Positions 1 to 64,000 of a stretch of DNA of 64,000 nucleotides are shown here, piece by piece. Positions within the stretch are counted from its first letter, which is position 1; every line of letters starts with the position of its first letter. Below the pieces are notes generated by a model, which made no database searches, was not told where the DNA came from, and saw nothing but the letters and a program-made list of their open reading frames with translations. This DNA comes from Andalucia godoyi And28. Its lineage: Eukaryota > Protista > Jakobida. The position numbers and the translations under genes are program-made. The stretch covers positions 48,915-112,914 of the forward strand of contig VRVR01000027.1 of the NCBI GenBank assembly GCA_009859145.1, given 5' to 3'.

Positions 1-3000
1 CTTCTAATTTCGCACATTGTGCTTTGCGGCACAATACTTCGACCGCGAATATTCTTTCTTCGTCTTTTTGAAGATTATTCTCTTGCAGAATCTCGATCTC
101 CTTCAGCTTCAACTTCGCATCCTCCAACCTGCCTTCTTCCAAGAACGCATCCACCAGGGTTAGAAGGTAGGCAATGAGAGTTCTTGGCTTGGACGGATTT
201 TCTCCCTCTTTTCCTCCAATGATACTGACTACCTCGACTTCAAACAGAGAGACTTCTTTAAAATCACGGAAAACACGTAAATTCTCAATCTTGAGAAGCC
301 GAAACGGATGCATCAGCTCTCCGACACCCAAAGCATCGATTCCTGCTCCCCTCTCCTTCACCAGTGCTTGCACACTCTCATAGTATTTCTCAAACTCCTG
401 TCGATCAACTCCGATTAGAGCGCACATTTGCCTTTCGTAGCAGCATAAGACTTCAGGAAGTACTTCATGACTAAGAGGCCCACTTTCGGAATTAAACAGT
501 TGCATCACTAACATGACCAGTTCTGTTGAAACTGTCTGCTCGTTTCGAGAATCATAGTACCATAAAAGACACTGGAATGTCGAGAGGAACCCGCCTTTCA
601 GTCGAGTTACGTGCAACTCCAAGACTTTCCACAAGTTTTCCAGATCTGATTGGATCATCCGCGACCCTAGGTTCTTCTTATTAGTATCCTGGCTTTGTAG
701 TAGTGACCAATACTTTGTACTGATCTCCGCGTAATGTTCCCGAAAGGCTTCCAGGATGCGGTCCGTCGAATCGTGGTCCGGAACCTGCGCCGCCAGAAAA
801 CACGACGTTACCGGCTGGATGTTCCAAACGTCGAAATCATTTCGGTCGCTGCCCTCGACGAAGACGTATCCCATTACATTGAGCGAATATCCTTTTCTAA
901 TCAGGCTGCGACGTTGCAGCTGCGCCAACATTTCATCGCACTTCTCCAAATAAGAACCATACTGCCCGTTTGCTTTTGATAACTTTTTCAGGAAGTCTTT
1001 TGGATCAACAATCAACCCATAAAACGGAACCAGTACACGGAGGAACTGCTGACAGACCACATCCAGTTGATCGTACGGTTCTCGAAGACGACCGACCATG
1101 TCTTCCAGAGGAGTATTTGCCATCTTCTTCAACAACGTACCGTATCGAACATGTTGGAGCACAGTCTCTGGTGACTCTGTCTTATTGAGCTGCCAATATG
1201 CTGCAGCAACCTTGATAGAAAGTGGACAACCTCGCAAGGCTTGTATCAGTCGGGGAAGGAAAGGATCCCGCACCCATGACCCTCGACCACTCGTGGTGTC
1301 GAGCTGCTGAAGAAAAAGCTCTTTTGAGCTGTTGAGATCAAAATGGCACAGATTCAGTGCATTGCCCCCTGGGGCCACTCGCCACAACATGTCTTCTTGA
1401 GAGGCACCATGCAGTCTGGAACCTATGAGCACAGTAACACACTGGTCCGCTTGAGAGAACGCGGAAGAGTTGAGATCCGTCAACAATTCTCTGAAATCCT
1501 TCACATCCTGCGCTGTGAGGCAGCAACGACCAACACCATCCGCGTTCAGCACAACCTCAAAGTGGTCGAGAATCAGCACTTTACGACGAGCATCCGATGC
1601 CAACCACTTTTTGATCTTCGCAGCCCTGACAATGCCCGTCCTAAAATCAATTTCATAGAAAGCTGAAGATGGTTCAGTCGATTTCCACCACCAAGTCAAG
1701 TACTTCAGAAGTGCCGTCTTTCCAATCCCGACCGAGCCATGAATCACAAAAATGTTTCGTCCTTCTTGTGGACATTTCAGCATCTGTTCATCAATTTCTG
1801 TGAATTCGGGAAGACGACCCACGAGGGAAAGGTGTTCTGAGCACTCTCCAACATCCAAAGGATTCTGCAGATTCCCATCCACTTGCACGGTGTCGTTGCT
1901 TGACGTACTTTGGAAGGCCTTCGAACTGTTCACGAACACAACTGGTAAGAACCAGTCCTGCAATCCAATCGAATTTTCGTGGTTGGCAACCTTGGTGTCG
2001 CAAGCTCGGAGACTCTTCCGTGCCAGCATCGCAGCATAACCAGGATTGCATGGGTGTCGAAATAAATGTTCGTAAAAGGCCAGCATGAATTCTCTTGACG
2101 AATCCTCAAGCACAGAATGGGAAAAACCAACTACGAAGGAAGCGTTGTTCGCGATTAAATGAGCTGCCATTGCTTTGGAATTGGAAGCGTCAATAATTAC
2201 AATTGGGATGCGAAACTGGGAAATGAGATTGCCAAACTCGGCTGCACAAACATCATGGATTTCATCGTCGCTGTGGTCGCCGCCGCTGCTGTCTTCTTTC
2301 GACTGCTCGAAACAAAGAACAGATCGTCTGGTTGCGTCGGTGTCTCCACAAACCCTACTGAAACCATCAAAATGAAGAACATGAAAACGAGCTCCTGGTT
2401 CCCCGAGAGCCCTTTTCAACGCACCCAACGTCCCAGGGCAGATGATTTGCACTTTCCACGGAATCTGTGAATACTGACGCGATAGCGACACCAACTGAAG
2501 CGCATATCGCCGAACGTTCTCACTTGATGCACTGGAATTTGGACGAGGACATATGATGGCAATGCGAAGTTCTGCATCAGCTGCCACAGGAAGGAGACGA
2601 GCCGAACCAGCATTGTTCGGTACATTCAGTGGAATTTCTCGAACCAGCGGAATGGCCAGTGCAATGGGATCTGGATGATTCGGTTGCATCAGGGTCTCCC
2701 AGTGTAGATCTTGGAACTGCTGCCCGCCAATAATCTTAATCAAACTATCCGAATTATCTTTCAACTCTGCAAATATCTTCGAGAATGGTTCGTTTTTGAG
2801 CGGCTCGAGTTGTTCAAAAAGACACCTTCCATACCTCTCGATCACCCGAAGGGCAGAAATTTCCATGGACATTCGAAGTGGCATGTCTGGATAGTCCTCC
2901 AAGTACGCTCGAATGGTTTCCTCGTTCCACTCGTCACTCGTCACATCACTCGAATTCACAGCACGGTGAAAAGGATCCCACATTAGAAATGGACCCCACA

Positions 3001-3130
3001 TTTGAAATGAAGGCTGGTCAACATCGCACGCAGAGCACCAACTTATTCGGACCGTGAAAGTAGGCTTGCCAGTTGCGGAATCAGCACCAATAGACCCACA
3101 TTCGATGCGGAACTCGTTTGACGCAGACAT
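1..3130 (-). CDS. CHAT (caspase-like, catalytically degenerate) + STAND/NB-ARC-like NTPase + helical/TPR-like protein; 3' end beyond the window edge
   Basis: Absent from the ORF track because there is no stop in the window. My translation from ATG at 3130 (MSASNEFRIE) gives CHAT-like motifs DLHWETL, RIAIICPRP, ICPGTLGALKRAL, FHVLHFDGFS, IPIVIIDASNS, FMLAFYEHL and LQDWFLPVVF. These are followed by LVGRL, Walker A GSVGIGKT (1715-1738), Walker B VLILDHFE, sensor VLIGSR, LRGCPLSI (GxP) and a helical repeat-like region. The frame is still open at base 1. Confidence 0.85.
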   Translation of the reverse strand, partial: MSASNEFRIECGSIGADSATGKPTFTVRISWCSACDVDQPSFQMWGPFLMWDPFHRAVNSSDVTSDEWNEETIRAYLEDYPDMPLRMSMEISALRVIERYGRCLFEQLEPLKNEPFSKIFAELKDNSDSLIKIIGGQQFQDLHWETLMQPNHPDPIALAIPLVREIPLNVPNNAGSARLLPVAADAELRIAIICPRPNSSASSENVRRYALQLVSLSRQYSQIPWKVQIICPGTLGALKRALGEPGARFHVLHFDGFSRVCGDTDATRRSVLCFEQSKEDSSGGDHSDDEIHDVCAAEFGNLISQFRIPIVIIDASNSKAMAAHLIANNASFVVGFSHSVLEDSSREFMLAFYEHLFRHPCNPGYAAMLARKSLRACDTKVANHENSIGLQDWFLPVVFVNSSKAFQSTSSNDTVQVDGNLQNPLDVGECSEHLSLVGRLPEFTEIDEQMLKCPQEGRNIFVIHGSVGIGKTALLKYLTWWWKSTEPSSAFYEIDFRTGIVRAAKIKKWLASDARRKVLILDHFEVVLNADGVGRCCLTAQDVKDFRELLTDLNSSAFSQADQCVTVLIGSRLHGASQEDMLWRVAPGGNALNLCHFDLNSSKELFLQQLDTTSGRGSWVRDPFLPRLIQALRGCPLSIKVAAAYWQLNKTESPETVLQHVRYGTLLKKMANTPLEDMVGRLREPYDQLDVVCQQFLRVLVPFYGLIVDPKDFLKKLSKANGQYGSYLEKCDEMLAQLQRRSLIRKGYSLNVMGYVFVEGSDRNDFDVWNIQPVTSCFLAAQVPDHDSTDRILEAFREHYAEISTKYWSLLQSQDTNKKNLGSRMIQSDLENLWKVLELHVTRLKGGFLSTFQCLLWYYDSRNEQTVSTELVMLVMQLFNSESGPLSHEVLPEVLCCYERQMCALIGVDRQEFEKYYESVQALVKERGAGIDALGVGELMHPFRLLKIENLRVFRDFKEVSLFEVEVVSIIGGKEGENPSKPRTLIAYLLTLVDAFLEEGRLEDAKLKLKEIEILQENNLQKDEERIFAVEVLCRKAQCAKLE

Positions 3131-3534
3131 GGGTTCACTGAAATTCGTACGGAACTGTTTGCAAAATGTTAGGGTAATTGGCGATCTCGTGTTCTGATTT
3201 GCAAGGGGTATTTTTCGTGCTGCAAATCAATTATGGAAAAGAAGTCCTCGGGTGATTGACTTGTTCCGCAACCGAAGGTTTGAGCTCCTCCGCTATGAGT
3301 CAGAGTGTTACAAGCACAAAAAAAATCCGTTTTGGAAATTCGCTGCTTTGTGACAGCTGATGGCGTCAGGCATTGACATGGCTGTTACACATCATGGCAA
3401 GCGCATGACCACAAAAAGTGTGCGGGCAAAAGCTGCCGATGGGGTTCGATGAAGCACTCAAGAGTCAAGACAGTCCAACGGTTGTCCCCTCCAATATTTC
3501 CACAGGGTCTTTTAGAGAACATATTATCCCAGGC

Positions 3535-5166
3535 ATGAAGCGCCCTTTCGCGACTTTGACGTTGCTAGTACTCGCAGTTATTCTGATCGAATATGCTTGT
3601 TCCGCTGAAAATGGATGTCCGTCGATCGAAGATCTATTGGACCAAGACAAGGTAGAGTTCCAATTCATCTCTGCAAACGAGATTGCTGTTTCCCTCGAGG
3701 AAGAAGATTACGACACTGTGTCTCCCAAGGTTTCCACTGGCGTTTCTCTGATTCCAGGCTTTGAAAACTATTATCTTGGAAACAGTCGTGTAAATATTAA
3801 TGGAGTCGCAATGGCCGCAGTTTCCGGTGTTTCCATTAACGCAATACCTGCTCATGCGCGATTCCAAGCAACCTCTACCGCAACCAGAAGTTACAAGAGA
3901 CTACCCCCCAGACCTACCTCGATGGGACTCTTGCATGCAGATTGGAATCGCAGCAGCTCCGGAATACGATCCACGGCGAACAAGTTTCGATTCCAATCTG
4001 CGGGCCTTCAGACCTTTTTTGATTCCATGTTGCCACTGATGCGTGCCCATGTTCGGTCCGTTCACCGCCAAATCATCGACCAAGTGATCCCTTCGATTGC
4101 CGCCTACGCTCCTTCGGAATCGTTTCCGCACGTCACCTTTTCCTCCACCGCAAATTCGGTTTCGGGAGTTCTCAATCTCACACTGGATGTGGACACAGAT
4201 CAATTCACGGTTCCCGAGGCTCCGCGTCAACACTTTTCATCCTACTCAGTGCACTTGGGCCTCCTTTCTGTCATCGAGTACCGTGCATCGGATTGCAGCG
4301 GTTTCAACAAGACCTTCTCTCCGGATTCGTGCAGTGGGTTTCAAAAGTACGACGTGGCGTATGCGGATTGGAGTCCATTTGCACCGCACTCGGTTCCGTC
4401 GCAATATGGCTTCATTCCGTACGTCTCCACCATTGACATTCCTTCCAAGGGCACCCTGTCGGTGACGTACATCTCATCCCCCGTGAAGGCACAGTTTCAA
4501 AACATCACCTTGGAAGATGACACTGTGTACCTTTTCGTCAATATTACGTCGTGGACCTATTCGTCTGGGAACGAATTGCTTGCATTCGAAATGGTGATGG
4601 TTGGAGAATTTGTGAGTGGCTCTGCGATCGTCAATCAGACACAACTCACCTCGATCTATAACTCAACTGGATCCACACGACCGGCTGCCAAAGAGTTTTT
4701 CCACTTTGATAATGTCATCTCTTCGAGTCAGGGCACCGCGTCCTTTCTGCTTCAACCTCGACCACCTTCGACGAACTTTTCGCTTTTCACATTGCCAACC
4801 TGCGCGGTACCCGAGTGTTCGCTTTGGGACGCCAATGCAACCAAGAGTCTTGTGTACTACTCCATGGTATCTCCAGACCAGTCGGATTTCACGTGGGTGG
4901 TCACTCTGGACAGTGCAACGCCAGTTGCGGACGCCATTCCCCCTCCTTCCGTTCCACCGCCCCGCTCGCCTGCAAGTTCCGACGAGAACACCTTGGTTTT
5001 CGAGATTCTCTTTGCGCTCGTTGCGTTTGCGTTCATTGCACTGTTGTGGTACTGCTGGGTACTGCGTCGTCGACTGGCTGCGGCGATGAAGAATGCAACA
5101 TCGACGGTTACTGTTCCTCTGGAGTTGCAGAGCTCCTCGGAATACCGGAGGTTTCAAGAAGGATGA
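3535..5166 (+). CDS. Type I membrane protein of unknown family (signal peptide, large ectodomain, Pro-rich stalk, one C-terminal TM helix)
   Basis: ORF 3418..5166; the likely ATG at 3535 starts a signal peptide (MKRPFATLTLLVLAVILIEYACSA). Many N-x-S/T sites, stalk PPPSVPPPRSP, TM LVFEILFALVAFAFIALLWYCWVL followed by RRR. Confidence 0.8.
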   Translation: MKRPFATLTLLVLAVILIEYACSAENGCPSIEDLLDQDKVEFQFISANEIAVSLEEEDYDTVSPKVSTGVSLIPGFENYYLGNSRVNINGVAMAAVSGVSINAIPAHARFQATSTATRSYKRLPPRPTSMGLLHADWNRSSSGIRSTANKFRFQSAGLQTFFDSMLPLMRAHVRSVHRQIIDQVIPSIAAYAPSESFPHVTFSSTANSVSGVLNLTLDVDTDQFTVPEAPRQHFSSYSVHLGLLSVIEYRASDCSGFNKTFSPDSCSGFQKYDVAYADWSPFAPHSVPSQYGFIPYVSTIDIPSKGTLSVTYISSPVKAQFQNITLEDDTVYLFVNITSWTYSSGNELLAFEMVMVGEFVSGSAIVNQTQLTSIYNSTGSTRPAAKEFFHFDNVISSSQGTASFLLQPRPPSTNFSLFTLPTCAVPECSLWDANATKSLVYYSMVSPDQSDFTWVVTLDSATPVADAIPPPSVPPPRSPASSDENTLVFEILFALVAFAFIALLWYCWVLRRRLAAAMKNATSTVTVPLELQSSSEYRRFQEG

Positions 5167-7532
5167 GCGGACGCCTGCGCGTTTTCCAGACGTGCTCTGT
5201 GACGACGTGCGAAGCTCGTTGCAATAGTCTTTTTCGTGTAAAGTCACTTTTTCGTCGTATCTTTTTGTAATTCTTCCAACCGAAGAATGTATGATCGAGA
5301 GTGAACTTATGCACTCACCTTGTGCGACCGATCGGTATCTTTATGGCAGCCGTAGAATCTCCTCTCCCCTGTCCCTCAACGCACAATGATGCACCATCCA
5401 CATTCCACTGTGCATGATGCATCGATCAGAAATGGAAAATCCACCGTAGCCTGAGCCCAGACCGCGCCCCAGCCGACGTGTGCTCGTATGCCGACCTCGG
5501 TTGTGCTGCTTACACAGCTCTGCTCGTGCATCCAACCCGTGCAACGCACTCCGAGATCCGAGTTCAAGTCCCTCAGCAGCTTGTCCATCATCCCATTCAC
5601 GGTGAACCCCATCCGCCCGCTGGGGCACCAACGCACGAACCCGGTGGCTCTGTTCTTTCCAATCCCCCCATCTTTCATCCTTGTCGTCCTATCTTCGCCT
5701 GTTGGTCTCTTCGACCATACAGCAATTGACCAAGAATGAAGATGCTCCGAGCATCCAGCGCGATTCTTCTCACGTATGTCTTGCACCTTTCTTTGCGAAT
5801 GTTCAAGACAACTCGGACATTCGCTTGGATCACGACAAGTATTCGCTGTACGACGCACTGAACTGCTCCGACACGCGAACATTCCAGCGTGCAGTCGCAA
5901 AGTGTGCAATGGAAACGGCGTGTTCCAGGTGATCGGCGCTCTCCTGAACATGTCCTGCGTATGCTATGCTTCCGATGCCCCGCGGATACTGGGCAGGAGA
6001 GTAGTGCGAGAAGTGCGAGAAGTGCCTTCCGGGCTGCGACCCCGCGTCCAACTGCACACAGTGTGCCCGGTATGATGACTGGGTGAGCATCAAGGCCGTG
6101 GTCCAGCAGCTGATTGACGCTGTGCAGATGCTGTCGTCGAATGTTTCCTCGCTTCAGAGTGCAATCGCGGGCAATGCGCACGACATTGCTTCTTTGCTGG
6201 CCAACGACGGCGTCCTTACAAGGTGGTTCTCCACCGTACTTGGCGCGCCTGCCGAGATTTGGCAAGCGGCAACCACCGGAGAATCACTGCAACTCGGCGC
6301 CGTCTGCTCCAAGTTTTGCGTCTTGTCGGCATCCCGCACGGCAGCGTATCAAAGCTTCAGGATTCGATTTCACCTGCCGACTGACCATAGTTGACGACCA
6401 GTGGACTTTGCAATCCTCGAGCAGCGGCCCCAATCTGACGATTGTCTGCGAGTCTCTCTGCTGGACCCTGCCGCAGTTCTAGCACATTTTGTCCGAATGC
6501 TTTTGGGATCTGTTCGCCTTTGTTGACTTCAAGACATTGAACTAGTTGAAGGGAACTCTCGTTTTTTCTTGTCATGCACTTCAGCGAAATCACATGTGCT
6601 CAGAGTCTTGCATCTCATGTTCACCATTTCCTTTCTATTGTGATGATTAGATGGTAGCGAGTAATCGTCTCGATGCAGTGGTCTCATTGTAAAATCCATT
6701 CTTCAATGGAGATCCGTCCGCAAGAGCCTCTGTATTCTGTCATCTTGTTTTCCATGATGCAATGAATGCAATAGACGCCCCTTGTTGCGTTCTAATGTCT
6801 GACGACCATGCGTCCATATTGAGAAATTCACTGGTGCAAGTTTGTTCTTGGGTTTGTCACTGTAAACATCACCCTAAACAAGAAGCTAGCGACCCGATTG
6901 TTAGTGCGAAGTCACAGTCAAGCAGATGCCTAGAAGGCCGTGAACATGGATGAGACGGGGTCCAGGGAGACCAGGAATCGAAAATCCGCCTTCTGAGACA
7001 CCTCGCGGGACCAGGAGGGTCCAACGAAAGGTCAATCCTGAACGCAACCGCGTCATTATGATCATCTTCATGTCAGCAGATAGCAGCGCATCCACGTCGA
7101 TGTTTGCGTCTGATGGAACATAGGCCCCTTCAGCAACATTTGCTCCATCAGAACGTGTGCCACAGCATGAATCACGAGGAGCGCTTTCGAAGAAGAAGAG
7201 GAGTGAAGCCAAGAAGCCGAATTCCAAGGGATGCGCACAAGCCCCATGTGTCGATGTCACATTGCAGTCGCTAGATCGGCAGAGAGAGGAGAAACGCCAA
7301 CAGGAAAATGTGAAAAACGAGAAGGCAGCAAAGCGAACGAAGACTAGCGTTGCGACTCATGTCCAAAGCTCCATTCCTGACATCCAGCAAAGTTAAGAAT
7401 GATTAGCAAAGCCAAGAATGGTTACAATAAGCGATTTGCAAACAAAATGGGCTCTTTAATCATAATTGAGCAAAACGTGTTCAGACCTGGAGAACACACG
7501 TTCGTGGAATATTTGCGAGATTTCCAGAATGC

Positions 7533-9620
7533 TCAAACTGGATTATTTTGATCGCCAGCAGTTTCAAAGAACTCTTGCACTCGCTGAACCAGCCGTTCAC
7601 TCGCGCTGCTCCGTTTCTTCAATTCAAACAAACTGGGAAACTCTTGATGCAGTCGTCGCAAAAAGGAACGCAACGGGCGCCGCTCCTGCGTGTCAAGCGC
7701 CGGGATCGGAACAGACGGGTCCAGCACATCGTTCAAAATGCCTGATCGAATTTGAAACAAGACGGATTTGTTGGCCACCCGGCTATGCGATTCTACACGA
7801 GTTGATTCGTTCAAATAAATGGCCACCGGCGGCAGCCACGAGAGGACGTCACCAATCGCAAGATAAAACACTGTGAGCACAGCCTGCTGCAGACACACAT
7901 GCAACCGCTGTCCGTCCGTGAGAGCGGTCAGAGAGCGCACAGAGTTCAGCCAATCCGGCGAGAATGCCGCGTGATAATGAAACTCTCTTTTGTCGCGCTT
8001 CTGGATAAACGATGCACCGCCCCAGTCAATCAAACAAATTGGAAACTGAAAGTCACTTCGAACGTCCTCCAAGAGCACCACATTCTGCGGGCAAATGTCC
8101 ATGTGATGCACGTCAATCTGGCTGCAAAGCAGGATGATGTTGGTCAATTGTTGCAAGAGCTCTATGCAAAAAGCGAGAGGGCGGTCCGGGTAACACGATG
8201 CAAGTGGCAACGGCACTCCTACAGGAGTTGTGCACAGAATCGCTCCATGATCGGACTGCTCGGAATGCAAGAGAGTAGGCACCCAGAAATGATGGTGGCC
8301 GCAGACGATTTTGGAAAGTGCCTGCAGTGCACCAAGTTCGGTGGTCCATTCCGCTTGCTTCGATACCGGAAAGCACTTGACAACGACAGAGGTCGTCGCA
8401 TCAAGAGTCCCGGTTGCTAGTTCCACTGCATCCATTTTCCCGATTCCATGGACCGGTGCACGCTGCAGCATTCCAGTCAGCTCCAGTCTCGGTGAAATAG
8501 ACAGTGAGCTCACGATTTCAGTGGACATTGTAGACACAACTGGTGGCGGCGCACCATCCCACCCACACAGTGCATGTGGATTACTGGACAGCAGGAAGCA
8601 AAGGCCTTTCATACCGTCCTCTTGAAGCGCAATTGGATCTGTTTCCAGCAGCTCGTAGTCCCATCCGGACTCGGAATCGAAAATGCGCAAGCACAGGAAA
8701 ACAATGTAATTCCGATTGCACGCAAACCCCCAACACACACGTCGAGAAATACCTGACTCCTGAACAATGTGCGCAAATCGCTGGTACACTTGCTGGGTAG
8801 CCTCGGAGAGCTTTGTCTTTTTAGTGCCGTCGAGTCGATCGAGTCCCTTGAGTTCTCCAGCAATGCTTGCTCCCGAGTACATGGGCCGTCGCAGAGCTTG
8901 ACGGCCGATGCAGAACAGCAAATCGACCCTTTGGTTCTGTCCGTAGAGGCCACTCCGCGAAAAATCCACCAGATGCATGTCGCCGTGCTTGGAGAGGAAT
9001 CGAGTGATGAACAGCCGGAACTGCACTTGCAGAAGCGGCTCAGGACAAGAGTCCAAAGGAAGCGTTCCAACCGTCTCGTTCCACATTGCTTGGAAATCCT
9101 CCCAGAACGGGAGATTGGATGCAATGGAGGGGAAAAGATCGTCAAACGAAGACCTCGTGGCATACAGATTGGTGGTACCGCTGCGAGACGACGACCCCAA
9201 AGCCAGCAAATCCTGCGACAACTTGGAGAGGAAATACTTGATATCGGATACCTTCGCCACCTCTTCGGCAGCAAGTCTTCCTTGATGCTCCGCCTCTTTC
9301 TCTTGTCTCTCACGATCAAGGGCTATTTGTGTCGACTCTTTCTCCTGTCTTTCTCTCTCTTTCTCAAGACGTTCATGTTCAGCGGCTGCTTCAGCAATCT
9401 CCTTCTCTTGTCTTTCTCTCTCTTTCTCAAGACGTTCATGTTCAGCGGCTGCTTCAGCAATTTTCTTCGCCTTCCTTTCATGTTCAGCGACTGCTTCAGC
9501 AATTTCCTTCGCCTTCAAAGCGTGTTCAGCGACTGCTTCAGCAGCCTCCTTTGCCTGCTTCAACTGCTCGAATTGCTTCAGCAGCTCCTGAATCTTGTCA
9601 TTTGGATCGGACGAACTCAT
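7533..9620 (-). CDS. Crinkler/RHS-type (CR) effector-like protein: coiled-coil repeat header + PD-(D/E)xK REase-like domain + protein kinase-like domain
   Basis: 695-aa ORF. N-terminal EIAEAAAEHERLEKERERQ repeats; RVDLLF...AGELKG...QQVYQRF...CWGFACN (REase-like); VVVKCF, ELGAL, HHMDICPQNVVL, CLIDWG (kinase motifs). Confidence 0.75.
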   Translation of the reverse strand: MSSSDPNDKIQELLKQFEQLKQAKEAAEAVAEHALKAKEIAEAVAEHERKAKKIAEAAAEHERLEKERERQEKEIAEAAAEHERLEKERERQEKESTQIALDRERQEKEAEHQGRLAAEEVAKVSDIKYFLSKLSQDLLALGSSSRSGTTNLYATRSSFDDLFPSIASNLPFWEDFQAMWNETVGTLPLDSCPEPLLQVQFRLFITRFLSKHGDMHLVDFSRSGLYGQNQRVDLLFCIGRQALRRPMYSGASIAGELKGLDRLDGTKKTKLSEATQQVYQRFAHIVQESGISRRVCWGFACNRNYIVFLCLRIFDSESGWDYELLETDPIALQEDGMKGLCFLLSSNPHALCGWDGAPPPVVSTMSTEIVSSLSISPRLELTGMLQRAPVHGIGKMDAVELATGTLDATTSVVVKCFPVSKQAEWTTELGALQALSKIVCGHHHFWVPTLLHSEQSDHGAILCTTPVGVPLPLASCYPDRPLAFCIELLQQLTNIILLCSQIDVHHMDICPQNVVLLEDVRSDFQFPICLIDWGGASFIQKRDKREFHYHAAFSPDWLNSVRSLTALTDGQRLHVCLQQAVLTVFYLAIGDVLSWLPPVAIYLNESTRVESHSRVANKSVLFQIRSGILNDVLDPSVPIPALDTQERRPLRSFLRRLHQEFPSLFELKKRSSASERLVQRVQEFFETAGDQNNPV
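9330..9560 (-). repeat. Intragenic coding tandem repeats (63-bp and 42-bp units) forming the coiled-coil header
   Basis: tgtctttctctctctttctcaagacgttcatgttcagcggctgcttcagcaat occurs at 9346 and 9409 (period 63). Shorter AKEIAEAVAEHERK-type 42-bp units follow. Confidence 0.9.
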
Positions 9621-9761
9621 GGGTCAATACAGAAGTGAAATGAAATGAAAATAAAGAATGTGAATACACACAAGAAGAAAGGAAGAAAGAGAGAAAGAAA
9701 AGAGAAGAAATGCAAACGGGAAAAAACAGCATAAATGCGGGGTTTTCCCGGCTGCCCCGAT

Positions 9762-9843
9762 GGTATGAGTACAGACATTCCTAGACTCGTATCAGTGAAT
9801 AGCTATTCACTGATATGAGTCTGTACATTTCCCGACTCATATC
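9762..9843. repeat. Nested inverted-repeat array; 40-bp near-perfect palindrome at 9783-9822
   Basis: agactcgtatcagtgaatag|ctattcactgatatgagtct (1 mismatch). Four copies of a GATATGAGTC-like 10-mer in alternating orientation at 9762, 9784, 9812 and 9834. Confidence 0.85.
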
Positions 9844-10689
9844 ATTCAAGGGTTCGGAGATTTTCCAGACTTGTTCCCGGTCCCCTTTCTTTTTGAGGTT
9901 GCTCGGTTGTCCTGTGTTTTTCTTTTCGTTCCGTTTGTTTCTTTCAGAATCGTTTCCGTCCCCAAACTATGGGTAGCCCGGATCAGCTCCGAGGGAATAC
10001 AGACATTGCTGGCAGAACATTGTCCAGGAGTCTTACTGCGGTCAAACAGGATCGTCGCATCACTTCCTTGTGAAACCTCGGCGAGGGATGTCTGTGCATG
10101 TTCCAACTGGCCGCATAGTGCACTTCGGCTTCTGGATGTAGACGATAGCACCGACTGCAGGCGTGTTTGATGTCTCTGTTATATGTATTTTCTTGTCTTT
10201 ACTGAAGTTATTCCCCTTATTATCCTCGTCTCAAAGTCGAGATACTGCTGTGCACAATCAACTCGCTTGTCTGGCTATTTCTGTGCGATCCTGCCGAGGA
10301 TCGCCCTTCCTTCTATCGACCTCTTTATTTCAAGGCCTGCACTGTTGTTGATACGAAGTCATTTTGAAGATTAGACTGGCTGTCGTCGAAAACGCTTTAA
10401 CAATGGGACTGAGGAAACAGCGGAGCACCTGGACTTTGATCTGCAACAGCAAGTTGTCTTCAGCAAGAACTTGGGGTTGTGGTCGCATTGCCTTTCGGTA
10501 TTCTCTTTAATGGTGAAGATCCGTGAGGAGTGGAAAGCGTATGCGCTGTACGTTGTATGGAGCTCTCCAGTGTCCGTCAAGCGATTCTGAGTCACTGTGT
10601 TGCAGCTCAATTCCATGACTTCTTCTTAGAAATCTGGACATCCATAAAGACTTGGCACACGACATGTTTCAAATCAATGGAGAAAAAGG

Positions 10690-11505
10690 TCACCGGCGGA
10701 ATCTGGAGGAAAAACATCGAGCTCCATTGCGTCTCATCCCGGACGCACCCCCAGGATTGGGAGATCCACCCGAGTAAGAGGCATGACGATGTGGCCTTGC
10801 GACAGTCTGTTGCGAAGGTCGTGTTCCGTACGTCATCCTGCTATCTCCAAGATGCCATCGAAACTCTCTTCCCGCGATTCGCTGATCCTGACGTTCCTGG
10901 ACACGAGCAAAGCAATCGGTTGCAAAATGGCCACTCCGACCACAGCGAAAGCAAACAATTACTTCACGAGGATGATGCACCCTCGCAAAACACTGGGATG
11001 AAACATGACCAGTCCGTCCGCACCGGTCGCACTCCACCACCTCCTCTTCACTCTCACTCTCACAGAGAACGGTTCGCGCGTAGCATTCATCTGCGCAATG
11101 ACCAGTGCGACCACATCGTTGACGAGCACGATGAGATGCAGTGGTTCTGCTGGCAAGACGACAATCGTTCGCGAAATGACCGGATTCACCACACCGCCAA
11201 CATCGATCGGTCGCAGTGCACAATTCCCGATTCAGAGTCTCGAGTGTTGACGTCGGTAGAACAAGTTGAGAATACGAACCACTACGGACATTCTCAACAC
11301 CGTATTGCTGCATGTATATTTTGACATACTTGTCCTCGTCAAATGCATCAGTTCCGGGAATGACCTCCACAACCTCCAATGGTCGATACACAGCAGTCCA
11401 CGCACTTGCCGACCGATCAACGTGATCTTCTATCCGACAGCTCAAATTCGAGGTTTTGCCAACATAGTACTTGCCATACTCGCATCGAAGAACATACACT
11501 GACAT
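10690..11505 (-). CDS. GIY-YIG nuclease-domain protein with multiple CCHC zinc knuckles
   Basis: VYVLRCEYGKYYVGKTSN...SAWTAVYRPL...FDEDKYVKIYMQQYGVENVRSGSYS, then CWRCGESGHFANDC, a degenerate QRCGRTGHCADEC, CDRCGRTGHVSSQC and CFRCGRSGHFATDC. Confidence 0.88.
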   Translation of the reverse strand: MSVYVLRCEYGKYYVGKTSNLSCRIEDHVDRSASAWTAVYRPLEVVEVIPGTDAFDEDKYVKIYMQQYGVENVRSGSYSQLVLPTSTLETLNRELCTATDRCWRCGESGHFANDCRLASRTTASHRARQRCGRTGHCADECYARTVLCESESEEEVVECDRCGRTGHVSSQCFARVHHPREVIVCFRCGRSGHFATDCFARVQERQDQRIAGREFRWHLGDSRMTYGTRPSQQTVARPHRHASYSGGSPNPGGASGMRRNGARCFSSRFRR

Positions 11506-11716
11506 ACATATCGACATTTAAGCACAATACCTTCGGAAATGAAGAAAGAAGACGCCTTGGAATATGGTAGAGAATTGAAACAACGCACTGTTCTGTAAAA
11601 GTCTTGGGTCAGCAAGAGGCACAGAGCCCAATGGCAGAATTTCCTGTTTGGAGCACCATCTACGACAGCGGATACTTTACAAGATGTCAGTTTTCTTGGA
11701 TCCCATTCTCCGCATG

Positions 11717-12841
11717 TTACAAAGACTGGCGCCCCAGTGCGAGTTCATAAGGTTCCTTTCCAAAAGAATGCACAAAAGGTTTGACGGCCAACCCTTGCAG
11801 CATGATGTCTGGCCGTCCGTGGAGAGGAAACCGTCCGAACAGACGATCCATGAAAAAATCAATCATTTCAGCACAACACTTGGTCTCATGTTTCCGCCTC
11901 TTGCTTAGCTTGTCACGCAGTTGTGCATACACTCGGATGGTGTTGCACATCTTGTCTCGCAATGACGCTCTCCGGTCAAAATCCGGACGCCTCTGACACT
12001 TTCCATCCATGAAGAATCCATAGGCTGGCTCCAAAAACAAAATCATGCAAAGAAGCGCCCGTTTCTGTGGATCGTTTTTCCACGATTCATCGACTGGCGA
12101 AAATAATTGGTTTGGATTCGTCGGGTCAAACATATCCCCGTCGCTCTGGGTGTCGAAATGGGTGTTTTCCGCTATCCAGCTCCACTCGATGGGTTGGAAC
12201 ATATCCTGGGAATGCTCTGCGATTTTCGCAATCTCAACAAGGATGAATGATGGTGGGATGAGCCGTCCGGTCAAATTCGATCTCGAAGCAGATGCAAACA
12301 GCCGGCATACTTTCAACGTCACCTGCGAAGCACAATGCATGATCCAATACTCCTTCATGCCTGTGAATTGTTCACTCGCCAAAAACAAAAATTGATATCC
12401 TGTTTTCCCTGCAACAACCAGTTGAAAATAATCGGCCGGTTGCTCTCTGTACGGGTCGCATTGCTGGAAAATCGAAAACACGGCTTGTAGCAATGGTGCA
12501 TAAGGCTCATTCCATCTCCTTCGATCCTTCACATACTGAGACGTCGCTGGAGCAGCCATGATGGGAAGCAACACTCGTTGTCCCTTGAGCGGGAATGCAA
12601 CATTCATCGATACCCACACTTCAGCCATCAATGTCACGGCCAGAAGGGGCGAGATTTCAATGTCGGCCGGCTTGATGTGCGCGATCCCCGGCACAACCCG
12701 AGAAGAAAAGGCCGTCTCGAAAGTCGATGGAGAGAAGCTGGAATCTTCCTTCGCACGGGAAACCTTGGACGGACGGAATGCAGCAGAGTGAGCAGCTGGA
12801 AGAGGGCGAGTCGATCTTGTCGGATATCTGTTTGTTGACAT
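11717..12841 (-). CDS. Hypothetical protein (about 374 aa), no recognisable domain
   Basis: Long ORF (track 11717..13006) with first ATG at 12841 (MSTNRYPTRS) and globular composition after a low-complexity N-terminus. Confidence 0.65.
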   Translation of the reverse strand: MSTNRYPTRSTRPLPAAHSAAFRPSKVSRAKEDSSFSPSTFETAFSSRVVPGIAHIKPADIEISPLLAVTLMAEVWVSMNVAFPLKGQRVLLPIMAAPATSQYVKDRRRWNEPYAPLLQAVFSIFQQCDPYREQPADYFQLVVAGKTGYQFLFLASEQFTGMKEYWIMHCASQVTLKVCRLFASASRSNLTGRLIPPSFILVEIAKIAEHSQDMFQPIEWSWIAENTHFDTQSDGDMFDPTNPNQLFSPVDESWKNDPQKRALLCMILFLEPAYGFFMDGKCQRRPDFDRRASLRDKMCNTIRVYAQLRDKLSKRRKHETKCCAEMIDFFMDRLFGRFPLHGRPDIMLQGLAVKPFVHSFGKEPYELALGRQSL

Positions 12842-13902
12842 TTCCTGGAAGAAAAGTTGAAACCGCGAGGAAAACCTATTGCAGTATATTACATGTTGAG
12901 AGCTGCGGAATGTTTGCTTTTTTCGCAAAACCCCACGATTGCAGAGGAACAAGGGAAAGGATTGTGACGGTTTTTGAATGGAAATGTGGATGTTTACAAC
13001 CGTCACAATGGAGACGCAGCGGTCGATTGATTCCCGATTCTTCCGGTCTGTCGTTGTAGTATCTTCGGCTCGATAAACACCTGTGTGATGATTCGGCTAC
13101 GTATCTTTCAGTACGCCCATTTCCATGAATGAACATAGATTTCCATTTATTTGGACGAAGAAGGACATTACATTGGGATTTGTTGGTATCAAGTGAGAGA
13201 AGTGTACTGAAAGAACGTTTGCTGCCCAATTATTGATTTTCTCTGGCTCTTTTCGTCAGGCGGAGAGTTACTCCAGATCTTGGCCATTTTGGAGACAGCA
13301 GTAACGCTGCCGCCTGAGCCTGAAATTTATGAGACCAAGAATGATAGCTGACGACCACACTAAGGACAGTTCCATCGCCATTGGCAGCGGCAATCTCCAG
13401 TCTCTGGACCCGCTCTTCGTTGGACTCTTTAATCGCCTTCATGCGTGTGTCGTGTCAAGCGGAAAATGCAGCAACATAGATACGTCAATCAACAGGTTCA
13501 GCGATGCGATATATCAACAGAATGATTCGTGCAGGAATTTACCACGAATTCACAAGTAAATAAAGTCCGGCAGAGTGTGATGGAATGACACACAACTTGG
13601 ATCACCTTGCATCCCCCCCGCAGGAAACTCTTTTGGAATTCAATCGCTTCGCCTGCTACGGTCGCTCCTCCTTCCGCGAGGCTCGCTGGGAAAATCGCAC
13701 TGCAGGAGGAACCGTTTCGGTCAAAAATAGCTTGACGGTGCTCATACAGTCCATTTTTGCTACAATTGAGAAAGTACTAGTCGCTAAAAATAATAAATAA
13801 CGTTCACCCCGTTCTGGTCCTGGTTGCCCTCGTTTGTCCGGCATTTTCACAGCGAGCAGAGTCTATGGTTCGGGCTCTTTTACGGGGGTTGGAAGTCGGC
13901 GT

Positions 13903-13967
13903 ACGTAAAATGCACGTAAAATGCACGTAAAATGCACGTAAAATGCACGTAAAATGACGTAAAACGC
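13903..13967 (+). repeat. 11-bp tandem repeat (ACGTAAAATGC, about 6 copies), probable subterminal repeat of the adjacent hAT element
   Basis: acgtaaaatgc x4, then acgtaaaatg and acgtaaaacgc; about 100 bp downstream of the hAT transposase stop. Confidence 0.85.
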
Positions 13968-14069
13968 ATCATTTTGTCATCGAAATAAATGTATTGTCAT
14001 GTATTAGTGAGTAAACATCGCTGTTCGCATCGTCTTTGGTGGGTGTGGTGGGCCGACATTCTCTGTCGT

Positions 14070-16534
14070 TCAGTCCGCTCTAAATGTAATGAACGGATTG
14101 GTTTGCTTTCGACCTTTCACAGGAGATTGAGGAGGACTGTCGTCGTCCTCATTGGGGTCCTGTCTAGTTGTTCGCTTGCGAAGCCCTGGCTGTGAGTCAT
14201 TGGAGCCGCTTGCCGCAAAATGCGATACTTCTCGAAGCGATGCAACTCCGGAACTGTTTGTGACAGCAGATCCGGGAGCAACAGACGTTCGCATATTATT
14301 GGGAGCTTCGCGATCATCCTCGTCACTGAAAGGGTCAGAATCTGTTTCGGTATTGTTGATGCTCCCGCTACTTTCATCATCCCCGTCCTCTGAATCTGTG
14401 TCGTCTGGAGCGTGGTGGGTATTGAGCTGACGACAGAACTCTTCCGTACGCACCCTCAACTGCTCCGCCGTCATCTGCTTCTGCAACGTTCCGTACAATG
14501 CAATGAGCTGATTGACAACGATTTTGTATGCTTCATCACGGTCAACGTGCTGTCCATGTCGTCGTTTCCACCCTTTGTGAGCTCCAAACACAGATACAGC
14601 TTTGATCGCTGTTTTTGATGCAAGTCGACTTCGTCGGTTGCTCACGATGAATCCGTAGTCTGAAAAGTTGCGTTCCGCAGCGACAGAGGATGCCGGCATT
14701 GCGAAAATCCTGTTCGCGATTCGGCTTAAGTTTTGATAGAACACCTCTGCTTCTTGCATTCCAAAGCGAACGTGGATGCATTGTTGTTTGGGCCCTCTCC
14801 TGTTCCAGCTCGGGAGTCATTGACTGCCGAAGGCCGAAAATATTGGAAACCCCGTTCTTCGAATCTGCCATGAAGCTGTTGTGTTCCTCCAACGCCTCTT
14901 CTGCTTCATTTTGCTTCACTTGCTTGCCAATGATGTCGTTCAGGGCAGTTATGCAACCCGCACTTGCACAGTGAACATATCGTGGATCGAGAGCAATTGA
15001 TGCGCGAATGATCGGATGACTCAGGAACTTCTTCCACGTTTGCAAAAGTTGCTGTTCCACAACCTTTGCGAACGGACGTCCCTGGGAGTTGGTCCTCTTC
15101 AAGAAGCTGTTTTGACGAATCCACATTAACAGACATTCCCAACACATAAAAATGTCTGATACTACTGCTCGATCGGATTCAAGTGCTCAGATTACCGATG
15201 AGATCTTGGATAGCAGATGAACAGCATCTGACAGGGTTTGTTTAGTGTCTGCTTTCAACACCCAGGACACCAGGTCTGGAGTGAATGCCTTTTTGACATC
15301 CAAATCGTTGACCAAGGCCACCGTCAGAGCCGAGAAGTTCTCCAGAACAGATCGAAGAGTCGCATGTTGGTAATCCTAACGCGTCTTAATGGCCTGTTTG
15401 AGCTTACGTTTCCATTCTTGCATGTTCTTCGGTTTGGCTGTCAGCAGAGAAGATCGATTAACGGTAGTGACAATTTCAGAGGTCCTCTGCAAGACAACAT
15501 CCAACATGTCCACAACAGCAACGATTTTCTTGATCAACAGAGATGTGATGTGTGCAGCACAACCAATTGTCCAGAGATCTGGACGATAGACTTGAAAGAT
15601 CCCTTCACATTTTCAGCATCGTAGAACGGTTGTCTGTGATGATTCCAACAAATGATCCATGTTTCAAGCCACACTCGTGTTCGATTTCGCTCATGTGCTG
15701 TTCGACCACTCTGGCAGTATATTGGGCTGTGACAGAGGCATCTTTTGTGTACACTCCTGTCCAGAAATGTGGCTCCGGAGTGACGATCACAATGTTCAAA
15801 ATGTGGTTCCTTTGATTGTCTGTCCAACCGTCGACAGTTAACACCTATCCGGGAGAACGCGCACATGCATCTTTCACTTTTTGTCTGGTTGATCTGTGTG
15901 CCTTCTCTAAAACTGTTGTGGCCAGTGTTTTTCGATCCAATCGCTCTCTAAACGGCCGCCGGTGAGCTGACTGGTTGGAAAGTTGAACATGAGTGGCATA
16001 TTCTTCTGCTTCAGCATCTAATGTAAGGTCTCGTTCGCTACGGTCATGCGGGACGCACCCAAGCATCGCAAAACACTCCCATAATGCATGATTGTCTAGA
16101 AATCGAAAGGGAATTCCAGACGTGATCATCGCCTCTCTAAGTGCGTACATGGCTTTATTCCACGCGAACAGACTTGAATTTGCTTTTGGGAAATCATATG
16201 TGTTCGCTGTCTTCAGTGAGGAGGTTGGTGACGACAGACCATTCGACGAGCCATGGGGCACATCAGGGTTGAATACTGCCAGTTCCACAGACACACGATC
16301 AACTTCTTCCTGAGACATTCCGAAATCTTGAGCCCACTCGCGAAGATGTTGTCGGACGTAGCTCAAATCCTGCAGTTTGGAGCAACGCCTTTCTTCATAG
16401 TGAACTGCCTGACGGGATCCGTTGTTCCCTTCCGGCAGAGGGTCGCCGCACAAACGGCATATCCCCCGCCCAAGATTATGCTGCTGCCTGTTTGGATGAT
16501 GAGCGAATGATCTCCACCAACAAAGTTTTCCCAT
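14070..16534 (-). mobile_element. Decayed hAT-superfamily transposase (BED zinc finger, DDE core, C-terminal dimerisation domain); pseudogene
   Basis: CRLC...HYEERRC (BED-like), SGIPFRFLDN, LTVDGWTD (D1), IITDN (D2), GCAAH (CxxH), ALDPRY, ASSVAAERNFS (E). Broken by in-frame TAG at 15845 and TGA at 15605, plus frameshifts. TIRs not identified. Confidence 0.88.
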
Positions 16535-17625
16535 TTTCAAATCATCATGTGGATTCCAAAACTCTTCCTTTTCTTCTTTTTCTCCTGCAGTAACCAGAAG
16601 ATCATCCGCGCATCACTAGGAGGTGTAAAATGATTGTGTCAGTCGGCATTAGAATTCCTCGCCGCCCCTCCTGAATCTTGGCCAAACCCGATGCGGATGC
16701 ATCATACAGCATGACAAGCACTGAATGGTGTTCATCGATCCGGGCAGAATACGGCTCATTGGATACAATTCCGTCTCATGCTGCGACGACAAATCATCAG
16801 AAATCCTGACTGTGACTGCTTTTCCAGTCGTGGTAGAAGGTAATTCGGCGTTTGCAACGTTGAAATAAATACTACACATCGTATCAGAATTTGACCGCGT
16901 TCGTCTGAGTGTCTGCAAAACGAATTCGTCGTCAAAGTGCAAGCTGTGGCAACAGAAAAAGGACGCCGACACGCAAAGTGCTGTGGAATCTAAAAGAAAA
17001 TCGACGAAAACGAACCACCATTTTTGGCAGACTACCGTAGGCGAGAGGCAGCATATGATCGAAGTCACGACTGGCAACGGGGCGACGACACAGTCTGATA
17101 CACCGCAGTCTGTTTGTCTTTCCGGATTTTGTCTGCTTTTTCTCTTCCTTCCGTTCCTTTTATGACTTGCATCTAGACACAATCTAGAATGTATTTCTTT
17201 TCATTCTCTTAATATTTTTTCTTCTTCGATCGTCCATCGTCTATCTTTTCATTTGGGTTTTCTTATTTCGTGAAAGTTTCCAAGAACGGTTTGTACATTG
17301 CGACACCGTGCCTTGTTGACAGTGCTTTGGAGTCCATCATACATCGTGTCGATCGTTGGATCTCCGCTGTTTTCGCCGCTCGACGCAGCCAGTGCCCAGT
17401 CTGGATCGCTCGGACATTCACTCGGACATTGGCACAGACATCGACGACGCTGACTTTGACTCTGACTCTGACCCGTCGTCTCGGCTGTTTGTTGAATCGC
17501 ACAATCGGCGCCGCAAAGTGAGACCACTGGTATTGATCCGACACCGCTCTGGATCAGGAGCGCCGTTTGCTGCATCGCCCAACAAATACTCGAACGTTCG
17601 GTCTTCGGATTCGCGAACTCCACTG

Positions 17626-20600
17626 ATGGCTGCTGCTGCGGGGGCTCCGGGCTACTCGTCTGAACGAAGGTCGGAGTGCACGGAACGAACATCGCGATTG
17701 GTCTGGACAAATGACTCTGCGTCGCATGCGCCATTCAAGTATCCTGACAACTACGTTTCCACAGCAAAGTACACCATCCTTACGTTTCTGCCAAAGAATC
17801 TTTTCGAGCAGTTTTCGCGAATCGCAAACTTGTACTTTCTGCTCATTTCCATTCTCCAGGTTTCAACAAATCTCTCGCCAACCGGAAAGTTCGGTACCAT
17901 TGTGCCTCTTGCCATTGTGATCACCGTGACTGCAATCAAGGATGCCTATGAGGACTATAAAAGGCACCAGGCGGACAAGGAAGTCAACAATAGAAACGCC
18001 ACGGTCTACAGAGATGGCAGACAGATGACGGTGAAGTGGTCGGATATTCGCGTCGGCGATGTCGTTTTTCTCGAAAGGGACGAGCCGATCCCGGCGGACT
18101 TGGTTTTCCTGTCCTCGTCGGAGTCTCACGGGACGTGCTACGTCGAGACTTCCTCTCTGGACGGAGAAACGAATCTGAAAATCAGATCGTCGGTGATGGA
18201 CACGAGGCAGTTTGGCTCGCCAGACCTCATTTCGGGACTGAAGTGCTCGATCGAGTGCGAGCAACCGAACAAGGAACTCTATAGATATGATGGAAACATG
18301 GAAATCAATGGGAGGACCATCAGTTTAACCAATGATAACATCCTGCTGCGAGGAATGACCATGAAGAACACAAAGTGGGTCTACGGACTCGTCGTGTACA
18401 GCGGTATCCACACGAAGCTCATGCAGAACTCCACCAATCCCCCTCACAAGCGATCCAAGATGGAGCGATTGACAAACAAGAACATCTTATTCATTTTCCT
18501 ATGGCTGTTTTTGCTGTCGTTTGTCTGCGCGGTGCTGCTCGGGGTGTGGACAGACAAGAATGGGAACTTGTGGTATGTCCCCAGCAACCAGTCCGCTGCT
18601 GCTGCGGGTGCACTCGGATTCATTACTTTTCTGATCTTGTTCAACAATCTGATCCCCATTTCCCTCTACGTCTCGCTGGAAATGGTCAAGGTCGTCCAGG
18701 CGTATTATATTTCGAATGATATTCACATGTATTTTGCAGAAACCAACACCCCGGCGCAAGCGCGGACGTCTTCGCTCAACGAAGAGCTCGGCCAAATCCA
18801 ATACGTCTTTTCCGACAAGACTGGCACGCTAACACAGAATCGTCTGGAGTTCATGAAGTGCTCGATTGCTGGCTATCGATATGGACATGGCGTGACGGAA
18901 ATTGCGCGTGCTGCTGCAAAGAGGCAGGGCAAGACGCTGGAAGACACCCGACCGGAAGAATACAGGAAAAAGGGCGCCTCTGGATTTTATGACCCAAAGC
19001 TGCTGGACGGGAGTTGGAAGCGCGAACCGTGTTCGGTGCAGGTCGCAGAGTTTTTCACTCTTCTTTCTCTGTGCCACTCCGTCGTCCCAGAGCCCTCCAA
19101 AGAGAATGAGAGCATCATTACGTATCAGGCTTCGTCTCCAGATGATCTGGCGCTCGTTGGTGGCGCTCGATCCCTCGGTTTTTTTTTCCACAAGCGGACC
19201 CCAACGTCCCTCGGAGTGGAAGTGGACGGCACGTCGAAGAACTACGAATTGATTGCGACGTTAGAATTCAATTCCACGCGTAAGCGCATGTCTGTTGTCA
19301 TTCGAACTCCAGAAGGCAAGCACTTGCTCCTGTGCAAGGGCGCGGACTCTGTTGTGTTTCCTCGTCTCGTGCATGCCGCCAAGTATTCTGACGTCACCGT
19401 GGATCATCTGCAAGATTTTGCTTCCGAGGGGCTGCGAACGCTGTGTCTTGCGCAACGCGAATTTTCAGACGCCGAATTCGAGTCGTTTTCGCAAAGGTAC
19501 CGCGAGGCGACGTTGGCGCTCAACGACCGCGAAGGAAAAATCAACCAGGTTGCGGAAGACTTTGAGCGGGAACTCCAGCTCCTAGGCGCGACGGGTATCG
19601 AGGATAAATTGCAGGAAGGTGTTCCGGACACAATCGAAATTCTTGCGAAAGCTGGCATCAAAACGTGGGTGCTTACTGGTGACAAGCAAGAGACGGCCAT
19701 TAATATTGGCTTCGCATGTGCTCTGTTGGACGACACCCAGGAAATTGCTGTTGTGAATGCAACAGACGAAGCCAGCTTCCGGGTGTCCCTGAATGAATCC
19801 ATGAAGAAGATATCCGCTGCCCGGAGTGGAAATCGGGATGCAGGACTCGTGATCGATGGAACCTCACTGAGCTTAGCCCTCAGCGAACAGTTTCGCAGCT
19901 CATTTCTGTTGCTCGGTGAGCAATGTCGCTCTGTGATCTGCTGCCGCGTCTCTCCGCTGCAGAAAGCCGAGGTTGTGGAACTTGTTCGGTACTCGCGAAA
20001 CGTTGTTACGTTGGCAATCGGCGATGGTGCGAATGATGTGTCCATGATTCAAGCGGCGCATGTCGGTGTCGGTATTTCTGGTCTTGAAGGGATGCAGGCT
20101 GCTCGTGCATCGGACTATTCCATTGGCCAATTTCGGTTTTTGCAGCGCTTGCTGCTTGTTCATGGTCGCCATTCTTACCGTCGCAATGCCAAGCTTGTGC
20201 TGTACTCGTTCTACAAGAATTCTGCAATGTTCCTGACGCAGCTGTGGTTCATTTTCTACAACGGCTTCTCCGGAACGTCGCTTTATGAGAGGTGGACGCT
20301 TGTCATGTTCAATGTCGTTTTTTCTGCATTCCCGATTCTTGCGTTTGGCATCTTTGATCGTGATGTCAGTGAGCGTGCAGCACTGCGATTTCCTCGTCTG
20401 TACTTGCAAGGTCGCGACAACAAATTGTTTACGGGTCGCATTTTCTGGTGCAATATTTTGAATGCCATCTTCCATTCTCTGGTCTTCTTCTTTGTGCCTG
20501 TCTGGACTGTGGAAAACTCGACCGTCTACGCCAACGGCAAGACGATTGGGTTGTACAGCATGGGACTCATCATGTACGCGTGTGTGGTTATCACAATTAC

Positions 20601-21066
20601 TCTCAAGTTGGCTCTTGAGACCTCGACTTGGACGAGGTGGAATCACATTTCCGTCTGGGGGTCGATTGCGAGTTACTTCATTTTCAATCTCATTTACACA
20701 AACCTGTATGAATTTGTGGATGCCGCTGAAATTTCGGGGTCGTACGGAATGTTCTTTGAAATATGCACCTCTGCGTCGTTCTGGCTGCTTATGCCGCTCA
20801 TTCCAGTGATTTGCCTCTGTCGCGACTTTGTCTACAAGTTCTGGAAGCGCCATATGCGCAAAGGTGGAGAGCGGCGGCTGCTGTATCTCGTGCAGATGGC
20901 GGACAAGCGCGACATTTTTGCCGACGACACTGCAGATACGATCGAGTCGATTGAAAGGGAACCCGAGGAGCGCACGGGACTGGATCACTATGGGGAGCGG
21001 CGCCCAGTTCGGGACGGTCTGGACAAATGCACTGCAAACTACACCGGATACGCAGTGGACGACTAG
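17626..21066 (+). CDS. DRS2: P4-type ATPase, phospholipid flippase (DRS2/ATP8A/ALA3-like)
   Basis: TAKYTILTFLPKNLFEQFSRIANLYFL, DGETNLK, LIPISLYVSLE, FSDKTGTLTQN, KGADS, LTGDKQETA, CCRVSPLQKA, GDGANDVSMIQAAHVGVGISGLEGMQA; C-terminal TGYAV resembles the GYAF motif. First ATG at 17626; the frame is open from 17320. Confidence 0.96.
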   Translation: MAAAAGAPGYSSERRSECTERTSRLVWTNDSASHAPFKYPDNYVSTAKYTILTFLPKNLFEQFSRIANLYFLLISILQVSTNLSPTGKFGTIVPLAIVITVTAIKDAYEDYKRHQADKEVNNRNATVYRDGRQMTVKWSDIRVGDVVFLERDEPIPADLVFLSSSESHGTCYVETSSLDGETNLKIRSSVMDTRQFGSPDLISGLKCSIECEQPNKELYRYDGNMEINGRTISLTNDNILLRGMTMKNTKWVYGLVVYSGIHTKLMQNSTNPPHKRSKMERLTNKNILFIFLWLFLLSFVCAVLLGVWTDKNGNLWYVPSNQSAAAAGALGFITFLILFNNLIPISLYVSLEMVKVVQAYYISNDIHMYFAETNTPAQARTSSLNEELGQIQYVFSDKTGTLTQNRLEFMKCSIAGYRYGHGVTEIARAAAKRQGKTLEDTRPEEYRKKGASGFYDPKLLDGSWKREPCSVQVAEFFTLLSLCHSVVPEPSKENESIITYQASSPDDLALVGGARSLGFFFHKRTPTSLGVEVDGTSKNYELIATLEFNSTRKRMSVVIRTPEGKHLLLCKGADSVVFPRLVHAAKYSDVTVDHLQDFASEGLRTLCLAQREFSDAEFESFSQRYREATLALNDREGKINQVAEDFERELQLLGATGIEDKLQEGVPDTIEILAKAGIKTWVLTGDKQETAINIGFACALLDDTQEIAVVNATDEASFRVSLNESMKKISAARSGNRDAGLVIDGTSLSLALSEQFRSSFLLLGEQCRSVICCRVSPLQKAEVVELVRYSRNVVTLAIGDGANDVSMIQAAHVGVGISGLEGMQAARASDYSIGQFRFLQRLLLVHGRHSYRRNAKLVLYSFYKNSAMFLTQLWFIFYNGFSGTSLYERWTLVMFNVVFSAFPILAFGIFDRDVSERAALRFPRLYLQGRDNKLFTGRIFWCNILNAIFHSLVFFFVPVWTVENSTVYANGKTIGLYSMGLIMYACVVITITLKLALETSTWTRWNHISVWGSIASYFIFNLIYTNLYEFVDAAEISGSYGMFFEICTSASFWLLMPLIPVICLCRDFVYKFWKRHMRKGGERRLLYLVQMADKRDIFADDTADTIESIEREPEERTGLDHYGERRPVRDGLDKCTANYTGYAVDD

Positions 21067-22620
21067 TAACACGGTTTGGACGGCAGTTTCGGACGACGGT
21101 GTGCATTTTTGTATGTAGTTTGTGTGTGAAGAGGTATGTGTATTCTTGACGTCTTGCTTGATCCACGAACACAAGCTGGTCTTCTCGTGAAGGCCTACTA
21201 CATGTCTGAACTTTACAAATTTCATCCATACTTTCGTACATGCATTTCTAGACGGCGGATGTGGAACCATACAGTGCTTTGTACAGTTGCATGAACGGCT
21301 GGTAGTCGATGATGAAACGTTGTCAGATGGAAGGCGGGAGATGAAGAATTTTTCAATGGAATCAACTTTCGAATACAACAATGCTTCATCAACATTATTC
21401 AATTTTGTTTCAACAACGGTGTCACAACAAAACATTTGATGACGTAACCGCAATGTGTTTCTTAACAGAGAAGATGATGCTGATCTTTCCGTTTCGGCCG
21501 GCTTCTTTTCCATAACCGGAAGAAGCCTCGTAGTGCCGAAGCTCGACAACTTGCGGGAGAGCCACTGGTCGAACCTCGCTCGGAAAAGCGCAAAACTGCT
21601 TCAAATACTTCTTCATCTCCAATGATTCCGACCCGGAAAAGTACCCACTCATTCTCGGTTCTCACACTCCGCCAATGCGGGGAAATGAATACACTGAAAT
21701 TGTCTGGATTTGATGTCATTAGTCGAAGATAATCTGGAAAACGACAGCCTGCGAAATTCAATCCGTCTTTTGATTCGAAGGCTAACGATAAATCGATGTG
21801 CTCGACGTCGGAATTGAAAGCAGGCAGACGTCGGAATTCCGAAGTTGGCGGATCCAAATGTGGCCACTGCATTCTTGCAGTTCAGTTCTTTCATTGGAAT
21901 GTGAGGCACTTCCACCTGGTCCCTTTGGCACTGCAAATTCCAGTTCGCATGCGAATCTAAATACCAGTTGCTGAACATTTACGAAATACGAGTGTTTTTT
22001 CTGTATGACAATGGTTTCTAAGAACAAAGCAGGTTGTGTATTTCGACTTCGAGCAACAATCCGTTTTCTTGAAACACATGCTTTCAACTTTAATCTCAGC
22101 TTTCCAGTATCTGAAGACTTTCTGTGGGTTGATGTGGCATCGCGGACTGTTTCTTACCATTCTGACCCTGCATGGTGAATGGCTTCATGAACGATGGTAC
22201 TCACAAACAAGCACTTTCGTCATGGACATGTGGATTTGCCTTTCGTTGTTCATTATAGTTCTCTCGGCACCTTTTCTTATTTCGCAATCTCTCTAGGTTT
22301 GCATGTTTCTGCTCTGGTAAACACATATATAGTTCGAAAAAGAATCACTAGGCCTGTACTTTACTTCCACCTGGAAGACATGCATAGCATTCATTGTTTT
22401 ATTCGTTGAAACCAGCGGCAGTTTGGTGGAAGCAAATCGAAGAATTCAACTTCACACCAATTTGAAAGTTTCCCCAGGAATTTGCATTCCACGGTCTCTT
22501 CATTTCCTTTCCACTGTCCGCCTGGTTCACAATTTAAACAAGATATGGGTATTTCAGCGATTTTCACCGTCACGACGTCTTTTTTTGTTTTTACGTACAC
22601 CAGGTTGAAATTACTTTTCA

Positions 22621-23319
22621 GTGGACATGGGTGACAGACTGTTCGCACCCAATGATCTGCTTTTTTTCAAAGCGGACTGGGAAACAGATGATGTTTTCCA
22701 CGTCTTTGTGTCTCCTTCTCAGAATGTTAAAGCAGCACATGTATATCTTATCAAGATCTCTGCTGTCTCCAGTTACATCCTCATCAGCAGTCATTTTGTG
22801 GGGAACCAGCAGGATTCGAAATGGATTCGCTCGTCCGTTACGGATTCTCAATCAGTCGTCAGCTCTCCAGCAGGAATGAGGTGTTACGATCATCCAAAGG
22901 ACATCGAACGGTTCTTGGATGTTGTGGGCGACGCTGAAGAAGTCGGAATTCTCCTTTATGTGCAACAGACGAGCGATGCTGTCAAGGGCATGGACGGCTT
23001 TGTCTGCAAACGGATCTACGTTGACGACTCCCATGGGAGGCATGGAGTTGCTTCTTGCATAATGCACGTTGCTCACAGAGACTACGACGAAAAATTGACG
23101 TATTTGAAGGAACCATACACGAAAGAGATTGGAGGGGACATCGATGAGGAATGGGAAGGCTTGATTGAAAAGTGGAAGCGTTGCGTTGCGCAACGATACC
23201 TACCGAAGTCTGTGCTTGCCGTTGCATCTGCTTATCCTACAACAATGGAGTCCGACACCTGCTTTCCCCTCCGCAGTATTCCATCGGATCTAGCGCTTGG
23301 TCCAATAGTTGATGTTTAA
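22621..23319 (+). CDS. Putative GNAT-like acetyltransferase domain protein (5' exon possible)
   Basis: VGILLYVQ...FVCKRIYVDDSHGRHGVASCIMHVAH resembles GNAT motif A. A GT...AG intron-like stretch lies at about 22549-22604. Confidence 0.45.
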   Translation: MDMGDRLFAPNDLLFFKADWETDDVFHVFVSPSQNVKAAHVYLIKISAVSSYILISSHFVGNQQDSKWIRSSVTDSQSVVSSPAGMRCYDHPKDIERFLDVVGDAEEVGILLYVQQTSDAVKGMDGFVCKRIYVDDSHGRHGVASCIMHVAHRDYDEKLTYLKEPYTKEIGGDIDEEWEGLIEKWKRCVAQRYLPKSVLAVASAYPTTMESDTCFPLRSIPSDLALGPIVDV

Positions 23320-23525
23320 AATGTTTGAAAACTGTGACACATGTGATTTCGTAAAGTTTGCTTTCGTAGTGCTTAGATGTCGTAGATGATGCCACTCTTG
23401 ATCTTTCTTTCTGCGAATGAACAAATCCCGTGAAGCAACGGAAGACTGCACGACAAGTGCACAAGGAATGATCCAGTTACAAATCGATGATTTACAAATG
23501 TGACGAGCCCGATGGCTGTCGGGAA

Positions 23526-24272
23526 CTACGAAAAACGGAAAAAAATTGCGTATGCAATCATCAACGCAGCGGAACGAGTGGAAATCCACAAGATCGTGGA
23601 TATATTTTTGCCTCCTAACTGAAAGAAACAATACAGAAAAGTGCAGATATCCGAAGAAACTAAGAACACGTCGCGGACATTGCGCAGTCCGACATCTGGC
23701 AAGAATGCACCAAGAAGTACATTCTCATATGAGGCAATTCCAATGTGTGCGACACATATAGCCAAGCTCCAGTTCAACAGATGCTCGGGGACTGACTTAT
23801 CCTTTCTTACACAGATCAGCAACGCATGTGCCACTATCAGTTCCGTGAGAAAGAAAAAAATCTGCGATTTTAACATCAGATAAAACTCGTCGTTGATGTA
23901 ATTGAAGATGCACCACAATCCGTAAAAGTTCGGATACAGTGATAGACCAAACAACAGACACGGCATGACATCGAAGTTACTGCGAAGCAGGCATGTAAGA
24001 ATTCTCTCTGCCGAAGACTGCAGAAAGAATATCCCACATAGAAGAACGATCCATAAGACGCCAGAGCTGAAGGTCATGTTGAAATACCAGTGCTTGTAAG
24101 TGGGAGGGAAACGCGCGTGGAGGCGGCCTTTGTATCCACTGTCAAAACAAGTGCAGGTGCAACTCTCCTTGTCGACAGTGTATTCCGGCCATCCCATTCC
24201 GAGAGTTTGCAGAGACAAGGCAGAGACGATGAATACGCATGCGACAATCCAAGACCATAAGCGCACCTGCAT
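23526..24272 (-). CDS. Multi-pass membrane protein of unknown function
   Basis: About 248 aa; N-terminal hydrophobic helix, CTCTCFD...YKHWYFN, YPNFYGLWCIFNYINDEFY and several TM segments. Confidence 0.7.
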   Translation of the reverse strand: MQVRLWSWIVACVFIVSALSLQTLGMGWPEYTVDKESCTCTCFDSGYKGRLHARFPPTYKHWYFNMTFSSGVLWIVLLCGIFFLQSSAERILTCLLRSNFDVMPCLLFGLSLYPNFYGLWCIFNYINDEFYLMLKSQIFFFLTELIVAHALLICVRKDKSVPEHLLNWSLAICVAHIGIASYENVLLGAFLPDVGLRNVRDVFLVSSDICTFLYCFFQLGGKNISTILWISTRSAALMIAYAIFFRFS

Positions 24273-24374
24273 GATCAAAATCTCAGTGAATGTTTCCCAA
24301 CAGAATCGTCGCGCAGATCAGCAGCAATTTTGCCCCCAGCCTCGACGTTTTAAAAAAAACATCCGTAAAAAAAG

Positions 24375-26265
24375 AGCATGTCGAAGCAGAGGTTCTTGTC
24401 GTCAGTTCCAGCATGTTCGGACTTCGGAACTCCGACAGACGTCCGACAATACTCCGATCCGCTTTCTCGATTTCTTCGTCCAGTATTTTTCATTTTGTAT
24501 TCAGCATTCGAGGATTGGAATGTCAACGAGGCTGCGCCGACTCCATTGTGTGTGCCATCAGCGAAGCACTGTTAGAAGGTGTGCTGTCCATCGATTGTTC
24601 TTTTACCATGTTGTTATTGACAGTTTGTGTGGAGGCTCAATGTGTGAATGAAGCGATAACATCCTTAACATCCGACGAAGGTTACATTAACGAAGATGAG
24701 AGGCTTTCGAATTATCCCGGGACACCCCATGGCGATTCTTCTCGCTCTGTTAATTCTATCCCCGGAGTCGATTGCACGGATGTCGCAGTTTACTGGACAA
24801 GGCCACAGTTTTCCATGACCGAAGCCGTGCCAATCGAGAGTTGATTATGCAGATCATATCAACAGCCGGCTAGGAGGTTTCCTTTCTGACGGACAGCACT
24901 GAAAAAAGGTTCCGGTTTGAAGGGCGTGGCAACATTGTCCGTCGTTTTTGCATGCCGCTGGCGTCCTGTGCTCATCTTCTAGATGATTTGAAAGCGTCTT
25001 TGTTTAAGGAAGATTCCAGCGCACCTTATCGAAGTTGACTGCATTTTCTTTGCGGATTGAGTCTTGCTGCAGGACATATTACAGAGCAAACAGCGGAATG
25101 GATGGATGTTGTGGTGCAATCCACTTGTGCATCACATTCGGCAGCTCCTGTGGGTCCCCGCACGTTGCTCAGCGTCTTCTCGACAATGGGTGATCCTGCT
25201 TCTTTGGCTTCGAATACTGATGAGTAACGAATTCGAGAAGCATTGATGCGCACGGAGGAAATCAAATCCTGGAGAACTATGTTTTTGGGGTTGCTATTAT
25301 TCACCACACCGGTTGTTGTGATTGCTATGAGGCTTGTGTGGGTCCCTTCCATTCATATGAACAGAGATGTGTGGCTAGCATAGTGGTATTCTTCATCTGG
25401 CTAGGATTTACCTTGTGCGGAACCGGGTCTACTGATCCTCTTCACCCTGTCGGTTTCTCTCTTGTTGTTACAATTGCCGTCCTGGTCGTTGTGTGTCCTG
25501 TGTGCGATTGGTGTTGCTACTCCAACAGCTGTCTGAGTTGGATGGGGAGTGGTGGGAGAACTCTCGGCATACTCATCAAAAGCCGAGTCTCTGGAGTCTG
25601 ACGTGTAAGCTCGAATTGTTTGCTTCGATCACACAGGGACTCTTAAGCAAGGAAAATCTCCGTTGAGAGGTATGGATTCTCAATATCAGCGAGCTACCCT
25701 TTTGATGAAGACATGGTCCGAGTGCTTGAGTCCCAATCAGAACATCCCATTGCAGCTGCCATGATTTGCTTCATTGAGCCGAAGAAGTTGCCGTTGGGTC
25801 ATTAGAAGATCCAGAACGGGGTCGAATGCAAGTCCTTTCAGACGTTTCCTGGACAGGGTGTGACCGGGAACTTCTCCACCACCGAAGGAGACATTACTGT
25901 TATTGTTGGAACAGCTCAGTTCTTGACTGCCTTTGGTGTCGAGATTCTATCGGTTTGGCGAATTGACCTACTTGCCATCATCCAAGCTGCTCTAACGGTT
26001 GTTCTTGTCTCTATTCAAGGTTGCGTTTTCGCTCAGTTTGGGCTCATTGATACTGTTCGCCCAGATGCAGCTGCCACACTTGCCGTTCCTTCGTTTCTGG
26101 GGATGCAGGGGTATACATGATATCGGGGATAACATTCCGGCTGCGCAGCATGTCGGAAACATCGTTGGTATTCCCTCTCATCGCGAGAGTGTTGCCGTCA
26201 GGGAGGATTGTTGCAATTCGCTGCCTTCAAGAGGAAGGAGCTTTGCGGCATGTACAATGTATTTC
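24375..26265 (+). pseudogene. Decayed paralog 1 of the P1B Cu-ATPase at 42312-46091
   Basis: Collinear fragments: FSIRGLECQRGCADSI, EALMRTEEIK, LHPVGFSLVVTIAVLVVVCP, IVCFDHTGTL, SQSEHPIAAA, FQTFPGQGVTG, AQFGLIDTVRPDAAAT, GDNIPAAQHVGNIVGIPS. Multiple stops, frameshifts and large deletions. Confidence 0.9.
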
Positions 26266-26504
26266 AAAGCCTATAGCTCTGCTTGGAGCTTTGTTGAAGG
26301 AGAGCACGTGGTCCGATGAAAGAGGGACATCCAACTAGCGCGTCGATTCGATCGGTGAAAGTGGCAGTGAAATCGTTGACTGCGGACGAGATTTTTGGTA
26401 AAACGGCAGCAATGGACATTGAAGAAAAGGTACTTTTGGCTGCGTTGAATAACGCCAATGGCTCTCCTTTTAGAGGAAAAAATCGTGGAATAAGGTGGAA
26501 CGAA

Positions 26505-26906
26505 TCACTGGCACTGCTGCCAACTATAGGATGGTAACGTGCCTACTTTGGACGATTCTTTTGACTGTTGCTGCGGAACATCATCAGCAGTTCTTGTTGA
26601 CACCAGATCAACACATGCAAGAAATGCAGTAATAATCAAGAAGAGTGATGGGATTCGTTCCACTTTCCAATGCAGTGCCGCAGACACCGGCAACTTCCAG
26701 TAATCAATCTGAAAAGCCTCCAAATCGTTATACTTTTTCAGAATCCATGCGTAACGGAGACAAACAATCCAATAGAGGAGATTTTTCTTGTTGAGAACGC
26801 ACGAATTCCGTCGGACAAAGTAGCGTCCTCGGATTGGGTACACGAGCAACTGACACATTCTGAGAAATGAGCAGCGACTAATTGAAAGATGAAGCACGAT
26901 CCTCAT
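26505..26906 (-). CDS. Hypothetical small membrane protein
   Basis: 133-aa ORF with hydrophobic segments; no motif recognised. Confidence 0.3.
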   Translation of the reverse strand: MRIVLHLSISRCSFLRMCQLLVYPIRGRYFVRRNSCVLNKKNLLYWIVCLRYAWILKKYNDLEAFQIDYWKLPVSAALHWKVERIPSLFLIITAFLACVDLVSTRTADDVPQQQSKESSKVGTLPSYSWQQCQ

Positions 26907-27070
26907 AATGTGCGCGCGTGGTCAACATGCAACATTTGATCAAAAGGTAATGCTGAAAAGGACGGAAATACCCCTAGATTGATGTGGAATTCACTAATAG
27001 AAGTCCAAGAATCACTTTTTACATCGCAAATTCGGTACGCGGTCAGATACGAAACAAGACAAAGATGAAA

Positions 27071-28102
27071 TCAATCAACTGCAGACTCATGACTTCGAAA
27101 AAACGCTTGGAAAGGATCCGATATAGGACCAAGGGAGAAATTGAATTTGCATGCTACATCAGTGTCCAGCATTCCAACTGCTGGATACAGTGCTGGGAGA
27201 GGAATTTGCGTCGCATCCAATTCAGAGGAGAAATCTTGGGGAAGAAACAAATCTTGAAAAACATGAAAAATCGCGACTCTGTTGTACACAACATCAGCAT
27301 TGACGCCGCGGACGGAGTGGACTGCTTGATCATCACGAGAAGACGCGCTAGGAAACGGTTCGGAAACAAACACATGAACGAGCAACGGCCTTTGCACCGT
27401 GCCATCCGGTGAATGCACAGCTGGATAGCAGAAAACAACCTTCATAGTGGGGTTGAAACGTACGGATGCACATTTAAGCCAGGGCAATCCTGGAATCAGC
27501 ACCGATCTCCATCCAGGACAGAATCCGACAGAACACCGGTTACGACCTGGAAACGAAAAATGTGGTTGGCCGCTGCCCACAAGCCCAAGGACCACTGATT
27601 TGCTCAAACAATCCAGGGTAAAGATGACGCATTCACCCGGAAACAACGGGCGACCGAAAATTGCGCACTTTTCCTTCGTAGCCGACAACAGCAGTCTTGG
27701 TCGAAATTGCACATCCTCCCATCTCAAAGCAGCATCGTGATCCCCAGGGCTCATGTCGCGGAAAACGGTCTCGACAATTGGATTCCCAGGTGAAGATAAG
27801 TCATATTTTGTGCCTCGAAATCGGAAACGCACCGTTGCTTCGTCACATTCTCGAGACTCGTCACTGCACAAGGATTTGATTCTACTACGAGTATTTTGAA
27901 ATCGGTCCGTTTGCCACACACGAAATTGCAAATAACGATCTGACTGTTTGAAGGTTTCAATTTTCTTACACAACCAAAAGACGAAAACCGGGATTATCAC
28001 CATTACGACAAATCCGGAGATGCTCAGATAGCATTTCTGATTGCAGAAACTGGAAATTCCCTCGCGGTCGCCTTTGGGTCCGGTGTCCGTCATTTGAGCC
28101 AT
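27071..28102 (-). CDS. Membrane-anchored SPRY/B30.2-like domain protein (SSH4-like architecture)
   Basis: N-terminal TM (ISGFVVMVIIPVFVFWLC); FPGRNRCSVGFCPG and LYPAVGMLDTDVACKFNF resemble SPRY motifs. Confidence 0.55.
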   Translation of the reverse strand: MAQMTDTGPKGDREGISSFCNQKCYLSISGFVVMVIIPVFVFWLCKKIETFKQSDRYLQFRVWQTDRFQNTRSRIKSLCSDESRECDEATVRFRFRGTKYDLSSPGNPIVETVFRDMSPGDHDAALRWEDVQFRPRLLLSATKEKCAIFGRPLFPGECVIFTLDCLSKSVVLGLVGSGQPHFSFPGRNRCSVGFCPGWRSVLIPGLPWLKCASVRFNPTMKVVFCYPAVHSPDGTVQRPLLVHVFVSEPFPSASSRDDQAVHSVRGVNADVVYNRVAIFHVFQDLFLPQDFSSELDATQIPLPALYPAVGMLDTDVACKFNFSLGPISDPFQAFFRSHESAVD

Positions 28103-28588
28103 CGACAAATCAATTAACAGGAAGGATTCGTCTCAGCATTACAAAATTTAAAACAAACCATGTCATCAAAAAACATGCTGGCATGAACTTGAATTGAGCT
28201 CCACTGTTACGTGCCGGTAAATGGAAAGCGCCCGTCTGTGGGAGCGCTTTCAGAAAATATGTTACAGCGGATTCTGAAGCTGTACGGTCCCCTCCTCTCC
28301 TCTCCCCTTCCCTAGCCCTCCTGGACACCGAAAAACTTTATTATGGAACCTATACTAGAACAATAATAGTGCAATAATGAGCACTTCTTCGCAATATCCA
28401 TTGTGAGGTTGTAACTTGCAATTCCAGCCCTCGCATCACCTCTCCAGCGGCTGTACGGGCGAATCCGCAACTACAGTACATCATTTTTCTGAAAGTTCCC
28501 TCTAATAAACGAATAAAAAGTGTTTGGAGCTCAGTGAATATGCTTTATTTTGGTTGTTCTTTCAGAAGGGCGAAATGGAGAACACCGG

Positions 28589-29050
28589 TTAACACATCCT
28601 TTGACGCGAATACTGCGGCTGTTGACCCATGTTGCACACTGGCTGCTGGGGTGGGCACATCTGATGAGTGCCGCTCTGCACAGATGGCGAGTACACCTGC
28701 GGTGGCTGTTGCATCTGCTGCGTTTGAGGAACCTGGACTGGAGGGAACTGCGTTTGGTGATTCTGCTGGGATTGCAGGTAGTGAGTCATCGCTTGTTGGT
28801 TTGCCTCAATATGCTTACCACGAGCGCGAGCATTGTGCTCTCTCGCCATGTCGTTTGCCTTGCAACAGCAGTCCGCGAGACCGCCGAGACAACAACAATT
28901 GCACGTAATGCGGTCAACGCAGCTCGGATTGTCCAGCTCGGTCAAATAACACTTTTGTATGCCAAACCCACACGTCGGGAGGCAGCACAGGAGGCAGCAG
29001 ATGCGGGCGCGGCATGTTGTCTTGTCAATGTATGGTCGAATGGGTTGCAT
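28589..29050 (-). CDS. Cys-rich protein, PLAC8-like, with Gln/Pro-rich tail
   Basis: ICCLLCCLPTCGFG...SCVDRITCNCCCLGGLADCCCKANDMARE followed by a QP-rich tail. Confidence 0.5.
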   Translation of the reverse strand: MQPIRPYIDKTTCRARICCLLCCLPTCGFGIQKCYLTELDNPSCVDRITCNCCCLGGLADCCCKANDMAREHNARARGKHIEANQQAMTHYLQSQQNHQTQFPPVQVPQTQQMQQPPQVYSPSVQSGTHQMCPPQQPVCNMGQQPQYSRQRMC

Positions 29051-29450
29051 TGGTTTCTTTTGATTGTCAAAAAGAACTATAAAGGGGGCTGAAAATGCGA
29101 AGAAATCAGCGGAAAAGCGGAGGAAATCTTCTGGAGATCATCATGAAATCCTCCTTCAAGCAAGCCGAATGTTCATTCGACTGAGCATCGGGATACTAGA
29201 AATCGTTCTATGTTCGACGTGGACGAGGAAGATGGAAAAAATCACCAATTGGAAGAGCATAGCAAAACCTTTGGAATCGAAAAACCCGACTGGAAAGTAC
29301 GACCATAAAGACCTTTCCGGTCTTAAAAGGACTGTAGAAGTGTTGATGTCGTTTGAATGATTCAATTACGGGATACGGCAGCATATCGGAATGCTACAGA
29401 CTGCGAGACTTGCAGCCCTCTTCGAATGTTCAAGCTATCGCTAATGGAAA

Positions 29451-30737
29451 ATGCCCTCTCAGTTCTCATTTGATGACAGTTGGCAGAGGTCTTGCAGATG
29501 CTTTGCTGTAGCATTTATTAATCAACAAGCGTGCTTCGAAGCCACGAGGAATCATATTGCAAGTGGTACGTTTGTAGAAATGGTTTGCATGAACGGCAAT
29601 TCTGTGCTTCGTGGTCAGGATCCTCTTCCCATCGAAGAAAATGAAAGCGGTAGAACGAAATCCGGCATTATTGCTTTATGTTTGCCTGACCTCGGTTTCG
29701 AATCTGAATTGCACGTTCCTCAGTTTGTAGGCGCGGAACCGGCTGAAAGGAGAATCCAGCGGGTCTCGCATGGCACGAATGGCGGTAATCTTTGGCGAGG
29801 AACACATGTCGTTTGTTGCAAGGGACGCTGTTTTTCCGGTCCTGATTTGCCGGTCTTGGTGTGTACATTTGTCATGATTCTATTGCTCTCTGTCTTGTGG
29901 ACATACCTTGTGCTGCCTGTGGTTGCTACCGAAACTGGGTCCGTTCTGTGGGCCCTTCCCGCTGTTTTAATCATGAGCTCGTTGTTGTTCCTGTGTTTGA
30001 CTGCATTTTCAGACCTAGGGATCATTCCGAAGAAAGTGAAGCCGGGAACGCATCGTTCCGAGCGTGTTGCTGTTCTCAATGCTGCTTCCGCCGAGAGAGA
30101 ACTTGTCAAAATGCAGTGGTGCACGACTTGCAACATTCACCGCCCTCCGCGAGCGTCTCACTGTAGGCGCTGCGAAGTCTGCATTTTGCGTTTTGACCAT
30201 CACTGTCCCTGGATTGGTACTGATATCGGTGAACGAAATTATCGGTGGTTCCTGCTATTCGTTATTTGTTCTGCTAGTTTGGCTCTGGCTGCTCTTATAA
30301 CTTCAATAATAGCAATCCTAATGAATTCCAGGACGGCAGATGGGCACGCGAATGGTCGCGCAGCCACTTGGGGTGCTATTCTTGTAACCGTGCTTGCAGC
30401 ACTATTGCTTTGCTTCACCGGCCCTTTGGGTTGTTTCCACATATATCTGACTCTGTCTGACCAGACCACTCGAGAATTTCTGCAAAGACATTGCAAAGAA
30501 ACATCGTATACCAGACGATCGCCTTGTCGCAATTGCTTGCATGTGTTCTGGGATCCCACTCAGAGTTTGATAAGGCAACCGAATTGCTTCTTGGTCCGTA
30601 TGACCGGTTGCTTGTTTCGATGCCGCTGCTGCAAGTTTTCTGCAACACGTCTCTCATTTGAGGCCGACGTCGACGAGTCCGTCGCATCGTCCCAAGCAAG
30701 CAGCCTAGCGGGTGCTGCTGAACCAGATTCAGTTTGA
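29451..30737 (+). CDS. DHHC palmitoyltransferase (ERF2/ZDHHC9-like); start may be 29580 or 29589
   Basis: WCTTCNIHRPPRASHCRRCEVCILRFDHHCPWIGTDIGERNYRWF, four TM helices, DQTTRE (TTxE) motif. Confidence 0.95.
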   Translation: MPSQFSFDDSWQRSCRCFAVAFINQQACFEATRNHIASGTFVEMVCMNGNSVLRGQDPLPIEENESGRTKSGIIALCLPDLGFESELHVPQFVGAEPAERRIQRVSHGTNGGNLWRGTHVVCCKGRCFSGPDLPVLVCTFVMILLLSVLWTYLVLPVVATETGSVLWALPAVLIMSSLLFLCLTAFSDLGIIPKKVKPGTHRSERVAVLNAASAERELVKMQWCTTCNIHRPPRASHCRRCEVCILRFDHHCPWIGTDIGERNYRWFLLFVICSASLALAALITSIIAILMNSRTADGHANGRAATWGAILVTVLAALLLCFTGPLGCFHIYLTLSDQTTREFLQRHCKETSYTRRSPCRNCLHVFWDPTQSLIRQPNCFLVRMTGCLFRCRCCKFSATRLSFEADVDESVASSQASSLAGAAEPDSV

Positions 30738-31274
30738 GTCAACCAGAAATTGATTTGGCTGCAATCAACCCTTCAAACGACATCCTTATCTGTGACCAAT
30801 TGAGTGTGAGAGAGGCAGCTGGAGGGAACCATGAATTTGCCAGTCATCGAGATGTCATCTAGCACCGACTCCCTCACTGGATGTGACATTTGTCATCATC
30901 ACACTGGCGTTCCTTGGTGGCGTCGAGGAAACGATCGTGGCAGTAAATAGACGATTCGGGTTGCTGGAACACTGACGATGTGAACCTTCAGTGTATTTGA
31001 GGGGTACCTTTGGCATGGGAGAAACTCAGAGACCTGGTCCTCAGCGGCACTTGCCCGCCCGCTCTACAACCATAACTTCGAATTATCGTCCATCCAAACT
31101 CTGTGCTTTTCAGTGGTCTGCTCTAGAAACATAGAGACTTTTTTGAACTGGTCCAGCACGTTCGTCAAAGCTTTTACCCAGTAACAACTTGGAAGTAACT
31201 GATATTCCGTACTATTTTTTACACACAGTGCAGAGTGAAGCATACTGATCTTCGACAGTTATGGAACAACGACG

Positions 31275-31622
31275 TTACATCTTGCGGCATTCTGCTGCAC
31301 AGCGGCGACAGGCAACAGCGCACTCTTTGCAGTGGGATGAAGTGCACTTGTCACAATCGTTGGCGCACTGCTCGCATATGTCTGCGCAAAGGTGACAAAG
31401 ATTCTTATGCTGCACAATTCCTGCCGCCATCCAGCGGACACAGAGATTGCAAATTTCTGCACAAGCGTGGCAGATGCGCACACACCCCATAGCATCACAC
31501 TTCTCCGCACACACCGTGCACGCGATGAAGCATTCCTGACAAGCTTGCATACAAGATTCGAATCCAGCAGAAACTGTCTTCTCAGATTGAGCACACGTTC
31601 CACGAGCCACTGCGGTTTGCAT
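31275..31622 (-). CDS. Four-helix-bundle Cys-rich copper storage protein (Csp/DUF326 family), copy 1
   Basis: SCMQACQECFIACTVCAEKC...CVRICHACAEICNLCVRWM...LCHLCADICEQCANDCDKC...HCKECAVACRRCAAECRKM: repeated CX3C/CX2C, no signal peptide. Confidence 0.88.
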   Translation of the reverse strand: MQTAVARGTCAQSEKTVSAGFESCMQACQECFIACTVCAEKCDAMGCVRICHACAEICNLCVRWMAAGIVQHKNLCHLCADICEQCANDCDKCTSSHCKECAVACRRCAAECRKM

Positions 31623-32151
31623 TGTTCTTATGATTTCGTTAGCAAGCAGAAAATAAATAGCTTTCAAGGAAAACGAGGAGCTGGCGTCTTTATATATTTC
31701 GTTTCATCTTCCAGTTTAGTCCAAGAATGGATGATGTGGTGTTGCAGCCCTCAACTTGAATTAGCGCTGTTATTGTGTAGCATCCTTTGCAGTGCGGTAA
31801 TTGTTACTTGCATGCAAGTTCTTGCTTGAGATGTGCTATTAATAATTACTTTTGGGCCTCACAAACCAGAAGCTGAACACCGAAAATCCACAATGTACGT
31901 ATAGGAAGACGACGATGCTACGGAACGTTGTCAAGAAACAAATGATGGTGCTCAGTGCAAATATTCAAAAAATGTGTGATGAAGGAAAAAGAAAAATGAA
32001 ACCCACAACAGAAGATAAATGACTGAAAATACTTCCTCTTTCATCACTAATATCAAACACACTGTGTATAAGAACAAAGTAGATTTTGAACAGACAATCG
32101 CAGCGAATGAATGGGATCAATGAATGCATCCAAGGCGACACTTGACCATTC

Positions 32152-32490
32152 TCACGCGGAGTGGCGAAGCATGAAAACCAATTCAGCAGAACATCGACGG
32201 CAGGCAATGGCACACTGCTTGCAGCGCCACGAACCGTCCTCTTCACACAAACTTGCACATTGTTCACACACTTGCGCACACAAACGGCACATGTCTTTGT
32301 ATTGAAGCACACCCGATGCAATCCATCGAACGCAAAGAGCACAAAGGTCTGCGCATGCACGACAGGATCGAGCGCAGTTTTCTCTTTCGTTCAACGAATC
32401 TGCAGCGCACGTCACGCACGCTGCAAAGCAGTCTTCGCAGACTTTGAAGCAAAATTCAACGTGAGGAGGAAACTGAAAATGCGTTTTCAT
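32152..32490 (-). CDS. Four-helix-bundle Cys-rich copper storage protein (Csp/DUF326 family), copy 2 (alternative start 32538)
   Basis: CFKVCEDCFAACVTCAAD...CARSCRACADLCALCVRWI...MCRLCAQVCEQCASLC...CKQCAIACRRCSAE; clear paralog of copy 1. Confidence 0.88.
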   Translation of the reverse strand: MKTHFQFPPHVEFCFKVCEDCFAACVTCAADSLNERENCARSCRACADLCALCVRWIASGVLQYKDMCRLCAQVCEQCASLCEEDGSWRCKQCAIACRRCSAELVFMLRHSA

Positions 32491-32599
32491 GGTAGGATGA
32501 TTCTTTGAAGACGATGAAGCGCGGTACTTGTTCTGCATTCTTCGAGAAGAAAGCGACGACCATCCAAGAACATTTGCTGTTTGACAGCAACATTGTTAA

Positions 32600-32618
32600 C
32601 CCCCCCCCCCCCCCCCCC
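32600..32618 (+). repeat. Poly-C tract (19 C) at the 5' junction of the Fanzor/TnpB remnant
   Basis: Directly visible homopolymer. Confidence 0.9.
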
Positions 32619-32619
32619 G

Positions 32620-32965
32620 AGAGCGGTTCAAGTGGAACCTGTGGCAGAACGGTTGACTTTCGAGATCAACTGCCATGAATTCGTCTCCGTTCCCTTCTTT
32701 CGCTGCCCTTTTTGTAGGTTGGAGATCGATCGAGATTCGAATGGTGCGAGGGATATGCACTTGAAGAACACGATGCAAGAATATCGTGTGTTGGGACATG
32801 TCTCCTTGACAATGGGATCCAAAATACCTGTAGCAGCATTGCAATAACACTGATTTGCTGCCGGACGATCACAAAGATCCGGAAGTCGGAGTCGGATCGG
32901 AACTCCGACGATCAATCATCAGAAAAGCGGCTTCGGTCGGTTTCGGTTGTTCCAATCCGCAACCA
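32620..32965 (+). mobile_element. Fanzor/TnpB (IS200/IS605/IS607-type) C-terminal remnant with downstream hairpins (omegaRNA-like)
   Basis: FFRCPFCRLEIDRDSNGARDMHLKN (32695-32769) matches the zinc-ribbon CxxC + RuvC-III DRDxN(A/G)AxNI signature. Stems at 32833-32861, 32861-32882, 32885-32909 and 32945-32964. Confidence 0.68.
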
Positions 32966-33009
32966 TTAACTTTTCCTCTTCTTTTTTGAAGAACGACATC
33001 TCATAAAGA

Positions 33010-33501
33010 ATGCAGATGGACAAGTGTGATTGCGGCTCGATGCCTATGCATTTTGCTTCATCCGAAGAGGTCACAATACTGTTTCAGTCGTGGAAGACGG
33101 AATCCCGAGCAACTTATGTCATGTCTTGGTTCGTCGTTTTTGCTGCGGTTGTGTGCACCGAGCTGATGAAGCAAAAGCTACGAAAGTGGGAAGCTTCCGT
33201 CTCTGACAAGGATCAGCTTGTTCCACTTACCGTTAATAGCCCCCTGTCTCAGCAACCACTGTTGTTGGATGAAAAGCCTGCGGATCAGATCAGACAATTA
33301 GAACCGTGGAAAACGCTGGTCACGAAATCGTTGTTGTCTGCTTTCTACACTCTAATTGCTGCTTTTCATCTGCTGATCATGCTGGTTTGCATGACGTACA
33401 ATGTTGGTTTGTTTTTCTCAGTAATTGCCGGAACGTTGGCAGGCGATCTCTTTTCGCGATTGCAGAGGAGTGCTGCCACTCACCAAGCTGCATGCCATTG
33501 A
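33010..33501 (+). CDS. CTR: CTR/COPT-family copper uptake transporter
   Basis: N-terminal Met motifs (MQM, MPMHF), TILFQSWK, TM2 MLVCMTYN (MxxxM), TM3 GTLAG (GxxxG). Confidence 0.93.
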   Translation: MQMDKCDCGSMPMHFASSEEVTILFQSWKTESRATYVMSWFVVFAAVVCTELMKQKLRKWEASVSDKDQLVPLTVNSPLSQQPLLLDEKPADQIRQLEPWKTLVTKSLLSAFYTLIAAFHLLIMLVCMTYNVGLFFSVIAGTLAGDLFSRLQRSAATHQAACH

Positions 33502-33739
33502 GAGCGGACATTCTCACAGGCGTGAAGATGACAAGCTTCAGGTTACGTGCGATTTCATTGTTGCTCCTCAGTGAGTGCATTCTTCCTTTTTCCATTCCTC
33601 GTGGATTTGTCATGTAGTTTTCGATTGCTGCAGGAGGTTTTCAGCTCGTTTTTAAGAAGGAAGAAGAAGTGTTGCTGCATCAAGAGCATGCAAATAGTAC
33701 AAAAGTGAGAAATTTTCCGAAATCGCGTGTGTAACAGTT

Positions 33740-34070
33740 TTCAAACATTTCAAACAAATTGGAGAAAGCAGAAATTTTGATGAGGCTTGCATGTGTTTCT
33801 TCACCATTCTGAGAAGGAGACACGACACTGTAGGAAAAGTCATCTGTTTTCCAGTCCGCTGTGAACAAATATAGACCATTGGGTCACCCATTAGATATGA
33901 AAGTGATTTCAGCCTGCGTATCGTAAACACAAGAACAGAGAAACTTTTAACCGTGAAAACATTGAAAATACCCACATCTTGTTGCCCAACTTGAGAATTG
34001 GACGGAACAATTGCACGGAAATGAGGAGACGGTGGAGAAGAACCTTCCGCTGAAGTTTGAACGGGCCAGG
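33740..34070 (-). pseudogene. Inverted decayed copy of the 5' part of the 22621-23319 gene
   Basis: ADWKTDDFSYSVVSPSQNGEETHASLIKISAFS vs ADWETDDVFHVFVSPSQNVKAAHVYLIKISAVS; nucleotide similarity extends upstream (caagatgtgggtattt vs caagatatgggtattt). Confidence 0.75.
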
Positions 34071-34822
34071 AGCATGCCAAAAATATCGGCTGAGAAAACG
34101 CCTCGAATCGATCCACTTTTACAGCGACTTATCTTCAACAAACGAAAAGGGAGGATGTAATTAATTCATGTTCTAGCTTTTCAAGTACTTCCGTATGTCT
34201 TTGCAGGAACATCCATTCGCAAATCTAGACAGTTTATGCTATGAAAAAGAGTGTCGAGAGAATTATAAAGCACAGCCAAACGCAAACCAACTTATCTAGA
34301 CCGAAAGTGTTTTGTTGTGAGCACCATCGTTGATGAAGCCATTCGCCATGCAGGGACAGAATTGAAAGAAACAGTCCTCGATGCCACAACAACTCACAAA
34401 ATGTCGTCACGTAGTGAACAAGGGGAAAACAAAATCGACAACATGCAGTTCCAGGGAGGACAGCTCGTTTCGCGAAGTCAAGATACCCAAGCTGCTTCGT
34501 TCTCCGAAACCTCTACCATGGAACGTCAAACAAAGACCAGGAGTGGCAAGTACAGCAAAAAAAAAAGTTTCGCGAGAAAAAAAAATCCAGAAGAGTTCGA
34601 ATCAAACCTGTGAATCGAACTCGTGGAGGATGGTTGCGTCGTGGCGTCGTTGCGTCGGGAAATTTCACGCCACGGATGTCACAATGTCTTTGCTTCCACT
34701 TTATATCTTTTATTAGACAATCTTTCGCAGAGGATAGTCTCACACAAGGAATTTTCCGTGTTTTTCCTCCTTATGAACTTTTTGTCGAACGCACATCACT
34801 TTGAAAAGCAACTGTCCCTCAA

Positions 34823-35089
34823 ATGACTGGATGTGGATTGTGGTGCATCTTCATGATAGCCTTCGGAATTTGTGTGTCTCTCGTTTTGATTTTTGTTGTA
34901 ATCGTAATGTTCAGGAAAGCAGCTGGAACGCGTACTCGGCAAACATTGACGAGGGTGGTTCGCACCCAAAATCCAAATGTGTCTGACGTCCAAAATGATC
35001 ATCCGGTTCCCTCTGCTCCGTTCGAGGTGTATGTCGCCGAACCTATGGCAAGCCATCCTGGTCCCAGCTCGAAAATCCGTGAAGTCTAG
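34823..35089 (+). CDS. Small single-pass membrane protein
   Basis: CGLWCIFMIAFGICVSLVLIFVVIVMF then RK; resembles 55935-56132. Confidence 0.5.
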   Translation: MTGCGLWCIFMIAFGICVSLVLIFVVIVMFRKAAGTRTRQTLTRVVRTQNPNVSDVQNDHPVPSAPFEVYVAEPMASHPGPSSKIREV

Positions 35090-35226
35090 CGTGCAAAGAA
35101 TTCACAATTCCAGTCTGCTAGGCAAGTGAACAATCACGATTCCATAGGAGAGTCTGCGGAATACAGCCAGTAACAATAAACCATTTACCTACCGGATGAA
35201 TATCTCATGAACAGCGTTTGCGGTCA

Positions 35227-36471
35227 TTAAGCAGCAGGACGCACGTTCTGTTGGACAGCAAAGTTCGCACACGATGAGAAAGTACCAATGATACTGAAAG
35301 AGAACAACATAACAGCAATCTGGTTCCAAGAACCTGACTGAACAATGTCGCGAACAGCGGTATCGAAAAGCAGAGCTCCGCCAAAATTGAAAATTGAAAT
35401 CGCTCCAACGATAGTGGAACATCCGTCTCTGCCCCCCAAATGCATGGCAAACCAAGGAACAATCAGCGAAGGGACTATGACGGATGAAGCTCCCGTGAGC
35501 CCAAACAGAATCAGTTGGAGATAAAAATCGAACTGCAATTGATCTTCGGAGGCCAACCACAAAAGAAGCGTCCAAAGGACAGAAAAACAGCTTGTGGTTA
35601 GAAACATAACTGCCGATAACCGTCGATTGGACACGCGGTCTTGGACAAGTCCTCCAAGCAAAGCAGCTATTACCATACCCCCAGGAAATACCGATGACCA
35701 CAACCCAGCAGCAGACGACGACGACCCAAAATTGTCCATCAAGTACAAAGGAAAAAAGTACTGGAATTCTAAAATCAAAGAAAAGGAAACGCTCGCGACA
35801 ACAAGCAGCCAAAATGACGGCATAACAAAAAGTGGAATTAGAATGGAGTGGATCATCGATTTCCTTTGAAACTGCCCAACAGGCTCAGATCGATCTGCAT
35901 GACCACTGGGAGGTGGCTGCTCTCGAAGGAGAGCAATGACAAGCAAGAATCCGAAACCGACAACCGCCATGCCAATCAACAGCACCTCAGACCACGAAAG
36001 TGAACTCAGCAAACCACCAGACACAAGAGAGCCGGCAACTCCACCCAGTCGAACACTGGCAGAAATCGTTCCTACAGCCTTTCCCTCTGACTTCGACAAT
36101 GCCCACTTTCGAGCAACAATGATAGCGCCAGGAAATGCAAGAGACGCAGCTACACAATGAAGCGCATACATTGTAGCAAACAACGGAAGTGTTCTTGACA
36201 GAGAAAAGATCATCACTGCGATAGCAGAGCCTCCCGTCGCAACGCAAACCAGTATGCGTCCACCAACTCGATCGCCAATGGATAGAGCAATTAGAGATCC
36301 GAAAATGTTGCCTGCATTTCCAGATGCATTCACAATGCTCGCTGCCCGTTTGTCAAAGCCAAGCGAAGCATCAGCAGTCATTGCTGGGAATACGATAATA
36401 ACGGCACTTTGGGCCGCAGACGCAGCAAACCCCGCGAAAGCGAGAAGGGCAATCGTCCATACATACTTCAT
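35227..36471 (-). CDS. Major facilitator superfamily transporter
   Basis: 414 aa, about 12 TM helices, MFS motif A-like IGDRVGGR and GLVQDRVSNR. Confidence 0.87.
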   Translation of the reverse strand: MKYVWTIALLAFAGFAASAAQSAVIIVFPAMTADASLGFDKRAASIVNASGNAGNIFGSLIALSIGDRVGGRILVCVATGGSAIAVMIFSLSRTLPLFATMYALHCVAASLAFPGAIIVARKWALSKSEGKAVGTISASVRLGGVAGSLVSGGLLSSLSWSEVLLIGMAVVGFGFLLVIALLREQPPPSGHADRSEPVGQFQRKSMIHSILIPLFVMPSFWLLVVASVSFSLILEFQYFFPLYLMDNFGSSSSAAGLWSSVFPGGMVIAALLGGLVQDRVSNRRLSAVMFLTTSCFSVLWTLLLWLASEDQLQFDFYLQLILFGLTGASSVIVPSLIVPWFAMHLGGRDGCSTIVGAISIFNFGGALLFDTAVRDIVQSGSWNQIAVMLFSFSIIGTFSSCANFAVQQNVRPAA

Positions 36472-36649
36472 GATGTCTCAACGAAAATATAAGATGAGGA
36501 CAACAAGATTTGCCATGAATGCCACATCAAATATGTGCTCTTTTATTCTTCGAGTAGGGAAGTCTCGTAAACTGGAAGCGAAATGAACTGAAAGGCAACG
36601 TTGATCTGAAGTTCTGAAACAAGCCCGTGGGACACCGTGGGTTCTCACT

Positions 36650-39218
36650 TGAAGCTCCACCGTTCTTGCTCGTCTACGTTCGCCCGGAATGCGTTTTGGT
36701 TGTTATTGCACCATGTATTGCACGAAATCTCTTCTTATTATAATTCGTGGACGAGCTATCGACAAACCTGCTGCCTTTTCCGCTGGGTGACAACTCCGAC
36801 ACGGTCTGTTTTCAAGCTCACAATGTGAAAATTTAGGACTATCCAAATGAGCGCCGAAATATTTACCTGTTGCCAAATGCAATCGTTCAGCATCTCCATG
36901 CATGATGTGGTCCTTGAGAATGCCCAATCGTTGCGCCAGCATTCTAGCGATACCATTTCTCGACAGCAGTCTCGTACAAAAAGCATTGTCGTTGAGAGGA
37001 TTTGTTCAAGATCCAACCCAGCTGCCTTTCCCATAAATGGAAACGATCACATTACCTGGCCAATCCCGTTAGTCTTCCAGAACGTTGTCTCCGGAAACCA
37101 TAAAAACGTGCAAACCCATGTTTTTCAGAGTAGTGATTGTGCGTGCGCAAACTTCCCCAGTGGTAAAACGGATAGGTTTGCACCGGGTTTCCCGTGAGTG
37201 AGAGCACCTGTCGTATCAAAGCACATGATTCTGGATCAAGAGGCCAGTCCTAGATCTTTGCCACTGTTGATCAAGATGCCCAACGTCGCACCAACGCTGC
37301 AGCCAATAAGAACTGCAGTAGAAACAACCGAAGAGAAGACGGATGGATGGAGAGGTGAAGCAAGCACGGCATCTGACAATGTGACGCCCAGCCAGATAAA
37401 ATACCCAACAATCGCATGCGCGATAATTACTGGAACGAAAATGCCGGATATTCTGCTCGCGAGCCTCTGCGACGGAACCTTCGACGACGGCACATTCTCC
37501 ATGAGCCTCAAGATTTGTGAGAGAGTCGCATCATCACCGAGTCTCGACGCTCTGATGAACAGCATTCCTTCATGCACTACAGTACCACCCATAGCAGATA
37601 GGTTTGTGCGATTTTGAACTGGCATGGATTCTCGCGTTAGCACAGCTTCATCACAAGGAATTTTTCCGGCTATCTTCACTAGCGGAATGTCCCCTTCTTC
37701 AATTAATGAGGCAACAATCCGTTCATTGTCAATTGAGCGATCAATTCCTGTGACAGGAATGGCATTGGAAGGCTTCAAATCTAGAAGTTTGGTCATTGCT
37801 TCAGATGACTTGCTTTTGGCAACATTCTCCAGATATTTTCCCAACAGCATGAATGCGATCAGAGAAGCAGCCGCTTCAAAGAAAAAGTCACCTTGAAAGG
37901 AAGCATCTGCAGCCATGTAGGCCAAGCTGAAAACAGAATATATGTATGCCGCAAAAGTCCCAATAGAAATAAGAACGTCCATTGTGGTTGATCCTCCACG
38001 CAGGGCGATCAGCGCCTGCTTATGAAAAACAGTACCGCTGACAAATTGCACATACGAACTGAGAACAAATTGAACAAATCCCAACGACATCCACAAATAC
38101 CGATTCATGTGAATGGAAGGGACCCACACAAGCCCCATTGCAATGATCACGACCGGAATCGTGAATATCAACGAGGAAAGAAATCGTTTTCTCCACGATC
38201 TTATCTCCCGAGTTCGCAGTACCGATTCACGAATTCTTTCAGTCACCTGATATGCTGAAAAATTCGGAGAATGAGTAGCATTTAGAAGTATTCTTGGACC
38301 GGGCACCGGGGATCCGAGCTCTTTGGTCTCGGATGATGCAACCACGTGACATTTCTTTTCAACAGCACTTTTGTGTGCAGGAACATACTGGCCACAACCA
38401 CTCGAACTCAACGCATCTACTTTGACGACGTGTAACGGATTCGCCATAAAACAGGCCACTTTCACACTGTCAACACGTCGATGGCACGATACGCCTGATA
38501 CTTCGTAGCCGTATACGATAGGAGGTGCATTTTTGGTTTGAGTCTTCTGAATGACACTATCGGAGACAAAGAACGCCTCAAATCTACATTCAGTTATCGC
38601 GCCTGCAATAGTGTCATTGTTGGATAGTAAGAAATCATGAGACACTGTGACTTCGTCCAACAACACCGCCACATCTACTTGCGTAACACCAGGAAGAACC
38701 TTCACATCTCGAGAAATTGCTGCCGCGCAAGACGCACGTCTCATTCTTTTCACAGCAAACGTTAACCCATTCGAACAAGCTGTTGAAACTGCAGGTTGTT
38801 CATCGTGAGTAAAGGGTCTCTTGACAGAAACAACATCCGTTGCAACATTGACCGTGAAATTCAATCCGCTGACATCGATCTTGATGCCAAGTGCAGATAC
38901 CCAGGCAACTACAATCAACAAATTCCAATCGACTTCCTGCAAGAGATAAAGTTTGAGAGCCAGCCATTTTGCATCTTTCGCATCAGGATCAGAGCTCAAA
39001 TTCGGAACAGAAGCATTCACATGCCTTTGGGTCGGGTCGATAGTAACCTCGAGAACTCCGGAAATTCGAGAATCAGCTTGCAGGATGTTTTGCTTATCAC
39101 GCCCAGCCCAACTTGCGTCACCCACAATGATCAAGTGCTCGTCAATCATGTGAAGTAGAATTGCAGAGCAAATGGACAAGAAGCAAAAAACGGTAAAAAG
39201 AGAAGAATCAAGAGTCAT
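36650..39218 (-). pseudogene. Decayed paralog 2 of the P1B Cu-ATPase
   Basis: 660-aa ORF 37236..39218 is collinear with the intact gene (RMRRASC for GMTCASC, TRES for TGES, CPC segment deleted). An in-frame TGA precedes IMCFDTTGALTHGKP (for DKTGTLT), and disrupted remnants continue to DFVQYMVQ near 36700. Confidence 0.9.
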
Positions 39219-41274
39219 TTCAATCGGACGTCGGAATTCCGATCCGTCTTCGGAAAAGTACTCCGATTCGTTTCTTCATCAGCGAGTTCACGGTTTTTAC
39301 GTTCGACTCAGAATCAATTGGCAGTTCGTACAAAAAGGAACTAGCGGAATTTCAGTACTGCGATGCTCCACTGCATTGGTTGTTGTCTCGGACTGTCAAC
39401 TATATTGTTTCGATTCGACAGCAGTATGTTATTGATGAATGTGTTTCCTCGCTGAGAGGTTGAGAACACAAACCGCCGGGGTTGATTGCGAACTCGGTCT
39501 CTAAGGTCAAGGATCCGTGAATTGCGCTTACGCATGAAGGCAGCTGGATTAGACAATGGAGGCTAAACTGTGTCGAGTCTATGACGGTCCGATACCTTGA
39601 AAAATTTCCTCTCCCTCCTCCTTTTCCAGCTCCCTCGATCGACAACTTCACTCTGTTTAATAATGTTCTCGGCCGTTGCGCCGTCAGATATGCCGTGGTT
39701 GCACAACAACCGTGTTGTTGCTTCGACATCTGAGCTGTTGTGAACCTGTGGTATTATCGACTTGCCGTTTCTCTTTTTCAGCTAGCATGGCGAAGCTGCT
39801 TTTCCTGATCTCGCATCAGGACCCGAAATTCCGTGCGGCTTTGCGTCTGGTTCAACTTCTCTGTATATTCTCCTATTCATAGCAATCTTTGCTGCCTAAT
39901 CATGTTGGGTCTATTGTTTGTTCTTTGGAATAACCATGCAATCATACAGCAGTGAGGCTCTGTTTAAAGGGTAGCTGCCTTGGGTGGTTGTTTTTCATTG
40001 GTAGAGTACCATGAAAACAGGTCGAAGGACAAATCATCTGATTCGTGATCTAATTATTGGATCTCATGCTGTCAAAGGCGACGCACGTCAACACGGACCC
40101 AGAGCGCGTTGCGGAGAAAAGAATATCTTCCTGACGAAGGCAGGTGGCAAACGGTACGAAAAGGTGATGCTGAGCATTGGTTTGCGCTGATTGGAGAAAT
40201 CAACGATGACAGGCGAATCTGTATGTTTGAGAGAAAGCACAAAAATACGCCCACCACCGGTGGATCGCTCATTCTCTATGGTAACTCGTTCATTAAAGCT
40301 GCGGGACTTGGGGAGGATTGTACTATCTCGCAGACATTAAAGGTCATAGAGGCTGCTCACTATTGCTCAGAATCTTCTCGGAGACTCGAGAATCGAATTT
40401 CTGCTGTTACTGTCGGTGCATCATGGATCTTTCAGTCAACGTACTCGCAATCTCTCTGGTCATTGTGCTGTCTGGAGATGACGACGGCAACTTTGCACAC
40501 TTCTGTGTTCTCCTTCGTCGTTGCCATGGCGTCTCTCGTTTGTGTTGTGCCTTTTTGCACCGGGAATACCATTTCCTTCTGCAGTGTCAGTCCGCCGTGT
40601 GGAAGGTGCCTCCTGAGTTGTGCTGATCAAAAGTGTGGGATATCCGAAATTCGCTTCTGGTGTGTTCACAAAATGAGAACCGTGGGTGTTGAAATTCCCA
40701 TTCTGTAATTCCTGTTCCTCAGGTTCATTGTTTTCGTCGGAAAACGATGCATTTGAGCATGTCCCTATTCTTGCATCGTTGGAGAGTGCATGTTTGATGC
40801 TGGAAATGATTTGACGAATGTCGCTGAAACGGAACAGCTTGAAAGTTCGTCTAGCTCTCCACATTCTCTAGAGAGCACTGCCAGAAATTGAGATCAAACG
40901 TCGAGACAGGATTGCAGGGCACATCATATGGTTCATCTAATTGGGCCAGGGGCATCGATGAGCTTTCTTCGGTTTTCTGTTATCTTTGTTAGTACTCCCT
41001 TTGGAGCCTAGAGTGCCGCCAGAGTGACTAAATGTTCGATATTTATCAACTAAACGAGCTGACAGTTGAGGAAATTGCATTTGAATGAGCCAATGATTCG
41101 TCTAGTTGAGATACAAGGCATTTCGTTTCCAATCGGAAGCAACAATTGCTGATCTTCGAAAAACGCATCACGAAAAAGCAAGAAAACCGTTGTCATCTTT
41201 CCAAAATTGATTTAACATTGGTTTTGAAATGGTAGAAGAACTGAGCTGGTGGAATGCTACATTCCGTTTACACA

Positions 41275-42096
41275 TCATTCCTGAGACAGATAGTCAAAGT
41301 TCTGCTTCTCGCATCTGTGAAATGAGAACATTGCGTTGTGTGGACAGATCTCAGTAATGATGAACCCACTTTTCCGAATCAGTGTCTCATGATCCCGGAT
41401 AAGGCTGATACCAGCCAACGGGTACAAAATACAAGTGCCCATTACAGAGAGGACGAATAAGACTCGATCCTTCCAGTTTGCCAACTTCTTACGACCATGC
41501 TCTACGAAATACGCCCGTCCACCAGTTCGCAAAACACGACGACACTCTTTGAGTGCTTCTAATGGGTGCCGGATCGAACACATCATGTCCACAGAAATGA
41601 TCGAGTCAAAGGTCTCGTCCGGGAATGGAAGATGTTCTGCGTCGGCCACAAGAAAATTTAATTTCAAGTCTGTTCTGTGAAGGTTCTTCGCCTTGATTTC
41701 AGCCAAATGCAGCATTCTTTCCGAAATATCAGTGAGAGTAACGACGGCACCTGCAGGGTAGAACTGGGTGTTGCTTCCCGTTCCTATCCCGATATCAAGA
41801 ACTTTCCCTTTCACAAGGGGTACATGGGCCTGACGGAGAGGCTGCATGTATGTTTTCTCCCAAGAAGCAAGCAACCCATCATACACGGGAGCCGCAAAAT
41901 CCCAAAACAACCTCGCAATGACAAATTTACCTGTTCCTAATTGTTCAACACGAAAAGAAGCAAATTCCTGTGACTGTGACGTCCCATTTTTTTTTTGAAT
42001 TTTTTGTGAAGCTTTGCATCTCTGTTCTACTTGAACTGGGTTTCGAGGTCTTCTGGGATGCAATTTCGAGAGGGTAGGGCTTGAGAAGAAGTTCAA
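41275..42096 (-). CDS. Class I SAM-dependent methyltransferase (Methyltransf_11; UbiE/METTL7-like); start uncertain
   Basis: VLDIGIGTG, TLTDISERML, VADAEHLPFPDETFDSII, CRRVLRTGG, FVEHG. No in-frame ATG before YMQPL, so an intron or frameshift may affect the 5' end. Confidence 0.87.
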   Translation of the reverse strand: MNFFSSPTLSKLHPRRPRNPVQVEQRCKASQKIQKKNGTSQSQEFASFRVEQLGTGKFVIARLFWDFAAPVYDGLLASWEKTYMQPLRQAHVPLVKGKVLDIGIGTGSNTQFYPAGAVVTLTDISERMLHLAEIKAKNLHRTDLKLNFLVADAEHLPFPDETFDSIISVDMMCSIRHPLEALKECRRVLRTGGRAYFVEHGRKKLANWKDRVLFVLSVMGTCILYPLAGISLIRDHETLIRKSGFIITEICPHNAMFSFHRCEKQNFDYLSQE

Positions 42097-42311
42097 GAAA
42101 TCATTTCACGATCAATCTGCCATGCACCTGGATCTGCAAACGTCATGTTCGGAATACGTTATCGGGATTTGGATCGGAATTCCGCTCAATCTCCGACAGC
42201 GGCGATTCACCAATATTTAAAGTTAAAAAATTGTTCTTCCAGGATCGTCCTCTTTTCCAATCCCTTCTAGAATTTTTTCCCACCTGTTTTATTGTTGGTT
42301 TGTACCCCATT

Positions 42312-45300
42312 ATGACGTACGAACATACATTCGTGGTGAGAGGCGCAACGTGCTCACATCATTGTCCCCAACGCATTTCCAAAGTCATTTCCGCTCTTCC
42401 AGGAGTGCTGTCCGTCGACGTTGATGTATCCACGTGGCAAGTTGTCGTGACGAGTACCCTCGTTGAGACCTTCACTCTCCTTTCTGTGGTGGCGGACGCC
42501 GGATATTCTGCAGGCCTTTCAGCTTCATCTTGTGTGCTGACAGCATACGAGAGCCAGCAACCAGACATTGAGAAGGCTCCATTGTTCGCGGTCCCGTCGA
42601 CGGCATTGCGCTCGGATCTTGGTGAGAATTCCAAAGTGTTGTGGGTGCATTACCAGTCGCAAGCGGATATTCCGACGACAATTCTTGGTGTTGATGGAAG
42701 TCCACTCTGGAAGCTGCGAACTTCGCATTCTCGTTCTTTTGCATTCCGGGCCGCAAATGTTGAAGAAGCCGTCCTGATGTCGCTTCCTGGTGTTCTTGCG
42801 GTGAAGGCTGTGGATTCTGAAACCTGTCTCTTGCAGGCTACAGTATCGGTTGGTTCGATCCTTGTGGCACGGGCGTTCGCGAGAGGCGTCGACCTCGCGG
42901 AAGCTGTGGTGGAAACATCCCCTTCGGATTCTCAGCATGTGCAAGCAGAGAAACCTGTTTCAGTTTCCGAAGTGCAACTCATCGCCACCAGGGACACACC
43001 GTCGCTGGTGTTTACCATCAAGGGTATGAGATGCCAACGCGGATGTGCCGACTACATATCTAGCCTGGTCCGAGAAGCAAAGTTGCACAATGTTTCGTCG
43101 GTAGAGTGTTCGTTTTCGACGGGTCTCTTGACCTTGTCTTTGGCAGAGGAGGGACCTTATGATCCAACTCTTCGCGAGCAGATCGCTTCCATCGTTTCTG
43201 CAGCAGGCTACCAGCTGGAGGCTGAAGATCAACGGAATTCTTCGGTTGAAGCAACGCCTTCGCAGTCTGATCGCGGTTCGAAAAGACAGTCAAGAGGATA
43301 TGAACATGTGGCCTCATCACTCTTCACAAGCGTCGATTCTCAGGTAGATGTGCCCCTTATCGAAGAATTCGCTTCGGTTTTTCAAGTGAAAGGTATGACA
43401 TGTGCGTCTTGTGCAGCAGCAATTTCACGTGCTGTCAATGCGCTTCCTGGCGTTGTCCATGTCGACGTTGCAGTGCTCCTAGATAAGGCGACTGTTTATC
43501 ATGATCCAAATTGTACTGATCGTGACAGAATTGCGCAAGCCATCATGGATGCGGGATACGAAGTGGAGTTCATTACCGACAGTGCACAGGAGAAATCTCG
43601 ATCCTCTGGAAAAGCTCCCATCATTCGTCGATATCGAGTGTCTGGTATGTCATGTCCCCATCACATTGAAGATGTGAAGGCAGCCCTTTTCATGGCAGAT
43701 CCGTCGCATGTTGTCAAAGTTGATGTCCTGGACTCCAAAGACAAGGATGGAGTTGTTGAAGGATGGCAGTTTCGGTCAGAGGAACAACGGGACGTCGTCG
43801 TCCATTCAGTTAGTGCCTCGCGAGAATCCGTTCCTCTAGGCCCACGTGCGCTTCTCAAGATCTTGTCCTCTCTAGAACTTTCTGCTTCTCTTGTGTCCAA
43901 TGTCGAAGACGAACGGATTCGCGAAGCTCTGATGCGTACAGAAGAAATCAAAATGTGGAAATCACGATTTCTCTGGTCTCTTTTGTTCACAATCCCTGTT
44001 GTCGTGATCGCAATGGGTCTTGTTTGGATTCCGGCCATCCACATGAATCGGAATGTGTGGCTTACGTTGGGGTTTGTCCAACTCGCACTCACGTCGTACG
44101 TCCAGTTTGTAAGCGGTGCTGTGTTTCATCGGCATGCCTGGCTGGCGCTGCGTTCCGGGTCCGCAACCATGGATGTTCTCATTTCGATTGGGACTCTTGC
44201 AGCATATTTGTATTCTGTCTTCAGTCTTGCTTATATGGTTGCGGTTCCGTCTTATCTCGGGGATTTCTTTTTCGAAACTGCAGCTGCTCTAATTGCCTTC
44301 ATGTTGTTGGGAAAATATCTCGAAAACGTGGCGAAGGGCAAGTCGTCGGAAGCGATGATCAAGCTTCTTGACTTGAAGCCATCAAAAGCATTTGTTATTT
44401 GTGGACTTGATCGATCGAATGTTGAGGAGATCGACGCGTCGCTGATTGAGGAAGGAGATATTCTTCGAGTGAGAGCGGGGGACAAGATGCCTTGCGACGG
44501 AGAAGTCGAGGATGGGTCTGCGTTGGTGGATGAATCCATGCTGACTGGAGAATCAATGCCAGTGCGGAAGCAAAAAGAAATGCCGATTATCGGAGGGACG
44601 ATTGTGCGAGAAGGAGTGTTGTTTATCAGGGCCGCCAGGCTCGGTGATGATTCCACGCTGTCACAAATGTTGAAGCTCATGGAGAACGCGCAGTCGTCGA
44701 AAGCGCCGTCGCAGCGGCTTGCCGACCGAATTTCCACCGTCTTTGTTCCGTGCATCATTGTTCTTTCCATCTTCGTGTTCTTCATCTGGCTGGGCATTAC
44801 GTTGTCTGGAACCGTGTCGACGGCCCCGCTGCACCCAGCAGTGTTCTCGTTGATTGTCGCGATCGCTGTGCTTGTTGTTGCCTGTCCCTGTGCGCTCGGA
44901 CTCGCGACACCTACTGCTGTTCTGGTTGGCTGTGGCGTGGGAGCCATGTTTGGAATCCTCATCAAGAGCGGCGAGGCGCTTGAATTTGCAGCAAGCTCGC
45001 GCATCGTTTGTTTCGACAAGACCGGGACTCTCACACAAGGGAAGCCTCGAGTAGAGACGCATGAGTTCTACGATTTTGTACAAGGAGACTCCACAGTCAT
45101 TGTAAGGAGCGAGATCTTGGAGCTGGTTCGTATTTTAGAGTCTCAGTCGGAGCATCCCATCGCCGCCGCCATTGTCGCCTTTATTGAGACCATGCAGGCG
45201 CAGACCGGCAAACCTCAAAGTGCATCGGAGTGCAAATCTTTCCAGACGTTTCCTGGGCAAGGAGTGACGGGCGTTTTCGAAATAGGTGAAGCAGAGGTGA

Positions 45301-46091
45301 ATGTGGTTGTGGGAACGGAACAATTCCTGATTTCGTGCGGTGCACGTTTTCCTTCAGCGTGCAGAAAGCAATTGTCTGCGAGCGTACAAGCGGGTTTGTC
45401 GATAGTTCTAGTATCTGTCCGAGGAGAAGTAGTCGCCCAGTTTGGTCTTGGTGACACGGTTCGGACGGATGCTGCTGCCACAGTTGCTGCCCTCGGAACC
45501 ATGGGAATGCGAGTGTACATGGTGTCTGGGGACAATGTTGCTGCAGCTGAGCGTGTCGGCAAGATTGTTGGGATTCCTTCCGAACGAGTGGTTGCTGGTG
45601 TTCTGCCCTCTGGCAAGATTGAGACTATTAGGCGCCTTCAAGCGGAAGGTATTCTGTTGCATGAAAGTGCAGGGCAAAAGAAACAGGGTAGTGCAATTCC
45701 CATCCGCCACAAGGTCATTCATGTTGGAGATGGATTGAACGATGCTCCGGCACTGATGCAGGCGGATGTGGGTGTTGCAGTCGCAGCTGGGACAGATGTT
45801 GCGCTGGAATCTGCTGGTATTGTCCTGATGAAAGACTGCATTTGGGATGTGGTCATTGCTATCCACCTAGCTCGGACAGTCCTCCGAAGAATCTGGATTA
45901 ATTATGGATGGGCTCTTGGGTACAACATTGTCGCCATCCCAATTGCGGCAGGTGTCTTGTATCCTCTTGTGCAGTATATGGTTCCACCGATTGCTGCGGG
46001 CGTGGCAATGGTCTTGTCCTCTCTGTCTGTCTTGTTGTCGTCTCTTCTTCTGAAGCGGTACCAGCCGCCCGGGAGCCGCGTGTTGATATGA
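42312..46091 (+). CDS. ATP7: P1B-1 Cu(I)-transporting ATPase (ATP7/CCC2/CopA-like) with four N-terminal HMA-like domains
   Basis: HMA motifs GATCSHHC, GMRCQRGC, GMTCASC, GMSCPHH; TGES, VVACPCALGLATP, DKTGTLT, SEHP, GDGLNDAPAL, GYN and AMVLSS (YN and MxxSS are P1B-1 signatures). Confidence 0.96.
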   Translation: MTYEHTFVVRGATCSHHCPQRISKVISALPGVLSVDVDVSTWQVVVTSTLVETFTLLSVVADAGYSAGLSASSCVLTAYESQQPDIEKAPLFAVPSTALRSDLGENSKVLWVHYQSQADIPTTILGVDGSPLWKLRTSHSRSFAFRAANVEEAVLMSLPGVLAVKAVDSETCLLQATVSVGSILVARAFARGVDLAEAVVETSPSDSQHVQAEKPVSVSEVQLIATRDTPSLVFTIKGMRCQRGCADYISSLVREAKLHNVSSVECSFSTGLLTLSLAEEGPYDPTLREQIASIVSAAGYQLEAEDQRNSSVEATPSQSDRGSKRQSRGYEHVASSLFTSVDSQVDVPLIEEFASVFQVKGMTCASCAAAISRAVNALPGVVHVDVAVLLDKATVYHDPNCTDRDRIAQAIMDAGYEVEFITDSAQEKSRSSGKAPIIRRYRVSGMSCPHHIEDVKAALFMADPSHVVKVDVLDSKDKDGVVEGWQFRSEEQRDVVVHSVSASRESVPLGPRALLKILSSLELSASLVSNVEDERIREALMRTEEIKMWKSRFLWSLLFTIPVVVIAMGLVWIPAIHMNRNVWLTLGFVQLALTSYVQFVSGAVFHRHAWLALRSGSATMDVLISIGTLAAYLYSVFSLAYMVAVPSYLGDFFFETAAALIAFMLLGKYLENVAKGKSSEAMIKLLDLKPSKAFVICGLDRSNVEEIDASLIEEGDILRVRAGDKMPCDGEVEDGSALVDESMLTGESMPVRKQKEMPIIGGTIVREGVLFIRAARLGDDSTLSQMLKLMENAQSSKAPSQRLADRISTVFVPCIIVLSIFVFFIWLGITLSGTVSTAPLHPAVFSLIVAIAVLVVACPCALGLATPTAVLVGCGVGAMFGILIKSGEALEFAASSRIVCFDKTGTLTQGKPRVETHEFYDFVQGDSTVIVRSEILELVRILESQSEHPIAAAIVAFIETMQAQTGKPQSASECKSFQTFPGQGVTGVFEIGEAEVNVVVGTEQFLISCGARFPSACRKQLSASVQAGLSIVLVSVRGEVVAQFGLGDTVRTDAAATVAALGTMGMRVYMVSGDNVAAAERVGKIVGIPSERVVAGVLPSGKIETIRRLQAEGILLHESAGQKKQGSAIPIRHKVIHVGDGLNDAPALMQADVGVAVAAGTDVALESAGIVLMKDCIWDVVIAIHLARTVLRRIWINYGWALGYNIVAIPIAAGVLYPLVQYMVPPIAAGVAMVLSSLSVLLSSLLLKRYQPPGSRVLI

Positions 46092-46473
46092 CCATGTCGA
46101 ACTAGCGTGAACGTTGATTTTATCGTGCAGTCCAGTGTTTAGGGTTAGTTATTTTGGGGAGTCGGACTGGAAAGGTGTAAACGGCAAGAAAAGAAGAGTT
46201 CGTCAATGCAGTTCCGGCGACCCGAACTTTTGCCGAGATTTTTAACAAGAAATGATTCACATTGATTGGTATGGTCCATCGTTGGCAAGGCGGAAAATGG
46301 TGGAAGAATGTCCTTGAGAATCGCCCAAAGAGATGGAACCGCCGTCTCGTACAATTCGATGCAGGGCAGCGGGAATCGACAATGATGACAATTCGGGAAC
46401 GCTTGAGTTGTATTCATGATGAATTTACCGCCAATACCATTCTGGTCCTTCGGCACCACTAGAAGAATCACAG

Positions 46474-47319
46474 CTACCACTGTTGCGACGGCATAAAAGA
46501 CATCATTACATACACAAAACGATACGATGGATCTCGAATGAAAACAGCCCGCGACAGAACCGACTGGACAGAGCCGTTGGCGAAACGGATTTGCAGTCGA
46601 AAGGCGCGTTTCGAAGTCGGGCATATTCCACCCCACATACTGCAGCAGTCGCCTTCGACAATGATGTCTCTCAGAGAACGGGAACTTTCAACACCATCGC
46701 TGGAAAATCCACTCCAAACTTGGAATTCGCGATTTGAAGCGACAATTTCCAACTCCTCATGAAATTGAATAACAACGGCGGGAGTGGGAAAATCGAAGAA
46801 ACAAATGGACCGAAGTTTATCCAAGAGCGGTGCTGTATTATGGAGGTCGGAAAGAGGGACAAAAAAGTCAGCGGGTGTGATTGTTGTAGAACAATTCAAC
46901 TTTGCAACAAACGAGGCATTGGCGCCCGTACAAGCACCCTGACAGCGGCAAATAGAATCCGGAATCGTAGGTGGTAGAGCGGCACAGCATACGCCGTGAA
47001 TGCTCGATGACATCACAGGAAACGCTGCGCCTTCGAAAACCGCAGAGGTGGCATTGGATTCAGAAGAAGCGGGATACGGCGATCCTGGAATAGAAAACAA
47101 TGGAGTGGACACAAATGAAAACGAAGGCACCGACAATTCAACGTCTTCGATAGTCTGGATTCGAGAGGGCGCACCCGACAAGAAAATGGACTCAGGGTAC
47201 TCGCAACGATGATTTCGAGAAACACACCGTTCGCACGGATTCAGGTCAACGTGAATGCAACGCTTCTTATGCTTTTGGCACTCGAAACAGGATTTCAACC
47301 GACTCCGAGTAGACGACAT
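46474..47319 (-). CDS. Zn(II)2Cys6 binuclear-cluster transcription factor with possible C-terminal PAS-like domain
   Basis: SCFECQKHKKRCIHVDLNPCERCVSRNHRCEY; the C-terminal IVASNREFQVWSGFS...SLRDII...FRLQIRFANG looks PAS-like. Confidence 0.8.
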   Translation of the reverse strand: MSSTRSRLKSCFECQKHKKRCIHVDLNPCERCVSRNHRCEYPESIFLSGAPSRIQTIEDVELSVPSFSFVSTPLFSIPGSPYPASSESNATSAVFEGAAFPVMSSSIHGVCCAALPPTIPDSICRCQGACTGANASFVAKLNCSTTITPADFFVPLSDLHNTAPLLDKLRSICFFDFPTPAVVIQFHEELEIVASNREFQVWSGFSSDGVESSRSLRDIIVEGDCCSMWGGICPTSKRAFRLQIRFANGSVQSVLSRAVFIRDPSYRFVYVMMSFMPSQQW

Positions 47320-47724
47320 TTAAGCAGAAACTTTCGATTTGGCGCTAGTCGACGTCAAAAGATGAACAAATGCATTCAAGCTCGAGAGAAAGAAAAATGA
47401 AGCGGCTGGAAGGAGGATCCAAGGCAGATTCGGTCGGAAAGGACGATCCAAGTTTGATGAGGCTGGCTGTCACTGGTGTCAGACTCAAGTCGGTCACGCA
47501 ATCACAGTGTCAAGATTCATGAAAAACTGGTTCATTTTTTCATTTGGAAAACTTTGACCGCTGTTGGTGTGCGTTGGCCAGTACGAACCTCTGATTAAAC
47601 GAATGTCCAATAAAGAATCGGCTCATCTGCTTGTTCATGCGCAGAGTAGCGATTCGGCATCCATCAACGTACCTGAAACGTTCACAAAACCTCGGGAAAC
47701 GACGTCAAAAGGTGGTATTTTAGG

Positions 47725-48141
47725 TTGCGCTGGCTTTTTTCGGGATCCGGCGGCCGTTTTTTGGCTGCTTTGAGACAGGGAAGTAATACCACGGTGGGGG
47801 ATTGGAGAGGTGACTCTTTTATCTTTTCAGCAGCCGTGGTCGGGTTGATTGTCGTCATCATTGCCGCTGCATTAGCGTTGTGTAATTCCGTGCTTGCTGG
47901 AAGCCTGTTTGTTTTTGTTTTTTTGCAGGGAATAACGATTGGAGCGTGCTCTGTGTCTCTGTTATATCGGTTCCGGTGGACATACTCCGCAATCATATTT
48001 GGCTCCGGACTCCTTGGCTGGATCAAGAAGAACCACGATCGCAAACCTGGAAATGTTCACAAGCAAAGAGCGCCTCCGCAGGAAGAACTTCCGGAAGAAT
48101 GCAACTCTGAGATCGGGATTGTGGCATCATCCTGGAGATGA
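47725..48141 (+). CDS. Hypothetical membrane protein or fragment
   Basis: Three hydrophobic segments; no family recognised; start is a non-ATG codon in the track. Confidence 0.3.
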   Translation: MRWLFSGSGGRFLAALRQGSNTTVGDWRGDSFIFSAAVVGLIVVIIAAALALCNSVLAGSLFVFVFLQGITIGACSVSLLYRFRWTYSAIIFGSGLLGWIKKNHDRKPGNVHKQRAPPQEELPEECNSEIGIVASSWR

Positions 48142-48466
48142 CGCCAGGATTCAAGACAACATCCCAAAAATCCTAGCTGTGGGATGAACGTTCGACAACC
48201 TGTGAGGCCTCTGCAGACAACACGAGAACAACTGGAATTCTAGCCGACACGTTGCACGATCGCGGAGGCAGTCATCAAACGGGGAATAGGATCAAGAACA
48301 GAAATCGAAGATTCCAGTAATTTCAAACATGAGATGTCGCGTGCCAGACCCTGTAAAACTGAAGTCTTCGCAGTCTAAACTCATTCTGTCATCGATCAAA
48401 AAGAAATGGAAAATTGTTTACCAAGAAGAGGTTTCGGTCTCCTCCAGGTGAGAAAAGAGAAACAGT

Positions 48467-48509
48467 CATGGGTAGGTTACTAACCGTACATATATGTAGG
48501 GGGTGCGGG
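48467..48509 (+). repeat. Left terminal inverted repeat (43 bp)
   Basis: Exact reverse complement of 55705-55747; begins CATG like P-element termini. Confidence 0.97.
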
Positions 48510-48850
48510 ATCACGAAAAAAATACGATCGTTTTTTCCGATCATCCATTATGCACGAAAAAAACTGACACCACACAACAATCATAAGACATCAATTTCAG
48601 AAAGTCACCCAAGCAGACCCGTTCACATGATTATCTAATGAATTGATCATTGATGGACTCATCCATCACGAATTTTGACAGTTCGACTCATTCGTGTCAG
48701 CTGAGTTGTTTGAGTCCGGTGCAAGCAGACAGACAAGCACGTTGCGTATCTTTGCTTGCTTGTTCTTTCTTTCTCTTTCGTTTACCACGTTTGTGTTTGC
48801 TTTGTTGTATTCCAGTACCGCCACAGGCGAGTGGATAACGAATCTACGAT

Positions 48851-51811
48851 TTACGTTCCTTCCGTTTCGCAATTGCCTGTTCGCGCAAAGAAAACGCAAA
48901 CAGGGCGGTAATTTGGACCGAAGTAATGCCGTGTCCATATCGATGTGGTTCCGGCAACAACTCTCCACCGAGGCTGAGATATTGCGCTGTCATAGGCCAG
49001 AAGTTGCATTTTGCCACCGATTGGCACACGAATAATACACAGGAAATGTTCCGTATCGTTGTACATGATCCCACAAACCTTCCAACAGGATCCTTTTTCA
49101 CAACGAACTAAATCAATGTTCTCCAGCTGATTCACGTCCAGTGCGTCTTCAGCAAGTGGTGCTCTTGAAAAGTGTTGTCTTTGAACCTTGTCTTGTTGTG
49201 GTTCTCGCTTCCTTTCTTCTGCAATACGCAACTTTTCGGTGCGGACGCTATCCAAATACGGAGACGCAAATTCAACGGCTGCGAATGCTCCATCCTCTGT
49301 TGACAGTGCTTCTGATAACTTTCGCATCAAATCCAGGGGGCGCTCCACGACTACCGTTAGATACTTGTCTTCTGCTTTGCAGAAGAACAAAGATCTATTC
49401 CAGTATAAGGGTGCCAACATGAGAGTAGTTGCGCAGGTCATCATGTCCATCGGTCTTTGCAATATCCAATCTGGTTTCACGAAACCTGTTTCACGTATCC
49501 AGTCAATCATCAGGTCGATTAACACGATGTCTTTCTTGGACCTTCTTTCTGTAATGATTTCCAAAATCATTTTCGATAAAATTCCATCGATTGCGCATTT
49601 CGATGCATGTAAATCATCGAGCACGCTTGTACTCGTGTTACACATGCATCCAATGATACATACAACGGGGGTCCATACCGAGCAACTGTGGAAGAATCCA
49701 ACATTGCCTCCGTTCTTGAAAGTAACATTGATGGTGGACGTGATCTGTTCCTTTTTCAGATTGAACACCTCAATGTTGCCCAAGATTGTAGAATGCGTAC
49801 GAGCTTCGGATTCGGAAGTTGAAGAGCGGATTCCTGCAAGAGGGTGTTGCGAGCCAGACAGCCTGAGAGATTTGGACGGTTTCAAAAATCCATCTAGAGT
49901 TCCCCGTGTACCAGAAAACGGGAGGTGAAGGTCATTCGAGAGAGGCGGCGTATCGGGAGAAGCAACCACCCTTAATGCGTGGGGAATCGCTGAAACGCCG
50001 TTATCACTATTCCTTGTCTTTGTCAGGCCATCATCCGTTAAAATATTCGTGCGTTCAGTTTGTTCACAACGGGTGCAGGGATCTTTCACACTGAACTTCT
50101 CCGATTTCTCTCCAATTCCAGGATTTTCCAAGGACGGATTCACAGAACTACCATCTGTCTCCGTTCCTTCCCTCATTGTATCCATCGAAATTCGAACACT
50201 TAAGGGTTGGCATGAACCAGGTATGTCCGTCAGAATCTGCCAATCTTCCGCAAGATTTGCAATTGTAAACGGGCCAAAATCATTCAGGCACACAACCTGA
50301 GAAGACTTGTCGATGTCATCGCACAAATACAGGCTATGATCAGATGCACACCTACCATACCGACATAACTGCACTTTTCGAGTGGACACTTCAATAACTC
50401 TGTCGACAAAGTACACAGCATCTCGACTGTCAGAGAATATCCACTCGCGAACAGGTATTTGAAGAGCTGAATCGACAACTTCGCTGATGAGTGGAAAAGA
50501 CTGATCAGATGCATCATCAATTGCAAGGAATCTGACCAAAGAGTCGTACATTTGATTTAGACATGATTCTGTTAAAGCCAGAAAATTGTGTTCATCTGAA
50601 CGACCGCGGTCTTGCAAATTGGAAGCAGGACGGAAAGCAGCCACGGACAAAATCCGGCTCCCATCGAAATTGATTCTGGCGTTTCGTTGAACGCTATGAA
50701 TGCAATTTGTTTCACAATACAATAGGCCTCTGCATTCAAAGATATTACGGAACCGTAGAGAGTTGAACACTACACCTGTGTTCTTCGTAGTGTTTTCCTT
50801 CGATTTGATTACATTCTCCAGAAAGCACACGCAAATCAAGTTCTTCGTTAACAACTGATGGACCTCCTCCAGTACTGTTAATGATGGTGTTCTTGAAAGC
50901 ACATTTGTTATGTGTGTAATCAACCGTGCAGTCACCATAGGAAGATCCTGCACTATTGACGGCTTTTGTCCGACCTTGTTGGCAGCTGCTACCGCATCTG
51001 CTTGAGGTACCCATACAACGACCACTTGACCTTGTGCAAACCTATCGCTTCGCATGTCGAATACGTCTTCAAAGTCGCGGCTATTGGCTTCTTTAAATCG
51101 CAAACTTCGCAAAGAAGACAAGGTGAATCGATCGGCAATTCGTTCGACAACTCTATCCAACAAGTGTTGAATCGGAACGATGGTCTCATCCTTGGGTTCA
51201 CAATCTCCTGACGGCACCACGATGTGATCCGGAAAAAGTTTCCTCGTTGTCATTTTTTTCACCTCTTCATTGCAATCTGGAACATCTGGAAGATTGAACG
51301 CATTAACTACAGAGAAAAGATGCTGGGTATCGAAAACACTCGAGTGCCGTCGGGCCACATCGACATCCAAAATATGACGAGAGTGCGAGACTTCCTCGGA
51401 AGCCCATTGGGCATTGAAATCATATTTGTAAATGCACGATATCGTCTCGAGTGACAGCTCTGTCTCGGATACCACTTTTGCACGACCTCGTATCTTCCGC
51501 ATTGCAAAGAATTTCTTGAGCCTATCGTACAGCTTCGGAACCCATTTCTTGACAGCAGCAATCCCTACACTAGCGCCTTTGTTAACATGTTCAACGATAG
51601 ATCCCTGAATACTGATAAAGGGCTGTTTCTTGTTCGACAATTGATCATGCGACAAAAAACACCCAAAAAATTCGTGCAATTTCTCACTAGAAAAGACGGG
51701 GGGGATCAGAGGACCGTTCCGTGAGAATATCCAGGATTGACGAGGCTCTTTGCACGAATACCTTTTGGTCATGCCGCACCTTGATATGGGCAGCCTTATT
51801 CTTTCCGGCAA
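48851..51811 (-). CDS. Transposon-borne ORF (986 aa), probably the C-terminal continuation of the transposase; ends in a USP/papain-like peptidase-fold domain
   Basis: Overlaps the transposase stop. Removing one C from the C7 run at about 51698-51704 fuses the frames (SDPP-VFSSEK). The C-terminus has FKNGGNVGFFHS (Cys-box-like, Gly at the Cys position), RPMD, YNDTEHFLCIIR...AYDS (His-box-like) and VCVFFAR. Confidence 0.7.
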   Translation of the reverse strand: MPERIRLPISRCGMTKRYSCKEPRQSWIFSRNGPLIPPVFSSEKLHEFFGCFLSHDQLSNKKQPFISIQGSIVEHVNKGASVGIAAVKKWVPKLYDRLKKFFAMRKIRGRAKVVSETELSLETISCIYKYDFNAQWASEEVSHSRHILDVDVARRHSSVFDTQHLFSVVNAFNLPDVPDCNEEVKKMTTRKLFPDHIVVPSGDCEPKDETIVPIQHLLDRVVERIADRFTLSSLRSLRFKEANSRDFEDVFDMRSDRFAQGQVVVVWVPQADAVAAANKVGQKPSIVQDLPMVTARLITHITNVLSRTPSLTVLEEVHQLLTKNLICVCFLENVIKSKENTTKNTGVVFNSLRFRNIFECRGLLYCETNCIHSVQRNARINFDGSRILSVAAFRPASNLQDRGRSDEHNFLALTESCLNQMYDSLVRFLAIDDASDQSFPLISEVVDSALQIPVREWIFSDSRDAVYFVDRVIEVSTRKVQLCRYGRCASDHSLYLCDDIDKSSQVVCLNDFGPFTIANLAEDWQILTDIPGSCQPLSVRISMDTMREGTETDGSSVNPSLENPGIGEKSEKFSVKDPCTRCEQTERTNILTDDGLTKTRNSDNGVSAIPHALRVVASPDTPPLSNDLHLPFSGTRGTLDGFLKPSKSLRLSGSQHPLAGIRSSTSESEARTHSTILGNIEVFNLKKEQITSTINVTFKNGGNVGFFHSCSVWTPVVCIIGCMCNTSTSVLDDLHASKCAIDGILSKMILEIITERRSKKDIVLIDLMIDWIRETGFVKPDWILQRPMDMMTCATTLMLAPLYWNRSLFFCKAEDKYLTVVVERPLDLMRKLSEALSTEDGAFAAVEFASPYLDSVRTEKLRIAEERKREPQQDKVQRQHFSRAPLAEDALDVNQLENIDLVRCEKGSCWKVCGIMYNDTEHFLCIIRVPIGGKMQLLAYDSAISQPRWRVVAGTTSIWTRHYFGPNYRPVCVFFARTGNCETEGT

Positions 51812-54128
51812 TATTACCCACGAATCCGTAATTTTCAGGGTTGATCCGCATATCTGCCAGTTGCATGATCAACGGACAACATCTACCAAATTCTGCAGCG
51901 GAGAAATTAATGCGAGCATCTGGTTTGACACCGAATCCGCGACACGCACTCCAAAGTCCTTCTATCTGAAGCTGTTGCAGACGACGCATCACGAATTCGG
52001 AAGACTCCTTAACATCGATGATACCGTGTTGAAGGGCGTATGAAACAGCCAACGAAGTATTTAAAATGCCGTGAAAGATTGACTCACACCCAACACGAAT
52101 GCTCATCTCTGGACCTGTCTTGCCTTGCAAGCCACACAGGCTTTGGTCTGATGCGACAGACCATAATCTGAGAATGGAAATTCCTACTCCGCCAAGAAAG
52201 GCGAGCCACTTAAACGACACAGGACCTGAGTATAAGAACGATTCCAGTAAAGTAGACACCATAACTGAAAACAACAGGGTTCCACCTATCTCGGACTGAA
52301 GCTCGGCAGACGGAGGACTGTCGAAGAGAGCTTTCAACTCGAGACACGATCGCAATGAGAAAATACGCATCGCAGAGTCAGACCGTTGACCATATTGTTG
52401 AGAATCAGGTGTGCGGAGATCTCCTGGATTTATGAATCCTTTCAGATTCTCAATCGTCCCGAGAAATGAAATGGATATTCCTTCACCCTGACTGAAACCA
52501 AGCGACGGCAGTCCAGAGTTATCTCCCACGCAGTGTGACCGAGCCAGGCGGACGAAGTGATCAGCGTCGTACAACCAGATAACAGGCATTGCATCAACAC
52601 GGGTTTTCCACTTTGATCTTGGCCGTATTCGACAGAAGCTGAAGTACCACGGAGCATTCAATCCAAGAGGAATACAATTTTCCTTCAGAATGAAATGAGG
52701 GCATCCCAAATGCATGCCAGCTTTTCTTTCCTTCCCATCAAGATCACTAATGAAACAAAAATGGGCTGCTCCGCCACTGTGCAGTTCCGACGATAGATTA
52801 TCCCACTGATCAGCAATTGTTTCTCCCGTGTAGGAATTATTCGTCAACCAAGTCAACAACGGCTTGGTCTCACCGCTCGACGGAAACAAGCACAAAAATT
52901 GATACAAATGATCCGCCAACTCAACCTTATTAAACAGCGCATCGAGAGACGCACTCTGATGGGAAGCGGCTTGAGATAGGATAATCTGAGTCATTTTGTC
53001 AAAATTTGTGGCATCAACGAACGGAGTCCATTCGTCAAATTTTGCTGGCATGACTGCCCCAACTACTAGACCCGTACGCCGGTCAAACTCCAGGTTCTTC
53101 TGACACGCAGTCCCATCTCCAGACACCGCAACAAGAGCCCGACGCGATCCGTCATTTGTTGAATATTTGATATTGCCGGGGTGCATGGAAAGAGTCAAGG
53201 GCTTCCCAAAGAAAATACTCTGAGAAACATCGTGACGGCGCATATACTTCAATGCACTCTCAGAGGGGAAAGCACTCCTCAGCTGAGAGTACAGAAATCG
53301 AAAAGCAGATGGCGATTTTGAATAAAGATAGAACGCCAACTGTCGGATAACATCCGGAAAACGATGGCCATTTGATTTGCGCATGACATTTGTGGCCCAA
53401 GTATCCACGAGAATAACAAAACACTTGTGTACCTCTGCATCCTCGTCAGACATTGAGTCTAAACGTCGAAGCACTTGAGAAAAAGACAGAAAAGCGGTTC
53501 GAAAAAGCCGCTTATCCAGAAATGGCAAGAGAGACTGCAATCGCGCCACTTTGTGCAAGGCCCGACGAAGAGAGGATTGTAAATGCGCAATTTTGGACGC
53601 CATGTCTTTGACATGCACTGCCAACTGCTCGCGGGACATGTGACTGTACCGGTTCTCATTGAATAGCCCGAGAGTTTCATCCATGTCTTGTTCATCTTCT
53701 GGAATTGCAAGATGAGGGTGCAAATTACGCAGGCAACGAGCAACTCTCTTCTTAAAACTGTCCGTCGACGAAGGCTCGATGAGACTCCAACACTTGCTGC
53801 ATACTCCTAGACGCAAGTCAACGTCACTTCCAATGCACTCTACATGATGGATGCTGCCGCGAAGATTCTCTCCCGCTACCACAACTTTTTGGAACGGGCG
53901 GGGCTCCGTCATTTCGTGTGGAATTCCACCCTGGTGCAATTTTCGAAAATGTCTAATCCAAAGACCAGGACAAGTGGAAAATGGAACGGAATCTAATTTC
54001 AAGGATTTTGCGCAAAAATCGCGAACAGCAGGATGCTTCGACTCGAACACATGAGTGTCTGCAAGACAATCTGGACTCAGACAGAGCGGGCACGCAAGTT
54101 TTCCTGGGACGTCACCTCGGACGAACAT
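51687..54128 (-). CDS. P-element-family transposase
   Basis: THAP-like CPLC...WIRHF; coiled coil; RFPDVIRQLAFYLYSKSPSAFRFL...FPSESAL; SGDGT...LEFDRRTGLVVG (D1); FISDLDG (D2); DADHFVRLARS (D-x2-H); SAMRIFS; RLQQLQIEGLWSACRG (E). Confidence 0.9.
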   Translation of the reverse strand: MFVRGDVPGKLACPLCLSPDCLADTHVFESKHPAVRDFCAKSLKLDSVPFSTCPGLWIRHFRKLHQGGIPHEMTEPRPFQKVVVAGENLRGSIHHVECIGSDVDLRLGVCSKCWSLIEPSSTDSFKKRVARCLRNLHPHLAIPEDEQDMDETLGLFNENRYSHMSREQLAVHVKDMASKIAHLQSSLRRALHKVARLQSLLPFLDKRLFRTAFLSFSQVLRRLDSMSDEDAEVHKCFVILVDTWATNVMRKSNGHRFPDVIRQLAFYLYSKSPSAFRFLYSQLRSAFPSESALKYMRRHDVSQSIFFGKPLTLSMHPGNIKYSTNDGSRRALVAVSGDGTACQKNLEFDRRTGLVVGAVMPAKFDEWTPFVDATNFDKMTQIILSQAASHQSASLDALFNKVELADHLYQFLCLFPSSGETKPLLTWLTNNSYTGETIADQWDNLSSELHSGGAAHFCFISDLDGKERKAGMHLGCPHFILKENCIPLGLNAPWYFSFCRIRPRSKWKTRVDAMPVIWLYDADHFVRLARSHCVGDNSGLPSLGFSQGEGISISFLGTIENLKGFINPGDLRTPDSQQYGQRSDSAMRIFSLRSCLELKALFDSPPSAELQSEIGGTLLFSVMVSTLLESFLYSGPVSFKWLAFLGGVGISILRLWSVASDQSLCGLQGKTGPEMSIRVGCESIFHGILNTSLAVSYALQHGIIDVKESSEFVMRRLQQLQIEGLWSACRGFGVKPDARINFSAAEFGRCCPLIMQLADMRINPENYGFVGNIAGKNKAAHIKVRHDQKVFVQRASSILDILTERSSDPPRLF

Positions 54129-54282
54129 CGTCAAAAGGTGTCGGAGAAACTTTTGAACAAGCTTCATATTGTAATCGAAAACACTTTCAACAATTACTGT
54201 CTGCCAAAACGAAGAAAAGCATGTTAGTGGATTTGGAGAAGAAAACTTAAAGAAAAGAAATAAAAAACAAAACCAAAATCCT

Positions 54283-55425
54283 CTAGGTAGGTCGTTTGAA
54301 CAACATCGCTGAAATAGTCAATTGCCTTGTCCGACTGTTTCCGAACGACCAAGCGCAAACACGAAGCTTCTTGATTACCTTCTTTGAACGAAATGCACTC
54401 TCAAGCCTCGAGGCAACATAGAGACTGCCTCGAGTTGTTGTTGTGATGTTCAAATGCAAAGGTGGGCAAACGAATCTTCGCATCTCAATGCCCGAATCCT
54501 TTTCCCGAACCTTCAACAACCGAAATTGCAGAGATGCAAGGAATTGACGAACCCATTCCGTATCAGAATGCAAACCGATCTTGTGGAGTCGCAACGTGCT
54601 GTTAACTCTATCAAGAAAAGTTGAAACAAAGTTCGCGGCCTGCGGCAACGACTCCAAATCAGATTGAGTGACATCCAACTCACCAATGATATCCTCAGGA
54701 AGTGATTCATCCTCAGCAGATTCCGATTCGGACGCCGGCTGTTGTCCAACGTGCGAAAGCTCATCTGGAGAAGATAGTCCCATTCCATCAATGATGGGAT
54801 CGCTGTGAAGTTCAGGTGATTCAGTTGAGGATTGCGAAGTTGACGATCCAACGAACCTAGTATCAGAGGAGGATGCTGAACAACTGGTCTGAGCAAAGCA
54901 TACGGATTGATCTATTTCACTACTCGGTTTAGAACGCTTGGCAAGTGGTTCCGAAACTGCGCGACCATCTCGTTGTAAAAAGGCAGCCAGGGGTCCCTGA
55001 ACTCGTCGTGCAACGCAGATGAACCACACACCAACAGCACGCGTCTCAGAGAAAGGATCGGGAAGGAGAGCTTCAAAGCCAACGAGAGACGCAGAAAACA
55101 ATTTGTACTCAGGGATGACGTCTGGAACCTGGACCGAAAACTCTTCAGGTTGGTGTGAACAGAGTCCGTGAGGAAAAGAACAATCAATTTGGTATTCTTC
55201 GTGCAGTCGCAGAGATTGAAGCGTCTCATTGAACTGAGCTTCAAAGGGTGCACGGCCGGCATTCATGGCATTCTTGATCCCAAAATACCCATGAAACTCC
55301 ATGGACTCCACTCTGAATCGCGCGCCGGTGTGCCCAAGAACAAGATATTGCTTGTTTGACGAAGTATCCCTGCGAATGAAAACAAGATTCACTTTAACCT
55401 GTTGGGTAGTCGCGGTCAACTCCAT
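54283..55425 (-). CDS. Transposon-borne hypothetical protein (about 380 aa), upstream of the transposase
   Basis: ORF inside the TIRs; likely ATG at 55425 (MELTATTQQV). Globular N- and C-terminal parts are separated by a Ser/Glu/Asp-rich linker. Confidence 0.6.
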   Translation of the reverse strand: MELTATTQQVKVNLVFIRRDTSSNKQYLVLGHTGARFRVESMEFHGYFGIKNAMNAGRAPFEAQFNETLQSLRLHEEYQIDCSFPHGLCSHQPEEFSVQVPDVIPEYKLFSASLVGFEALLPDPFSETRAVGVWFICVARRVQGPLAAFLQRDGRAVSEPLAKRSKPSSEIDQSVCFAQTSCSASSSDTRFVGSSTSQSSTESPELHSDPIIDGMGLSSPDELSHVGQQPASESESAEDESLPEDIIGELDVTQSDLESLPQAANFVSTFLDRVNSTLRLHKIGLHSDTEWVRQFLASLQFRLLKVREKDSGIEMRRFVCPPLHLNITTTTRGSLYVASRLESAFRSKKVIKKLRVCAWSFGNSRTRQLTISAMLFKRPT

Positions 55426-55436
55426 TCTGCGGCGCG

Positions 55437-55462
55437 TATGTGTGTGTGTGTATGTGTGTGTG
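55437..55462 (+). repeat. (TG)n microsatellite
   Basis: gtatgtgtgtgtgtatgtgtgtgtgtg. Confidence 0.8.
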
Positions 55463-55704
55463 TGCAAGCAAACTGCAAATGCTGTGAATTGGAAACAAAC
55501 AATAGAAATGATGAGATGGGTGCTTGCATGTTGCACCGCCCACGCCCCACACTCCACAGCCAGGTTGTCCATTCTGAGCCCTTTTTTTAAAAAAATTGTT
55601 GAAAATTCAATCCGGTTGATGCTAGATTTTAGCATCAATTAGAATCACGAAAAAAAAATACCGGGCCCGCATTTAGTCACAAAAATTATTGGTCTGCGTT
55701 CAAA

Positions 55705-55747
55705 CCCGCACCCCCTACATATATGTACGGTTAGTAACCTACCCATG
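55705..55747 (-). repeat. Right terminal inverted repeat (43 bp)
   Basis: cccgcaccccctacatatatgtacggttagtaacctacccatg followed by TSD gaaacagt. Confidence 0.97.
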
Positions 55748-55934
55748 GAAACAGTACGAGTTGCGAAGAGCATAAAGTTTGATTTATTTTTGGAACAATC
55801 TTTCTAAAATTGGTCACAACGCCACCGGAAAATATCCTATTTCAAGTACACCGCACAGTTGAAGTTGCTGAGGTTTGGTATCAACCTCAGGATCCGGGTT
55901 GCAATTGCTTATTTCAGTTTGCATAAAGAAAACA

Positions 55935-56132
55935 ATGAGTTGCGACAATGGAGATTACGGTTGGTGTGGCCCATGGTGCATAGTCGGCATCATCGCCTGT
56001 GCTTTCATTTTCATCGGTGTGGTGGCTACTGTCTTGTATTTTGTTTTGAGACGAAGTCAACAACCGCAAGCAGTGCCTGTGGTTTTTATCCCCCCGTCAT
56101 CGTATCCAGCAACAATGGTGACGAAAGTGTAA
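55935..56132 (+). CDS. Small single-pass membrane protein
   Basis: MSCDNGDYGWCGPWCIVGIIACAFIFIGVVATVLYFVLRR + Pro-rich tail; similar to 34823-35089. Confidence 0.55.
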   Translation: MSCDNGDYGWCGPWCIVGIIACAFIFIGVVATVLYFVLRRSQQPQAVPVVFIPPSSYPATMVTKV

Positions 56133-56602
56133 GCGACCTCTTCAGGCTGATGTGCACGGTAGTAGACCCATGTGGAGATTCCTTTTGAGGTTGCATCGCA
56201 GGAAGAAGGAAAAGTAAAATAGTGAACTATCCATAGTTAGAATCGTTTACCAATGTTTCTGAATCAAATCCTGAGATTAGCAATACCACTCTTGATTATC
56301 ATTTCTCATCCGGGACTTTGAACTGATCTCCGAAATGAAAGCCGTTTGCAAGAGAGCGGTACTCATACAATTCCGAAAGTTGGCCAGAGCATTGTTCGAA
56401 ACAAAGATGAACAACCCTCTAAATCAAGAGATGTCATGTGAAGACCGCCCCTGTTGGATAGTGCATCTTCAATGATCTGTGAATTTCCCGCCAAGATCAG
56501 TAGAATTTGAGTTTGGTTTTCTGGCTTTTACCTACAAACGCACACTGATTTCAACTGAACAGAGGAAAATTCCCTTGACACCGCCGGTTATGAAGTTTAC
56601 AT

Positions 56603-59164
56603 CTACTTCTTCTTTCTCCTGTCCGTGGAAATCAGGACAAGCAAGCACAGCACAATCCACCCACAACCAATGCAGAACATCACAGAAAGATCAATGTCAA
56701 ACATGGATAACGAATAACCCCAGTACGACAGCCCGGAATTCACGTTCATGTAGTCATATGGTTGAATCTGGCTGATGTAAAACGCCTCGACAGCCCAGCG
56801 AGCATAGGAAATGTTGAATATCCAGGAGTAAGAAACATCCGCCTCTGGAAGCCGGGGGTCAGTTCCTGAAAGCAGAACGGCAAACAGCAAAGCAAGCACT
56901 ACGCCGAGTAGCGCTACTCGTTCGATGCGGATCAGCGTTGATAGAAAGTATCCGATGGCAAAAGCGTTCCAATACACCATGAGTGCAATCAGAAACATGT
57001 CCGTCAGTGGCATGGGTGTCACAAAAAACGCAGTGAACGAAAGAGAGAACAGAAAGCTGGCGATCGTGATGCGCACACAATCCACTGTCAGTGCAGCAAA
57101 TACAAAAGGAAAAGTGCCCAAACCTGTGGAAACTTCGCGCCAGTAGTTCGGCTTGTTCTTTCCCAGCGAGCTGGCCGAGCACGAAATACCAGCAAAGGAC
57201 ATGCCCCACAATAATATCTGCGCGACATTGGTAAGGCGATCTCGCAAAGGAAGTGAGCACGCTTCGGACAAAATCAAAGGGCATAACAAAGGCGAGTCGG
57301 CTTCCGGAATCGATCCAACATAGGTTGAATCCGCAGTGGCGAGGCCGATGAGCAAGCCGCATAGCACATGTAAAATCGCCTCTCCGAACATCCTTCCTGC
57401 AGAACCGAACGTTAATCTGCAACATCGAATGAAGCAGAGAAAAAACTGATACCAGTGTGAGGCACACTGTCGCCGTGGCCAGACTGCAGCATTCTTGCAT
57501 CGGAAGAATTGTCTCATATCCGAAACCACGTCGGATGTCCACCAATTGAACTGGTGGGTCAACTTCCGTAAGAAGGAAGGTTGCAAGGGGCTTTGCATCA
57601 AAACTGCTTCATGAAGCATTGGATCTTGATGTGAAGCATCATCAGTGGAAGTCCGCAACGAACGACCAGACACGATATCCATTATGATATCAACATGGTT
57701 ATGGCCTGGTGGAAAGACATGATTTCTGCTTTCAAAGTGTGGAACCAACTGTTCTCTGGGTCCGGAGAAAACCATGTCCCCGTTCTTGTCAAGAAGCAGG
57801 ACGTCATCGAACATCTCAAAAACTTCAAAACGAGGTTGATGTACAACCACTGCAATCGCAGCATGCCGAGTGTGCACAATGTCTCGCAGCGCTTGACAAA
57901 CTTCTAAGGAGGCGGTACTGTCCAGACCAGAGAACGGCTCATCCGCTAGTAAGATCGAAGGATTGGCAGCCAACTCAATGCCAATGTTGACACGTTTCCG
58001 CTGGCCACCAGAGATTCCTCGCTCATACGCGTCACCGATGTGTGAACTGGTCACGCTCTGAAGACCGAGAACTTTGAGGACATACGATGTCCAATCTTCG
58101 CGTTGCAAGGATGACCACCTTCTGTCCAACCGATATTCTGCACTGAACCTGATCGTATCAAACACTGAAGCATCGGTTATCATCACGTCATCTTGGGGAA
58201 TGAACGCCATCCATGATCGGACGTCATCGAGGGAAAAAATGTTCTCCTCACCTGGTTCTCGATTCGGTAGAGACGACTGGGCACGCACTTTGACACTTCC
58301 GCCACGCATTGGAACCTTTCCACACAGCAAAGACAACAGAGTCGTCTTTCCAGAACCAGAAGGCCCCATAATTGCACAAAGACGGCCGGCAAAGAAGCAC
58401 CCCGACAACGAATCGAAAACCCGCTTTCCAGACGGGAGGCTGAATGACAAGTTCTCGAAGAACAGATTAAATTCGGGCGTATCTTTTGCCGACGAACACG
58501 GACATTGAACTGCACAGCAACGAGTACTAGGCGTCGTCTCCTTCATGCAGCAGAGGGACTCGCTTACCGGATCAGCCCGGCCACCATTGTTTGGAAGCTC
58601 CAACATTGTCGATTGAATCCTAGATAATCGACGTCGTTGACGATATCCGAAAAGGAAGGAAGAAGCCGCTACAACAGCGACCAGGAGAATTACAAGCAAC
58701 AGTTGACCTAAAAGAAAGGGGTCGACTGTTCCCTCAGGGCACACCGCCAGAGGTCCACATGGAAACGGTTTCTTTTGCCCGAGGCGGCAGTAATAGCCTG
58801 CAGGACAAGGGTGCATCTTGATCGGGCTAGGGCAGAAAAACCCCTCGCAACACAGAACGGGTTGGGTCGAATTTGCGGGACAGAAAAACCCACTGCCGCA
58901 ACGCGAAACAATCCCATTCGTGCAGAATGATCCTGCTGCGCATGGGACAGAGGGTTCTACCGAACACTGACACTTGCTTGACACACCGGGAAAACACAAT
59001 CGAGGCATTTGGAAATTTTGATCATCTGAAAACTTTGAGAAAACAAGGAAGGTGGTTTGGTTTTCTGCTTGATAGGCTGTCGGGAATCCAAATGTTTGGG
59101 CATCGGAGTTCCGACAGGAGTTGTCCAACGAGTGTCGGAGCTGTCGGATGAGTGCCAAAAACAA
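56603..59164 (-). CDS. ABCG: ABCG (WBC/White-family) half-transporter with N-terminal Cys-rich ectodomain and extra TM helix; start uncertain
   Basis: CAAGSFC...CGSGFFCP...CCEGFFCP...CPAGYYC; TM; Walker A GPSGSGKT; ISGGQRKRVNIG; LLADEPFSGLDS; VVHQPR; C-terminal ABC2 membrane domain with SYARWAVEAF. Confidence 0.94.
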   Translation of the reverse strand: MFLALIRQLRHSLDNSCRNSDAQTFGFPTAYQAENQTTFLVFSKFSDDQNFQMPRLCFPGVSSKCQCSVEPSVPCAAGSFCTNGIVSRCGSGFFCPANSTQPVLCCEGFFCPSPIKMHPCPAGYYCRLGQKKPFPCGPLAVCPEGTVDPFLLGQLLLVILLVAVVAASSFLFGYRQRRRLSRIQSTMLELPNNGGRADPVSESLCCMKETTPSTRCCAVQCPCSSAKDTPEFNLFFENLSFSLPSGKRVFDSLSGCFFAGRLCAIMGPSGSGKTTLLSLLCGKVPMRGGSVKVRAQSSLPNREPGEENIFSLDDVRSWMAFIPQDDVMITDASVFDTIRFSAEYRLDRRWSSLQREDWTSYVLKVLGLQSVTSSHIGDAYERGISGGQRKRVNIGIELAANPSILLADEPFSGLDSTASLEVCQALRDIVHTRHAAIAVVVHQPRFEVFEMFDDVLLLDKNGDMVFSGPREQLVPHFESRNHVFPPGHNHVDIIMDIVSGRSLRTSTDDASHQDPMLHEAVLMQSPLQPSFLRKLTHQFNWWTSDVVSDMRQFFRCKNAAVWPRRQCASHWYQFFLCFIRCCRLTFGSAGRMFGEAILHVLCGLLIGLATADSTYVGSIPEADSPLLCPLILSEACSLPLRDRLTNVAQILLWGMSFAGISCSASSLGKNKPNYWREVSTGLGTFPFVFAALTVDCVRITIASFLFSLSFTAFFVTPMPLTDMFLIALMVYWNAFAIGYFLSTLIRIERVALLGVVLALLFAVLLSGTDPRLPEADVSYSWIFNISYARWAVEAFYISQIQPYDYMNVNSGLSYWGYSLSMFDIDLSVMFCIGCGWIVLCLLVLISTDRRKKK

Positions 59165-60410
59165 TCCGTGATTTTGGTGCCGATGTACAGCGCAGAATCG
59201 TGCTCATAGGCGAGAATACTTTCTTCGGGAGTTCATTTTGTTCTGAAGTATTAAGCACAGAGAAGTGAAATGCGAACTCTGCCACCGCTAACTGGACGCT
59301 CGCACCTGCTAGAAAGACGACAATTGTTCATCGATGTATCACGCGTTTCTTCACCGTTTCCAAATCATCTTAGAAAACGACGAACACTGGACATGTTTAA
59401 ACTCAGACAACTGCATGCACCACAATAGTATTCCGGAATAGATAACAGACATTTAGCCCTTCCTTCGCTGTCGCAGTTTTTTTCTAATAGGGATTTACGA
59501 TTAGTAATGGTGCTTTCTGAGTGGACTGGTTCCAGCAGCTGTAGTCAACTGGTTCCCAGGCAAGTCAAAATGACCGCTTCGTCTTCGTCCGCGCATCTTT
59601 CTTCTTCTTCTCTTTTGCCATTTCACCAGGTTGACTCCGTCCCTCCCGCCCATGATCCTTGATCATTCCCATCTCTTCCTTTTCACCAGTGTTGAGTGGT
59701 TTCCATATGTATTGTTTGCATATTTGTGTGGCCAAGGTGTTAACTGTTGTAAACATGCTTCCTTCATATGTTGGTTCATCACTGCTGTTTAGTCCGAGCT
59801 CAGAAATCAATATTTTATTTGACACAACGAAGTCCAAGGTGAAACGGGAGAAAGGGAAAAAGGAAAAGGGAATGGGTTCAACAAACAAAATCCAAGGGAC
59901 GAGAGACAGAGGATAACAGACAAAAGGGAAAGGAAAAGAGAGAAACGGAATGGGGGAAAAGAAGAACGATTTCTAGGAATTGCTGGAATTTCTGAATTGA
60001 ATTTTATGGAAGCGCCCTTACATCTGTTCGAAATCACCTCTTGGTAATGAGTAGCAACAAAGATATAGCAGAAATGCGCAGCTATCCGAAATCGAGTTCG
60101 GTCGGATGATTTTCAAGCAAACTCGAGTTCGCCTAAAATCTACTTCGGTCGGCTCACATGAGCTCAGTTCTGCACGACTCGCACTGTCTTTGCCATTCAT
60201 TCTAACAACAACGTCCCGTGCCTGCAATCCTTACGATGCAACGAATGGAGAGAAGGGCGAATTTGATCCGTACACCGGTGTCGCGGACACTGCCCTGCAC
60301 AATCAGCCCGAGTGCCGGCGGCATTTTCTGTAACATGCAGATAGCCTCGTCTTGGGTCTCGACGCCTAGTGCTGCTTCCGTTGTCACAGCCGCACTCCTA
60401 GCCTCGTCGG

Positions 60411-63400
60411 TCATGTCACATCATCGTCTGCCCCTAAATCACCCAGCTCTACCGGCTGTTCGCCGTCTCGCTCGGGCAGTTCTGCATGCTCGTTCACGAC
60501 AAGGCGTGTTCCGACAGAATCTCCAGGCACTTCCGAGCCATTGTCGCTATGTTCCTCGTCATTGAAAGCAGCCGGATCTTCGTTACATTCCCCCGCGGCT
60601 CCCGTCATTGCGAATGCAGCAGTTTCAGAATCGCCAGTAACCACTTTGAATTCTTCCGGTGCTGCTTCGGCATCGACCATCATTACACTGGACGCATCGA
60701 TGACTGGCGAGCTTTCGCTTCCTGTCTCGCAAGGGAATCCGTACTCCCCGCCGTCTGAACGCATTTCAAGCATGGCGATGCCCGCAGATAGAGGCTCAGC
60801 GGCGGACTTGCGCCGTTTCCAGAACATAATTCCTCCAACAAGGGCGCCGAGGACGAGCACAGGTACCACAACGATTGCAGCAATGTCTCCTGGGGCCAGT
60901 GAGGCCGATCCGCTTCCATCAGAAGATGAAGGAGAAGAGCTTCGGACCACATAGGAAAGCGTTACCGTCGGCTGTGATCCGGAGCTGCGGACAGAGAGCA
61001 GAACAGGTGCAGGAGACAGCGCCGTAGGATTGAATAGGCCGACATACACGGGACCGCTCGCAAGGATCGATAATGTTGCCGTTGTCGACTCGATGCGCTG
61101 CATGACTTCCCAGCTGGCGGATGAAGGCGATGGATTCGATGTCGACAGGTACGCATCCACCGTGCCTCCGCTTACGGTGAGCGTGATTTCGACGGTTCGG
61201 GCGCCTGGTATGGCGAACGGAGGCGTGGATATGAACTTTGGCTGCCCAGGAGCAATGACGCCTACCGGCGTCTCCGAGTTCTCGGCGACAACCTCTGTCT
61301 CGGACAGCGCAATCCAGGCACTCCCTGCCGCCGATCCCCGCATGCACACGAAACACTTTGCACTCTGTACAAACCACGCGCTGGCCGACGTGAGCGTCGT
61401 CACATTCAGCGCCAAGCTCAGCGGCTCTCCCCTGCTGCTTGCAGTCGGCAGTGTTTCGAACGTGCTGACATTGCACGAAGCAAACGTCTCCATGGTCAGT
61501 ATCTGGCGATTCCAGGTGGCATACACAGCAAGGGAAGAGTTCGACGAGCTCATCTGGTGCGAGGTACACTGCCAGTCTGACGACAGCAGCGACACTTCCG
61601 TGGGTGCGAGTGCAGTCTCGGAAACATTGTACACATTGCATCGCGGAGCTCTGTCCACGCTGGAGACTCCGCTGCTGCAGGGCGTGCAATAAGGTGATGC
61701 CGTGATCGAGTACGTTCCTGCTGAGCACGCATCGCAAGCCCCGCTTGCATATGCACCCGTGTAGGTTCCTGCAGGGCACGGGCCGCATCCAGAGTTTCCT
61801 GGTCCCGGGGCAAACCACCCCGGAGAGCACTGCACACAGCTTGCCGATCCGCTTGCGGGATACCGTCCCGCATCGCAGGGCGTGCAGACGCTGACGTTGT
61901 TCGCACCGACGACTGACGACGCCTGTCCGAATGGACAGTAGTAGCAGGAGGACTGGTCCGGTAGGCTCTGCCATGTGCCTGCCGGGCACTGCGCACAGGT
62001 CGTTGCGCTAACACGATACTGGCCGGGAGCGCATGTGCAAGCGCCGCATGATGTCGAACCGACCGCAGGGGCGCACTGTCCGGTGCTGCAAGCTGTGCAG
62101 GTAGCGCTACCCGGCGACGACGAGTACGAGTTCACAGCGCACGAGATGCAGGCCGTTGAGCTCGTCGAACCATTGTTCGGATTGTACGTGCCCGCCGGAC
62201 ACAGTACACAGGATGCATTGGTTGTCGATCCGGAATTTGGATTGAACGTGCCAGCGGAGCAGAGCGTACATGCAGCAGACCCTGCAGCAGTTGAGTAGCC
62301 CCCGGTAGAACAGGACGAGCACGCAGAGCTACTTGCGGATCCTGTTGCGTTGTTCGACGTTCCTGCAGCGCACAGAGTGCACGAGGTTGAGCCAATTGCT
62401 GTCGAATAGGATCCAACAGGGCACAAAAGGCACGCGGAGGCATTTGCGGCCCCTGCACTACTACCAAATGATCCAGGAGCACATGCATGGCACGACTGGG
62501 CACTTGAGCCTCCAGTTGTGTTTCCAAACGTACCTGCGGGACACAGAGTGCATGCTGCTGAGCCGCTGACTGCCGAAAACGACCCTGCCGGGCACGCGTA
62601 GCACGAAGATGAGCTTGTCGCGCCTGTGGTGTTGCCAAACGTCCCAGCGGCACAGAGAGAGCAAGTTGACCAGCCATTCTGCGAGGAATACGAACCAATC
62701 GCACAAGCCACACAGGTGGTCGAGGAATTCGCTCCTGTAACGTTGGAACTGGTTCCTGTGGGACAGGTGGTACAGACTGCAGAGCTACTTCCACCTGAAA
62801 CGTTCGAGTAAGTTCCCGCAGCACACAGAGTACACGCAGACGAACCGTTTGCAGCGGAGTATGATCCGGCGTTGCACGAAATGCATGTCGTCGAGCTGTT
62901 GGCCCCAGTCGTAGTGCCAAATGTCCCGGTACCGCAAAGGATACACTGCGACGATCCCACAGACGACGAATAGCTGCCCTGAGGACACTCAAAACACGAT
63001 GACGAGCTGTTGGCTCCAGATAACGGATTATATGTCCCAGTAGAACAGGAAGTGCAATTGAGAGCTCCAAAACTAGCAGAATATGTACCTGTGACACAAA
63101 TCGTACAATCTTGCCCGTTCTGCCCGGCAGTTCCAGGAGGGCATGTGACACGCATCACTGTCGCTTTGTACGAGTTTGCATAGTCCTGGTAGACAACGTA
63201 TGGGACTCCAGATCCATCGATAGCAAGACTTGTCCATTCGGTGTTCCCTGCAGAAAAGCCAGCAGCTCTTACCACTGTCCACGATCCCCCGCTGTACTTC
63301 ATCACCGTCGCTTTGGTCGAGCTTGCAGAGTCCGTGTACGCAACGTATGGTACTCCAGATCCATCGAACGCAAGACTGGTATAGTAAGAAACCCCGGCAG

Positions 63401-63941
63401 AAAAGCCAGCAGCTCCAACCACCGTCCACGATCCTCCGCTGTACTTCATCACCGTCGCTTTGGTCGAGCTTGCAGAGTCCGTGTACGCAACGTATGGTAC
63501 TCCAGATCCATCGAAAGCAAGACTGTTATAGGAGGTGCTCCCGGCAGAAAAGCCCGCAGCACCAACCACTGTCCATGATCCCCCGCTGTACCTCATCACT
63601 GTCGCTTTGTACGAGCTTGCAGAGTCCGTGTACGCAACGTATGGTATTCCTGATCCATCGATAGCAAGATCGATGCTCTGGGCGTCCCCGGCAGAAAAAC
63701 CAGCAGTTCCAACCAGTGTCCACGATGTCCCATTGAACTTCATCACCGTCGCTTTGTTGCCGTTTGGAGCGTCCCGATACACAACATATGGTGTTCCTGA
63801 TCCATCGATCGCAAGACTGGTATATAAGGCACCCCCGGCAGAAAAGCCAGCAGTTCCAACCACACTCCACACACCGTTTTCCAACCCCTGCGCCAAACAG
63901 AACACTGTGCACAACACGTACGGCACCAGTAAAAATCTCAT
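60411..63941 (-). CDS. Large type I surface protein: signal peptide, 5 x 49-aa beta-propeller repeats, many GCC2/GCC3 (ephrin-receptor-like) Cys-rich repeats, TM, acidic tail
   Basis: MRFLLVPYVLCTVFCLAQG; W-x-x-VG-x-AGFSAG...SLA-x-DGSG-x-PYV-x-Y-x-D...KATVM x5; C-x-x-C-P-x-G-T/S-Y/F repeats; TM IAAIVVVPVLVLGALVGGIMFW then KRRK. Confidence 0.9.
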   Translation of the reverse strand: MRFLLVPYVLCTVFCLAQGLENGVWSVVGTAGFSAGGALYTSLAIDGSGTPYVVYRDAPNGNKATVMKFNGTSWTLVGTAGFSAGDAQSIDLAIDGSGIPYVAYTDSASSYKATVMRYSGGSWTVVGAAGFSAGSTSYNSLAFDGSGVPYVAYTDSASSTKATVMKYSGGSWTVVGAAGFSAGVSYYTSLAFDGSGVPYVAYTDSASSTKATVMKYSGGSWTVVRAAGFSAGNTEWTSLAIDGSGVPYVVYQDYANSYKATVMRVTCPPGTAGQNGQDCTICVTGTYSASFGALNCTSCSTGTYNPLSGANSSSSCFECPQGSYSSSVGSSQCILCGTGTFGTTTGANSSTTCISCNAGSYSAANGSSACTLCAAGTYSNVSGGSSSAVCTTCPTGTSSNVTGANSSTTCVACAIGSYSSQNGWSTCSLCAAGTFGNTTGATSSSSCYACPAGSFSAVSGSAACTLCPAGTFGNTTGGSSAQSCHACAPGSFGSSAGAANASACLLCPVGSYSTAIGSTSCTLCAAGTSNNATGSASSSACSSCSTGGYSTAAGSAACTLCSAGTFNPNSGSTTNASCVLCPAGTYNPNNGSTSSTACISCAVNSYSSSPGSATCTACSTGQCAPAVGSTSCGACTCAPGQYRVSATTCAQCPAGTWQSLPDQSSCYYCPFGQASSVVGANNVSVCTPCDAGRYPASGSASCVQCSPGWFAPGPGNSGCGPCPAGTYTGAYASGACDACSAGTYSITASPYCTPCSSGVSSVDRAPRCNVYNVSETALAPTEVSLLSSDWQCTSHQMSSSNSSLAVYATWNRQILTMETFASCNVSTFETLPTASSRGEPLSLALNVTTLTSASAWFVQSAKCFVCMRGSAAGSAWIALSETEVVAENSETPVGVIAPGQPKFISTPPFAIPGARTVEITLTVSGGTVDAYLSTSNPSPSSASWEVMQRIESTTATLSILASGPVYVGLFNPTALSPAPVLLSVRSSGSQPTVTLSYVVRSSSPSSSDGSGSASLAPGDIAAIVVVPVLVLGALVGGIMFWKRRKSAAEPLSAGIAMLEMRSDGGEYGFPCETGSESSPVIDASSVMMVDAEAAPEEFKVVTGDSETAAFAMTGAAGECNEDPAAFNDEEHSDNGSEVPGDSVGTRLVVNEHAELPERDGEQPVELGDLGADDDVT
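63140..63875 (-). repeat. Five coding tandem repeats of 147 bp (49 aa)
   Basis: Units 3 and 4 are near-identical in DNA (catcaccgtcgctttggtcgagcttgcagagtccgtgtacgcaacgtatggtactccagatccatcgaa at about 63300 and 63447). Confidence 0.92.
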
Positions 63942-64000
63942 TTTCGGTTTTGAAAAGGAAACGTAAAAATGAAATATGCTACTGGAGAACGAAATATATG

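Follow-up and report, generated by a model that had tools for sequence, protein, structure and literature searches.

One locus of a poorly sampled microbial eukaryote gathers a CTR-family copper importer, two bacterial-type Csp storage proteins and a P1B-1 copper pump, alongside a Zn2Cys6-like gene. All five genes lie inside 31275–47319 of the window (the whole 64,000-nucleotide stretch of DNA analysed), as judged from the open reading frame (ORF) list, Pfam and a phmmer search of the PDB; CTR, the two Csp genes and the Cu-ATPase span ~15 kb. They form two modules ~9 kb apart, Csp/CTR and Cu-ATPase/Zn2Cys6. On balance, we judge this to be a genuine copper-handling neighbourhood in a eukaryote, probably co-regulated via a shared palindrome and the neighbouring Zn2Cys6 protein. 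From its sequence, the cluster, with a common promoter palindrome and an adjacent zinc-cluster transcription factor (TF), looks like an undescribed copper regulon. Its genes, relics and neighbours are:

23526–24278, minus strand: 250-aa multi-pass membrane ORF, divergent from ATPase copy A and sharing with it the palindrome at 24424–24435
24494–26184, plus strand: decayed Cu-ATPase copy A (tblastn, three reading frames, 41–70% identity)
28589–29050, minus strand: Cys- and Gln-rich 'PLAC8-like' ORF, family call unconfirmed
29451–30737, plus strand: DHHC gene (Pfam)
31275–31622, minus strand: Csp1, a 115-aa Csp3-type four-helix-bundle protein with 23 Cys
32152–32538, minus strand: Csp2, a 128-aa tandem paralogue of Csp1 with 19 Cys
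33010–33501, plus strand: CTR-family copper transporter, 163 aa (Pfam Ctr, E 2e-22)
35227–36471, minus strand: MFS transporter (Pfam MFS_1, E 6e-31)
37185–39218, minus strand: decayed Cu-ATPase copy B (tblastn, 57% identity over residues 357–912)
40127–40564, plus strand: decayed Cu-ATPase fragment C (residues 711–863, 37% identity, tblastn E 1.7e-17)
41275–42096, minus strand: class I SAM methyltransferase, UbiE/COQ5-like (Pfam Methyltransf_11, E 5e-23; NCBIfam)
42312–46091, plus strand: intact P1B-1 Cu(I)-ATPase, 1259 aa (Pfam HMA, E1-E2 and Hydrolase domains)
46474–47319, minus strand: Zn2Cys6-like protein, 281 aa, convergent with the ATPase; candidate regulator

The strand order in the ORF list is Csp minus, CTR plus, MFS minus, methyltransferase minus, ATPase plus and TF minus, with Csp2/Csp1 the sole tandem pair of the cluster (529 bp between them). 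An earlier, sequence-only reading of this DNA had called the cluster operon-like. Strictly taken, that term is not supported, as the strands alternate and every gene has a separate promoter region. The central claim of that reading holds: eukaryotic copper transporters (CTR and the P1B-1 ATPase) sit at one locus with bacterial-type Csp storage proteins.

The pump read at 42312 is confirmed as a P1B-1 Cu-ATPase by its Pfam domains, TIGR01511 (NCBIfam, copper-translocating ATPase; 510.6 bits, cut-off 397) and signature motifs. These comprise the P-type core motifs TGE (745), DKTGT (902) and GDGLND (1139) and the transmembrane metal-site signature CPC (858), YN (1204) and MVLSS (1233). Pfam HMA matches two stretches; the N-terminal HMA with a CxxC motif has GMTCASC at 361, and the remaining HMA-like repeats carry CxxxC or a single Cys. 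Its paralogues, earlier counted as two, are indeed decayed and amount to three pieces by tblastn. Copy A aligns to residues 232–1092 of the intact pump, with residues ~585–816 missing. Homology in copy B runs over 37185–38759, and its 660-aa ORF (37236–39218) is still open; the Cys of CxxC are lost, TGE has become TRE, CPC is deleted and the ORF ends before DKTGT. The alignment of copy B gives a dN/dS of ~0.13.

Motif search of the CTR/Csp2 and ATPase/methyltransferase intergenic regions, which the earlier reading had singled out, reveals a common 12-base palindrome, TCGGAAYTCCGA, built on a CGG-N4-CCG core as is typical of Zn2Cys6 sites. The motif is commoner than expected by chance: the 10-mer CGGAAYTCCG, which the gene promoters contain, has nine strand-matches (six sites) in the window against 0.33 expected, a count reached by 0 of 100 shuffles, and TCGGAAYTCCGA is enriched ~27-fold over shuffles. 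All six CGGANNTCCG of the window have an identical centre. The sites are:

21831–21842: TCGGAATTCCGA, exact match, outside the span 24375–47319, with no evident adjoining gene
24424–24435: TCGGAACTCCGA, 69 nt before the point where homology of copy A to the ATPase is first seen
32897–32908: TCGGAACTCCGA, inside the promoter region (471 bp) between the divergent Csp2 and CTR genes, 102 nt before the CTR ATG
39231–39242: TCGGAATTCCGA, 13 nt upstream of the copy B ATG
42174–42185: TCGGAATTCCGc, inside the promoter region between the divergent methyltransferase and ATPase genes, 127 nt before the ATPase ATG
59103–59114, minus strand: TCGGAACTCCGA, also outside that span; an ABCG transporter gene, identified by its ABCG domains, has its first in-frame ATG (59008) 95 nt downstream

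The site thus precedes the first in-frame ATG by 102 nt at CTR, by 127 nt at the ATPase and by 95 nt at the ABCG gene, and four of the six sites lie at copper genes or relics thereof; ORFs around the site at 21831 look unconvincing. The CTR and ATPase promoters have a 14-base stretch, GGATCGGAAYTCCG, in common amid otherwise unalignable sequence. Aligning six upstream regions leaves the motif as the sole invariant block, although dS of the ATPase copies is saturated. Within the window, the sequences upstream of Csp1 and of the TF yielded no copy. The GGAATTCC core could be readable by other kinds of DNA-binding protein.

A Zn2Cys6 factor had been proposed just downstream of the ATPase. Its position and six-Cys spacing stand (CX2CX6CX5-12CX2CX6-8C; CFECQKHKKRCIHVDLNPCERCVSRNHRC), with the Pfam Zn_clus match (PF00172, 19.0 bits, E 0.0016) falling below the 21.0-bit cut-off. 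The sole close relative found is a 9-kb metagenome contig, L001, whose ATPase is 69% identical over residues 600–1259; the ORF adjoining it is a full-length orthologue of the Zn2Cys6-like protein (38% identity), keeping all six Cys, a CxCQGxC motif and the C-terminal domain. A profile of both orthologues retrieves Zn2Cys6 proteins only from the PDB, weakly (Put3, E 0.39; Pho7, E 9), and the structure model (pLDDT 36) is too low for use. The orientation of the TF on L001 differs from that in the window. Between ATPase and TF, 130 nt upstream of the TF ATG, lies an exact 12-mer, the only CGGANNTCCG in the 9 kb (~0.002 such matches expected, by hand arithmetic). The 7–10-kb contigs of three distant ATPase relatives (45–50% identity) carry no TF, Csp, CTR or motif; the grouping of ATPase, TF and motif is seen in relatives on the single L001 contig. 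The local regulator suggested by the sequence-only reading is plausible because it again neighbours the ATPase in the relative and the CGG-N4-CCG palindrome is common to the promoters; the sub-threshold Zn_clus score tells against it. We infer that this protein binds the palindrome, with copper as the probable signal.

It is possible, if doubtful, that the palindrome belongs to a wider regulon for stress, detoxification or transporters, with a logic like that of yeast Pdr1/Pdr3 acting on ABCG pumps, the copper genes being some of its targets and the factor and signal perhaps different. The motif also stands before the ABCG gene (at 95 nt), in the methyltransferase promoter, beside the unclassified membrane ORF (23526–24278; no Pfam match at E <= 10) and at a gene-less site, and the regulon may therefore not be copper-specific. 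In fungi, control of ABCG pumps by Zn2Cys6 factors through inverted or everted CGG half-sites is established. Telling against the copper reading itself, one element before both an importer and an exporter/storage set would be unusual: importers are normally raised by copper shortage, exporters by copper excess. Against the broader regulon stand the concentration of sites at copper genes or relics (four of six), recurrence of the motif at the ATPase–TF locus of the relative and the conserved Cys-rich stretch of the TF.

Proximity could instead be mostly historical accident, a Csp–Csp–CTR trio and a repeatedly duplicated ATPase array standing 9 kb apart, with unrelated genes between them and no joint functional regulation, which we regard as improbable. 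Several neighbours fit such an account: nothing connects the intervening MFS gene, or the DHHC and PLAC8-like ORFs at the flank, with copper. The MFS gene is present as first read; its membership of the copper system is not borne out, the Pfam match being generic and the best NCBIfam matches being to organic-anion subfamilies, far below cut-offs. Membership is likewise unsupported for DHHC and for the Cys-rich ORF at 28589–29050, earlier counted as a PLAC8-like member: the PLAC8/PCR family (PF04749) gains no statistical support, with no Pfam match at E <= 10 and a loose CCxxCCxxxC resemblance by eye only. The methyltransferase is head-to-head with the ATPase, as described before, and is tied to the system only by their common divergent promoter. 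Linkage is absent in the more distant ATPase relatives, and the collections searched yielded no relatives of the CTR and Csp genes with linkage information. Accident is nonetheless hard to reconcile with the 14-base GGATCGGAAYTCCG common to two promoters that are otherwise unalignable, with the strong motif enrichment and with the immediate divergent CTR/Csp pairing, whose chance occurrence we put at ~1e-4 per CTR gene (our own estimate for a ~15,000-gene genome, not computed on the genome).

The CTR identified at 33010 is secure, with a Pfam Ctr (PF04145) score of 80.7 bits (cut-off 25.3) covering 150 of 151 model positions. MxxxM is MLVCM in TM2 (124–128), GxxxG is GTLAG in TM3 (141–145) and the termini are Met/Cys/His-rich (MQMDKCDCGSMPMH at the N-terminus; ...AACH, Cys-His, at the C-terminus).

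Divergent from CTR, the two Csp/DUF326 proteins are substantiated by phmmer against the PDB, a fold model and the Cys register. Pfam DUF326 (PF03860) is weak (Csp1 22.4 bits, Csp2 17.5 bits; cut-off 20.4). The true Csp1 start is the ATG at 31622, not the TTG at 31667; residues 32–130 of the 130-aa ORF match Bacillus subtilis Csp3 (BsCsp3, 5fig) at full length (E 1.6e-14). The AlphaFold model of Csp1 (pLDDT 86.9) has helices at 22–41, 45–67, 72–91 and 96–114, and its top 43 Foldseek PDB matches are all Csp-family, with TM 0.79–0.90 and rmsd 1.0–1.6 Å to BsCsp3. Of the 18 BsCsp3 Cys, 17 align to Cys in Csp1, and in both proteins each helix has its Cys three or four residues apart. Inspection of the N-termini (MQTAVARGTCAQSEK... 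and MQNKYRASSSSKNH...) shows no hydrophobic stretch or twin-arginine motif; with no export signal visible, both may be cytosolic like Csp3. Neither has the full His-containing α3-loop-α4 motif of 'classical' Csp3s (BsCsp3 CGKHDHDHC, Csp1 CDKCTSSHC, Csp2 CEEDGSWRC). Csp2 is 43% identical to Csp1, with the last Cys lost and a different C-terminus. The two are sisters in the tree (support 0.99) and have the same GC and GC3 as neighbouring genes, which together argue for a resident, duplicated gene and not contamination. The genes were presumably acquired from bacteria.

It is very improbable that the Csp-like ORFs are no working eukaryotic genes but silent leftovers of bacterial DNA acquired by transfer, or an artefact of assembly: such an account would explain their absence from the predicted proteome of the organism (neither has an entry in a 15-billion-protein collection that holds the adjacent CTR and ATPase, from EukProt) and fits the lack of a self-match in an exhaustive HMMER search, the bacterial identity of the nearest named relatives and a 19-base homopolymer run adjoining Csp2, but the paralogues are just 43% identical with both frames open and the full cysteine register, match neighbouring genes in composition, lie between the eukaryote-type DHHC and CTR in gap-free sequence with no Ns, and have no library relative above 51% identity, which speaks against recent contamination.

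Taking the locus as a co-regulated copper-handling neighbourhood, CTR in the first module would import copper, and the divergent tandem Csp3-type proteins would soak up incoming Cu(I) in the cytosol, holding it in vivo on 19–23 core cysteines. In the second, the P1B-1 ATPase would pump Cu(I) out of the cytosol, flanked by what would be relics of at least three earlier self-duplications and by the Zn2Cys6-type protein. The modules would be tied by TCGGAAYTCCGA, which precedes the start codons of CTR and the ATPase by ~100–130 nt. Most likely, a dimer of the neighbouring Zn2Cys6 protein would bind the two inverted CGG half-sites, adjusting transcription of the copper genes by copper status, with its conserved Cys-rich CxCQGxC stretch as a possible sensor.

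Csp3 proteins are cytosolic tetramers that, unlike the exported Csp1/2 class, have no Tat or signal peptide, and bind ~18–20 Cu(I) per monomer. Csp1 of the window, by its model, and presumably Csp2 have the same four-helix fold and Cys register as BsCsp3 (42–45% identity), Csp1 with five extra cysteines, and like it and MtCsp3 of Methylosinus trichosporium (PF03860/DUF326) both are, by inspection, without a visible export signal; here they are encoded by a eukaryote, beside a CTR importer. In the literature found, the Csp family is bacterial, and copper storage in eukaryotes falls to metallothioneins (PMC5171941, PMC10155185). The His-rich α3-loop-α4 motif of 'classical' Csp3s is cut to one His in Csp1 and absent in Csp2, a His-poor loop resembling the non-classical RkCsp3 subgroup (PMC10155185). 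The Cu-ATPase has all P1B-1 signature motifs of HMA5, ATP7 and Ccc2, with plant HMA5-type pumps as best named matches (42–44% identity). Unlike those pumps, it has only one N-terminal HMA-like domain with the canonical GMxCxxC, others having CxxxC (for example, GMRCQRGC), and its gene is surrounded by three decayed self-copies.

Known copper regulons include those of the fungal copper-fist factors Mac1/Cuf1 and Ace1/Cup2 and of the SBP-domain proteins CRR1 (Chlamydomonas) and SPL7 (plants). As there, the locus combines a putative Cys-rich sensor-regulator, a short promoter element and CTR or storage/export genes. The targets of those factors are scattered in their genomes, and their DNA-binding domains and elements (TTTGC(T/G)C(A/G), GTAC) differ from those here; to our knowledge, copper-fist and SBP systems do not place uptake and detoxification genes under one shared element. 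Like Gal4, Put3, Ppr1 and Pdr1/Pdr3, the candidate TF has CX2CX6CX7-8CX2CX6-8C and lies near a palindrome of two CGG triplets, and one site precedes an ABCG transporter, as with Pdr1/Pdr3. It differs in having no recognisable fungal middle-homology region and in its sub-threshold score (19.0 versus 21.0 bits); we know of no copper-sensing member of the Zn2Cys6 family. The yeast ARR (ACR) arsenic resistance cluster, with the ARR1/Yap8 regulator, ARR2 reductase and ARR3 exporter, is likewise a small eukaryotic metal(loid) cluster with a transporter beside a TF and promoter elements common to neighbours, the regulation here being putative. The metal is another one, the factor is Zn2Cys6-like where that of ARR is bZIP, and the present locus adds an importer, storage proteins and repeated duplication of the pump.

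The span 24375-47319 contains the genes listed by the sequence-only reading, except where corrected here. The copper neighbourhood comprises the following genes.

29451-30737, plus strand: DHHC palmitoyltransferase (Pfam)
31275-31622, minus strand: Csp1, a small Cys-rich ORF
32152-32538, minus strand: Csp2, a small Cys-rich ORF
33010-33501, plus strand: CTR transporter (Pfam E 2e-22, model covered almost completely)
35227-36471, minus strand: MFS transporter (Pfam)
41275-42096, minus strand: class I methyltransferase (Pfam), head-to-head with the ATPase
42312-46091, plus strand: heavy-metal P-type ATPase (Pfam)
46474-47319, minus strand: Zn2Cys6-like ORF (Pfam 19.0 bits), convergent with the ATPase

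Strands alternate between genes, so the cluster is not an operon and the earlier 'operon-like' label is not supported. The CTR protein possesses MxxxM (TM2) and GxxxG (TM3) motifs, together with Met/Cys/His residues at the N-terminus and Cys-His at the C-terminus. For ORF 28589-29050, previously taken as PLAC8-like, Pfam gives no match up to E 10, and that identity was rejected. A copper-specific role for the MFS transporter (CcoA- or Mfc1-like) was also considered; nothing matched beyond generic MFS_1. The region is flanked by a P4 phospholipid flippase (17356-21066, plus) and a 1176-aa protein (60411-63941, minus) that combines ten Ephrin-receptor-like repeats with an NCD3G-like domain. Many further long ORFs, among them 48851-51811 and 51687-54167, lack a family match.

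The ATPase has the complete P1B-1 signature set (TGE 745, CPC 858, DKTGT 902, GDGLND 1139, YN 1204 and MVLSS 1233) and one canonical metal-binding domain (GMTCASC), scoring 510.6 bits with the NCBIfam copper-ATPase model (cut-off 397). Its nearest named counterparts are plant HMA5-type ATPases (42-44% identity). The pump N-terminus (42312-43400) contains several HMA-like repeats with CxxxC (GMRCQRGC, GATCSHHC), not canonical CxxC; the CQ(R/K)GC form is retained in relic A (24494-24727) and in the orthologue on metagenome contig L001 (L001 23-700). Searching with the intact pump (tblastn) reveals three decayed pieces where two had been counted.

24494-26184, plus strand: relic A, in three frames with a large internal deletion
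37185-38759, minus strand: relic B, within ORF 37236-39218
40127-40564, plus strand: fragment C

Relic B retains an open 660-codon frame, with an averaged dN/dS of about 0.13 versus the intact gene. The first CxxC cysteine is gone, TGE has become TRE, one deletion removes 11 residues and another removes a further 17, taking out CPC, and the frame ends ahead of DKTGT; the phosphorylation domain is missing. Because the CxxC cysteine, TGE, CPC and DKTGT region are lost, relic B is, judged from its sequence, unable to work as a pump; it would be either recently inactivated or surviving as a truncated HMA-plus-membrane protein with another role. Synonymous sites are saturated between the ATPase copies (dS about 2.3). 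Repeated pump duplication followed by decay is consistent with past selection for higher dosage. Divergent from relic A lies a 250-aa multi-pass membrane ORF (23526-24278, minus) without a Pfam match, which shares the palindrome at 24425; this layout resembles that of the methyltransferase and ATPase.

Promoter regions were compared for common words and CGG...CCG palindromes. Motif discovery in the 32540-33010 and 42100-42310 intergenic regions, suggested by the sequence-only reading, recovers one common palindrome, present as GGATCGGAACTCCG in the Csp2/CTR divergent promoter and as GGATCGGAATTCCG in that of the methyltransferase and ATPase. The full consensus is a 12-bp palindrome, TCGGAAYTCCGA. 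Its core, CGGAAYTCCG, gives nine strand-matches at six sites in the whole window versus 0.33 expected, a count reached by none of 100 dinucleotide-preserving shuffles, and all CGGANNTCCG occurrences in the window have a CGGAAYTCCG centre.

21831-21842: perfect TCGGAATTCCGA, no evident gene nearby
24425: 69 nt before relic A, in the promoter divergent with the unclassified membrane ORF
32898: 102 nt before the CTR start codon
39232: 13 nt before the relic B start codon
42175: 127 nt before the ATPase start codon
59103-59114: TCGGAACTCCGA, 95 nt before the first in-frame ATG (59008) of an ABCG transporter

A single element before both importer and exporter is unusual. Aligning six upstream regions leaves the motif as the sole invariant block despite the saturation of the ATPase copies; it has been retained while the surrounding sequence diverged. 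No copy was found upstream of Csp1 or of the factor gene in the window. Half-site counts (TCCGA/TCGGA per 150 bp) barely exceed shuffles, with a maximum of five in both, and arrays of half-sites were set aside. The motif's presence at the ABCG gene and at two sites without a copper link makes a broader detoxification regulon a serious rival explanation. The ABCG transporter (56603-59164, minus), which has a Cys-rich N-terminal region and lies 12 kb beyond the reported span, may belong to the same regulon. The 21831-21842 site falls within the 1.5 kb that separates the flippase gene from the following ORFs, and neither side offers a convincing gene; a small or spliced gene may have gone unrecognised there.

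The sequence-only reading had placed a Zn2Cys6 factor beside the ATPase. Its six cysteines do have the exact Zn2Cys6 spacing, and the Pfam score falls short of the cut-off (21.0 bits). PDB matches are all Zn2Cys6 proteins, but weak. A PAS-like C-terminal domain was dropped, the AlphaFold model (from a two-sequence alignment) being unusable at pLDDT 36. Among 5.8 billion proteins, the closest relative of the intact pump (69% identity over residues 600-1259) is encoded on L001, a 9-kb JGI metagenome contig (Ga0456364_0007775). Directly downstream of the L001 pump, a 316-aa ORF aligns end-to-end with the window factor (38% identity); the match takes in all six cysteines of the cluster, a CxCQGxC stretch and the C-terminal domain in full. 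Pump and factor are in tandem on L001 and convergent in the window. The exact 12-mer TCGGAGTTCCGA occurs at one site in the 9 kb, between the two genes and 130 nt upstream of the factor ATG (about 0.002 matches expected by our own arithmetic); the motif having been defined on the window, the L001 site serves as an independent replicate.

Three pump relatives at greater distance (45-50% identity, 7-10 kb contigs) have no factor, Csp, CTR or motif, so the arrangement may be limited to a narrow lineage. Synteny in related genomes, a check suggested by the sequence-only reading, is seen for ATPase, factor and motif on one short contig and does not extend to these three. A metagenome scan with the factor alignment gave 474 pattern stretches, 0 confirmed, and missed L001 itself. 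The equivalent scan with the CTR protein gave 143 stretches, likewise with none confirmed, and a word-indexed protein search with CTR returned only the query. Neither the CTR nor the ATPase of the window had an exact match when looked up on contigs.

Csp1 and Csp2 are tandem ORFs on the minus strand, divergent from CTR, that match the Pfam DUF326 repeat model only marginally. Their proposed identity as Csp-family proteins is upheld by PDB sequence matching and predicted fold. Csp1 matches Bacillus subtilis Csp3 across the whole bundle (E 1.6e-14), followed by other Csp3 and Csp1 structures. Its AlphaFold model (pLDDT 86.9) forms four helices, and the 43 best PDB fold matches are all of the Csp family (TM 0.79-0.90; rmsd 1.0-1.6 A to BsCsp3). 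In the aligned stretch, 17 of 18 BsCsp3 cysteines are Cys in Csp1. Csp1 has 23 cysteines and Csp2 has 19, spaced by 3 and 4 alternating along each helix. No export signal is visible in either, which would make them Csp3-like. 'Classical' Csp3s have a His-rich alpha3-alpha4 loop; it is reduced in Csp1 and absent from Csp2, a feature tied to a Csp3 subgroup with faster Cu(I) exchange (PMC10155185). By sequence and predicted fold both belong to the bacterial Csp3 family; the novelty lies in the eukaryotic host and the genomic context.

Run exhaustively against 1.84 billion cluster representatives, HMMER gave 822 Csp relatives, none above 51% identity and with no close eukaryotic clade among them. 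Named relatives are bacterial (Armatimonadaceae, Noviherbaspirillum, Flavobacterium). Gene context at two near matches is bacterial on one contig (L003, with a MerR neighbour) and uninformative on the other (L004). In the tree, Csp1 and Csp2 are sisters (support 0.99), isolated together on a long branch, and no donor group is given with support. This sister pairing, together with their 43% identity and GC and GC3 equal to those of neighbour genes, indicates an old resident gene duplicated in place and disfavours contamination; the family would have arrived from bacteria by transfer. The HMMER search lacks a Csp self-match and exact look-ups in a 15-billion-protein collection find CTR and ATPase (source EukProt) and neither Csp, so the Csp genes are evidently unannotated in the source proteome; gene prediction seems to have skipped small Cys-rich genes. 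The sole long homopolymer in the window, a 19-base C run (32600-32618; G on the minus strand), lies between Csp2 and CTR, 62 nt upstream of the Csp2 ATG. In two of the HMMER matches (P0135 and P0136, 263-273 aa), a MerR-type HTH recognised by eye at the N-terminus is joined to a Csp domain at the C-terminus, suggesting a Csp bundle used as the regulator's metal-sensing module.

In the mechanism that we consider most likely, CTR would bring copper in, the Csp3-type bundles would buffer it in the cytosol and the ATPase would carry it out of the cytosol, the genes being tuned jointly through TCGGAAYTCCGA. The simplest reader of the motif would be a dimer of the neighbouring Zn2Cys6 protein on the two inverted CGG triplets, and its conserved Cys-rich stretch is a candidate for sensing Cu(I). 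The analysis shows the gene identities, the Csp fold, the enrichment, placement and persistence of the motif, and the grouping of ATPase, factor and motif in one relative; we infer that this protein binds the motif, that copper is the signal, which way regulation runs, that the Csps load Cu(I) and that they came from bacteria by transfer. A bolder reading, to which we give rather less than an even chance, is a copper regulon built by a protist lineage for itself: a Cys-rich sensor of the Zn2Cys6 type would bind TCGGAAYTCCGA and coordinate CTR, the ATPase and horizontally acquired Csp3 proteins, the last being the cytosolic copper store that replaces metallothioneins or works beside them. We know of no copper-sensing role for the Zn2Cys6 family and, to our knowledge, the lineage has no known copper regulator.

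If true, the copper regulon would be the first known instance of a eukaryote using the Csp family, and its factor would found a new class of copper-responsive regulators. Working eukaryotic Csp3 genes wired to a CTR importer would carry the family across domains, and would give a clean example of how a metal-handling gene transferred from bacteria can become part of a eukaryotic pathway. The common palindrome and syntenic Zn2Cys6-like gene reduce to a specific, directly testable hypothesis, in which a single protein acts through a single 12-bp site on a handful of targets. As the Csp genes are absent from the predicted proteome, small Cys-rich genes may be under-counted across eukaryotic genomes. 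The searchable literature regards thiolate-lined four-helix bundles as a bacterial means of storing copper and names metallothioneins as the eukaryotic one (PMC5171941, PMC10155185); we found no report there of a eukaryotic Csp/DUF326 protein or of a comparable cluster. The cluster differs from known copper regulons (copper-fist Mac1/Ace1 and the SBP factors CRR1/SPL7) in factor family, element and gene arrangement, and the closest analogue known to us is the yeast ARR1-ARR2-ARR3 arsenic cluster, likewise a small eukaryotic metal cluster with a resident regulator.

Follow-up and report, generated by a model that had tools for sequence, protein, structure and literature searches.

The window, by which we mean the whole 64-kb stretch of Andalucia godoyi DNA analysed here, contains a young, highly divergent, two-gene transposon lineage of the P superfamily. 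Taken as a whole, the evidence makes it likely that the element is a recently inserted class II cut-and-paste transposon of the autonomous type, which descends from a deeply divergent branch of that superfamily and occupies an intergenic position.

Both ends of the element are sharply defined (Table 1). The terminal inverted repeats (TIRs) are each 43 nt long, are complementary to one another at all 43 positions (100%) and start with CATG, with which the TIRs of canonical P elements also begin, and an identical 8-mer target site duplication (TSD) abuts them on either side. The first 20 nt of the TIR were found at only two sites in 64 kb, both of them element ends (0.00 expected), and each TIR contains the palindrome TACATATATGTA (48487-48498 and 55716-55727). 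The absence of any mismatch in the TIRs (43/43 positions) or in the TSD (8/8) supports a young age of the element. It was inserted between two host genes, and no ORF crosses the reconstructed empty site. The host, a jakobid protist, has a compact genome. Perfect 43-bp TIRs, internal palindromes, an exact TSD and a recent insertion had all been put forward in a preliminary description of this DNA and are borne out here; the repeated motif that it placed near both ends likewise exists, and is more precisely an exact 11-mer, CACGAAAAAAA, present in three copies. No further exact copies occur in the 64-kb window, all three lie within about 100 bp of the element ends, and because all are on the + strand they are direct rather than inverted repeats. 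Their spacing is asymmetric between the left and right ends, and we regard them as candidate transposase-binding sites; canonical P elements, which generate an 8-bp TSD, also have internal transposase-binding sites that are asymmetrically spaced (PMC7776569).

Table 1. Coordinates of the element and its features in the window (genes are read on the minus strand)
Feature	Position	Strand	Remarks
Element	48467-55747		7281 bp between TSD copies; all long ORFs on minus strand
TSD, left copy GAAACAGT	48459-48466		Identical 8-mer directly abutting TIR
TIR, 3' end of element relative to genes	48467-48509	+	Starts CATGGGTAGGTTAC
Subterminal 11-mer CACGAAAAAAA, copy 1	48512-48522	+	2 bp inside TIR
Subterminal 11-mer CACGAAAAAAA, copy 2	48553-48563	+	
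ORF C, C-terminal part of transposase (predicted)	48851-51697	-	About 950 aa
ORF B, N-terminal part of transposase	51687-54167	-	826 aa
C7 homopolymer (G7 on + strand)	51698-51704	-	Frame-shift site
E736	51960-51962	-	ORF B, predicted RNase H-like core
D534-x2-H537	52557-52568	-	ORF B
D475	52743-52745	-	ORF B, predicted RNase H-like core
D351	53115-53117	-	ORF B, predicted RNase H-like core
ORF A (ORF1)	54283-55425	-	380 aa from ATG 55425
(GT)n-type microsatellite	55436-55463		In open frame upstream of proposed ORF A start (ATG 55425)
Subterminal 11-mer CACGAAAAAAA, copy 3	55646-55656	+	48 bp inside other TIR
TIR, 5' end of element relative to genes	55705-55747	-	
TSD, right copy GAAACAGT	55748-55755		Identical 8-mer directly abutting TIR

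When 1.84 billion representatives were searched exhaustively with HMMER, two strong environmental relatives were found (E-values of 2e-78 and 5.5e-70). One of them, the element designated L002, is complete, with a length of 6786 bp, perfect 47-bp TIRs starting CATGGGGGGGTAAC and an 8-bp TSD, AGTTTCTT, on both sides, such that two members of the family have TIRs flanked by 8-bp TSDs. A comparable 9-mer is present in L002, with two copies at one end and a single copy at the other, all on the same strand. The contig of the second element, L001, begins with CATGGGG and stops 5 nt short of the other terminus, and termini of the form CATGGG..GGT(T)A are common to all three elements. Both relatives have the same layout, with ORF1 upstream and one uninterrupted ORF of about 1600 aa after it. 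Their upstream ORFs, of 290 and 317 aa and on the same strand as the transposase, show weak mutual similarity (E = 5e-5), and neither was significantly similar to ORF A. The latter has a Ser/acidic-rich middle and no recognisable domains; upstream of the proposed start its frame stays open as far as 55638 and contains two more ATGs, at 55635 and 55572.

The transposase itself starts in ORF B with a Cys/His-rich region (C26, C34, H45, C66, H107, C111 and C126), followed by a coiled-coil-like stretch and a P-type helix-turn-helix (HTH) at about residues 255-305. The D/D/E and D-x2-H motifs pointed out in the preliminary description were placed at D351, D475, D534-x2-H537 (in the context Y-D534-A-D-H537) and E736, and all are invariant across the family alignment. 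ORF C, which as a listed ORF comprises 986 aa (48851-51811, minus strand; frame open from 51868), is colinear with the C-terminal halves of the relatives' proteins P0002 and P0003, and in L001 and L002 its homologue is contiguous with that of ORF B in one ORF. Judged from this alignment, a single transposase of ~1770 aa has ORF C as its C-terminal half, and the 950 aa of ORF C are a lineage-specific extension that forms one polypeptide with the catalytic core in the relatives. Most of this half is poorly conserved according to the conservation profile, in which fused residues 1001-1050 stand out as a conserved island (DR-F...RF...F-D-x-F-D-x-RS). ORF C matched nothing in Pfam, PDB or NCBIfam and nothing at all in a database search that was confined to it and did not include ORF A. 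AlphaFold2 models of the catalytic core and of ORF C had mean pLDDT values of 38.7 and 31.3, respectively, too low for the models to be usable or to confirm an RNase H fold; the low-confidence secondary structure in the former shows strands immediately ahead of D351 and D475 and a helix at E736.

The two parts of the transposase are put out of frame by a single nucleotide. Relative to the other family members, the C7 run holds one extra base that breaks the frame, and with one C fewer a single ORF of 1771 aa results; the family alignment stays homologous across this point, where L812, L815, G835 and D841 are invariant. The element can thus not be called strictly intact, as it had been called intact in the preliminary description, and because the 1-nt frameshift splits the transposase, its activity is uncertain. 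Either the length of the homopolymer was misread in sequencing, or a mutation inactivated the copy very recently. That it is genuine, so that the window contains a freshly dead, non-autonomous copy or one whose ORF B alone makes a truncated, repressor-like protein, is a serious possibility, albeit not the one that we favour. The frameshift is present in the sequence as given, the 826-aa product encoded by the window appears on record as a protein in its own right, and ORF B stops about 90 aa past E736, which resembles the 66-kDa repressor of Drosophila, whose end likewise lies close behind the catalytic core (PMC7776569). Conversely, the source assembly is probably 454-based and therefore prone to homopolymer errors of just this kind, although it was polished with Illumina reads (PMC7050145), and the frameshift may for that reason be a sequencing error. 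Furthermore, on either side of the site the frame is fully open (for 826 and 986 codons, respectively), and neither the TIRs nor the TSD have a mismatch, which means that any inactivation would have to be extremely recent. In a far-reaching reading, which we think unlikely, the C7 run might even allow regulated switching from the complete enzyme to a truncated product resembling the repressor, as a functional analogue of IVS3 retention in Drosophila.

At 7281 bp the element is unusually large for a P element and, as described before, it holds about 4 kb of further coding sequence inside the TIRs, made up of ORF A and ORF C. We considered whether these are passengers, taken up as cargo from host or foreign genes by a P-like element that is itself of ordinary size. 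The absence of recognisable domains from both ORFs, the mostly poor conservation of the C-terminal half and the separate frame of ORF C in the window copy would fit cargo, but in both relatives one ORF comprises the transposase and, fused to it in frame, the homologue of ORF C, the alignment runs colinear and unbroken over the frameshift, ORF C is without any database match, neither ORF A nor ORF C has a match elsewhere in the 64-kb window, and an upstream ORF1 is found in 3/3 elements. Capture of cargo is thus very unlikely: the 986-aa ORF that had been counted as an extra belongs to the transposase, and the upstream ORF, conserved in position in all three elements, does not look like captured cargo.

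We hold it to be highly improbable that ORF B is joined to ORF C by a short spliceosomal intron, for example 51761->51683 (79 nt), with no indel involved. Frame-restoring GT...AG pairs do exist, and the 79-nt candidate (AAG|GTATTC, with a pyrimidine-rich acceptor) falls within the range of A. godoyi introns (55-756 bp; PMC7050145); however, chance alone yields such pairs by the hundred, the stretch to be spliced out corresponds in the alignment to residues that the uninterrupted relatives encode, among them the invariant L812 and L815, and a one-base homopolymer change is the simpler account of the shift.

The affinity of the element to the P superfamily, which the preliminary description had proposed and which we can now support, appears from sequence comparison to be very remote yet demonstrable, and is indicated by an intermediate group of proteins, by a match of a consensus to Pfam and by the exact register of the catalytic residues. 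The intermediate, or bridging, group (P0004-P0006) comes from eukaryotic contigs in Logan assemblies and contains the closest detectable relatives outside the family, with short called proteins of 329-387 aa. Comparison of the family with this group by hhalign gave a probability of 98.5% (E = 3e-15) with the HTH, D1 and D2 blocks aligned, and the bridging group in turn aligned with the Drosophila P transposase (reference sequence verified against PDB 6P5A) at P = 1.4e-4, with a score of 41.0, whereas 50 shuffles reached 20.5 at most. Direct alignment of the family with Drosophila P by hhalign was weak (P = 0.058 for the family only and 0.011 with the bridge sequences), and 6P5A was not retrieved in profile-versus-PDB searches. 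The best Pfam match of each bridging protein was one of the P-specific models PF12017 and PF21787, below the curated cutoff. PF12017 was also the best match of all three consensus sequences: that of family plus bridge exceeded the cutoff of 23 bits (24.8 bits, E = 2.9e-5), with PF21787 immediately downstream, and that of the family only stayed below it (E = 0.0027). Matches to PF21787 were sub-threshold throughout, for consensus and bridging proteins alike. As single sequences, ORF A, ORF B, ORF C, P0002 and P0003 matched no Pfam model at E <= 1, the THAP and P/THAP9 models included, and the window proteins did not pass the curated thresholds of the TNP-like RNase H N, GBD and RNase H C models or of Tnp_P_element_C.

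When ungapped family-only profiles of the individual blocks were slid along the Drosophila protein (about 730 positions, 2000 shuffles; block boundaries were chosen after the alignment had been seen), D351, D475, D534xxH537 and E736 were best placed exactly on D230, D303, D339xxH342 and E531, the D-x2-H block having its best match at Drosophila residues 334-350. The observed score was reached by 4/2000 shuffles for D2, 12/2000 for D-x2-H and 0/2000 for E; the D1 block, despite its top position, is not significant alone (505/2000), and the ungapped HTH block did not find its expected position in the Drosophila protein. A greedy hhalign alignment also paired all three catalytic residues with D230/D303/E531. 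We give the least credence to the idea that the element belongs to another superfamily with an 8-bp TSD (hAT, Zisupton/KDZ, Novosib or a short-TSD MULE) and that its P-like motifs are convergent. In favour of this idea, the combination of a [C/D](2)H motif and an insertion domain recurs in several superfamilies (PMC8230255, citing Yuan and Wessler), a THAP domain was looked for and not found, and the statistics that tie the family directly to P are weak. Against it, no hAT dimerisation, KDZ, MULE or other transposase Pfam model appeared even at E <= 1, PF12017 and PF21787 were the only transposase models that did, four blocks match the P catalytic residues colinearly and in exact register, and the D-x2-H motif and CATG termini are both as in P.

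The element consists of two genes on the same strand, ORF1 (about 380 aa) and then the ~1770-aa transposase, whose N-terminal 800 aa contain a Cys/His-rich putative DNA-binding region, the P-type HTH and, last, a predicted RNase H-like core with D351, D475 and E736 as its DDE triad. A predicted insertion domain of roughly 200 aa, which starts at D-x2-H, interrupts this core. The Cys/His-rich region has no Pfam match to THAP and its conserved residues deviate from C-x2-4-C-x35-53-C-x2-H; it is probably a different, non-THAP zinc-binding DNA-binding domain. By analogy with P transposase, the enzyme would bind the subterminal CACGAAAAAAA repeats and the TIRs, the two asymmetric ends would be paired and the element excised, and an 8-bp staggered strand transfer on integration would duplicate GAAACAGT. 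Further marks of the P superfamily are a GTP-binding insertion domain, transposition that depends on GTP and donor cleavage with a 17-nt stagger. The element extends the known P superfamily into an almost unsampled branch of life and is not a new kind of element. A more far-reaching interpretation, which we think unlikely, is that it represents an ancient, unrecognised clade of 'giant' P-like elements in which the core is permanently fused to a ~950-aa module of novel function, with a dedicated ORF1 and a THAP-independent DNA-binding domain acting on direct subterminal repeats. If true, the module could supply, for example, a second enzymatic or a chromatin-targeting activity, and presence in a jakobid (Discoba) would move the origin of P elements towards the last eukaryotic common ancestor or imply long-range horizontal transfer.

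Among known systems, the hAT superfamily resembles the element in its 8-bp TSD, its x2-H motif and a DDE core that, as predicted for the element, holds an insertion domain, but the motif of hAT elements is C-x2-H and that of the family is D-x2-H. The hAT dimerisation domain PF05699 and other hAT models were absent from the element proteins and consensus sequences at E <= 1, and since Pfam readily detected PF05699 in a genuine hAT remnant at 14070-14759 of the window, such a domain in the element would not have been missed. The KDZ transposase and CxC zinc-cluster domains of Zisupton/KDZ were equally absent from the element proteins and consensus at E <= 1. In PIF/Harbinger (ORF1 plus transposase), MuDR (mudrA/mudrB) and CACTA (TnpA/TnpD) elements, the transposase is likewise accompanied by a second, element-encoded protein, which evolves fast and is conserved mainly by position; these are unrelated superfamilies with other TSD lengths and no sequence similarity, and a role of ORF1 modelled on them would be an analogy only. 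P0004-P0006, which lack the family's N-terminal Cys/His region, are nearer to canonical P. Vertebrate THAP9 and zebrafish Pdre2 share the DDE plus D(2)H signature with the element, and zebrafish P-like copies have TIRs and an 8-bp TSD (PMC8230255, PMC7776569); in contrast to the element, THAP9 proteins, which are about 900 aa long, carry a canonical THAP domain, the TIRs in zebrafish measure 13 bp, and neither a second gene nor the 950-aa C-terminal extension is present. Compared with the Drosophila melanogaster P element (87-kDa transposase, PDB 6P5A), the element is larger (7.3 kb versus 2.9 kb), as are its transposase (about 1770 versus 751 aa), its TIRs (43 versus 31 bp) and its D-D spacing (124 aa versus 73, the P/THAP9 range being 70-73 aa); it has an additional upstream gene and direct subterminal repeats, no detectable THAP domain and no evident introns, and its identity to Drosophila P is too low for single-sequence detection by Pfam/HMMER. 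The predicted order of domains is nevertheless that of Drosophila P (HTH, RNase H core D, D, D-x2-H, ~200-aa insertion, E), D(2)H and E lie 202 aa apart, compared with 192 aa in Drosophila and 199 aa in hTHAP9 (PMC8230255), and both elements have an 8-bp TSD, perfect TIRs that start with CATG and repeated, asymmetric internal sites near their ends.

The features named in the preliminary description were all present in the sequence where it had placed them, including the palindrome TACATATATGTA inside each TIR; the element measures 7281 bp between its TSDs (Table). The first 20 nt of the TIR do not occur elsewhere in the 64-kb window, where none would be expected by chance. The repeated 'atcacgaaaaaaa' motif reported near both ends is better defined as an exact 11-mer, CACGAAAAAAA, in three copies, all of which are on the same strand (and hence are direct and not inverted repeats) and which begin 2 bp inside the TIR at one end and 48 bp inside the TIR at the other. 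Because no differences were detected in either the TIRs (0 in 86 nt) or the TSDs (0 in 16 nt), and because the reading frames are fully open but for one base, the results indicate that the insertion is very recent, as had been proposed. Neither tblastn nor blastn detected another copy or fragment of the element in the remaining window, the TIR 20-mer had no match among metagenome contigs, and an exact look-up of ORF B and the flanking host proteins, as a route to other assemblies or an empty site, returned no match on record.

Coordinates of the features of the element (window positions) and conserved blocks of its transposase family
Feature	Position	Strand	Description
TIR	48467-48509 and 55705-55747		43 nt, 100% complementary inverted repeat
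TSD GAAACAGT	48459-48466 and 55748-55755		identical 8-mers flanking the TIRs
11-mer CACGAAAAAAA	48512, 48553, 55646		sole exact copies in the window; all ~100 bp or less from the ends
ORF A	54283-55638	-	380 aa from the ATG at 55425
ORF B	51687-54167	-	826 aa
ORF C	48851-51811	-	986 codons
Block 1 (HTH)	family alignment		N-V-x-R-K...S-P-S-A-[FY]...[FL]-P-S
Block 2	family alignment		S-[EG]-D-x-T...[FY]-D
Block 3	family alignment		F-[IV]-S-D-L-D-x-K
Block 4	family alignment		W-x-Y-D-x-D-H-x-x-R
Block 5	family alignment		Q-x-x-[IV]-E-x-L-[WF]-x-x-x-R-G-[FY]-G

The element is inserted between genes, ~850 bp past the stop codon of an ABCG gene and ~1.1 kb upstream of a Zn2Cys6-type gene, and no sizeable ORF spans the reconstructed empty site. 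Its GC content (0.459) is close to that of the remaining window (0.486), which is gene-dense and contains long intron-free ORFs for P-type ATPases, an ABCG transporter, a DHHC protein and ephrin-receptor-like repeat proteins. A gap of ~3 kb separates two heavy-metal (HMA-domain) P-type ATPase ORFs of opposite strand: that at 42081-46091 (+) is full length (1336 aa), whereas that at 37236-39218 (-), being shorter (660 aa) and containing the HMA and E1-E2 ATPase parts only, may be a truncated paralogue or pseudogene. The ORF at 14070-14759 (-) contains a hAT-family C-terminal dimerisation domain (PF05699, E 2.7e-9) and is accompanied on the same strand by two ORFs with no Pfam match (14542-15147 and 15845-16540); this locus is probably a decayed hAT transposon, that is, a second DNA-transposon superfamily in the window. 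An ORF of 275 aa at 10690-11517 (-) has the unusual make-up of a GIY-YIG nuclease domain at the N terminus together with two CCHC zinc knuckles, and may be of mobile-element origin. The ORF at 7533-9620 (-; 695 aa) has no Pfam match, and its 90% identity over 134 aa to A. godoyi ANDGO_07272 suggests a multi-copy or repeated gene family.

All long ORFs of the element are located on the minus strand. The frames of ORF B and ORF C overlap at a C7 homopolymer (51698-51704), and removal of one C from this run results in a single ORF of 1771 aa. Homopolymer-length errors are common in 454 data, and the 454 origin of the assembly therefore matters here, since the sole defect of the transposase is one base in the C7 run. 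The published assembly of the A. godoyi genome (about 20 Mb, compact and intron-poor) was produced from 454 data polished with Illumina, and omits subtelomeric 'transposon/viral-like' scaffolds (PMC7050145). The activity of this particular copy depends on the C7 base call. A (GT)n-type microsatellite, (GTATGTGTGTGTGT)x2, is also present within the element (55436-55463), in open frame just upstream of the ORF A start codon, and would encode HTHTYTHTHT if translation began at either upstream ATG.

None of the three ORFs matched Pfam (E <= 1, including the THAP and P/THAP9 models), PDB sequences or NCBIfam models, and word-indexed protein searches (queries: ORF B, ORF C and a family profile) recovered the window's own record alone; a resemblance of ORF A to retroviral integrase cores (E ~0.3) was regarded as noise. 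With ORF B as the query, exhaustive HMMER searching of 1.84 billion cluster representatives detected five other proteins only. Two of these, P0002 (1511 aa, E 2e-78) and P0003 (1345 aa, E 5.5e-70), were strong matches and are encoded on two contigs (L001 and L002) of one JGI metagenome, whilst the remaining three, P0004-P0006, are short proteins that matched weakly (E 3e-6 to 6e-4). Contig L002 harbours an entire element (6786 bp) with perfect 47-bp TIRs beginning CATGGGGGGGTAACC and an exact 8-bp TSD, AGTTTCTT. As in the window element, its subterminal repeats are element-specific and of one strand in a two-plus-one arrangement; the repeat sequences of the two elements differ. The TIRs of the L001 element are short and imperfect (about 13-15 nt); the first base of this contig falls exactly at CATGGGGGGTTAG (1-7) and its end 5 nt short of the matching terminus (6975-6997), which suggests that assembly was interrupted at the edges of a repeat and that multiple copies of the element are present in the source organism. 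In gene orientation, the TSDs of the window element (ACTGTTTC) and of the L002 element (1797-1804 / 8591-8598) have the pentamer GTTTC in common, which might hint at a target preference but, with n = 2, may be a chance match (roughly 2-3%). Searches of metagenome and viral contigs with the family alignment found no further members or copies.

The metagenomic elements also clarify the coding content of the window element. Both contain an upstream ORF1 (290 and 317 aa) followed on the same strand by one unbroken ORF of ~1600 aa. ORF C aligns colinearly with the C-terminal halves of P0002 and P0003, and the three-way alignment is homologous across the boundary between ORF B and ORF C, with L812, L815, G835 and D841 invariant there. 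Since, in addition, removal of one C fuses the two frames, ORF C is the C-terminal half of the transposase and not one of the extra ORFs that the preliminary description had counted. In principle, the frame could instead be restored by a short intron (best candidate 51761->51683, 79 nt), but this is unlikely because the residues it would remove are coding and conserved in the relatives. In the resulting fused transposase, the C-terminal extension is conserved in islands only, chiefly at residues 1001-1050, and was not significantly similar to the C-terminal domain of Drosophila P (P 0.043). The position, orientation and size class of the upstream ORF are conserved across the family. The ORF1s of L001 and L002 show weak similarity to one another (E 5e-5), but no significant similarity between these and ORF A was detected by BLASTP or hhalign, and a short [FY][LV]D[RH]V[NR]xxL motif and position are all that they share.

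Five blocks of the family alignment (Table), which looked P/THAP9-like, were then put to tests. The reference sequence of the D. melanogaster P transposase (Drosophila P) was checked against PDB 6P5A (568/569 residues of chain A matched; chain B matched residues 617-751). Direct hhalign comparison of the family with Drosophila P was weak (P 0.058, or 0.011 once bridge sequences were added), and 6P5A was not retrieved in profile-versus-PDB searches with two alignments. The bridging proteins P0004-P0006 matched both sides: by hhalign, they aligned with the three family members over 215 columns (probability 98.5%, E 3e-15) and with Drosophila P residues 170-358 (P 1.4e-4; score 41.0, compared to <= 20.5 in 50 shuffles). 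The best Pfam match of each, although sub-cutoff, was to the P-specific PF12017 (HTH) or PF21787 (RNase H N), and these were correctly ordered in any bridging protein that matched both. The HMM consensus of family and bridge matched PF12017 (E 2.9e-5, 24.8 bits against a curated cutoff of 23) with PF21787 immediately downstream, and PF12017 was the top match of the three-member consensus among 24,736 models (E 0.0027). Models of any other transposase superfamily were not matched at any threshold; the true hAT remnant elsewhere in the window was readily found with the same tool. The contig of P0004 (L004) also encodes OTU-protease (2946-4541, -), chromo-domain (5438-6073, -) and PWWP-domain (6460-6603, -) proteins, implying that the bridging group resides in a eukaryotic genome; the downstream ORFs of this contig and of a second bridging locus (L003) were uninformative against Pfam.

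Ungapped block profiles made from the three family members alone were slid along the whole of Drosophila P (about 730 positions each). The top registers placed D351 on D230, D475 on D303, D534-x2-H537 on D339-x2-H342 and E736 on E531, which are the triad and signature motif established by experiment for Drosophila P (PMC8230255). The observed block score was matched in 4 (D475), 12 (D534-x2-H537) and 0 (E736) of 2000 shuffles; the D351 block (505 of 2000) is not significant alone. D(2)H and E are 202 aa apart in the element, compared to 192 in Drosophila P and 199 in THAP9, whereas the D-D spacing is 124 aa compared to ~70 in P. No THAP domain was detected, and the arrangement of Cys and His residues conserved at the N terminus is not that of C2CH. 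AlphaFold2 models of ORF B (6-row MSA, pLDDT 38.7) and ORF C (3-row MSA, pLDDT 31.3) were too poor for use. Overall, although the weak direct comparison, the missed 6P5A, the D351 block, the D-D spacing, the missing THAP domain and the poor structure models count against it, the bridge alignments, the consensus match to PF12017 and the block matches in catalytic register bear out the original P-superfamily call, and on this comparative evidence we consider it likely, with good confidence, that the element belongs to a very divergent lineage of that superfamily.

Ordinary DDE cut-and-paste transposition is the most likely mechanism. Both ends are perfect and an 8-bp TSD is present in two independent family members (the window element and that of L002), and the catalytic triad of P corresponds in the alignment to invariant acidic residues of the transposase. 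If the enzyme acts as P transposase does (PMC7776569), the subterminal repeats and the inner TIR would be bound by the HTH together with the Cys/His region of the N terminus, the unequal repeat spacing (2 bp versus 48 bp) would tell the two ends apart, and the DDE core would excise the element and insert its 3' ends into the target at points separated by 8 bp. Long open frames are kept in all three elements, which argues for ORF1 and the 950-aa C-terminal extension being functional; our best guess, which is speculation, is that they assist or regulate transposition, as the second proteins of other DNA transposons with two genes do.

P elements are textbook transposons and a major genetic tool, and are known mostly from animals. 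We found no description of P-like elements in jakobids within the searchable literature, and a survey of another superfamily lists Jakobida as without genomes (PMC8101967). A P-type element in a jakobid bears on the age of the P/THAP9 lineage, and three elements, whole or almost so (TIRs, TSDs and genes), from a lineage missed by standard models are useful for annotating transposable elements in protists. Jakobid genomes are compact and poor in transposable elements, and for this reason a possibly active DNA transposon is notable as a candidate genetic tool for jakobids, which to our knowledge have none of their own. The element does not overturn current understanding: it is no new kind of mobile element but a P-superfamily DDE transposon of the cut-and-paste type. 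Compared to the canonical P element, the family, which has two relatives only among 1.84 billion protein clusters, has diverged so far that none of its natural members is recognised by curated domain models, and the window element differs in having no recognisable THAP domain, a partner ORF and a transposase more than twice as long, these three features widening the known architectural range of the superfamily.
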